Below, piece by piece: positions 1-36,412 of a DNA stretch of 36,412 nt (positions within the stretch are counted from its first letter, which is position 1; the number at the start of each line of letters is the position of its first letter). The notes under the pieces were generated by a model that made no database searches, was not told the DNA's origin, and worked only from the letters and a program-made list of their open reading frames with translations. Both the position numbers and the translations under genes were made by a program. Location: sequence record SRR20825006_1111; one strand, written 5' to 3'.

Positions 1-944
1 GTGCCGCAGCAGCCGCCGACGATATTGACCAGACCGTCACGGGCCCAGGCGCCGATCTCCCCCCCGGTCTCGTCCGGGGTTTCGTCATAACCGCCGAAAG
101 CATTCGGCAAGCCCGCATTGGGATAGGCACTGACGCGAGTCTCGGCAACGCGGGAAAGCTCCGCCAGAAAACCGCGCAGCTGATGTGCACCGAGCGCGCA
201 ATTGAGACCGACGCTGACCGGCTTGGCATGCCGCACCGAGTTCCAGAAGGCTTCCGGCGTCTGGCCCGAGAGCGTGCGGCCGGAAAGATCAGTGATCGTG
301 CCGGAGATCATCAGCGGCAACCGGATGCCGGTCTCTTCCGCCAGCTCGTCGATCCCGAACAGGGCCGCTTTGGCGTTCAGCGTATCGAAAATGGTTTCCA
401 CCAGCAGCAGATCGGCGCCGCCCTCGATCAGGCCGCGCGCAGCTTCCTTGTAGGCACCGGCCAGCTCGTCGAAATTGGTGTTGCGGAAAGCCGGGTCGTT
501 GACGTCCGGTGAAATTGAGGCCGTCCGGTTGGTCGGGCCAAGCGCACCGGCGACAAAGCAGATCCTCCCCGGATCGGCGGCCTCGGCTTCATCCGCAGCC
601 TTCCGGGCAAGCCGGGCGCCTTCGTAATTCAGCTCATAGACCAAATCTTCGGCAGCATAGTCGGCCTGGGCGATGGTGGTCGCACTGAAGGTATTGGTCT
701 CGACGATATCCGCACCGGCATCAAAATAGGCGCGGTGGATCTCTTCGACGATTTCCGGCCGGGTCAGGTTCAGGATATCGTTATTGCCGCGCAGGTCGGA
801 ACCGTGGTCCGCCAGGCGCTCACCACGATATCCGGCTTCGTCCAGGCTGTAGCCCTGCACCATGGTCCCCATGGCGCCGTCCATCACGAAGATGCGTTCG
901 CCAAGCAGGGTTTCAAAGGCTTTGATCCGGTCTTCCCGATTCAT
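1..944 (-). CDS. metH: Cobalamin-dependent methionine synthase, N-terminal homocysteine-binding domain (runs off the left edge)
   Basis: Manual translation from ATG at 944: [30 protein letters not shown]...[34 protein letters not shown]...GLNCALG...VNIVGGCCG. Zn-ligand motifs are intact. ATGA overlap with the upstream gene. Absent from the ORF track because no stop codon lies in the window. Confidence 0.95.
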
Positions 945-1810
945 TTTCTTTTCCTTCTCCGGACCAGCGTCGTGGCCCCGAGGCTTGTTTTGATAACGCG
1001 GCGAAGATCGCGCGGCGACGATGATGGCAGGAAGGCAAGCCGCCCCCCCAGCATCGGGTCCTCGCACAGCGTCCGCACCGTATTCGCATCCGCCGCGGGG
1101 CTGAGGGCCACAGCCCCCTTCCAGTGCGGCAGTACATGTCCCAGCAGTGCCGGAGCGGTTTCAGGAATATCGCCCGGGTTCACGCCGATCGCCGCAACCT
1201 GCATGGTCGCGGCCAGCGCGGCGGACTGAGCGAGATCTTCATGGGTCTGCGCACGGTCGAACCGGCCCGGATGCATTGCGGGACGCAGTAACAGCATCAG
1301 GGGAACCTTCTGCTCTGCCTCCGTCATGCCCCAGCGGGCCCCATTCATCGCCGCCGCGACATGCGCGGGACGGGCCGCCACGTCGATCAGCACAGCATCG
1401 ACGCCCCCCGCAACCTGCGCGGAAACAAGACAACGCGCGGCGGACTCGATTTCATCCCCCGTCATGAACCCCGTGACCGGGACTCGCGACGGCAGACGCA
1501 CATCACCGATCACCAACACCTGATGGTTGGCTTCGTCCGCCACCGTCCGGGCCAGCTCGGCGCCGAGATAGCTAACGGCGAAAGCCTCGTCGAACATGCG
1601 GAAGCTACGCAAAAGCTGTGGAGCAGCCCCGCCGGAATTGGTGAAAAGCACCTCGGCGCCCGCTTTCACGAAGCGCCGGTGTACTTTCATCACCAGCTTC
1701 GGACGCTCGATATTCAGCGCCTCTACGCAGCCGCTCTTGCCGACCCAGCGCGCCAGTTGCGAGGCCGGCGCCGGGGCAGCATGCGGGATGCGTTCTCCCA
1801 CTTCCGTCAT
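941..1810 (-). CDS. Homocysteine S-methyltransferase-family protein, degenerate (Zn-binding Cys motifs absent)
   Basis: [30 protein letters not shown] and [10 protein letters not shown]...GGVDAVLID mirror the MetH/BHMT barrel. GVNP replaces GLNC and no GGCC motif is present. ATGA overlaps at both ends. Confidence 0.75.
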
Positions 1811-2673
1811 GCGGCCTCCGACAGATTCGGGCGCATGCCGAGTAGATGGCAGGTGGCGAAGGTCAGGGACGGCACATTGAGGGTGTAGAAATGGAAATCC
1901 GTCACGCCTTCCTCGATCAGACGATGGCAGAGATCGGCGGCAGTGCTGGCGGCAACCAGCTCGCGCGTCTCCGGGTCATCGTCCAGGCCTTCAAACCGCT
2001 CGAACAGCCAGTCGGGAACAGACGCGCCGCAGCGTTTGCTGAAATTCACCATCCGGCCAAAATGGCCGATTGGCATGATGCCCGGTACCAGTGGCACGTC
2101 GATGCCCGCCTTGGTGACCTTGTCCCGGAAACGCAGGAACTGATCGACATCGAAGAAATACTGGGTGATCGCGCGGTTCGCACCATTGTCGATCTTTGCC
2201 TTGAGATTGGCGATATCCGCCGCCTCTGACGGGGAGTCCGGATGTGCTTCCGGATAAGCCGCGACGGAAATATCGAAGTCTCCGATCCGGCGCAGTCCAG
2301 AGACCAGATCCGCCGCATTCTGATATCCATTCGGGTGCGGCTGGTAACGGCCGGTATCCTGGGGCGGATCGCCACGCAGGGCGACCAGCCGTGTGATGCC
2401 CGCATCAAGCCAGCCCTTGGCGATACCATCAATCTCGGCCTTGTCGGCACCGACGCAGGTCAGGTGCGCCGCAGGCTCCATGCGCCCGTCATTCTTGAGC
2501 TTCTGCACAACTTTCAGGGTGCGCTCCCGCGTGGTTCCGCCGGCACCATAGGTGACCGAGGCGAAGGCCGGACCCAAGGGGGCGAGCTTTTCCACCGTGT
2601 TCCACAGGCGCGCTTCGGCGGCTTCGCTGGAGGGCGGGAAAAATTCAAAGCTGACAGAAAGTTTCTCGGCCAT
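1807..2673 (-). CDS. metF: 5,10-methylenetetrahydrofolate reductase
   Basis: SFEFFPP, SVTYGAGG, AAHLTCV, ALRGDPP, AAYPEAHP, AITQYFFD and HFYTLN motifs. Confidence 0.97.
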   Translation of the reverse strand: MAEKLSVSFEFFPPSSEAAEARLWNTVEKLAPLGPAFASVTYGAGGTTRERTLKVVQKLKNDGRMEPAAHLTCVGADKAEIDGIAKGWLDAGITRLVALRGDPPQDTGRYQPHPNGYQNAADLVSGLRRIGDFDISVAAYPEAHPDSPSEAADIANLKAKIDNGANRAITQYFFDVDQFLRFRDKVTKAGIDVPLVPGIMPIGHFGRMVNFSKRCGASVPDWLFERFEGLDDDPETRELVAASTAADLCHRLIEEGVTDFHFYTLNVPSLTFATCHLLGMRPNLSEAA

Positions 2674-3635
2674 CAGAGCGCCTCCGCCACAAGATCATTG
2701 GCAATTTCAATCCGGCTCTTGCCGGTCCAGATACACACTGTGAGATCTCCACCGTCGATCCGCTCGACATCCTGGATTTCAAGGCCGGCCTTTGCGAACA
2801 GCCGCTCCACATCGGCATCGGAAAATCCGAGCCAGCGATGGGCATGACGTTCCCGCAGGTCCGTAAGGTCATGAGAGGCAAAATCGACCAGCACGAGCCG
2901 GCCTCCCGGGCGCAATACCCGCGCCGCCTCGCGCACCATGTCCGCCGGGTTGTCGGCGTAATGCATCAGCATATTGGCCGTAACCGCGTCGAACCGATGC
3001 GCCGGGAACGGCAGACGGTACATATCGGCATGCCGGACCTGGCAGTTCCGCAGCACTTCCTGATCCAGATAGCTGCGGGCAATCGCCAGCATCTCACGGG
3101 AATTATCGACACCGACCGCAGCCCGGACATCCTCACCGACAAGACGCAGCACGCGCCCCGTTCCGGTGCCGATATCGAGCAGATCACGCACCGGCGCGCT
3201 GAGGATGCGGCGTTTCAGGCGCGTATCGACGCTTTCGTCATCGATATGCTGACCGCGCATATCTTCCCAGTTCTGCGCATTGCGGCGGAAATACTCTTCC
3301 GCCACCTGGGCGCGCTGCAGCTTGATTTCATCCAGACGCTCTAGATCGACGGAGATGACATCGTCATCGTCCGGCGTCAGATCGACCAGCATGCGGGCGA
3401 GATCCGACACGTCGCTGTCTTCGCTCATCCGGTAGAAAGCGCGGCTGCCTTCCTGGTGGCGCTCCAGCAGATTGGCCTCGACCATCAGCTTCAGATGACG
3501 GGAAACCCGGGGCTGGCTTTGCCCAAGCACCTGCACCAGCTCCGTCACGGACAACTCGGCATGCGCACACAAAATCAGGATGCGCAATCGTGTCGGCTCG
3601 GAGACGGCCCGGAGGCCCTGCAGCAAAGTTTCCAT
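2673..3635 (-). CDS. sahR: ArsR-family HTH + SAM-dependent methyltransferase-domain transcriptional regulator (SahR type)
   Basis: N-terminal ArsR HTH (EPTRLRIL...ELSVTELVQVLGQSQPRVSRHLKLM) fused to a class I MTase domain (LLDIGTGTG, RVLRPGGRL). First gene of the metF-metH operon, with a TGATG overlap to metF. ATG at 3635 is preferred over TTG at 3647. Confidence 0.85.
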   Translation of the reverse strand: METLLQGLRAVSEPTRLRILILCAHAELSVTELVQVLGQSQPRVSRHLKLMVEANLLERHQEGSRAFYRMSEDSDVSDLARMLVDLTPDDDDVISVDLERLDEIKLQRAQVAEEYFRRNAQNWEDMRGQHIDDESVDTRLKRRILSAPVRDLLDIGTGTGRVLRLVGEDVRAAVGVDNSREMLAIARSYLDQEVLRNCQVRHADMYRLPFPAHRFDAVTANMLMHYADNPADMVREAARVLRPGGRLVLVDFASHDLTDLRERHAHRWLGFSDADVERLFAKAGLEIQDVERIDGGDLTVCIWTGKSRIEIANDLVAEAL

Positions 3636-3668
3636 CGATTCAGCCAAACAATCTGTTCAGACACAATC

Positions 3669-3688
3669 ATATAAAGATGTCTTTATGT
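3669..3688. promoter_or_regulatory. 20-bp palindromic operator, SahR-box-like
   Basis: ATATAAAG-ATGT-CTTTATGT (7 of 8 arm positions complementary), 34 bp upstream of the sahR ATG and just downstream of the predicted -10. Confidence 0.75.
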
Positions 3689-3716
3689 TTTTATGTCGCG
3701 ATGACGAAAGAGTCAA
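3688..3716 (-). promoter_or_regulatory. Putative sigma70 promoter of sahR-metF-metH
   Basis: Minus strand TTGACT (3716-3711), 17 nt spacer, TAAAAA (3693-3688). Confidence 0.5.
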
Positions 3717-3788
3717 TAACCGAACGCAAGCGGACAGTACGAGCCAGCCCATATGGGCGGCATCCAAGGCTGTACGGAGAATTTGCAG

Positions 3789-3814
3789 AAAAGCTCAGGG
3801 CCGGATTACGGCCC
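3789..3814 (-). terminator. Possible intrinsic terminator after the GT4 gene
   Basis: Minus strand GGGCCG-TAATC-CGGCCC followed by TGAGCTTTT, 8 nt after the stop at 3823. The U-tract is offset, so the call is weak. Confidence 0.35.
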
Positions 3815-3822
3815 GGCGATAT

Positions 3823-4878
3823 TTAAGCGTTCGCCGTGCGCAGGAAAACGGCTTCCATCGCGTCGACATGCGCCGCGAAACCGTGTTTTCGCTGGCCAAT
3901 TTCGTATCCGCCCTCTGCGATACGCTGACAAAGCGCCTTGTCGGTCATAAGCCGCCGGATACAGTCCGCATAACGATCAGCATCGCGGACCGGGAACAGC
4001 AAGCCGGTCTCGCCATCCACAACCGTTTCCGGTATCGGGCCGAAATCGCTGGAGATCACGCAGGTCTTGCGTGCCATCGCCTCCAGAATGGAGACGCTGA
4101 TCAGATCGTCATTGGTCGGGAAGATCATCGCGTCCACATGTGTGAGATAGGCATCGACCTCGGCCGGTGAGATGGAGCCCAGGAAATGCACTTGCCGGGA
4201 CAATCGCGGTGAGTTTGCGACTTTTGCCTTGAGGCGTTCGGCGAAGACGGGAGTGACATCAGGCGAGCCTGCCATGAACACATGAACAGTCGGATCGTCG
4301 AGTATGTCGAGTGCCACCAGGGTAACGTCCTGGCCCTTGCGTGATGCAAGCCAGCCGAGCTGCAGCAGCGACGTCGCGCCTTCCGGCAAGGAAAATGGCT
4401 TCTCGGGTTGACCACTGCGTGGCGGGATCCCATAGGGCACGATATCCACTTGCCGCCCCTGCAGATAAGGTGCGTACAGTTCCTCCGCCTGCCAACGCGT
4501 CGGGAAGACAACGCTGTCGGCGCGCAGGAACGGCTCAACAGGGGTCCGGCCCTTGAGGACGGATGTCAGACCATCCTGCGGCTCATGAACCCAATAAAGC
4601 GTGGGCACTTTTCCCGCCGTCTTGAGAACGATCTCCGCACAAGCCAGCGTATTCGCAATAACAAGGTCGTATTCCTGCGGTCGCGCTTCCCTGACGATTG
4701 AAATACCCGCTGCCTCATAATCTCTGATCAGACCGGGTGCGGCCGTCTCGCCCATCGGCCGCAATACCACGATGTCGTGCTTGTCCGCGAGCGCCGCCAA
4801 CAATCGGTGCAACAGGAGCGGCGCGCCCGAAAAATCCATACGATGACAACAGGCGAGAATCTTCAATTTCTTTGACAT
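3823..4878 (-). CDS. GT-B glycosyltransferase, family 4
   Basis: SGAP N-terminal loop, WVHE, RKGQD and DLISVSILEAM (D-x7-E variant of E-x7-E), ETVVDGETGLL. Confidence 0.88.
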   Translation of the reverse strand: MSKKLKILACCHRMDFSGAPLLLHRLLAALADKHDIVVLRPMGETAAPGLIRDYEAAGISIVREARPQEYDLVIANTLACAEIVLKTAGKVPTLYWVHEPQDGLTSVLKGRTPVEPFLRADSVVFPTRWQAEELYAPYLQGRQVDIVPYGIPPRSGQPEKPFSLPEGATSLLQLGWLASRKGQDVTLVALDILDDPTVHVFMAGSPDVTPVFAERLKAKVANSPRLSRQVHFLGSISPAEVDAYLTHVDAMIFPTNDDLISVSILEAMARKTCVISSDFGPIPETVVDGETGLLFPVRDADRYADCIRRLMTDKALCQRIAEGGYEIGQRKHGFAAHVDAMEAVFLRTANA

Positions 4879-4948
4879 CGCTCCATTACATCCCCATAGA
4901 GTCGGTCACTCCCGCTGCGGGACTTCCATTCATCCTTGGCAACAGGTC

Positions 4949-5170
4949 ATGTTCCTAGAATATATCCAGTCCGCCTCACTGATCGCCGGGATCTTTGCAG
5001 GCATTGCAGCCTTTTTCTGGATTGCCGTCACATTGGCAATTCGCCGTCTGGATCACAGTGCGACGCCTAAAACGCTGGAAGAGCGCGAAGAAGAGATGGA
5101 CGATCTGATCCGCGACGACGCAAACCAGATCAAGAAGAAACGTCAGGACGGGCTGAAAGCCGCATCCTGA
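4949..5170 (+). CDS. Small single-pass membrane protein, unknown function
   Basis: Hydrophobic N-terminal helix (ASLIAGIFAGIAAFFWIAVTLAI), charged tail, AGGT upstream of the ATG. Fills the gap between two minus-strand genes. Confidence 0.6.
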   Translation: MFLEYIQSASLIAGIFAGIAAFFWIAVTLAIRRLDHSATPKTLEEREEEMDDLIRDDANQIKKKRQDGLKAAS

Positions 5171-5234
5171 CGCAAGCGATCTCTTTCTTCTCTCTATCCA
5201 AATCGGCTAGGCCAACCCGACCAGATCAAACCAG

Positions 5235-6155
5235 TCAGGTATTGCTGCCGACATCAAGTGTCCGGCCAATGGCCGTCGCAATCGGACGCATTGCCTTCAT
5301 CATGTCATCGAATTCCCCGAAGGAACTCGCCTGAAGCGGGTCCACCGCCGCATTGCGCGGGTCCGGATGCACTTCCAGCATCAGCGCGTCGGCACCGGCG
5401 GCAACAGACGCCAGCATCATCGACTTGACCCAGGGCTGCCAGAATGTGGCGTGGGACGGATCGGTCATCACCGGCAGATGCGTGACTTCCTGCGCAGCCG
5501 GCACGACCTGGAGGTCGAGCAGAAACCGGGAGGTTGCCCGATGCGTATGCGGCGCCACGACGCCGCGCTCGCACAGCACGATCCGCTGCTCGATACCCAG
5601 CCGGTCATGCTCAAGCGCAATATATTCCGCCGCCATCAGCCAGTCCCGCAGCGAGGAACCATAACCGCGCTTCAGCATCACCGGCATGCCGGTCTTGCCG
5701 ACCTCGGTCAGCAGCGGATAGTTCTGCATGTTCCGCGTGCCGATCTGCAGCATGTCGGCATGTTTGGCAACGATCTCGATCTTGTCGATTTCCATCACCT
5801 CGGTGACGATCGGCAGACCGGTTTCCTGCTTGGCGACAGTCAGCCATTTCAGGCCGTCTTCCCGGCTCTCGAAGAATTTCGGGCTGCGATAGGGGAAGCT
5901 CAGCGGCTTGAAAGCGCCGCCGCGCAGGAAGTGACCGCCCGCGGCTTTGATCGCCTTCGCGCTCTCGACGATCATCTCTTCGTTCTCGACCGTATTCGGG
6001 CCGGCCATGACCGGGATCAGCGGGCCTCCAATTTCAATACCGCCGCAGGTAAAGACCGTCTTGTGGTCTGGCGATTTCTTGGCGACGAGCGGGATCTTCC
6101 CCGCGATATCGTCTTCGGTCAGGTCCTTACCCGGGAATTTGTTCTCTACGGCCAT
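5235..6155 (-). CDS. DAH7P synthase type I-beta / KDO8P synthase family PEP-aldose aldolase with atypical active-site motifs
   Basis: LRGGAFKP, IVTEVM, QIGTRNMQN, MLKRG, LCERG, DPSH and EVHPDP are present, but AGPN and KPLSF replace AGPC and KPRTS. No regulatory ACT/CM domain. RBS AGGAGA. Confidence 0.85.
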   Translation of the reverse strand: MAVENKFPGKDLTEDDIAGKIPLVAKKSPDHKTVFTCGGIEIGGPLIPVMAGPNTVENEEMIVESAKAIKAAGGHFLRGGAFKPLSFPYRSPKFFESREDGLKWLTVAKQETGLPIVTEVMEIDKIEIVAKHADMLQIGTRNMQNYPLLTEVGKTGMPVMLKRGYGSSLRDWLMAAEYIALEHDRLGIEQRIVLCERGVVAPHTHRATSRFLLDLQVVPAAQEVTHLPVMTDPSHATFWQPWVKSMMLASVAAGADALMLEVHPDPRNAAVDPLQASSFGEFDDMMKAMRPIATAIGRTLDVGSNT

Positions 6156-6185
6156 GGTGCGTTCTCTCCTGCTGGGAATTTTTCT

Positions 6186-7367
6186 TCAGCGCCCGTTCAA
6201 CGTCGATAGGATAAAATCCGTGATCCGGGCAAGCAGATTGAATGGTCCGCGTGCGTCGAGATTGGCGGCAAAAGCTTTTGCGCGCTGCTCGAACGCAGGC
6301 TGGGTCAGAATTGCCTTGATGGCATGCTGCACATGTTCGGGCTGAAACCTGTTTCCGGACTGCAGCCCGGTCGAGAGACCTTTTTTGCCCGCGAATAACC
6401 CGTTCTTCAGCTGCTCGAAATGCCGGGGAACGATGCATTGCGGACGTCCCATTGCAAGCACCTGTTCAAGCGTGCCGAGACCGCCATGGTGAATGACAAC
6501 CCTGGACCGCCCAACAGCATCCGGCATCGATTGCGGTTTAGTGTGAATTGTCAGTCCCCGGCTGCGCCACTCTTCGCGCATCGCCTCGTTAGCATCCCTC
6601 AGGTAGATTTCACCCTTCCAGGAGCTTGTCGAGAGGGCTTCCAGCACTTTTGCCGTACCGGCATAGGTCGCGGAGAGATACCCGAAATAATCCTGCTCCG
6701 GCTCGACAGAAAGCGGCTTGCTCAGCGGGTTCAAAGGAGAAATCTCGGTATTTTCCCTGAACTCGGCATAAGGATCGAGTTCAGGAAGTGTCAGTACAAA
6801 GTTCCGCACCCCCTGCATGAGAGCGGGAACCCGGTCCGGCACGGGCTTGGAGCGCCGGGTCTGCACTTCCTTCACAGTCGCCAGCAGACGTGCGGGATCG
6901 ACCCGGTTGGGACTTTCCTTGAAGGTTCTGAATTCCGACCATATTCCCGGCGGCATCGTGAACCAGTCACCGATACAGACAAACGGGCGTTCGCCGTAAA
7001 CAGCCAGTGCGGCGGTTGGCGAATAATCGGTCACCACGATATCCGGATCGTAAGCATCGATGATTGTGCTCCAGCACTCCACCAGCGACATCAGCTTTTC
7101 AGGCTCGATGTAACCAACGGTCGCGAGCACGTCCCCGATCGAGGAGATCGGCTGCTGCCGGACATCCTGCGGCGCATAAGGTTCAACCCATGGCGCATGG
7201 AATACCGGAAACCCGTCCCGTGCGATCACCGGGTGCGTAACCATGAGATTGCGCACTGCGAAGGCACAGTCGACACCATTTTTCGCAAGCTCGCGCGCGA
7301 TCGGCAGCAAGCGGCTTACATGACCAAGCCCATCACCAAGTTCCCAGGCAAACAGGACCCGTTTCAC
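6186..7367 (-). CDS. GT-B glycosyltransferase, GT1/GT28-like
   Basis: N-terminal WELGDGLGHVSR, C-terminal HHGGLGT and PRHFEQ motifs. GTG start overlaps the upstream stop (GTGA). Confidence 0.82.
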   Translation of the reverse strand: MKRVLFAWELGDGLGHVSRLLPIARELAKNGVDCAFAVRNLMVTHPVIARDGFPVFHAPWVEPYAPQDVRQQPISSIGDVLATVGYIEPEKLMSLVECWSTIIDAYDPDIVVTDYSPTAALAVYGERPFVCIGDWFTMPPGIWSEFRTFKESPNRVDPARLLATVKEVQTRRSKPVPDRVPALMQGVRNFVLTLPELDPYAEFRENTEISPLNPLSKPLSVEPEQDYFGYLSATYAGTAKVLEALSTSSWKGEIYLRDANEAMREEWRSRGLTIHTKPQSMPDAVGRSRVVIHHGGLGTLEQVLAMGRPQCIVPRHFEQLKNGLFAGKKGLSTGLQSGNRFQPEHVQHAIKAILTQPAFEQRAKAFAANLDARGPFNLLARITDFILSTLNGR

Positions 7368-9175
7368 CGTCCAGCCTTTTGGTCGCGCAATTCAGTCAGT
7401 GCCGCCCCCACGCGTCCGATCACCCCGGCCCAGTCACCGGGACGTGTCTGCCGGAACAGACGCGCGGACGGATACCAGGGGCTGTCGTCACGATGCTGCA
7501 GCCATCGCCAGTCCGCATTATGGGACAGCAGGACGAAAACCGGTGCCCCCATGGCGCCGACCAGATGGGCCACGGAGGTACAGGTCGTCACCGTGACATC
7601 AAGCTGCCGTACGATCGAGACCGTGTCGGCGAAGCTCTTTATGTCCGGGCTGAGACGAATGAGAGACTTTGGAGCCTTGCTCAGATCCGCTTCGCGCGGG
7701 CCTTTCTGGAGGCTGTAGCACTGGATCCCCTGCAGCCCGAAAAGCGGCGCGTAATGCTCAACCGATGAAGAGCGGATGTTATCCCCGGCGAAAGCGGGAT
7801 TTCCGCCCCAGACGATACCGGCGTTCAATTGCGCATCATTCAGCCCCGGTACCGGAAACCGGTCTTTGCCGATGACATTGATATAGGGAGCCTTCGGCAA
7901 GTCATCGAGGGTCTTTACATCAAGCACCAACGGCAGGGAAAGCTGCGCAAAGTGGCAGTCAAATTCCGGCTCCGCCCCCGGAGTCCGCGGGACCAGTTCG
8001 ACCATGTCCGCATATTCGCTGTAGAGATCAATGACCTCCTCATGCGCCTCGAGGATAATGCGCCCCTTCTTCTGTCCGGATTGGGCGTGCTTTACAGCGT
8101 CAGGCACGAAGCGGAGGAATTGCAGGGCATCACCGATCCCCTGTTCCGCGATGAGAAAAAGGGTACGTCCTTCAAGCGGCCGACCATCCCATTCGGGCTT
8201 GTCGAACTCACGCTTCTTTGTCGGAAAGGATTCCGTTTCCCAGCGCCACTCATACTCTGCAAAACCTTCGCCGAGTTGCCCGTCCGCGAGCAGTGCCAGC
8301 GAAAGGTTCCAGTGGAACATGGCCTTCTCCGGGGCGCAGGACAAAGCCCAGCGAAACATTGCAACCGCACCGGCAGCATTGGAATTCTCTTTTTCGAGAT
8401 TGCCGAGGTTGTAGTAGGCGCCGTCATTGTCCGGCTGGAGCAACGCCGCTCGTTTCAGAGTCTGCCGCGCTTGAGCGAATTCAAGGAGGTGCCGGTAAAC
8501 CGACCCAAGGTTTGAATAAACGGCGGAAAAATCCGGCTGCCAGGCGGCGAGCAGCTCATAAGCTTTCTGTGCTCCCGGGTAGTTCTTTACACCGTATCGC
8601 GCATTGCCGACTTGCAGAACATCGTCCCGGAACCCCGCCTTGAACTCCTGTCCCCTGGCAAGAACCTTCAGGGCGCGTTCATGCTTGCCCTGTTCCCAAT
8701 AAAGTACGGCAAGATCACGCATGGCATCGAGATAGCGCGGCTTCAGATTTACCGCCGCCTCGTAATGCGTGCGCGCCGCCTCCATTTCGCCCCTGCGATA
8801 ACAATAGCCTCCGGAGAAATACTGTATGATCGCATCGCTCGGTGTGGTTTTCAGAGCCACTTTCAAAACGGCGCCAAGCAAATCGCGGTCACCAAGATCC
8901 CGGGCGACGCCCACCGCGAGGCGGTTGAAGAAAACATCGCCTCCCGCGGCCATTTTCATGCCCGTTTTGATTTTTGTACGGGCAAGGTCCTTATTCCCGC
9001 GGAGAAGGGCCCTGCGGGCCTCCAGACCGGTATAGAGGCATGTCTTGCCCACACTGGGGGCCATTTCCGCAAGAATTTTATCCGCGTCCTCGAACTTTTT
9101 CTCGCCGAGAAGGCCGAGCACCTTCTTGGCGTTCTGGTAAAGCTTCACTCTTGTCGCGGAATCAATCGGCTTCAT
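7364..9175 (-). CDS. TPR-repeat + GT9-like glycosyltransferase (TPR-GT 1)
   Basis: TPR helices (VYSNLGSVY, AYYNLGNLE), then EYEWRW, WDGRPLEG, AEQGIGDALQF, GIVWGGNP, SLQKG, TSVAHLVGAMG, DWRW, SPWYPS. Confidence 0.88.
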   Translation of the reverse strand: MKPIDSATRVKLYQNAKKVLGLLGEKKFEDADKILAEMAPSVGKTCLYTGLEARRALLRGNKDLARTKIKTGMKMAAGGDVFFNRLAVGVARDLGDRDLLGAVLKVALKTTPSDAIIQYFSGGYCYRRGEMEAARTHYEAAVNLKPRYLDAMRDLAVLYWEQGKHERALKVLARGQEFKAGFRDDVLQVGNARYGVKNYPGAQKAYELLAAWQPDFSAVYSNLGSVYRHLLEFAQARQTLKRAALLQPDNDGAYYNLGNLEKENSNAAGAVAMFRWALSCAPEKAMFHWNLSLALLADGQLGEGFAEYEWRWETESFPTKKREFDKPEWDGRPLEGRTLFLIAEQGIGDALQFLRFVPDAVKHAQSGQKKGRIILEAHEEVIDLYSEYADMVELVPRTPGAEPEFDCHFAQLSLPLVLDVKTLDDLPKAPYINVIGKDRFPVPGLNDAQLNAGIVWGGNPAFAGDNIRSSSVEHYAPLFGLQGIQCYSLQKGPREADLSKAPKSLIRLSPDIKSFADTVSIVRQLDVTVTTCTSVAHLVGAMGAPVFVLLSHNADWRWLQHRDDSPWYPSARLFRQTRPGDWAGVIGRVGAALTELRDQKAGR

Positions 9176-10842
9176 GACAGGCTCAATCTTATCAAACCAA
9201 ACTTCGCAAGAGCCGGCAGCGTGCGCCGCAATGGCCCCCGTTCAACCGGATCAACCCATGCCTCAAGCTGAGAGAGCGGGACCGTGCCAGCCTCGCCAAG
9301 CCGTTTCAGCAGCATTTCCGTCAAGGACGGGCTTAAACGAAACTCGGATGAAAAGGAAACGAAGGAATGGCGGGACAGGAATTCGTTGGCGTCCTCGGGC
9401 ATTCCGGGCGCCAATGACACCAGCGTCTCGGGAGAGAGGACAAAGCTCGGGTGTGTCCGGAAAATGTCAAACGGATCGGGATACAGAGGGCTTGCGCTCT
9501 CCTTCGGCTGTCTCGGGGCCACTTCCGGCGCTGAGTGCCGAAGCTCTCTCAGCTCCAGCCAAAGCTCCTCATACGCCCGGACGATAACAGACCAGTCATA
9601 GACTTCTGCTGCCCGCCGCCGCCCGGCCGCCCCCATCCTGTGCCTCAGGGCTGGATCTTCGGCAAGACGGACCAGGGCTTCGACGGCTGCCGCAAGATCG
9701 CTTCCCGTCGACATACAGGCCCGTCCGACGAAACGGTCATAGTTATCGCGGCCAGACTGATAAAGATAAGCATATTCGAAGCCATCCCCCCCGCTCGGTG
9801 TAACGGTGGGAATACGGAACCCGGTCTCACCATCAACGATGGTATCCTTGTACCCGTCCCAGTCGCTTACCACCGCAGGCAAACCGGCCGCCATTGCCTC
9901 TATCGGTGTGAGGCCAAAGGTCTCCTGGATATTATCCGAGAGGGACAGAAAAGCGTCCGCGCCTTGCCAGGAGGCATGCACTAGGTCGTCATCCTGACCA
10001 TCGACGAAATGAACTGAAGCCTTTTCCGTATAGGCAGCCGCACTATCCAGATAGGACTGGTAGATGGTCTCGTTCGGGGCCTGCCCGGCCATCACGAAAT
10101 GCACCTTGCGATCCTGCAGACGACGGGCCACGCCTTCCGCCGCGAGGTACATCGGAACCGGGTGGGCTTTCGCATGAAAGGTGAAGCGCCCCAGGAAGAG
10201 AATGACGAAATCCTCTTCCGCCGCTCCGATATGCTTGCGCAACCGGGCACGCGCCTCCGCGTCGGCAGCGTACCGGCTGCTGTCCACGCCAAGCGGGATA
10301 ATTGGCAGCTTCAGATCGACTTTCGGCGCCGCACCAAGGCGCCGTTCCAGATATTCCCCGTAATTCTCCACCGTGTGCCGGACAACATCGCGCGCGACCT
10401 GCGACGTACAAATGAGGGCGTCCCAGGGCTGAAGCGGGAGCAGATTATAGCGGGACAATGCTTCGATGACCCGATCGGACGACAATGTGTGGGTTATTCC
10501 ACAAAGGCTGTAGGCCCGCTGGTCTCGCGTCCTCCGCTCCCAGGCAAATTCGTCGAAGCCTGGTCCGGCGACCAGAAGGCACTCGGCTTCCCCTGGCTTC
10601 GCGAGCATCGAATTCAGGTGGCTTACATTCCGGCCCTGCAAATCGATGGTCCTGGCCATCTCGGAAAATTCCGCGGCATGCCGGCCGTTCGGGGTAACCG
10701 TGACAAACTTTTCCGCGCGGCCGTGCCGGAAATAACCGGAAAGGAAACCCGCCCCCGCAGCATGGCGCCCTTTGACCCCTACCCGGTCGGCTCGATAAGC
10801 ATCCGGGTGGTAATGAATGGCGCAAACAGGGATGGATGACAC
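9172..10842 (-). CDS. GT4 glycosyltransferase (long form)
   Basis: IPLGVD, LFLGRFTFHAKAHP, DNIQETFGLTPIEAMAAGLP (E-x7-E), SDWDGYKDT. GTG start. Confidence 0.9.
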   Translation of the reverse strand: MSSIPVCAIHYHPDAYRADRVGVKGRHAAGAGFLSGYFRHGRAEKFVTVTPNGRHAAEFSEMARTIDLQGRNVSHLNSMLAKPGEAECLLVAGPGFDEFAWERRTRDQRAYSLCGITHTLSSDRVIEALSRYNLLPLQPWDALICTSQVARDVVRHTVENYGEYLERRLGAAPKVDLKLPIIPLGVDSSRYAADAEARARLRKHIGAAEEDFVILFLGRFTFHAKAHPVPMYLAAEGVARRLQDRKVHFVMAGQAPNETIYQSYLDSAAAYTEKASVHFVDGQDDDLVHASWQGADAFLSLSDNIQETFGLTPIEAMAAGLPAVVSDWDGYKDTIVDGETGFRIPTVTPSGGDGFEYAYLYQSGRDNYDRFVGRACMSTGSDLAAAVEALVRLAEDPALRHRMGAAGRRRAAEVYDWSVIVRAYEELWLELRELRHSAPEVAPRQPKESASPLYPDPFDIFRTHPSFVLSPETLVSLAPGMPEDANEFLSRHSFVSFSSEFRLSPSLTEMLLKRLGEAGTVPLSQLEAWVDPVERGPLRRTLPALAKFGLIRLSLS

Positions 10843-11023
10843 GTAGGACCGTCCGACAAATTGAGTACTTTGAAAACTTTAAATCAGGGCGCTGCGTTTA
10901 TAGAGTATGGGAATGAGTGGGGAAAGCCCGGAACTGCGGGAGATTGCCGCAGGGTATATTCTTTGAGGCTCTCAACATGTTAATGAGGCGCATTCACAAT
11001 TCAACGCGACGGGAAACAGCACC

Positions 11024-11743
11024 GTGACGATTGCAGACACCGCCTCGTCCCCACTTCGCATCTTTGTTGGCTGGGACAGCCGCGAAACCATCGCATATGA
11101 TGTTTGCGAGCACTCACTGCAGCGCCATAGCAGCACCGGTCTTGAGATTATACCGCTAAAACAGGATGAGTTGCGCGCTAGGAAGCTCTTCACGAGAGAT
11201 CTCGACCCCCTCGCTTCCACCGAGTTCACCTATACACGGTTCCTTATGCCCCACCTCGCCGGGTATGAAGGCTGGGCGCTTTTTTGTGACTGCGATTTCC
11301 TTTGGACCCGGGATGTTGCGCAGCTCTTCGCGGAAGCGGATGACAGCAAGGCGATAATCTGCGTACAGCACGATTATCAGCCGACAGAGCGCACCAAGAT
11401 GGATGGCAAGGTCCAGACCAATTATCCGCGCAAAAACTGGTCCAGCATGATGCTGATGAATTGCGGTCATCCGGCAAACGCAGTCCTGACACCGGAAATC
11501 GTCAATACGGAAACCGGCGCTTTCCTGCACCGCTTCCAGTGGCTGGACGATGCGTTGATCGGCAGCGTGCACCATACCTGGAACTGGCTTGAAGGCTGGT
11601 ACGACAAGCCATCCGACGGTCAGCCGCCGGCTGCGGTTCACTATACGCGCGGCGGCCCATGGTTCAAGGAATGGCAGGATGTCGACTATGGCGATCTATG
11701 GCTTGCCGAAGCGGATATGGTCAGAGCGAAAGAGACCGCCTGA
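11024..11743 (+). CDS. GT-A (GT8-like) glycosyltransferase resembling the CDI-type family
   Basis: IFVGWDSRE, STEFTYTRFL, DxD motif (DCD), YPRKNWSS, FLHRFQWL, HYTRGGPWF. Confidence 0.8.
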   Translation: MTIADTASSPLRIFVGWDSRETIAYDVCEHSLQRHSSTGLEIIPLKQDELRARKLFTRDLDPLASTEFTYTRFLMPHLAGYEGWALFCDCDFLWTRDVAQLFAEADDSKAIICVQHDYQPTERTKMDGKVQTNYPRKNWSSMMLMNCGHPANAVLTPEIVNTETGAFLHRFQWLDDALIGSVHHTWNWLEGWYDKPSDGQPPAAVHYTRGGPWFKEWQDVDYGDLWLAEADMVRAKETA

Positions 11744-13436
11744 CATCCCCTATCAGGGAGGCAATCGGATCGTCCCATCCGGATCCATCATTCCGGTAGA
11801 GCGCAAGACTTGGATACCACGGAGATCTGTGCCCGGAGCGCCCCCAGAACCAGAGCGGCAATTTCGGGAGCAACACGTGACCCGGACGACCAAGCGCCCC
11901 AGCCATGTGGGCATTAATTCCGGATATAGAAACCGTTCGGTCTAGAGCCTGCAGCAAGGCCGCAAGCCCATCAAGATCGTTCCTGAGATCGGCGACCGGT
12001 GCCTCATGGAGCTGAGACGTGAGAGCCTCCTCTCCCGCGACGGCTCCATCATACTGCAGGCTCACCAGGTTAAGTCCGGGCAGGTTCAGCAGCTCAGACC
12101 AGTCATCAAGGCCGGTGGACTTTGACCAGGTCGTACGCTTGCCCCCACCTCCCCAGGCCAACCCGGCCCACGCCCCACCGGCAAGAGCATGCAGGCTCTC
12201 CCGTATCTCACGGCTCCGCTCCTGATCGGCACGCCAGACTGGCAGCGGCGTACGGCTGTGATGGGCATCGTAAAAACGGGCAAGCAATGCAGACGGGGCA
12301 TGATAGTCGAAATCGCCCCGGGATAGCGGGCCATCATCGTCCCGCCCGACAACATCAACCGTGGGAAAACTCCGCTTCGCCAAAGCGACAAGTCTGGGAT
12401 CAACCTCGAGCACAACAGACGCTCCCTGCGCCGCCAGCCAGCTGGCAAGCGGAGCAAAGATGATCTCGTCACCGATACCGAAGTCGCCCCAGATAAGGAT
12501 CCGCCGGCCTTCCGGCGACTTCCCCAGCCAAAGGGGCGTTCCTTCAAACCGTAGCGTCCGTGCGTCAGCGTGCGGTTCGGTCCACCGGACATGATGAGCC
12601 CTGTAGCCCCCTCTGCCGTCACCGGCACCAATACGCAGACAAGAAGAGAGCCAGAGACCGTCGCGGTGCCCGGGATCGACAACCAGGAGCTGCCGCAACT
12701 CCTCCTCCGCATCACCTGCTTGCCCACTATCGACAAGGGCAGCCGCAAGATTGGCCCGTGTTTCCATGGAAACCGGAGCGGCCTTCACTGCATCGCGATA
12801 GAGCCTGACTGCTTTAACAAGCTCTCCTCCCGCATGGCATTGAGCCGCCACATTGCGCAGAGCCTCAATGAAGTCCGGCTCTCCGGGCAGAGAACAGCAG
12901 AGCGTCCGGGCAAACAGCGGCCCTGACACCTGATCACCGGAGCTGTTGAGGATGGTCCCGTATTGACGCAACAGAGACGGCTGATCCGGGCTTTGCACCA
13001 GCCCGCATTTCAATACATTTATAGCGCGTTTCGGTGCATTCGACCGATGGTGCAGTATCGCGAGCGCACAAGCCAGCTCGCCCGTTAATGGCCTGGCATC
13101 AACAAAGGGGGTCACCTCGGCAGGAAGAGGAAAACCCCGGTCCGCAAGCCCCGTCAGAAGCGAGATCAGCGGAGCATCACCGGCAGGCTGCAAAAGCTGG
13201 GCCCGAATAGTCTGTTGCACCATTTGCGTGACCGGAGCGCCGGACCGGCGCAACAGAGCCAGTAAATTCTGACAGCCGGCGGGATCATCCGGACAGAGCA
13301 TGCAATAGCGGCGCAGCTCACCTGCGGCTTGAGAGAAATCTCCACGCCTGAATGAATGCGCGGCACGCGCCTTCAGCAACTCCTCGACAGAGGTCAAGCC
13401 CCCACCTGGCTCATCGGTTGTTACATCTCGGACCAC
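11721..13436 (-). CDS. TPR-repeat + GT-B protein, FlmG/FlbA-like (TPR-GT 2)
   Basis: TPR-like helices, then W-x-G, GDFGIGDEIIF, EVDPRLV..RSFP, GLAWGGG, SLQYD, AHMAGALG, SPWYPS. Start uncertain. Confidence 0.8.
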   Translation of the reverse strand: MVRDVTTDEPGGGLTSVEELLKARAAHSFRRGDFSQAAGELRRYCMLCPDDPAGCQNLLALLRRSGAPVTQMVQQTIRAQLLQPAGDAPLISLLTGLADRGFPLPAEVTPFVDARPLTGELACALAILHHRSNAPKRAINVLKCGLVQSPDQPSLLRQYGTILNSSGDQVSGPLFARTLCCSLPGEPDFIEALRNVAAQCHAGGELVKAVRLYRDAVKAAPVSMETRANLAAALVDSGQAGDAEEELRQLLVVDPGHRDGLWLSSCLRIGAGDGRGGYRAHHVRWTEPHADARTLRFEGTPLWLGKSPEGRRILIWGDFGIGDEIIFAPLASWLAAQGASVVLEVDPRLVALAKRSFPTVDVVGRDDDGPLSRGDFDYHAPSALLARFYDAHHSRTPLPVWRADQERSREIRESLHALAGGAWAGLAWGGGGKRTTWSKSTGLDDWSELLNLPGLNLVSLQYDGAVAGEEALTSQLHEAPVADLRNDLDGLAALLQALDRTVSISGINAHMAGALGRPGHVLLPKLPLWFWGRSGHRSPWYPSLALYRNDGSGWDDPIASLIGDVRRSLSL

Positions 13437-14728
13437 AACGCGAGCTCACGTGCTTTGGTGCTGCCCCATCCCATAGCCTTTGCGATATCGGCCGGGATTT
13501 CGGTTATCGGATCCGGCTTCTCCCCGCGCCCGAGCTTTTCGACAACATCTTTCAGGCGGGGCAAACAGACTGTGGCGAGATCATACCGGTCAATAACCGT
13601 TTGCCGCGCGGCCTTGCGGATCACATCCATCTCTTTCGGGTTCCGGAGAGCCTCAGCGACGGTCGAAATCAAGGCTTTCGGATCATCATAGTCAACAAGC
13701 AGGCCATTCTCGCGATGACGGATCACTTCGGAAACCGGCTTTGTCTCACTGGCAATCACCAGGCATTCCTTAGACATTGCCTCAAGCATCGACCATGAGA
13801 GCACAAACGGATAAGTAAGATAGATGTGGGCACTTGAGATTGACTGCATCCGGCCGAATTCGTCATAAGGCAACCGGCCGAGAAAATGGAGCCGGCTTGC
13901 ATCCAGGGAAAGATGCGAGATCAGGGCTTCCTTCCAGCTGTCGGCATAGCCGGGACCAGCACCGTAGCTCACCTCTTCCCCGCCGGTAATCAGGATATGC
14001 GCATTAGGGCATGTCTCGAGGATCCCCTTAAGAGATGCGGCAACAACGTCAAACCCACGATATGGTTCGAGGTTTCGGGCCACATACGTCACCACTTCAT
14101 CCTCGGCGGTCAATCTGCGACCATCCGCCAGGTCAATATAGGCCTCCGGCTGGCGGACACATGTATCGGTATCGATACCGTCGTGGACGACCGTCATGTT
14201 CTCCCGGTGTGCTTTCGGGTGCGTCGACCATTGCCAATAGGTCGGCACATATCCCCAGTCGGCGTCCGCCATGGTCAGCAGCATGTGGGCATTACGGATG
14301 CGCGTGCGGCAGTCCCGATCGACATCGGGTTCGGTTTTTCTGAAATCCGTATCGGTACCATGGCTGCGGTAGAAAAATTCGTTGAACGTCAACAACCGCG
14401 CCTTGGGGAAAACATCTTTCATGAACAGCGCTTCACCCCACCCGGTATGAGCACAGATCACATCCGGCTCAAACCCTTGCCCTTTCAGGGTGAGGCAGAG
14501 TTTGGCCACCGCCTGTCCGTGCAGGAGCTGATCTTCCATCCTATCGAAATAAGGGTGCGTCGGCTGTTTGGCTTCCCTGTGCAATTTGTACTCAACCTTG
14601 CGCACGCCAGGCATGTTGGGCCGGCCAGGTTTTGTTACAAAAACAACCTCGTGCCTGTCGGCAGCCAAAGCGGGCGCCAGATGCTTGAATTGACCTGGCA
14701 TATTCTGATGCACAAAGAGAATTTTCAT
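13421..14728 (-). CDS. GT4 glycosyltransferase, ExpC/WgcA-like
   Basis: MKILFVHQNMPGQFKHLA, HTGWGEALF, TYVARNLEPYRGF, YLTYPFVLSWSMLEAMS are the signature of the GT4_ExpC-like group. Confidence 0.9.
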   Translation of the reverse strand: MKILFVHQNMPGQFKHLAPALAADRHEVVFVTKPGRPNMPGVRKVEYKLHREAKQPTHPYFDRMEDQLLHGQAVAKLCLTLKGQGFEPDVICAHTGWGEALFMKDVFPKARLLTFNEFFYRSHGTDTDFRKTEPDVDRDCRTRIRNAHMLLTMADADWGYVPTYWQWSTHPKAHRENMTVVHDGIDTDTCVRQPEAYIDLADGRRLTAEDEVVTYVARNLEPYRGFDVVAASLKGILETCPNAHILITGGEEVSYGAGPGYADSWKEALISHLSLDASRLHFLGRLPYDEFGRMQSISSAHIYLTYPFVLSWSMLEAMSKECLVIASETKPVSEVIRHRENGLLVDYDDPKALISTVAEALRNPKEMDVIRKAARQTVIDRYDLATVCLPRLKDVVEKLGRGEKPDPITEIPADIAKAMGWGSTKARELALWSEM

Positions 14729-14884
14729 TGAGCTATAGCCTTATGAACGCAACCGAAAGAAATATGATTGATACTCGCTTCACAGGCGCTTATGAATTCC
14801 CGAACGTTGCGATGCAAGCTCAGTTCGGTTAGGAGCTGCGGAAAATCGTACGCAGAAGCTGTTTCGCAACAAGGTTCTTACTTC

Positions 14885-14893
14885 TGGTATACT
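14885..14893 (+). promoter_or_regulatory. Putative extended -10 promoter for the T1SS operon
   Basis: TG-G-TATACT 36 nt upstream of the ATG at 14930, within the divergent intergenic region. Confidence 0.4.
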
Positions 14894-14929
14894 CCGAAAT
14901 AACGATCTCATGATCACGGGCTAGATTTC

Positions 14930-16693
14930 ATGGCGAGTAAAAATGCGCCGATGAGTGCCGATAACGCCATCGACGATCCTTTACGGAAAATCTTCGAGAC
15001 GTGCCGGGGCGCTTTTGTAACGGCAGGTGTCTTCAGCTTCGTCGTCAACATGCTGATCCTGACGATGCCGCTTTACATGTTCTCGCTGTTCGACCGAGTG
15101 CTCGGCACAGGCAATATGGCGACGCTGACCCTGCTGGCTATGATGGCCTTCGGCGCCCTGTTGGTGCAGGCCCTTGTCGATATTGCCAGAACATATGTTT
15201 TCACGCAGGTCAGTTCCTGGATCGACAAGCAACTTTCACCACAATTGTTCGAGAAGTCGATTACCGGATCGCTCGTCCGTGGCCGGCGAGCGGGCGACGC
15301 GCTGGAACATCTACAGAGCCTTCGGATGTTCCTTGGCAGTCCCAGCCTTTTCATGCTGATGGATATACCGTTCATCCCGATTTTTCTGGCCGTCCTGTTT
15401 GCCCTTAATTTTGCGATTGGCGTTACAGCCACTATCGGTGGTCTGATTCTCGTTGGCCTCGCGGTCATCAATAAAGCCATCTCTGAATCCACCCTGGCAA
15501 AGGCGTCCGCAGCGGCCAACCGGGCCAAGAAAATCAGCCGTTCGGCAATTGAAAATGCGGATATTGTCGAAGCCATGGGCATGCGCAAATCGCTCATGAA
15601 CAACTGGACAACCTACAACGAAATGGCCTTGGAGCTTCAGGGCAACGCCAGCAAGAGCTCAGGCACGGTCCAGGCATTTATCAAGATGTTGCGGATGGGG
15701 ATCATGATGTCGGTCATGACCGTGGCCGCTATTCAGATTGTCGACCCAACGAGCGGCCTCTCGCGCGGCGCCATGATGGCCTCTGTCATCCTGGTCTCAC
15801 GTGCCTTGATGCCCATGGAAGCGATTGTTGGCTCCTGGTCTCAAGTTGCGGATGCGGTCCAGAAGTACGGATATCTCTCGTCTCTCTTACGAGGCATCGC
15901 CGGCAAGCCAGAAGACAGCGTTTTCCCCCTAGAGCCGAAGGGGCATCTCTCAGTCGAGAATATTCACTATGAAGTCAGGGCATTAAGCCGCCCCATCCTG
16001 TCGCGCGTATCCTTTGAAATCGAACCCGGATTGTCCGTCGGAATAATTGGACCGTCGGCCGCCGGGAAAACGTCGCTCGCACGATTAATCGCAGGCATCG
16101 AACAACCCACACACGGTGTTGTACGCATGGACGGCGCAGATGTTTTTCGTTGGCCGAGTGAAGATCGGGGCCGGTATGTTGGCTACCTGCCACAGCAAGT
16201 TCTGCTGTTTGAAGGAACGATTCGCGACAACATTTCCCGGTTTAATGAGGACATAACCAACGAGCAGGTCATTCAAGCCGCCGAGATGGCAGGCTTGCAT
16301 CATATGATCCTCCAAATGAAACAGGGTTATGATACGGAAGTTGGCGAGGGTGGCAGCCTGTTGTCTGGCGGCCAGCGGCAAAGGGTCGGATTGGCTCGGG
16401 CACTGCTGGGAGATCCGAAATTGGTTATCCTGGACGAGCCAAACGCCAACCTGGACACCGAAGGCGACCAAGCGCTAAAGGACGCCATTGAAAACCTGAA
16501 GGCGCGCGGTACAACAGTTGTCGTCATCCTGCATCGCCCTAATATTCTTCAGATTGTTGACAAAATTTTGGTGCTTCGTGACGGCGTTGTTCAGAAGTTC
16601 TCTGATCGCGATGAAGTCATGCCCCTGATTGGCGGGGTGCGGCCAACACCAAAAGTCGAACATAGCGGCGCCAGAGCGGTCGCCGACACCTAA
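14930..16693 (+). CDS. Type I secretion system ABC permease/ATPase, PrtD/AprD/RsaD family (no C39 domain)
   Basis: FSFVVNMLILTMPLYM..FDRVL, Walker A GPSAAGKT, GYLPQ, LSGGQRQR, LVILDEPNANLD. Confidence 0.95.
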   Translation: MASKNAPMSADNAIDDPLRKIFETCRGAFVTAGVFSFVVNMLILTMPLYMFSLFDRVLGTGNMATLTLLAMMAFGALLVQALVDIARTYVFTQVSSWIDKQLSPQLFEKSITGSLVRGRRAGDALEHLQSLRMFLGSPSLFMLMDIPFIPIFLAVLFALNFAIGVTATIGGLILVGLAVINKAISESTLAKASAAANRAKKISRSAIENADIVEAMGMRKSLMNNWTTYNEMALELQGNASKSSGTVQAFIKMLRMGIMMSVMTVAAIQIVDPTSGLSRGAMMASVILVSRALMPMEAIVGSWSQVADAVQKYGYLSSLLRGIAGKPEDSVFPLEPKGHLSVENIHYEVRALSRPILSRVSFEIEPGLSVGIIGPSAAGKTSLARLIAGIEQPTHGVVRMDGADVFRWPSEDRGRYVGYLPQQVLLFEGTIRDNISRFNEDITNEQVIQAAEMAGLHHMILQMKQGYDTEVGEGGSLLSGGQRQRVGLARALLGDPKLVILDEPNANLDTEGDQALKDAIENLKARGTTVVVILHRPNILQIVDKILVLRDGVVQKFSDRDEVMPLIGGVRPTPKVEHSGARAVADT

Positions 16694-16708
16694 CTACGAG
16701 GACGCTCC

Positions 16709-18097
16709 ATGGCGGATGCCACGCTCCCGGATGTCAGCAAGGAATTGCTGAACAAACGCCTCCCGATACTGCCGCGAGACGAGATCATCACGGCTGGTAC
16801 TGGGAATGAATTGAAACCAACATGGCGACGATCCTCGTTCGCAGGATGGGCTGTGCTGGTTGGTTTTTTTGTTCTTTTTGGTGGCTGGTCCATCGTCGCT
16901 CCCCTGGCAAGTGGCGTTCATGCTCCCGGCGAGTTGCGAGTCGTGAGTGAGCGTCAAGTCGTCCAGCATTCGGAAGGCGGTATCATTAAAGACCTTCTTG
17001 TCCGGGAAGGCGACACTGTCGAAAAAAACCAAATTCTCATGCGCCTCGACCCACTGCAAACCAACAGCGAGTTTGCCCGGCTTGAAAATCAGCTCAATGC
17101 TCTGCGCGCAGAGCGCGCCCGGCTTGAAGCGGTGCGCGATCAAAAGAGCACCATCACTTTCCCCGAGGTATTGCTAAAGAAAGCAAGCGAACCCGAAGTT
17201 TCACATCTGATGGAGATGGAACAGAAGGTCTTCGAAGCAGAACAACGCTCCATCGATAATATAAGCAAGCTAATCGATGAGCGTATCGCGCAGCTGGAAT
17301 CCCAGATCACTGGCTCCAAAACCAGACTTGATTCGACGCTGAACCAGATGAAAATCATCGACGAAGAGCTGGCTGGCGTCCAACAGCTTTATGACAAGGG
17401 GCTGGAGCGCAAACCCCGCCTTCTGTCGCTACAACGCGCGAAAGAACAATTGCGTGGCGTTGCCGGGCAACTTGAATCAACGATCGCCCAGAGCATGCAA
17501 TCCATTGGCGAGCAAAAACTGCGCATGTCTTCAATCGAAAGCGAGCACAGGGACAAGACGGCGGCGGCCCTGCGCGCTAATGCAGTTCGCCTTGAAGACC
17601 TCCAGCAAAACGAGAGTGTCTGGAAGGATCGCGTTGCACGGGTTGAAATCCGGTCCCCGGCCGATGGTCAAATCGTTGACTTGCGTAAACACACAGAAGG
17701 CGGCGTCATTGGCGCCGGTGAAGTCATCATGAGTATCGTGCCCGCGCACGATGAGCTTATCGGTGTGGTTAAAATCAAACCTAAAGACATTGACGCCCTT
17801 ATGATCGGCGTTCCAGTACAACTCATGCTCTCCGCCTTCAATCCCCGGACGACTCCGCCCGTTGACGGCATCCTGGCCTCGGTCTCGCTCGACGCCATTG
17901 CGGACCCAAGAGGGCAGGAGTTTTTCGAAGCACGAATCCTGATCGACCCCGCATCCCTGAAAATCAATATTCCGGATGCCCAGCTTTCTGCAGGCATGCA
18001 GGTTTCCGCTCTTATTTCCGTTGGAGAGCGGACTCTTTTTGAGTACTGGATGACACCGCTCCTATCCAGCCTCCATCAAGCCATGCGGGAGCCGTGA
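16709..18097 (+). CDS. Type I secretion membrane fusion protein, HlyD/PrtE family
   Basis: Single TM segment, VVQHSEGGII...VREGDTV, long coiled coil, IRSPADG, GGVIGAGE..MSIVP, GERTLFEY. RBS GAGG. Confidence 0.95.
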   Translation: MADATLPDVSKELLNKRLPILPRDEIITAGTGNELKPTWRRSSFAGWAVLVGFFVLFGGWSIVAPLASGVHAPGELRVVSERQVVQHSEGGIIKDLLVREGDTVEKNQILMRLDPLQTNSEFARLENQLNALRAERARLEAVRDQKSTITFPEVLLKKASEPEVSHLMEMEQKVFEAEQRSIDNISKLIDERIAQLESQITGSKTRLDSTLNQMKIIDEELAGVQQLYDKGLERKPRLLSLQRAKEQLRGVAGQLESTIAQSMQSIGEQKLRMSSIESEHRDKTAAALRANAVRLEDLQQNESVWKDRVARVEIRSPADGQIVDLRKHTEGGVIGAGEVIMSIVPAHDELIGVVKIKPKDIDALMIGVPVQLMLSAFNPRTTPPVDGILASVSLDAIADPRGQEFFEARILIDPASLKINIPDAQLSAGMQVSALISVGERTLFEYWMTPLLSSLHQAMREP

Positions 18098-18152
18098 CGA
18101 ATCGGGTAATGCGCCTCCCTCTGCATCATTTCTTCGCTGGAGCTCATCGAGC

Positions 18153-19472
18153 ATGAGTAGCCCTCCCCCCGGCACGCTTCGAAACCTGCTTGCTACAGGC
18201 GATGCGGCCCTCGCTAAAAAGCGATATGATGCTGCTGAACGGTTTTACAGAATGGCTTTGGTGCTAAAGCCATTCTCAATCCGAGCTGAAGCGGGGCTTG
18301 GAACGCTAAGCCTCAAGGATGGATGGGCTGATGAAGCCCTGAGACATTTCAAAAATGCGCTCTTGTTCCGCCCCGATTTCGATAAAGGTCTGGCCGGGGT
18401 CGCTCATGCGCGATCAATGAAAGAGTACTTTCAGGAAGCCGAATTCTGGTATCGGTGCGCCTTGATCACGTCCGATTCTCCTCGAGAGATCAGCATCGCG
18501 CTCGGGGTAACCTGTCTCCGCAATGGAAAATGGAAAGAAGGCTTCGAACGATATGATCTAAGGGAGGGACGGCAAAGCCTCATCAATACTATTGGCCCCA
18601 ACCGGGTATGGGATGGGGCGGCATCCCTCACAGGCAAAACAATCGTCGTTATTGGAGAACAAGGTCTTGGCGACCATATAAATTTTGCACGCTACTGCAA
18701 GCTGATTAAAGAGCGTGGCGCGGCCAAGGTTACATTTTTCACACGTCCCGAACTTAAAGCACTCTTCCGCTGGATACCGGAGATCGACGCTGTGGTTTCT
18801 GACGGGGAGACTGTCGATTCTGCTGATTATACCGTCATGGTGATGAGCTTGCCCCTTATCTTCGGCACCACTCCCAATAACATCCCCATGACCAAGGGAT
18901 ACATCACTCCGCCATCACAGGAGCTCAATGAATACAAGTCATCCATCGCAGCCACCCTACGCGTTGCTGTAGCATGGCAGGGCAACAGCACTAACTCACG
19001 TGATGGTTTTCGTTCCTGTTCATTTGAAAATTTTTCCAAACTTTTTACATTAACACCCCATGTTACATTTCTGGCACTGCCATGGGATTATCAAACAGTA
19101 AGAAAGGATGCTCCATCCAATCTAGTATCACTCAACGATGGCATTAAAGATTTTCGAGACACCGCCCTCAATTTACGGGATGTCGATCTGATTATTTCGG
19201 TCGATACAAGTCTTGTCCATCTGGCTGGTGCAATGAATAAACCAACATGGCTTCTGCTCGGACAGCAACCGGATTGGCGCTGGCTCGCAAAAGGAACATC
19301 CGGACTTTGGTATGATTCAGTTAAATTGTTCAGACACGCCGGAAGCTGGGTTTCTCTTATAAATTCTATCTCAAAAAAATTGGCTTCTGAAAAAGAAACC
19401 CTTCTAATAAACAGAACAATTGAGAAAAACAGAAATCTAGATAATTTACCATACACGCCGTATGTAGAATAA
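18153..19472 (+). CDS. TPR-repeat + GT9-like glycosyltransferase (TPR-GT 3)
   Basis: TPRs, WDG, GEQGLGDHINF, VAWQGN, ISVDTSLVHLAGAM, PDWRW, WYDSVKLFR. Confidence 0.88.
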   Translation: MSSPPPGTLRNLLATGDAALAKKRYDAAERFYRMALVLKPFSIRAEAGLGTLSLKDGWADEALRHFKNALLFRPDFDKGLAGVAHARSMKEYFQEAEFWYRCALITSDSPREISIALGVTCLRNGKWKEGFERYDLREGRQSLINTIGPNRVWDGAASLTGKTIVVIGEQGLGDHINFARYCKLIKERGAAKVTFFTRPELKALFRWIPEIDAVVSDGETVDSADYTVMVMSLPLIFGTTPNNIPMTKGYITPPSQELNEYKSSIAATLRVAVAWQGNSTNSRDGFRSCSFENFSKLFTLTPHVTFLALPWDYQTVRKDAPSNLVSLNDGIKDFRDTALNLRDVDLIISVDTSLVHLAGAMNKPTWLLLGQQPDWRWLAKGTSGLWYDSVKLFRHAGSWVSLINSISKKLASEKETLLINRTIEKNRNLDNLPYTPYVE

Positions 19473-19473
19473 A

Positions 19474-21852
19474 TTGTCGAAGAGACAGATATTGGCACCT
19501 ATAAACATGCAAGAACTCATTATAAATCCTGATAATGCTCAATACTGGGCGCTTGCAGGTCATAACAAACTTCAAACGTCTGAAGGACATATTGCCGCGC
19601 GGTATTTTGCGCGTGCACTGTCAGCAATGAACAATGCACCTATAAAAGATATTTTTTTAAAACTCGCGATATCTCTTGAAATGGCAGGAGATTTTCAAAA
19701 TGCGGCCAAAAATTACATAAAGAATATTGATTTCAAAAAATCATCTGATGAAAACAACAAAAAATCTTTATACAGAGCATTTGGATGCTATCATAAAATA
19801 AGAGACTTTCAGTCTATTGTAAATTATTCACAAACAATAAACCCGAATTATTGGAATGATTTTCCTGGAATTCATGAAATAATTGGATATTCATATTTTT
19901 TATCCGGAGATTTTAATTCATCAATACACTGGATTTTTATGGCTCCACTCCATAAAGATAACGATGAAGAATATCAAAAACTTCTTAAATCGATACTGGA
20001 AAACACTCCAAAATTATTCGAATTAAATGAAATACATTTTCTTATCAAAAAATTAGGGAAACATATATTTAACTCTGAAAATAGATCTAAAATATTATTT
20101 AACTGGATTAGCCCTAAAATTAGCATAGAATCAATAAGATCTATCCTATCATCAAACTCTTTAATAATGGATTCCGAAGGGAAATGCCTACCGTACCTTC
20201 TTATCTTAGAGTCTCAATACGGAACTAAAGAGCAAATACGATTAAGGGCTCAGCAATGTCTGATTTTGGATCCCAAATCCTCTTTTGCATACGCACACAT
20301 TATCCCCAAAGAAGAAGACTTATCTGAAAACCTCCCTTCAGAATTTTGGGTGGAAAGATGGTCAAAAGCATCCATTATATTATCCTACAATAACCCGACA
20401 GTAATGAATGATGCTATCATAGCCTTAAAAAACGTAAAGGATAGCGATTCTAAAAACGATTACTTAATCAGGGCAGCAAATCAATTTCCAACACTACCCA
20501 TAATTCAATATAATGTTGGATCATACTTAAACGAGCACGCTCTTGCAGAAATAGCTGAAATATTTTTACGTAGAGCGCTTATTTTTAAACCTTCTTACGC
20601 AAAATCTTGGAGCGCTTATTCGGTTTCATACTGCATCATGCTACAATCACAAGAAGCAATTGCAGCATCCCTTAGAAGCATTTACTCAGACCCGGAGCTC
20701 GCATCAGGTTATACAAACCTCGCCATGTCCTATCGTGGTGCGGGGAATATTTCTAAAGCAATTGATGCCTCAAGAATGGCATTGAAAAAAAATCCCTCGA
20801 ACGCGGTAACTCGCATGGGTCTTGCTTTTAACCAGCTCTCAAATGGCGCCATTGAGCAAGGCTTCAAAAATTACCTTTCTCGCTGGCAGCAGAAAGGGTT
20901 TCCCTCTCCTAAAAGACCCTTTCCTCAAAGGGAATGGACCAACAACAAGCTCGCCAAGCATGAGAAACTCCTTGTCTATATGGAACAAGGCATGGGCGAC
21001 GAACTGATGTTTTCCTGGTTTCTAACCTACTTGGATGAAAAATTTCCGCATCAAATACTTCTAGAGTGTGACGCAAGGCTCGTTGAGCTTTTCCGGCGGT
21101 CGTTCCCACGAATTGAGGTCTATCCCCGAACAGCACCTCTTCAGAAAAGATTATTTCAGACAGACGTTTCCTGGAAAGTGCCCGTTGCGCATTTACCACA
21201 CTACTTTACCAGCAAACTTCGAGAATTAATCAAGGACCGATGGGAACTCGCTCTTAAGCCTTATGTCTCAGGGTATGGCTGGCTAACCCCTGATATGACC
21301 AGAGTGCGGTTCTGGCGTGAGTATCTGGAAAAGCTCGGAAATGGCGAGCAGCGCTTAATTGTCGGCGTTGCCTGGCGCAGCGCCAATCTCGCACGCGCAC
21401 GGGTACTCCAATATGTATCTCCTGCAGAATTGGTCCGCTCATTACCGGATGGCGCGCTCGCCGTAAACCTTCAATATGTTTACAATAATTCTGAAATTGA
21501 GGAAATCCAAGCCTGCGGCAAGGAACGCAACATAACATTCCATACCATCCCTGATCTCGATTTGCGCGATGATCTGGATGAAATTACAAATATTTGCGGC
21601 GCTCTTGATGCCCTTACCACGCCCCTTACTTCAACTGCATTTATGGGAGGAGTGATAGGGTTACCTACATTTGTATTTCGGAGCGCCCCATCAGGAGAAA
21701 TTTGGCAACAGCTCGGGACACCTCATCTTCCCTGGCTACCGTCCATCCGGGTTTTTTGCCGGGATCCGCGCGAAGATTGGGCTAATGTTCTCGATGAAGT
21801 GCGGGGAAGATTAAGCTTATTGGCCGAGGAACGTACAATTGGCAAACGATGA
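19474..21852 (+). CDS. Large TPR-repeat + GT-B protein, FlmG/FlbA-like (TPR-GT 4), AT-rich 5' half
   Basis: TPRs (YNVGSYL, YTNLAMSY), MEQGMGDELMF, ECDARLVELFRRSFP, VGVAWRS, VNLQY, DLRDDLD. Start is TTG 19474 or ATG 19507. Confidence 0.82.
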   Translation: MSKRQILAPINMQELIINPDNAQYWALAGHNKLQTSEGHIAARYFARALSAMNNAPIKDIFLKLAISLEMAGDFQNAAKNYIKNIDFKKSSDENNKKSLYRAFGCYHKIRDFQSIVNYSQTINPNYWNDFPGIHEIIGYSYFLSGDFNSSIHWIFMAPLHKDNDEEYQKLLKSILENTPKLFELNEIHFLIKKLGKHIFNSENRSKILFNWISPKISIESIRSILSSNSLIMDSEGKCLPYLLILESQYGTKEQIRLRAQQCLILDPKSSFAYAHIIPKEEDLSENLPSEFWVERWSKASIILSYNNPTVMNDAIIALKNVKDSDSKNDYLIRAANQFPTLPIIQYNVGSYLNEHALAEIAEIFLRRALIFKPSYAKSWSAYSVSYCIMLQSQEAIAASLRSIYSDPELASGYTNLAMSYRGAGNISKAIDASRMALKKNPSNAVTRMGLAFNQLSNGAIEQGFKNYLSRWQQKGFPSPKRPFPQREWTNNKLAKHEKLLVYMEQGMGDELMFSWFLTYLDEKFPHQILLECDARLVELFRRSFPRIEVYPRTAPLQKRLFQTDVSWKVPVAHLPHYFTSKLRELIKDRWELALKPYVSGYGWLTPDMTRVRFWREYLEKLGNGEQRLIVGVAWRSANLARARVLQYVSPAELVRSLPDGALAVNLQYVYNNSEIEEIQACGKERNITFHTIPDLDLRDDLDEITNICGALDALTTPLTSTAFMGGVIGLPTFVFRSAPSGEIWQQLGTPHLPWLPSIRVFCRDPREDWANVLDEVRGRLSLLAEERTIGKR

Positions 21853-22684
21853 GAACACCTCTGTAATAGGTCGCCCCTTCCCCATGCAGGAAAGCGAAAA
21901 CTGGTCTCTCAGAGTTCCAACGAAGTATATAAAAGAACAGACATTGTATTTGCCGGTCAGGTTAATGAACGATACCCCCCCCACATCTCCGTGCCCTGCA
22001 ATAGCCATTCCCCTGGAGCTTCTTTCCGACCCAGGCGTGGCACGTCTCGTGGATGATGAATATTTCGGGAATGGGTTTGAATATTTTGAACGCAACTACC
22101 TGCTGCATCATCTGAAAAGTGGGGATTTCCTGATTGATATTGGTGCACATTTTGGCCTGTACTCCATCTTTGCATCCGCATCAGTACAAGATCTGCATTG
22201 CGTAGCCCTAGAACCGCACCCCGCGAATTTCGAAGTCATGAAGACGTCCATTAGGCATAGCGGCCTTCAGCACCGCATTAAAGGCCTTCAATGTGCTCTA
22301 GGAGGCCGCGATGGTATTGGAAAGCTGCGAATAAACTCCAGCATGGGACATCATCTAATCAGAGATGATTCTAACGAACTTGGTGTCATTGATACGCCGC
22401 TGCACAGTTTGGATAACCTCATTAATAAGTTTCAATTTGGACACTCTGCCATGCGTATTTGGTTAAAGGTCGACACTGAAGGACGCGAAAAGTCAGTCTT
22501 GGCCGGAGCTTCAGAACTACTCAGAAGCGGAAAAGTTCAAGGTATTCTATGGGAATCTAGTGTCGGCTCACTTGAAAACCCGGCCAACAAGGACATTGAA
22601 CTCTTTCTACGGAATTTCGGCTTTTGCACAAAAAAAATTAGCCCGCACTCCATGTTCAGCATATTAGCTGAGCAGGCCCCTTAA
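21839..22684 (+). CDS. FkbM-family SAM-dependent methyltransferase (likely sugar O-methylation)
   Basis: DIGAHFGLYS, EPHPANF, ALG, KVDTEGRE..VLAGA. Start uncertain. Confidence 0.85.
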   Translation: MANDENTSVIGRPFPMQESENWSLRVPTKYIKEQTLYLPVRLMNDTPPTSPCPAIAIPLELLSDPGVARLVDDEYFGNGFEYFERNYLLHHLKSGDFLIDIGAHFGLYSIFASASVQDLHCVALEPHPANFEVMKTSIRHSGLQHRIKGLQCALGGRDGIGKLRINSSMGHHLIRDDSNELGVIDTPLHSLDNLINKFQFGHSAMRIWLKVDTEGREKSVLAGASELLRSGKVQGILWESSVGSLENPANKDIELFLRNFGFCTKKISPHSMFSILAEQAP

Positions 22685-23397
22685 CAATCCTGAGGCGTCT
22701 CTTCGACACAACTAAGAATTTGAGCAAGCTTCATATCCTCAGGATAGTCTAGATCGATCGAGCGCCAAGTATCCATGATATGTATAGCGCTATTTTCATC
22801 ATAGATTTTTCCAACGTCCAGAATCTTCCTGGCATGGAACACATATACTGCACCATTTAACGCCCAGGAACGGTTATTCAAAACCTGCCATTCCAGCCAT
22901 TTATTGCTTTTATCACCTCTTTTTCCCAGCGCTGTTTCGTCTTCGCTATCTCCGAATGGCGGCGAGACGGGTACCCGCCACTTTGTAACGGAGACCGCGC
23001 TGTCAACCAGCCCACGCATTACTGGTTGCGCCGTCAGATCTATATCAGAAGCCGTCCGAAACGGCGATGTTAACTGGATGAGGACTATTGTTTCGTTCTC
23101 AAGATGCAGAGAGATTATCGCATGACGTATGGCATCTTCCGACGATGCAGTATCTTCCGCTAACGCATCGGGGCGGCCCAAGATTTCAATCCCAGGGTAG
23201 TCCTTTGCAGCCTGAATCAAGGCTACATCATCAGACGAAAGAACAATACGTCCGCAGGATTTACTTTCCTTAATCGCGGTATAAGCCCTTTCAATAAGGG
23301 ATTTTCCGCCAATCTTGCCCCGATTTTTTCCAGGAATCCGTTTTGATCCAGCTCGGGCAAGTATCAAAGCAACAAAAGAATTTTTATTGGTCATCAT
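22681..23397 (-). CDS. neuA: Acylneuraminate cytidylyltransferase (CMP-nonulosonate synthetase, NeuA/LegF/PseF family)
   Basis: LARAGSKRIPGKN, VLSSDD, RPDALAEDTASS, QLTSPFR, NGAVY, SIDLDYPED. Confidence 0.88.
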   Translation of the reverse strand: MMTNKNSFVALILARAGSKRIPGKNRGKIGGKSLIERAYTAIKESKSCGRIVLSSDDVALIQAAKDYPGIEILGRPDALAEDTASSEDAIRHAIISLHLENETIVLIQLTSPFRTASDIDLTAQPVMRGLVDSAVSVTKWRVPVSPPFGDSEDETALGKRGDKSNKWLEWQVLNNRSWALNGAVYVFHARKILDVGKIYDENSAIHIMDTWRSIDLDYPEDMKLAQILSCVEETPQDC

Positions 23398-23431
23398 AAA
23401 AAAACGGGCGGATCAAACATGATCCGCCCGT
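23398..23431 (-). terminator. Rho-independent terminator of the RTX gene
   Basis: Perfect 12-bp inverted repeat ACGGGCGGATCA-AACA-TGATCCGCCCGT (23404-23431), followed on the minus strand by a T run, 18 nt after the RTX stop. Confidence 0.9.
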
Positions 23432-23449
23432 CTTCATTCTTTGCCGGAC

Positions 23450-25078
23450 TTAGCTGAACGAGAAGTCGTTCAAGTCCAGGGTCGTCACACCGGTTACCCG
23501 GATGATCGCATAGTCAGAGGCAGCTGCCGTACCGTTGACAACAACCAACACAGAGTTGGTGGCGCCGTCAGCAACCTGAAGAACCTGCGCATCAGTACCA
23601 GCAGATGCTGAGGCCGTCATTTTCAAGCTAGGCTGAAGTGCCGAGCTGAAGCCAAAACCGACGAGGCCAATTTTATCGTTGCCATCTTCGAAGTTGTAGA
23701 TATGGGCAGCAGTGCCACCAGCACCAACAGCGGCCGTACCGGCTGCTTTGGTGATGTAGAACACATCGTTACCGCCACCGCCATACAGCGTATCAATGCC
23801 ACCGGTACCAGTCCAGCTGGCGTACAGTGAATCATTACCGTCACCACCGTAGATCAGCTCGTTGGAAAGCGTGCTGCCCGTACCGGAGCCGGCATAGACC
23901 ACGTCATCACCAGCGCCAGCGGAGATGGTATCATCGCCAACGTTGGCGCTGATCAGATCGTTGCCATCACCACCGAAGATGCTGTTGCTTGTCGCGCCAC
24001 CAATAATCGTGTCATCACCAGCACCGCCATACATGGCAATACCCGTGGTGCCGTTAGCAGCTGCCGTCAGCGAGTCGTTACCGTCCCCACCGAACAGCGT
24101 ATCGCTGCCAGCGGTACCAAGCAGCGTATCATCGCCAGCACCACCGGACAGTATGTCGTTACCGGCGCCATCCCTGACCAGGTCGTTGCCAGCACCACCG
24201 TCGAGAGTGTCATCACCGGTGCCACCGAACAAACTATCGACACCAGCGTTGCCGAAGAGAAGGTCGTTACCTTCGCCACCGTCGATCGTGTCGTTGTCCT
24301 GACCGCCATAGATCGTATCAACGCCCGCAGAGCCCTGAAGCAGGTCAGCACCAGCATTGCCATAGATCAGGTCATTGCCGTCGCCGCCGATCGCGGTATC
24401 GTTGCCCAGCCCGCCGAACAGGACATCATTGCCCGTGCTGCCGAGCATGCTGTCGTTGCCAGCACCACCGAACAGAGTGTCGGAACCGGTAGCACCCAGG
24501 ATGGTGTCGTTACCCTTGTTACCGTACAGCACGTCTGAATCGGTACCGCCGTTGAGGCTATCCGCATCCGCACCACCGAACAGAGTATCTGCACCGGCAC
24601 CACCAAGAAGCGTATCGCTCTCGGTGTTTCCGTAAATCAGATCGGAGCCATCATCGCCGCTGATGGCATCGTTACCGGCACCACCGTAGAGCACGTCAGA
24701 ACCGGCACCAGCCACAACGGTATCGTTACCAAGGTTGCCGAAAACCGTGTCTGCACCAGAACCTGCGCTCAGGATGTCGTTACCCTGACCGCCGTACATG
24801 ACGTCAGAGTCACCTTCGCCAGAAATCGTGTCGTTGCCGAGGTTGCCGTAAAGAATGTCGTTGCCGTCAGAAGCGAGGATAAGATCCCCATCCTGACCGC
24901 CAAAGACAGTGTCTGCGCCGGAACCGGCTGAAATCGTATCACCGCCCTGGTTACCATAAACCAAGTCGGCTCCGCCAAGCGCGCTGACGATATCGCTACC
25001 AGCAAGAGCAGTGATCTGATCAGAATTGCCCGTGCCAGTAATCGTATCCGTCGTACTGGTGCCCGTTATCGTTGCCAT
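23450..25078 (-). CDS. RTX (hemolysin-type Ca2+-binding) repeat protein, cargo-less; probable T1SS substrate and surface glycoprotein
   Basis: 36 uninterrupted DxUxGGxGx-type nonamers from residue 11, several further ones, then a C-terminal region with I.NFEDGNDKIGL and the terminus LDLNDFSFS typical of T1SS signals. No Sec signal, no Cys. RBS GGGGG. Confidence 0.92.
   Translation of the reverse strand: MATITGTSTTDTITGTGNSDQITALAGSDIVSALGGADLVYGNQGGDTISAGSGADTVFGGQDGDLILASDGNDILYGNLGNDTISGEGDSDVMYGGQGNDILSAGSGADTVFGNLGNDTVVAGAGSDVLYGGAGNDAISGDDGSDLIYGNTESDTLLGGAGADTLFGGADADSLNGGTDSDVLYGNKGNDTILGATGSDTLFGGAGNDSMLGSTGNDVLFGGLGNDTAIGGDGNDLIYGNAGADLLQGSAGVDTIYGGQDNDTIDGGEGNDLLFGNAGVDSLFGGTGDDTLDGGAGNDLVRDGAGNDILSGGAGDDTLLGTAGSDTLFGGDGNDSLTAAANGTTGIAMYGGAGDDTIIGGATSNSIFGGDGNDLISANVGDDTISAGAGDDVVYAGSGTGSTLSNELIYGGDGNDSLYASWTGTGGIDTLYGGGGNDVFYITKAAGTAAVGAGGTAAHIYNFEDGNDKIGLVGFGFSSALQPSLKMTASASAGTDAQVLQVADGATNSVLVVVNGTAAASDYAIIRVTGVTTLDLNDFSFS
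24077..25048 (-). repeat. Coding tandem array of 36 degenerate 27-bp units (RTX nonamers)
   Basis: Asp every 9 residues from residue 11 to 334 of the 542-aa ORF. Confidence 0.85.
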
Positions 25079-25093
25079 TACAACCCCCTAGTT

Positions 25094-25170
25094 AGCATCA
25101 AAGCTACACCAAACCGTTCTGGGTTAGCTTTGGTGCTGCAGATGGATTTCGTCAACCAAAAAATCCTGCA
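25094..25170 (-). promoter_or_regulatory. Structured leader of the RTX gene (two stem-loops upstream of the RBS)
   Basis: AGCACCAAAGCTA / TAGCTTTGATGCT 13-bp stem with 1 mismatch (25137-25094), plus TGCAG-GATTT / AAATC-CAT-CTGCA (25170-25136). Confidence 0.55.
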
Positions 25171-25525
25171 CACCAAGCGAACGCCAGTCCTATAGATAGC
25201 CGCTTTCGTGCGGCTCGCGAAATTTCTTACACCGCTTGCCCAATGAACGCAAGCGGTTACCCCAAATCCTGAACATCATAATTCAACAACCCGCTGAGCG
25301 ATCTCACTTCCCGCCCCATGGCGTATGGAATGCCCCGGGAAGTAGAAATTATACATTTAAGTTCAGTCCATTAGCCGTAAATTATCACCAGCAGACCGCC
25401 CCCCCTCTCCGGGATAAGCACATAAAGGGCATTTTAGGGAGACCGATTTCTGCCGAGAACATGAGGAAATCAGTCTCGATAGCGTGACTTCTCGGCAACA
25501 GATCGGCCGGAACCTGAGAATCCGT

Positions 25526-27379
25526 TTACTGAAAGGCCCGGTTCACCGCGCCATTCAAGCTTCCGGGCACACTCCATTGTCGCGGCCACATCAGCTCCAC
25601 AGCCGGCAGTAACGGGCTACAGGAAGCATCGGGGGGATACCGCCAGTCGCGCTGAACCCTGTTCAGCAATGCAATCGCAGGCGTCCCTGCCGCGACTGAC
25701 AGCGGGACGAGAGATGTCGCGGCACTGACAAGGACATCCACGGCACCGATTGCATCCGCCAATGACGGCAAATCATACCAGACATCGAAGTCGGGGCGGA
25801 GAATGCGCTCTTTGCCAAACAGGACCTCGACCTCGCGCCAGTCATTCCTCGACATCCCGTACTGCAACGGCAGGTACAGGGCATCATCCAGAGAGGCGAG
25901 TTCTGCGAGAACGTCCAGGGAGAGACCGAAAGACCGGTGTGCCTGCGGCTTTACGCTGCGCCATCCAAGCCCGACAATCTTCTTGCCGTGTCGCCCTGCC
26001 CGCAAACGCTCTCTGACCTTGCCGCGATCTTCCGGCCAGCCCCGAGCCCAGCCTGCCGGTGCCGGAACTTCCGAGAGGCCTAGCGAGTGAGGCAGGCTGA
26101 GTAGCGGTAATTGCACATCAAAGAGCGACGTGTCGAGCGTCCGCTCCATGTTTCTGGGGATACATTCAACAAACGGAAAAGCGCGATTTACGAGAGGAAC
26201 AAGCCGTGCATCGGTCTCCACGACAAAGCTTTCATGGCGTCCCCTCAGAGAGGAAATATATCCGAGTCCCCATATCTCATCACCAATTCCCTGCTCTCCC
26301 CAAAGGAGAATCCGGTCCCCGGAAGTTTTCGCCGGCTTCCAGAGAGGAAGGTCGAACGAGCGAACCGGATAAAGAGACCGCCCCGGTGACCGCTCCAGAT
26401 CATGCCCGTACCAGCGATTCTCATACTCGGCGAATCCCTGTTTGTAGGCCTGGGACTTCAGCAAAAGTATGGCGCGGTTGTTCTTGAGCGCAAGGTTATC
26501 GGGGTCCATCAGAACCGCGCGTTCATGGAAGGACAGCGATTCCCGGACCCGCCCGAGATCGTGCAACACCGCTCCAACATTATATGTATAAGCAGCATTC
26601 TGCGGCCGCATCATCAAGGCCCTGCGCGAGAACCCAATGGCCCTCTCCGGCTCGGACTGATGCTCATGCATCGACGAGCGGTTGACCCATATGGCCGGCG
26701 AATCCGGGATCAGGCATGCGGCGAAATTCAAGGCCTGCGCGGCAGAGGCAAACTCTCTCTGATCTATCAAAAATGCCGAGGCGGCGATGTACCCGTCACA
26801 GATGTTAGGGGCTGTCAGCACGGCACGCCGAAAAGCTGCACGGGCAAGCTTGTCCCGGGCTTTCTTTTGCTCCAGAAGCGCGCACTGGCGCCAGGCCTCG
26901 GAGGATAAAGGATCGGAGGAAATCACCTCCTTCAAAAGCGCGGAAGCGGCCTCCAGCCGGTCCAGGTCAATCAATCGCGCAGCGGCAACCACACCAGCCT
27001 GCGCCGCACCACCGCAAATCCAGCTCCATGCCCGCAGCCTGCGGCGGTCTCCCCCAGTGACGGAAACGGGGATCGAAACGCCCAGATACTCGTAGGCCCG
27101 GGCCAGTCCCGGAAAGAGAATAGCTGCGGCCCGCAAGGGTCCCCAAATTCGGAGCGCTTCTCCTGATGCCAGATACCGGTTGGAAAGATTAACGTATAAT
27201 CGGAAATCGCCGGGGGACAGAATGATCGCGCGCGTCAGAAACTTAACCGAGTCGCAAGGCATTGACGCAGCAAGCGCGGCCCAGCGGCCTGCCGCGTCCG
27301 GGCTCAGAACAGTCAGACGTTTCTGTTCCTCGGCTTTCTGCTCCAAAGAAGCTGCATCGCCTGGCAAGTGCTCAGCCAT
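25526..27379 (-). CDS. TPR-repeat + GT-B protein, FlmG/FlbA-like (TPR-GT 5)
   Basis: TPRs (IWVNRSSM, YTYNVGAVL), EYENRW, WGEQGIGDEIW, ETDARLVPLVNRAFP, VGLGWRS, LPLQYG, DWRY. Confidence 0.82.
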   Translation of the reverse strand: MAEHLPGDAASLEQKAEEQKRLTVLSPDAAGRWAALAASMPCDSVKFLTRAIILSPGDFRLYVNLSNRYLASGEALRIWGPLRAAAILFPGLARAYEYLGVSIPVSVTGGDRRRLRAWSWICGGAAQAGVVAAARLIDLDRLEAASALLKEVISSDPLSSEAWRQCALLEQKKARDKLARAAFRRAVLTAPNICDGYIAASAFLIDQREFASAAQALNFAACLIPDSPAIWVNRSSMHEHQSEPERAIGFSRRALMMRPQNAAYTYNVGAVLHDLGRVRESLSFHERAVLMDPDNLALKNNRAILLLKSQAYKQGFAEYENRWYGHDLERSPGRSLYPVRSFDLPLWKPAKTSGDRILLWGEQGIGDEIWGLGYISSLRGRHESFVVETDARLVPLVNRAFPFVECIPRNMERTLDTSLFDVQLPLLSLPHSLGLSEVPAPAGWARGWPEDRGKVRERLRAGRHGKKIVGLGWRSVKPQAHRSFGLSLDVLAELASLDDALYLPLQYGMSRNDWREVEVLFGKERILRPDFDVWYDLPSLADAIGAVDVLVSAATSLVPLSVAAGTPAIALLNRVQRDWRYPPDASCSPLLPAVELMWPRQWSVPGSLNGAVNRAFQ

Positions 27380-27438
27380 TTGTAGCGCGAGTCCAATTCA
27401 CGTTCATACGCAGGATATGGAGGCGGCCTAATCGCGCC

Positions 27439-28557
27439 TCAAAGCCCCAGACGCTCTGACTTTGGAGCGTCCTTGAGCGCAACCCAGCCGCCGACTTCCA
27501 TGCTCCGGTAAAGGGCGTGCAGGAAAGCCAGCGCCTTGCTGCCTTCATCCACCGAAACAGGCACATCCGTCTTTCCGGCCCGCCAATAGTCGATGACTTC
27601 GCGAATATAGGGGCCGTGCCCCAAGCCATAGCTGGTCGGCACTTCCTGGGAAAATGTCGCCTGCACACCCTCGTCACCGGCTTGCGGCTCGATCGATTCC
27701 CATGTCTCGACCAGATTGATCGCCCGACCGCCGACCTTAGCGAGGGCCTTGTCGCCGACAATATGGAGAGAAGCCTCAAAATCCCGCGGACGCGCCGCCG
27801 TCGTGGCTTCGATCGTGCCCATGGCACCATTCTCGAAACGAACGATCGCGGTCGCCGTATCCTCGGCCTCCAGTTTGTTGATCACGGCCCTGCCCTGGGC
27901 GCAAACCGCCTCGATCGGCCCGCCGAGCCAGCGCATTGCATCGATATGATGGATAGCCTGCTGGGACAGCACCCCTCCATCCATCCGCCAACGGCCATGC
28001 CAGGGGTCATCGTAATAGGATTGGTCCCGGCTCCAGTGCACCCGGATACCAACGGAAACCAGCTTGCCGAACCGGCCCTCATCCATCGCGCTGCGCAGGA
28101 ACCGCATCGCCGGATTGTAGCGGTTCTGTTTGATTTCAGCGCAGATCAAGCCGCGTTCACGGGCGATCCGGGACAGCTCCTCGGCATGCTCAAGTCGCAA
28201 GGCCACCGGCTTTTCGACGATCACGTTGATGCCGGCCTCAAGCGCCTTCTTCGCATGCTCATAATGATTGCCCGACTCGGTCAGGATGCAGAGGAGATCA
28301 GGTTTTTCCGCAAGCAGCGCATCCATGTCGGCAACGACAGGGCTGCCGCCAATATCGCCGGCGAAGGATTCCGATTTGGACCGGTCGAGATCCGTCACCG
28401 CCACGACATCGGCGATGTCCGTCAATTCGTCCCGGAAAACCTCACGGTATCGCGCCGAAACCCGACCGCATCCCAGAACTCCGACTCGGGCACGATTTGC
28501 CCTGCTCGCTTCCATCCTCACCATACTCCGCTTAATGCTTACCAGGCCCCCATGCAT
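27439..28557 (-). CDS. Gfo/Idh/MocA oxidoreductase, WlbA/WbpB-like NDP-sugar dehydrogenase
   Basis: GVLGCGRVS, ILTESGNH, VEKPVAL, QNRYNP, WSRDQSYY..W.G.W.MDGGVL.QQAIHHID. The true start is probably one of the later ATGs (MVRMEASR). Confidence 0.88.
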   Translation of the reverse strand: MHGGLVSIKRSMVRMEASRANRARVGVLGCGRVSARYREVFRDELTDIADVVAVTDLDRSKSESFAGDIGGSPVVADMDALLAEKPDLLCILTESGNHYEHAKKALEAGINVIVEKPVALRLEHAEELSRIARERGLICAEIKQNRYNPAMRFLRSAMDEGRFGKLVSVGIRVHWSRDQSYYDDPWHGRWRMDGGVLSQQAIHHIDAMRWLGGPIEAVCAQGRAVINKLEAEDTATAIVRFENGAMGTIEATTAARPRDFEASLHIVGDKALAKVGGRAINLVETWESIEPQAGDEGVQATFSQEVPTSYGLGHGPYIREVIDYWRAGKTDVPVSVDEGSKALAFLHALYRSMEVGGWVALKDAPKSERLGL

Positions 28558-28582
28558 AGGGCGGCCCCATCATATTATCTCG

Positions 28583-29599
28583 TCAGACTTTTTCATCGTC
28601 ACCCAAATAGGCGAACCAGGTTTTTGTCGCATCCGCGATTGAATCCGGATCCCAGAGCGGGGCATCCTTCCAGCGTTCGATATCCGCCAGCATACGGGCT
28701 ACGCCATCCTCAAAGGAAATTTCCGGCTCCCAGCCCAGTTCACCCTGCAGCTTGGAAATATCCGCCCAGGTTACATCGGGCTCACCCGGCCGCTTCGGAA
28801 CATAAACGACCTCGCCGCCGATCAGTTCGACAAGCCGATTGATGGATTGCGGGTTTCCGCCGCCGGCATTGTAGATTTCACCGGATTTCTCGGTCAGCGC
28901 GGCGGCATGAAATGCGCGCGCCAAGTCAGAAGCATAGATGAAATCCCGCCGCTGCGTGCCGTCGCCAACGACCGTGAAGGGTTTACCCGCGAGTTTCTGG
29001 CGCAGGAAAACACCAAAGACAGCACCATACGCACCCGTTGTCCGAACCCGCGTGCCGTATGCATTGAAGATCCGCACCGAGTTGGCCGGCAGCCCATAGA
29101 CCTGATGCCAATGCAAGACCGCCTGCTCACCCTGATATTTGCTGAGAGCATAGGGATATTGCGGCTGTGCGGGATGCTGCTCGGTGGTCGGCGTGTCCGC
29201 CAGTCCGTAACAGGATGAAGACGCAGCATAGACCAGCTTCTCGACATTCGCCTCCCGCGCGCATTCGAGAACATGGACGGTGCCTTGCGCATTCGTCGCC
29301 ATATAATCGATAGGTCGCTCGATCGACGGCACAATGTCGCCGATTCCGGCAAAGTGATAGACGAAATGAGCGCCTTCAAAGGCGGGCCGCATGGACTCGA
29401 TGTCCCGGATGTCCGCCTCAAAGATCTTCAGGTCCGGATTGTCCGCATGGTGCTTTAGATTAGAGCGATGCCCGCCGACGAAATTGTCGACCACATGTAC
29501 ACGGAACCCTTCGGACAACAGAAGGTCGACCATATGACTCCCGATGAAACCGGCACCACCAGTGACGACCGCTGTATACGCCTTATGCACTTGGCTCAT
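28583..29599 (-). CDS. NAD-dependent epimerase/dehydratase (extended SDR)
   Basis: TGGAGFIGSH, YAASSSCYG, YALSK, RIFNAYG, GDGTQRRDF. Start reassigned to ATG 29599 (RBS GAGGGA) rather than 29713. Confidence 0.92.
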   Translation of the reverse strand: MSQVHKAYTAVVTGGAGFIGSHMVDLLLSEGFRVHVVDNFVGGHRSNLKHHADNPDLKIFEADIRDIESMRPAFEGAHFVYHFAGIGDIVPSIERPIDYMATNAQGTVHVLECAREANVEKLVYAASSSCYGLADTPTTEQHPAQPQYPYALSKYQGEQAVLHWHQVYGLPANSVRIFNAYGTRVRTTGAYGAVFGVFLRQKLAGKPFTVVGDGTQRRDFIYASDLARAFHAAALTEKSGEIYNAGGGNPQSINRLVELIGGEVVYVPKRPGEPDVTWADISKLQGELGWEPEISFEDGVARMLADIERWKDAPLWDPDSIADATKTWFAYLGDDEKV

Positions 29600-29718
29600 T
29601 CCCTCTGCACGGTTGAATTCCTGAGGCTCACACCCGATAACGACCTGAGTAACACAAGCGGTGACAGAATTTACAGACTGCTGCTTGATAATAAGACAAT
29701 TTCGAGGGTTCAAAGGGC

Positions 29719-30177
29719 ATGGCAGTTAAATGGGTTCTGGAATCAGATCTGGTATTCCTTGAACCAGCAGTGCGTTTTGCGCGCCTAAGCCCCAATGCCA
29801 TCCGTGAATATGTCGGCGACACGAAGATTGGCGCCCTGGCCTACCCGGCTCCTTTTTGCCAACAGTCTTCAGACTGGATGCGCGCGCTCTCCCATATCGT
29901 GGGCAGAAATCGCGACTACTCCCTCTATCTGGTAAAAGTCAGCTCCGATAATGACCGGAAGGAACTCAGCCGGACCCGCATTGTTCCGACACTCGATACC
30001 GAGACGCTGGACCTTCTCCGTCAGATAAACCAATCGGAAACCGATGAGCTTGAATCGCAGAGCAAACGGATTTCGGCTGCGATGGAGCGCTTACGGGAGC
30101 GTGCCAAATTCGCTCTGACAGACGATCTGTCAGAGCTGTATGATCCTGATCAGCACGATCTTGATCTTCAAAAGTAA
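29719..30177 (+). CDS. Hypothetical protein (152 aa, helical acidic C-terminus)
   Basis: ATG with upstream GAGGG/AAAGGG, occupies otherwise empty space divergent from the epimerase. No motif recognised. Confidence 0.55.
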   Translation: MAVKWVLESDLVFLEPAVRFARLSPNAIREYVGDTKIGALAYPAPFCQQSSDWMRALSHIVGRNRDYSLYLVKVSSDNDRKELSRTRIVPTLDTETLDLLRQINQSETDELESQSKRISAAMERLRERAKFALTDDLSELYDPDQHDLDLQK

Positions 30178-30317
30178 ATTTTTCCGTGCATCCCGATGCT
30201 GAAAGGATGCGCGGCTTGAACGATGGAACGGCTTGGACTAATTCAAGGTAGGCAATACACGCGCTTCAAGCAGATGCGTTTGATCGCCCCTCACAAAACC
30301 CTCAAAGGTCTTCTCGG

Positions 30318-30695
30318 ATGAAAAAATTCGTCTTGCTTCTGATACTCTGCACTGGCCTTGCGGCCTGCAATTCGGAAGAGGAAACCGTCGACGGACGCTG
30401 GGTCGGCACGATCTCAGCTGAGGACCGGGTTGACCTCAGGATCGAAGGACAGCGTCCCGACGACCAGTTTGTCGTGATCTTCAAGCCCGGGCAGGTTCGT
30501 CTGAATGATACGGTCCGCCCCGTCGAATACCTCTCCAACAACGGGCGGACGATCGTGCATTTCAAGGACGAGAACCGGGCATTGACGGTCTATCACGAGG
30601 AAGAAGACCCGAAGACAATCGAACTCAACGCTGTCAGCTATTTTCGGGGCAAGGTTCACCGCTTTACGCTGCATCGAGCGCCGGACGAGCAATAA
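30318..30695 (+). CDS. Small lipoprotein of unknown function
   Basis: MKK + hydrophobic stretch + lipobox LAAC, beta-rich mature part. Confidence 0.8.
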   Translation: MKKFVLLLILCTGLAACNSEEETVDGRWVGTISAEDRVDLRIEGQRPDDQFVVIFKPGQVRLNDTVRPVEYLSNNGRTIVHFKDENRALTVYHEEEDPKTIELNAVSYFRGKVHRFTLHRAPDEQ

Positions 30696-30718
30696 CAGGT
30701 TAAAAGCGGCCAACGATA

Positions 30719-31924
30719 ATGCCCCCCTCGCAAAGTCATGTCGGGATTGCCTGGCATCTCGATCAGCTCTCCGGGTGGGGTAATTACGGCTATCAGATAA
30801 TCAAGCATATGTGCCTTGGCACGGAATACAGGCCGGTCTTGCTTGAGGACCGGGACGACGGTTTCAGCGACTCAATAGAAAAGGCGCTGATCGACAGGCG
30901 GCTGGATGAGCCACTGAAAACGAACCCGGGCCTGGTCGAGCGGATGATTAGCATCCGCCGGAAAGCCTTCATCCCAATCCTTCACGCGCTCGGCGAGGAT
31001 GCAAGGCCCGCATTTTCAAAACGTTCGGCCGGGATCGTCGGCTCGACGAACCACGCTCTTACATTCTTCGAGAATGGCAATATTTCCGAGATATCCCGGG
31101 ACATCTACAATCGGTTCGAAAGTGTCACTGCCGGTTCCTCCTGGAACGCCGATCTGCTCGCCGGGAACCGGGTCCGCAATGTCGAGATGTGTATACAGGG
31201 AATAGATCCATCCCGCTTTCATCCGGCGCCCAATCGTAACCTCTTTCCTGACCGCTTCGTCATATATGCCGGAGGGAAAATGGAATTCCGCAAAGGTCAG
31301 GATATTGTCCTTCGCGCGATTTCAAAGTTCATTGAAACACACGACGATGCCTTGCTGATTTGCGTCTGGGGAAACAAATGGGCAAATAGCAACGGCTACC
31401 GCTGGTTTGCCAATTCTCCACATATTGAAAACCCGCCCCGCCCAAAATCGGGTACTAACGTCGACCTATTGCGCTGGTTCGAAACCTTCGGCCTGCGGCA
31501 AAGGCATGTCATGGCATTCAACCACTATCCCCATGCGGACACTCCGGGCCTGATCCGTGAGGCCGATGTCGCCGTCTTCGCCAATCGATGCGAGGGCGGA
31601 ACCAATCTCGTCGCCATGGAAACAATGGCCTGCGGCATCCCCACGATCATCTCCAAGAATACAGGGCATCTTGACATCATATTTGATGGAGCCTGCCTGC
31701 CTCTGACGGATCAGCGGCAGGTCGTCATCGACGAGGCCGGATACGACGCCAGTCACTGGGGCGAATCATCGGTCGATGAAATTATCGCGCATCTTGAATT
31801 CGCCTACGATCAGCGAGAAAAAGCACGCTCCATTGGCGCTGCGGGTGCCCGGAAAATGCAAAAATTCACCTGGGACAAACAGGTAGGACACTTGATACAG
31901 GGCCTGAAAAAACATGGCCTCTGA
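30719..31924 (+). CDS. GT4 glycosyltransferase
   Basis: SGWGNYG, QGIDPSRFHP, GGKMEFRKGQD, NRCEGGTNLVAMETMACG. Confidence 0.88.
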   Translation: MPPSQSHVGIAWHLDQLSGWGNYGYQIIKHMCLGTEYRPVLLEDRDDGFSDSIEKALIDRRLDEPLKTNPGLVERMISIRRKAFIPILHALGEDARPAFSKRSAGIVGSTNHALTFFENGNISEISRDIYNRFESVTAGSSWNADLLAGNRVRNVEMCIQGIDPSRFHPAPNRNLFPDRFVIYAGGKMEFRKGQDIVLRAISKFIETHDDALLICVWGNKWANSNGYRWFANSPHIENPPRPKSGTNVDLLRWFETFGLRQRHVMAFNHYPHADTPGLIREADVAVFANRCEGGTNLVAMETMACGIPTIISKNTGHLDIIFDGACLPLTDQRQVVIDEAGYDASHWGESSVDEIIAHLEFAYDQREKARSIGAAGARKMQKFTWDKQVGHLIQGLKKHGL

Positions 31925-33017
31925 AGGCAGCCTTCCCCTATGCGTTCATGCTCTTGGCTGGTTTGAGGGGCGCTTCGGATACAATACGCACACACGGAAT
32001 TTCTTTGACCGGCTTTCCCGCCTGCAATCCGTTACCACCTCCCCGATGATAGGACTTGAGGGGGCGTGGGAAGAGGACAGACAGTTACTCCTGCACGTAC
32101 CGAAGCTGACCCCCCATGCAACAATTGCTCTCCTGTACGGTAATCTCATGGGTATTCTCGACGACGCACCGGGGCGGCGTATCGCCTATACCGTCTGGGA
32201 ATCCACCAAATATCCTGACGACTGGATCGGGCCTCTTTCACGAGCGGACGAGATTTGGATCCCCAGCAAATGGGGGCGGGATGTCCTGATCGACAATGGT
32301 CTTCCGGCTGAACGGATTCATGTTGTCCCGGAAGGCGTGGACCCGATCCTGTTCAACCCGGACATTACCCCAACCGAAGCATTGAAAAATTTCAACGGAT
32401 TCAAGTTCCTCAATATCGGCCGTTACGAGGAACGCAAGGGAACCGCCAAGCTGATCAAGTGCTTTGACCGGGCATTCGGAAGCAATGACGACGCTGTTCT
32501 GGTTCTTGCCTGTGACAATCAGCACGATCCCGATTTCAATATCGGAAAAATTCTGCGGGGTCTTGAATTGCAGCACCCGGAACGCATCGCCTTTATCCCG
32601 CCGGTCCGGTCTCATGCGCGCCTTGCAGAAATATACCGGTCCTGTGACGCCTTCGTTTCGCCTTTCCGCGCGGAAGGGTGGGGGCTGCCCGTGATTGAGG
32701 CCATGGCTTGCGGCCTACCGGTCATCGCAACAGGCTATAGCGGCCCGACCGAATTCCTTGGCGACACGGCTTACTCAATAGACTTCAGATTGACCGATAT
32801 CGATATTCCTTACTTCGATGCATCGGACAGCAACTATGGCCAGTGGGCTGATCCTGACGAGGATCATATGATCGCCCTGATGCGCGAAGTCTATGCGGAG
32901 CGGGAAGCAGCCAAACGGCGCGGGCTGCAAGGCTCAAGCCATGTTATTGAAAATTTCAGCTGGGATCACGCGGCGCAAAAAGCTGCAACCCGGCTAGATG
33001 AAGCAATTTCCCGCTAA
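31914..33017 (+). CDS. GT4 glycosyltransferase
   Basis: YTVWEST, WIPSKWG, VPEGVD, IGRYEERKG, FRAEGWGLPVIEAMACG. Overlaps the upstream gene by 11 nt. Confidence 0.92.
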   Translation: MASEGSLPLCVHALGWFEGRFGYNTHTRNFFDRLSRLQSVTTSPMIGLEGAWEEDRQLLLHVPKLTPHATIALLYGNLMGILDDAPGRRIAYTVWESTKYPDDWIGPLSRADEIWIPSKWGRDVLIDNGLPAERIHVVPEGVDPILFNPDITPTEALKNFNGFKFLNIGRYEERKGTAKLIKCFDRAFGSNDDAVLVLACDNQHDPDFNIGKILRGLELQHPERIAFIPPVRSHARLAEIYRSCDAFVSPFRAEGWGLPVIEAMACGLPVIATGYSGPTEFLGDTAYSIDFRLTDIDIPYFDASDSNYGQWADPDEDHMIALMREVYAEREAAKRRGLQGSSHVIENFSWDHAAQKAATRLDEAISR

Positions 33018-33022
33018 CCCGG

Positions 33023-33943
33023 TCACAAGCTCGCCAGGGCGTTCCAGGCTCGATAATTTGCAGAAAAAGTCACTCTCGCGCTCGCCTGCTCGGCAGTCGA
33101 CATCGCCTGCTTCCGCATGCCTGAAAGCGCAGGATCTGCATTTTGGTAGCAACGAATAAGATCGATAAGCTGAAGTGCGATCTTCTCCGGTGTAACGCTG
33201 TCCACCCAAACGCCATTTTCCGCAGAAGCTATTCCCGTAAGGCCGCCTCCATGGTCCGCGAACGGAAGCAGCCCGGCCGCCATGGCGTCAAGAAGTGGCA
33301 ACGCAGAGCCGGAAAGCGGACGAAGAGCAAACAGGATATCGCATGCCGGAAGATTCTCCTGCCAGCCCGACGGATCGCTGAAATTCAGCTCAACCCACTC
33401 TATGCCGGCAAAATCTTTATCCATCCGGGAAACATATCCCTGGACGAATTTGACAGTGGCGCTTCGGTGCGAGAGATACCCAATCCGTGGCAAGCGGCCT
33501 TCTATCGGCTCGTCCCGCTTTCCTTCAATAACATAATGTGTCGCGACATTAAGTGTGCCGAGCTTTTGTCCGTGCGGATAATGCCTGATGTTTTTTTCAT
33601 GCGCCGCCCCGGGAACCAGTAATGCGGCAACCTTATGCTGGGCCCTGATCCAGCATTGAGAGGCTTCCCAAAAAACATACGGGTTCCAAAGTACAGGAGC
33701 CAGCAGGCGGGTCTCTCCGGCTCCTTCCTCCAGGAGAGGAGCTATCGCTGCATGCGCGCCCAGATCAAAAACAAAAACCGGCTGGCGGGCTCCTTCAACA
33801 GCGTCTTTGTCATTCGCTCGCACCAGACGCGCCTGCAATCCGGCCTCAGTGAGCAGATCCACCTGCGACTGATAGAATCTGCGTTTTTCCTCTTTCCAGT
33901 CCTCATCGTCGGTGAGGACAAACACGATCTCGCGGCGGCTCAT
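33023..33943 (-). CDS. GT4-like protein with degenerate nucleotide-sugar-binding motif; paralogue of the upstream gene
   Basis: SGSALPLLDAMAAG...HGGG...ASAENGVW aligns with EGLGLPPLEAMRAG...HGGG...ATPENGIW of 33940..34887. ATGA overlap. Confidence 0.7.
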   Translation of the reverse strand: MSRREIVFVLTDDEDWKEEKRRFYQSQVDLLTEAGLQARLVRANDKDAVEGARQPVFVFDLGAHAAIAPLLEEGAGETRLLAPVLWNPYVFWEASQCWIRAQHKVAALLVPGAAHEKNIRHYPHGQKLGTLNVATHYVIEGKRDEPIEGRLPRIGYLSHRSATVKFVQGYVSRMDKDFAGIEWVELNFSDPSGWQENLPACDILFALRPLSGSALPLLDAMAAGLLPFADHGGGLTGIASAENGVWVDSVTPEKIALQLIDLIRCYQNADPALSGMRKQAMSTAEQASARVTFSANYRAWNALASL

Positions 33944-34887
33944 TGCTCAGCACCCAAAAACGATCGCCAGAAAGCCAGCAGCTCAGCCTCCATGCTTTCC
34001 TTTTGGTATAGAGCCGCCGTCCGCCGGCCGGCCGCGATCATGTCGGAATAGGCACCCGGATCCTGCTTCAACCTGTCGATGGCTTCGGCGGCGAGTCCGG
34101 CGAGCCCGTCGGGTGTCGCCTGATCGTACCAGATACCGTTTTCCGGCGTTGCGTAATCCAGCCCGCCACCGCCGTGATACCCGATCACGATACAACCGGC
34201 CCGCATCGCCTCAAGCGGCGGAAGCCCAAGCCCTTCATGCCCGCTCAATGACAGAAAGATAGCGCTTTCCGCCATGATCCGTGCAACCTCGTCAGGGTGC
34301 ATATTATTGATACTGACAAATTTGATCTGTGCGTGTTCGCGATGCAGATACCGCAAATGATAGATCACAGTTCCCGCTTCGGTCAGCCGCTTCCGCGGCA
34401 TGTAGCAAATCTGGAGTTTTTTGGCTGGTTCCGGGACTTCCTTCTGCATGATGCAAGGGCGGAGAACAATCGGGTTGGTCACCCCATGCACATCACGAAG
34501 ATAGGCCGCCGCAGGCTCGGAAACACAGATAAACGCATCAATCGGAAAATCCGAAAGTCGCTCAGACGGTTCGAGATACTGATCGAGGAAATAATGGTTC
34601 TGGCAGAAAAACACCTTCCGCAAGGGCATTGAGACAATTCGCTCGAAATGCCGTCTCGGTATGGAATCGTGCAAGACGGCCACGTCACCTTTGGAAACAC
34701 TAAACTTGTTACCGTCGACGATTGGCACGGTGGGCGATAACCAGTCCGGCCGTTCGCCCTTAAGCGTCGTCGAAATCTTTGCATCATATCCGGCCCGCAC
34801 AAGGGCCTCGACATGTGCAGCCTGAACCATCACTCCCCCGACAGGGGTCTGCAAATTCTCAATCGACAGATAGATGATCTGGCTCAT
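33940..34887 (-). CDS. GT4 glycosyltransferase
   Basis: PVGGVMV, FCQNHY, CYMPRKR, SLSGHEGLGLPPLEAMRAGC. Confidence 0.88.
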   Translation of the reverse strand: MSQIIYLSIENLQTPVGGVMVQAAHVEALVRAGYDAKISTTLKGERPDWLSPTVPIVDGNKFSVSKGDVAVLHDSIPRRHFERIVSMPLRKVFFCQNHYFLDQYLEPSERLSDFPIDAFICVSEPAAAYLRDVHGVTNPIVLRPCIMQKEVPEPAKKLQICYMPRKRLTEAGTVIYHLRYLHREHAQIKFVSINNMHPDEVARIMAESAIFLSLSGHEGLGLPPLEAMRAGCIVIGYHGGGGLDYATPENGIWYDQATPDGLAGLAAEAIDRLKQDPGAYSDMIAAGRRTAALYQKESMEAELLAFWRSFLGAEQ

Positions 34888-34908
34888 CAGGCGGTTCCGT
34901 TCACGGCA

Positions 34909-36060
34909 TCACGAATCGAAGAACACTTTTGATCCGATTTGCCTGAAAGGCGGCGCATCACGAAGGATCCGGAGGATGCGATCCGTAGCATGCCCGTCCC
35001 CATATGGGCTTACCGTTTCACGACAATCCATCCCAAGCCCTTGATCGATCGCATTCAAGATTGCACCACGCTCCGGCGCGCAATCAATGACAGAGGCCGC
35101 TTTCAGGCGGCCGTCCTGCCGGGTGCCGATATTGACCGTCGGTATGCCGAAAGACGGCGCTTCATAGAGTCCGCTGGACGAATTACCCACAACCATCGAG
35201 GCGTGGCGCAATGCCGAGAGATAGAGTAACTGGCCGAGCGACTCGCGGGCAATGATCCGTGGTGAACGCGCGGCCGTCTCCATCAAGGCCTGGTTGAGAG
35301 CCGCACCGCCACTATCGGCATTGGCATAGGTGACAAGCGACACGTGATCCTCCGGAAGCGCCTCAAGCGCGGCCAGAAGTTCACCAAACTGCTCCACGGG
35401 CGAGCCTTTGTCCGCCGTCGCCGGATGGAAGGTCACAACGAGCAGATGCTTGTCGAGCGGTGCGCCGACTCGCCGCTCCACCTCGTCTTTCGACAGCAGC
35501 TCAAGAGAGCGGATCGAGTCGAGTGCCGGCGTTCCCGTCGTATGCACATTCGCCGGATCTTCCCCCATCCGGACCAAACGGGCGCTGGCCTCGTCATTGG
35601 TGGTGAAATGCAGGTTCGAGAATTTCGAGATCGCGTGCCTCAACCCGTCATCAAGCGAGCCTGACGTGACATCGCCACCGGCAATATGCGCAATGGGAAT
35701 ATTCAGCAGGTAGGCAGCCGACGCAGCGGCAAAGGTTTCGAAACGGTCCCCCAGCAACAGTACGAGATCCGGCCGCTTCAGACTCCATGCTTTGGTGAAA
35801 CCGGCCATCCCGGCACTGGTCGACAGCGCAACCTCTTCATGAGAGCCGCCCGTCGTCTGGCAATCGATCCTGCTGGCAATCTCGAAACCGGCAGCCATGA
35901 CCTCTTCGACTGTGTGTCCGAACCGGGGCGACAAATGCATGCCCGTAACATAGAGATCGAGCGTGAAACCCGGCTCCGCGAGGATGGCATCCAGAACCGG
36001 TTTCTGGATGCCGAAATCAGCGCGGCTGCCTGTCACACCGGCAATGATCTGACGCTGCAT
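34909..36060 (-). CDS. neuC: Hydrolysing NDP-N-acetylhexosamine 2-epimerase (NeuC/LegG)
   Basis: VTGSRADFG, TGMHLSPRFGHT, LLGDRFE, AHIAGGD, RHAISK, VTFHP, GNSSSGLYEAPSF, NIGTRQDGR, YGDG. Confidence 0.93.
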   Translation of the reverse strand: MQRQIIAGVTGSRADFGIQKPVLDAILAEPGFTLDLYVTGMHLSPRFGHTVEEVMAAGFEIASRIDCQTTGGSHEEVALSTSAGMAGFTKAWSLKRPDLVLLLGDRFETFAAASAAYLLNIPIAHIAGGDVTSGSLDDGLRHAISKFSNLHFTTNDEASARLVRMGEDPANVHTTGTPALDSIRSLELLSKDEVERRVGAPLDKHLLVVTFHPATADKGSPVEQFGELLAALEALPEDHVSLVTYANADSGGAALNQALMETAARSPRIIARESLGQLLYLSALRHASMVVGNSSSGLYEAPSFGIPTVNIGTRQDGRLKAASVIDCAPERGAILNAIDQGLGMDCRETVSPYGDGHATDRILRILRDAPPFRQIGSKVFFDS

Positions 36061-36064
36061 GCCG

Positions 36065-36412
36065 TCAGCCCTGGCGCCCGAGCTTCGGGCTGCTCGGCAG
36101 ATTAACGATCCGATCCACCAGCTTTTCCGTCACCGCAAGCGATGCCCTTGGGCATTCACTGTTGAAGGAAAGTTCATGCATCGGCGTCCAGCAGGGCCGG
36201 GCCTGAATGCCGTCCCCGTTCAACGCCTCCAGCAGAGCTTCACGCGCGGCCCGGTCGGGCACCATGACCACGTTGAGCCAGTAATTGCTGACACAGCCTT
36301 CCGGCTGGCTGAAGAACTCTACATCCGGGACAGTAGCCAGCGCCGCACGATACCGCTCCGCCAACGCCCGCTTCTCCGACAGGAATTGCGGCAGCATCTC
36401 GAACTGGGCACA
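36065..36412 (-). CDS. legC: C-terminal part of a DegT/DnrJ/EryC1/StrS aminotransferase, LegC-like (starts beyond the right edge)
   Basis: KRALAERY, SNYWLN, RPCWTPMHEL, RIVNLPSS. Directly upstream of neuC, as in legionaminic acid operons. Confidence 0.78.
   Translation of the reverse strand, partial: CAQFEMLPQFLSEKRALAERYRAALATVPDVEFFSQPEGCVSNYWLNVVMVPDRAAREALLEALNGDGIQARPCWTPMHELSFNSECPRASLAVTEKLVDRIVNLPSSPKLGRQG

What the first reader, a model, noticed from the sequence alone, without database searches (positions are those of the whole stretch)
3823..36412. Candidate protein O-glycosylation island for a T1SS-exported RTX protein (FlmG-like transferases without a flagellin)
Seen: five TPR+GT-B genes, about nine other glycosyltransferases without obvious TM segments, legC/neuC/neuA-type genes, a PrtD/PrtE-type T1SS and one Ser/Thr-rich RTX protein are interleaved. 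No flagellin, flippase, polymerase, ABC glycan exporter or undecaprenyl priming transferase is in the window. Established: Caulobacter/Brevundimonas FlmG (TPR+GT-B) transfers pseudaminic/legionaminic acid from CMP donors to flagellin in the cytoplasm, with the TPR domain binding the acceptor. Cyanobacterial SwmA and oscillin are RTX-repeat surface glycoproteins. Inference: a battery of TPR-GTs glycosylates the unfolded RTX protein before one-step export, giving a nonulosonate-decorated surface layer or fibril. I do not know a characterised alphaproteobacterial example of this combination.
Basis: partly seen in the sequence, partly recalled or inferred. Interest (0 to 1): 0.85.

Follow-up and report, generated by a model that had tools for sequence, protein, structure and literature searches.

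The report
RTX surface protein glycosylation island
A marine Nisaea-type bacterium keeps five TPR-bearing sugar transferases, about nine other sugar transferases and a legionaminic-acid pathway wrapped around one secreted calcium-binding repeat protein and its export pump, which suggests, but does not prove, that this protein is sugar-coated inside the cell before it is exported.

Summary
Window 3823-36412 encodes five TPR + GT-B proteins, eight Pfam-supported glycosyltransferases plus one probable GT-A, NeuC, a CMP-sugar cytidylyltransferase, a LegC fragment at the edge, a PrtD/HlyD type I secretion system and one 542-aa all-repeat RTX protein. No flagellin, flippase, polymerase, ABC-2 exporter or priming transferase is present.

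A relative with 89% nucleotide identity has none of these within 21 kb to the right or 9 kb to the left. The catalytic domains are GT9-like (nearest structures WaaC, WaaF, TibC). The whole architecture resembles OGT/SPINDLY.

The same gene set (five orthologous TPR-GT lineages, RTX ortholog, T1SS) recurs, rearranged, in Nisaea denitrificans, Thalassobaculum and BAL199. None of 79 related loci has a flagellin nearby. Separate paralogs sit in the flagellin and PseI clusters. The block holding RTX, two TPR-GTs, the cytidylyltransferase and the methyltransferase is hypervariable between strains.

Best reading (about 0.5): cytoplasmic O-glycosylation of the RTX protein before T1SS export.

Main rival (about 0.27): an RTX surface-layer protein beside genes for the polysaccharide that anchors it. 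One Nisaea strain has wzm/wzt next to the conserved GT block.

Direct homology to Caulobacter FlmG could not be tested.

The parts
3823..4878 (-). GT4 glycosyltransferase (351 aa); strain-specific addition, absent in N. denitrificans
   Evidence: PF00534 91.6 bits; no counterpart
5235..6155 (-). DAHP synthase type I-beta-like (306 aa); probably a housekeeping gene at the island border, not a nonulosonate synthase
   Evidence: TIGR01361 271 bits, cut-off 268; 77-99% identity in relatives against 38-66% for neighbouring genes
6186..7367 (-). GT1/GT28-like GT-B glycosyltransferase (393 aa), part of the conserved core
   Evidence: PF04101 E 7e-7; conserved next to T1 in 17 of 23 close loci
7364..9175 (-). 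TPR-GT 'T1' (603 aa): about 8 TPR pairs, then a GT9-like GT-B domain
   Evidence: orthologous lineage
9172..10842 (-). GT4 glycosyltransferase (556 aa), conserved core
   Evidence: PF00534 79.5 bits
11024..11743 (+). Conserved 239-aa protein with no family hit and a DxD-like motif; possible GT-A
   Evidence: no Pfam or NCBIfam hit; 98% identity in G001, 79% in N. denitrificans, 61% in Thalassobaculum
11721..13436 (-). TPR-GT 'T2' (571 aa)
13421..14728 (-). GT4 (Glyco_trans_4_3) glycosyltransferase (435 aa)
   Evidence: PF12000 209 bits
14930..16693 (+). T1SS ABC permease/ATPase, PrtD type (587 aa)
   Evidence: TIGR01842 587 bits, cut-off 510; six TM-like windows
16709..18097 (+). T1SS membrane-fusion protein, HlyD type (462 aa)
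   Evidence: TIGR01843 371 bits, cut-off 209
18153..19472 (+). TPR-GT 'T3s' (439 aa, short TPR part); in the low-GC hypervariable block
   Evidence: GC 0.48
19474..21852 (+). TPR-GT 'T4L' (792 aa, long N-terminal part); in the low-GC hypervariable block
   Evidence: GC 0.41
21839..22684 (+). FkbM-family methyltransferase (281 aa)
   Evidence: TIGR01444 68 bits
22681..23397 (-). CMP-sugar cytidylyltransferase (238 aa), NeuA/LegF/PseF type
   Evidence: PF02348 62 bits; PseF model 90 bits, below its cut-off
23404..23431 (.). 12-bp GC-rich hairpin just past the RTX stop codon; possible terminator
   Evidence: consensus scan only
23450..25078 (-). RTX protein (542 aa, 52.0 kDa, acidic by composition: G 22%, D 13%, 6 K+R, no Cys). 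Nonapeptide repeats run from residue ~10 to ~440, then a ~100-aa C-terminal domain with a conserved end motif. Proposed acceptor and T1SS substrate.
   Evidence: PF00353 368 bits, 19 stretches
25526..27379 (-). TPR-GT 'T5' (617 aa), next to the RTX gene
27439..28557 (-). Gfo/Idh/MocA oxidoreductase (372 aa), sugar-nucleotide dehydrogenase type
   Evidence: PF01408, PF22725; UDP-GlcNAc 3-dehydrogenase model 96 bits, below its cut-off
28583..29713 (-). SDR sugar-nucleotide epimerase/dehydratase (376 aa)
   Evidence: PF01370 207 bits
29719..30177 (+). Conserved 152-aa protein, no family hit
   Evidence: 93% identity in G001, 60% in N. denitrificans
30318..30695 (+). Small lipoprotein (125 aa; signal peptide with a lipobox Cys)
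   Evidence: sequence; conserved
30719..31924 (+). GT4 glycosyltransferase (401 aa)
31914..33017 (+). GT4 glycosyltransferase (367 aa)
33023..33943 (-). Weak GT-B glycosyltransferase (306 aa)
   Evidence: PF00534 E 6e-4, below its cut-off; 86% identity in G001, 34% in N. denitrificans
33940..34887 (-). GT4 glycosyltransferase (315 aa)
34909..36060 (-). NeuC/LegG-type hydrolysing UDP-GlcNAc 2-epimerase (383 aa)
   Evidence: TIGR03568 414 bits, cut-off 236
36068..36412 (-). C-terminal 115 residues of a LegC-family aminotransferase, cut by the window edge. A LegB-like dehydratase follows in the relative.
   Evidence: 97% identity to the G001 gene; TIGR04181 527 bits and TIGR04180 462 bits for the G001 genes

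Best explanation
The island is a self-contained system for making and exporting a glycosylated RTX surface protein.

1. Sugar supply. Sugar-nucleotide enzymes provide activated donors. These are LegB and LegC just past the edge, NeuC/LegG, the CMP-transferase, an SDR, a Gfo-type dehydrogenase and an FkbM methyltransferase. NeuB/LegI and the acetyltransferase are encoded elsewhere.
2. Glycosylation. The 52-kDa RTX protein is unfolded in the low-calcium cytoplasm. The TPR superhelices of five non-redundant TPR + GT9-like transferases capture it and glycosylate it on Ser/Thr. The soluble GT4/GT1 enzymes extend the glycans.
3. Export. The adjacent PrtD/HlyD pump, with an outer-membrane partner encoded elsewhere, recognises the conserved C-terminal signal and exports the modified chain. 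The chain folds into a beta-roll outside the cell and forms a surface layer or fibrils.

Shown: gene content, folds, conserved linkage, hypervariability.
Inferred: every biochemical step, the acceptor, the donors and the order of events.
For: 1. Architecture. The AF2 model of T1 (pLDDT 91) matches SPINDLY and OGT, which are cytosolic TPR + GT-B protein O-glycosyltransferases, at E 1e-16 to 1e-9. The catalytic domain alone (pLDDT 91) is closest to GT9 enzymes WaaF, WaaC and 3tov (TMq 0.55-0.64). It also matches the protein O-heptosyltransferase TibC (TMq 0.49-0.52).

2. The family includes flagellin-linked members in the same genomes. A 584-aa paralog lies in the flagellin/FlbT/FlaF cluster, one lies near another flagellin, and three follow PseI. 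This is the two-domain build reported for FlmG, whose TPR binds flagellin (passages).

3. Linkage. Of the 23 loci closest to T1 (L001-L022, L047), 9 have PrtD+HlyD and 7 others have an RTX hit within 10 kb. In Thalassobaculum, BAL199 and G126 the RTX ortholog (43% identity over its full length) directly follows GT4-T1-GT1, and the best PrtD match lies about 11 kb away. None of 79 loci has a flagellin within 10 kb; the positive control gave 16 hits.

4. The five TPR-GTs form five orthologous lineages, each with window, N. denitrificans and Thalassobaculum members. Four triplets have support 99-100. In the T3s lineage the placement of the Thalassobaculum member is unresolved.

5. No priming transferase, flippase, polymerase, ligase or ABC-2 exporter was found in the island or in the 9-kb left and 21-kb right flanks of G001:C10.

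6. The RTX gene co-varies with T3s, T4L, FkbM and the CMP-transferase. These are 67-78% identical to G001, against 91-99% for the rest except T2 (90%) and the weak GT 33023-33943 (86%). Against N. denitrificans they are 41-58% identical, while housekeeping-like genes are 92-98%.

7. Precedent: SwmA and oscillin are RTX glycoproteins (passages of PMC3034196).
Against: - No direct evidence of glycosylation.
- S+T is 17%, not exceptional for RTX proteins. Only 15 of 592 alignment columns are S/T in all six orthologs.
- About nine further GTs suggest a long or complex glycan, which is more typical of polysaccharides. A heavily glycosylated chain would have to pass the T1SS channel (own knowledge).
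- In Nisaea sp. G128 the conserved GT1-T1-GT4-GT4_3 block lies next to wzt/wzm, a GT2-methyltransferase fusion and SapC. Remnants occur in L004.
- TPR domains also occur in polysaccharide enzymes, for example Cps3D (8qoy) among the hits.
- N. denitrificans has a wzm/wzt pair elsewhere with few GTs beside it. It could serve island-made glycan.
- Homology to FlmG proper is untested.
- 56 mostly cyanobacterial homolog loci show no T1SS or RTX neighbour.
Confidence: 0.5

Rival explanations
1. Surface-layer protein plus anchoring polysaccharide. The RTX protein is an unglycosylated S-layer or fibril subunit exported by the T1SS. The glycosyltransferases, TPR-GTs included, build a cell-surface polysaccharide (O-antigen or capsule) on a lipid carrier. 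That polysaccharide is exported by machinery encoded elsewhere and anchors the protein, as in the Caulobacter RsaA and Campylobacter fetus Sap systems.
For: - RsaA is anchored through smooth LPS, and rsaD/rsaE follow rsaA (passage of PMC3034196). That O-antigen genes adjoin this locus is my own recollection.
- In Nisaea sp. G128 the conserved GT block abuts wzt and wzm (ABC_tran, ABC2_membrane), a 1038-aa GT2-methyltransferase fusion, SapC and a distant T1SS.
- N. denitrificans has a separate wzm/wzt (with a Wzt_C domain) that has few GTs beside it. The island's FkbM methyltransferase could supply a chain-end cap (inference).
- Soluble GT4/GT1 enzymes without TM segments are also normal in ABC-transporter-dependent O-antigen synthesis (own knowledge).
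- Hypervariability fits O-antigen loci equally well.
Against: - No priming transferase, ABC-2 exporter, flippase, polymerase or ligase in the island or its flanks in three genomes.
- wzm/wzt lie beside the T1 family in only 2 of 79 loci.
- The RTX protein has no non-repeat N-terminal anchoring domain. Repeats start at about residue 10.
- Paralogs of the TPR-GTs sit in flagellin and PseI clusters, which points to protein acceptors.
- In Thalassobaculum and BAL199 the RTX gene sits inside the GT run.
Confidence: 0.27
2. Flagellin or another cytoplasmic protein is the acceptor. The TPR-GTs and the legionaminic-acid genes modify flagellins encoded elsewhere. The RTX gene and its T1SS are neighbours without a functional tie.
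For: - FlmG-type enzymes act on flagellins with CMP-Pse or CMP-Leg (passages).
- Each of the five relatives' genomes searched gave six or seven flagellin matches.
- T2, T4L and T5 fall in the same deep clade as the flagellin- and PseI-linked paralogs.
Against: - None of 79 loci has a flagellin within 10 kb.
- The genomes already have TPR-GT paralogs inside the flagellin cluster and a PseI + cytidylyltransferase + three TPR-GT cluster.
- Linkage of the GTs with RTX and T1SS survives rearrangement across genera, which chance neighbours would not.
Confidence: 0.08
3. Another island-encoded or unlinked protein is the acceptor, for example the 125-aa lipoprotein or the GTs themselves, or the TPR domains only scaffold a multi-enzyme complex. 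The RTX protein is then merely co-regulated surface cargo.
For: - Small conserved proteins of unknown role lie in the island (11024-11743, 29719-30177, 30318-30695).
- The GT-domain family is very large and often occurs as 3-6 tandem copies in giant proteins. This suggests roles beyond a single acceptor.
Against: None of these small genes stays next to the TPR-GTs as consistently as RTX and the T1SS do. Only the 239-aa ORF recurs in Thalassobaculum.
Confidence: 0.07

Closest known systems
FlmG-class flagellin glycosyltransferases (Caulobacter crescentus, Brevundimonas subvibrioides)
   Same: Soluble two-domain enzymes of about 600 aa, with N-terminal TPR (acceptor binding) and C-terminal GT-B. 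They act in the cytoplasm before export through a narrow channel, next to Pse/Leg genes (passages read). The island proteins share this size and build.
   Different: No flagellin lies nearby (0 of 79 loci). There are five paralogs instead of one. The neighbours are a T1SS and an RTX protein. FlmG is reported to be confined to Caulobacterales, and sequence homology to FlmG was not tested here.
OGT / SPINDLY (GT41) protein O-glycosyltransferases
   Same: They give the best full-length structural matches, with a TPR superhelix followed by GT-B.
   Different: No PF13844 hit. The catalytic domain alone matches GT9, not GT41. TM-scores for the whole protein are low (0.2-0.3).
GT9 heptosyltransferases (WaaC/WaaF) and the BAHT protein heptosyltransferases TibC/Aah
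   Same: They give the best structural matches for the catalytic domain, weak profile matches (E 0.06-0.2) and Atlas neighbours carrying PF01075. TibC glycosylates a repeat-rich secreted protein in the cytoplasm (own knowledge; cited in PMC7591256).
   Different: PF01075 is below its cut-off or absent. No ADP-heptose genes are in the island. TibC has no TPR domain and forms an iron-bound dodecamer, which was not examined here.
Caulobacter RsaA-RsaDE and Campylobacter fetus Sap S-layer loci
   Same: An RTX or S-layer protein with a dedicated PrtD-type T1SS beside surface-glycan genes. SapC occurs in the variant cassette of Nisaea sp. G128.
   Different: RsaA is not known to be glycosylated and has a non-repeat N-terminal anchor (own knowledge). 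Here the protein is repeats almost from the first residue, and no polysaccharide export genes lie in the island.
Oscillin (Phormidium) and SwmA (Synechococcus)
   Same: Extracellular RTX glycoproteins. Oscillin is 646 aa with 46 repeats, that is, nearly all repeat like this 542-aa protein (passages). Most T1 homologs outside Alphaproteobacteria are from filamentous cyanobacteria.
   Different: Their glycosyltransferases are not named in the passages I read. No RTX gene lies within 10 kb of the cyanobacterial homologs fetched.

Membership tests
FlmG-class flagellin glycosyltransferase | N-terminal TPR domain plus C-terminal GT-B domain, soluble, about 600 aa | tested here: met
   T3s (439 aa) and T4L (792 aa) differ in length.
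FlmG-class flagellin glycosyltransferase | Sequence homology or orthology to C. crescentus or B. subvibrioides FlmG | not tested
   No FlmG sequence could be obtained.
FlmG-class flagellin glycosyltransferase | Flagellin as acceptor; gene in a flagellar or flagellin context | tested here: not met
   0 of 79 loci have a flagellin within 10 kb. Flagellin genes are on other contigs, with separate paralogs.
FlmG-class flagellin glycosyltransferase | CMP-Pse or CMP-Leg as donor | not testable with these tools
   Leg-type genes are adjacent, but the GT9-like fold does not fix the donor.
CAZy GT9 / Pfam PF01075 | Pfam PF01075 match over the gathering score | tested here: not met
   Only T3s hits, at 19.1 bits against a cut-off of 22. 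The other four have no hit.
CAZy GT9 / Pfam PF01075 | GT-B fold closest to heptosyltransferases | tested here: met
   Foldseek top hits 1psw, 2h1h, 3tov (TMq 0.55-0.64). 4 of 5 profile hits are heptosyltransferases, at E 0.06-0.2.
GT41 (OGT/SPINDLY) | GT41 catalytic domain (PF13844) | tested here: not met
   No PF13844 hit. The isolated catalytic domain matches GT9 first.
Type I secretion system (PrtD/HlyD type) | ABC permease/ATPase and membrane-fusion protein over the curated cut-offs | tested here: met
   TIGR01842 587 bits (cut-off 510); TIGR01843 371 bits (cut-off 209).
Type I secretion system (PrtD/HlyD type) | TolC-type outer-membrane component | not tested
   None is among the window ORFs scanned. 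The rest of the genome was not searched for it.
RTX protein | Tandem GGxGxD nonapeptide repeats and a C-terminal uncleaved secretion signal | tested here: met
   PF00353 368 bits, 19 stretches. The C-terminal ~100 aa and end motif are conserved in 6 of 6 orthologs. Secretion itself is not shown.
Legionaminic-acid (Leg) biosynthesis pathway | LegB, LegC, LegH, LegG, LegI and LegF all present | tested here: inconclusive
   In the window: NeuC/LegG, a cytidylyltransferase and a LegC fragment. In the relative: LegC 527 bits (cut-off 420) and a LegB-like gene at 462 bits (cut-off 475). NeuB_NnaB (428 bits) and a NeuD-type acetyltransferase are on another contig, about 23 kb away in N. denitrificans.
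RsaA-type S-layer locus with anchoring O-antigen | Polysaccharide export or assembly genes and a non-repeat anchoring domain in the S-layer protein | tested here: not met
   None in the island or its flanks. Repeats begin at about residue 10. But wzt/wzm abut the conserved block in G128.

The most novel reading that the evidence does not exclude
The TPR + GT9-like proteins are a large, unnamed class of cytoplasmic protein glycosyltransferases. One ancient five-member set is dedicated to a T1SS substrate. This would mean that type I secretion can carry a pre-glycosylated, all-repeat RTX chain. It would also mean that the same enzyme class, abundant in filamentous cyanobacteria, makes oscillin- and SwmA-type RTX glycoproteins, whose glycosyltransferases are not named in what I read.
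Probability: 0.25. Interest if true: 0.85.

Novelty: new variant of a known kind. Interest (0 to 1): 0.7.

Why it matters
If the RTX protein is glycosylated before export, this would be the first genetically defined glycosylation pathway for a type I secretion substrate in Alphaproteobacteria, as far as my four full-text searches found.

It would extend the FlmG/OGT logic, in which a TPR picks the acceptor and a GT-B picks the sugar, from flagellin to RTX surface proteins.

It would also give a handle on a GT-domain family with 47,971 cluster representatives at E <= 0.001 that Pfam does not capture.

The island is complete in a cultured type strain, N. denitrificans DSM 18348. The two main readings can therefore be separated with ordinary genetics and mass spectrometry.

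Tried and rejected
1. Whole genome of the window: none is held. I worked from the 88.7%-identical contig G001:C10 and other relatives instead.

2. Getting a FlmG sequence for a direct test. Two protein searches listed no hit with that name among the 120 listed each time. The test was left undone.

3. DAHP-synthase-like gene as a substitute nonulosonate synthase: rejected. It passes the DAHP synthase model. It is far more conserved than its neighbours. True NeuB/PseI genes exist elsewhere.

4. Complex prediction of the T1 TPR domain with the RTX protein: the job was not folded because chain 2 resembles proteins the tool does not fold.

5. PDB sequence search with the full-length profile and the full-length fold search are dominated by TPR matches. 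A separate model of the catalytic domain was needed.

6. Promoter and terminator scan around the RTX gene: counts were no higher than in shuffles. Only one strong hairpin is worth noting.

7. tRNA and Rfam scans of the window: nothing found.

8. N-X-S/T sequons in the RTX orthologs (9-16 each): not pursued, because 'GND-T/S' is part of the usual RTX consensus (own knowledge).

9. Earlier notes of this scan: none on this genome. One note on another genome has a related theme.

10. Supplements of the papers were not available. They may hold FlmG family surveys that bear on the membership question.

Full report
**What is in the window**

The ORF list with Pfam and NCBIfam gives housekeeping genes at 1-3647: methionine-synthase-type methyltransferases, MTHFR and an ArsR-methyltransferase fusion. 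A dense glycosylation island follows from 3823 to the right edge. It holds:

- Five proteins with N-terminal TPR repeats and a C-terminal domain of about 300 aa. I call them T1 (7364-9175), T2 (11721-13436), T3s (18153-19472), T4L (19474-21852) and T5 (25526-27379).
- Eight Pfam-supported GT4/GT1-type transferases.
- A conserved 239-aa ORF with no family hit (11024-11743) that carries a DxD-like motif.
- A PrtD-type ABC protein (TIGR01842, 587 bits, cut-off 510) and a HlyD-type adaptor (TIGR01843, 371 bits).
- An FkbM methyltransferase, a CMP-sugar cytidylyltransferase, a Gfo/Idh/MocA dehydrogenase, an SDR and a NeuC-type epimerase (TIGR03568, 414 bits).
- One RTX protein of 542 aa (PF00353, 19 stretches, 368 bits).

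The last 345 bases encode, on the minus strand, the C-terminal 115 residues of a LegC-family aminotransferase. No glycosyltransferase has a convincing membrane segment.

- legC is a fragment.
- S+T of the RTX protein is 17.3%, the highest in the island but not extreme.
- A DAHP-synthase-like gene at 5235-6155 was not mentioned.

**Where it comes from and what lies beyond the edges**

No genome is held for the window. A profile of T1 and 16 homologs found 79 loci in reference genomes. The best is a 67-kb contig of an uncultured Nisaea sp. (G001:C10). The whole window aligns to it end to end at 88.7% identity.

Beyond the right edge that contig carries the full LegC gene (TIGR04181, 527 bits) and a LegB-like dehydratase (462 bits, just under its cut-off). 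Unrelated genes follow: LodA/LodB-like, an SDR, UDP-glucose dehydrogenase, PhyH, pirin, a peptidase, a NACHT protein and others. The left flank holds methionine synthase, E1 dehydrogenase subunits, an aminotransferase, an LPG-synthase-type membrane protein and a GNAT.

It is not met in the closest relative.

**What the TPR proteins are**

The AF2 model of T1 is confident (pLDDT 91.2). Its best PDB matches are SPINDLY and OGT, which are TPR + GT-B protein O-glycosyltransferases (E 3e-16 to 1e-9). TM-scores are only 0.2-0.3 because the TPR dominates the match.

I therefore aligned 16 catalytic domains and modelled the domain alone (pLDDT 91.2). Its best matches are GT9 heptosyltransferases: WaaF 1psw, WaaC 2h1h, and 3tov at TMq 0.64. 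The protein O-heptosyltransferase TibC follows at TMq 0.49-0.52.

A profile search of PDB sequences gives only weak hits. Four of the five are heptosyltransferases, at E 0.06-0.2. Atlas neighbours carry PF01075 on a minority of their members. Pfam itself does not capture the domain.

The family is very large. 47,971 cluster representatives match at E <= 0.001 and 30,116 at E <= 1e-30. The top hits are giant proteins with 3-6 tandem copies of the domain.

**Relation to flagellin glycosylation**

Searches of five relatives' genomes find six or seven flagellin matches each, none on the island contig. The T1 catalytic domain matches at least 13 distinct ORFs in G001. Among them:

- A 584-aa TPR protein lies inside the flagellin/FlbT/FlaF cluster.
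- One lies near another flagellin.
- Two of three TPR proteins follow a PseI gene (TIGR03586, 471 bits) that has its own cytidylyltransferase and GNAT.

A NeuB_NnaB-type synthase (428 bits) with a NeuD-type acetyltransferase lies on another contig. In N. denitrificans it is about 23 kb from the island end.

These genomes thus seem to run two nonulosonate routes. A Pse-type route lies beside flagellin-linked TPR-GTs. A Leg-type route has most of its genes flanking the RTX island.

This matches the 'insulated pathways' picture drawn for FlmG (passages of 10.1101/2022.03.25.485807). It does not show that the island proteins are FlmG relatives. I could not obtain a FlmG sequence, and a preprint states that FlmG is confined to Caulobacterales.

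**Conserved linkage with the secretion system and the RTX protein**

I ran local tblastn of 23 island proteins against the 79 loci, each with 10 kb on either side. Among the 23 loci closest to T1 (L001-L022, L047):

- 9 have PrtD + HlyD.
- 7 others have an RTX hit.
- 7 have neither, and three of those are contigs under 11.3 kb.

In Thalassobaculum, BAL199 and two Thalassobaculaceae genomes the order is GT4-T1-GT1-RTX-TPR-GT-Gfo-TPR-GT. The RTX ortholog there is 43% identical over its full length. The best PrtD match in three of these genomes lies about 11 kb from T1. The Thalassobaculum island contains the whole gene set in a different order.

N. denitrificans DSM 18348 has the island collinear with the window. 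No flagellin lies within 10 kb of any of the 79 loci; the positive control gave 16 hits.

A maximum-likelihood tree of 20 catalytic domains shows five orthologous lineages, each holding the window, N. denitrificans and Thalassobaculum copies. Four triplets have support 99-100. In the T3s lineage the branch order is open. The flagellin- and PseI-linked paralogs fall outside these lineages. T2, T4L and T5 share a deep clade with those paralogs. T1 and T3s form the other clade.

Five paralogs kept apart since before the genera split argues that each has its own task.

**Hypervariability**

Between the window and G001, most island proteins are 91-99% identical. The exceptions outside the variable block are T2 (90%) and the weak GT 33023-33943 (86%). 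In the block itself T3s, T4L, FkbM, the cytidylyltransferase and the RTX protein are 67-78% identical.

This block coincides with a GC trough: 0.37-0.48 against about 0.58.

Against N. denitrificans the housekeeping-like genes are 92-98% identical. The RTX protein is 58% identical, and T5, T4L, T3s, FkbM and the cytidylyltransferase are 41-49%.

The RTX protein thus diversifies together with part of the GT set, as expected for an exposed antigen and its decoration.

**The RTX protein**

Six orthologs are 536-565 aa and 51.5-55.2 kDa. They are acidic by composition, have no Cys and only 5-6 Lys+Arg. The N-terminus and the C-terminal ~100 residues with their end motif are strongly conserved.

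Repeats start near residue 10. There is therefore no separate N-terminal domain of the kind that anchors RsaA. In build it resembles oscillin, an all-repeat extracellular glycoprotein (passages of PMC3034196).

**The main rival**

In Nisaea sp. G128 the block GT1-T1-GT4-GT4_3 is kept, but the variable part is replaced. In its place are wzt and wzm, two TPR-GT41 proteins, SapC, a 1038-aa GT2-methyltransferase fusion, further methyltransferases, a distant T1SS (35-37% identity) and a 540-aa acidic protein with no family hit. Remnants of wzt/wzm occur in N. nitritireducens.

N. denitrificans has a wzm/wzt pair elsewhere, beside a GT9 and a 1003-aa unknown protein.

This fits a picture in which the locus encodes a surface-layer protein together with a cell-surface polysaccharide, as in Caulobacter and C. 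fetus.

Against it:
- wzm/wzt lie beside the T1 family in only 2 of 79 loci.
- Lipid-carrier machinery is absent from the island in three genomes.
- The RTX gene sits inside the GT run in other genera.
- TPR-GT paralogs have a protein-linked (flagellin and PseI) context.

**Verdict**

I put cytoplasmic glycosylation of the RTX protein at about 0.5, the S-layer-plus-polysaccharide reading at about 0.27, and flagellin or other acceptors at about 0.15 together.

Four full-text searches found no paper describing TPR-glycosyltransferases tied to a T1SS RTX substrate. I did not check it.

Noticed in passing
window 5235-6155 (-): A DAHP-synthase type I-beta-like gene sits at the island border. It stays near the T1 block in many genomes and is 77-99% identical where its neighbours are 38-66%. 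It is probably the housekeeping aro gene that marks an old insertion site.
   Followed up: partly
window 18153-25078: A low-GC (0.37-0.48) block that is hypervariable between strains. It holds T3s, T4L, FkbM, the cytidylyltransferase and the RTX gene, and looks like a swapped cassette inside an otherwise conserved island.
   Followed up: yes
window 3-1067 (-) and 941-1810 (-): Two overlapping ORFs both match the homocysteine S-methyltransferase domain. They may be a split or duplicated N-terminal module of methionine synthase.
   Followed up: no
L115/L116 (G128:C4 about 66-89 kb): In another Nisaea strain the variable part of the island is replaced. The cassette holds wzt/wzm, two TPR-GT41 (OGT-like) proteins, SapC, a GT2-methyltransferase fusion, a distant T1SS and a 540-aa acidic protein with no family hit, which may be a different secreted surface protein.
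   Followed up: partly
L108 (G001:C5 36-54 kb): A PseI gene with a SAF domain, a cytidylyltransferase and a GNAT are followed by three tandem TPR-GT paralogs (569, 612 and 576 aa). This is a likely flagellin pseudaminylation cluster with three transferases instead of one.
   Followed up: partly
proteins P0247-P0396: The GT9-like domain family has 47,971 cluster representatives. The best-scoring ones are proteins of 1,300-3,100 aa with 3-6 tandem copies of the domain.
   Followed up: no
L023-L079 (mostly filamentous cyanobacteria): T1 homologs (30-38% identity) are abundant in Microcoleus, Phormidium, Leptolyngbya and relatives. They often lie next to a homolog of the island GT4 at 30719-31924. 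No RTX or T1SS hit lies within 10 kb.
   Followed up: partly
L085:2939-5152 (-) (G001:C10 57938-60151): A 737-aa NACHT-domain gene with very low GC3 (0.32) lies 12 kb past the island. It is probably a separately acquired defence-type gene.
   Followed up: no
L081:224-4401 and L119:3204-5360: An LPG_synthase_TM-family membrane protein occurs twice: in the left flank of the island contig (beside E1 dehydrogenase subunits and a DegT aminotransferase) and next to the wzm/wzt + GT9 locus of N. denitrificans.
   Followed up: no
window 23404-23431: A 12-bp GC-rich hairpin lies between the RTX stop codon and the start of the cytidylyltransferase gene. It would fit a monocistronic, strongly expressed RTX gene.
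   Followed up: no
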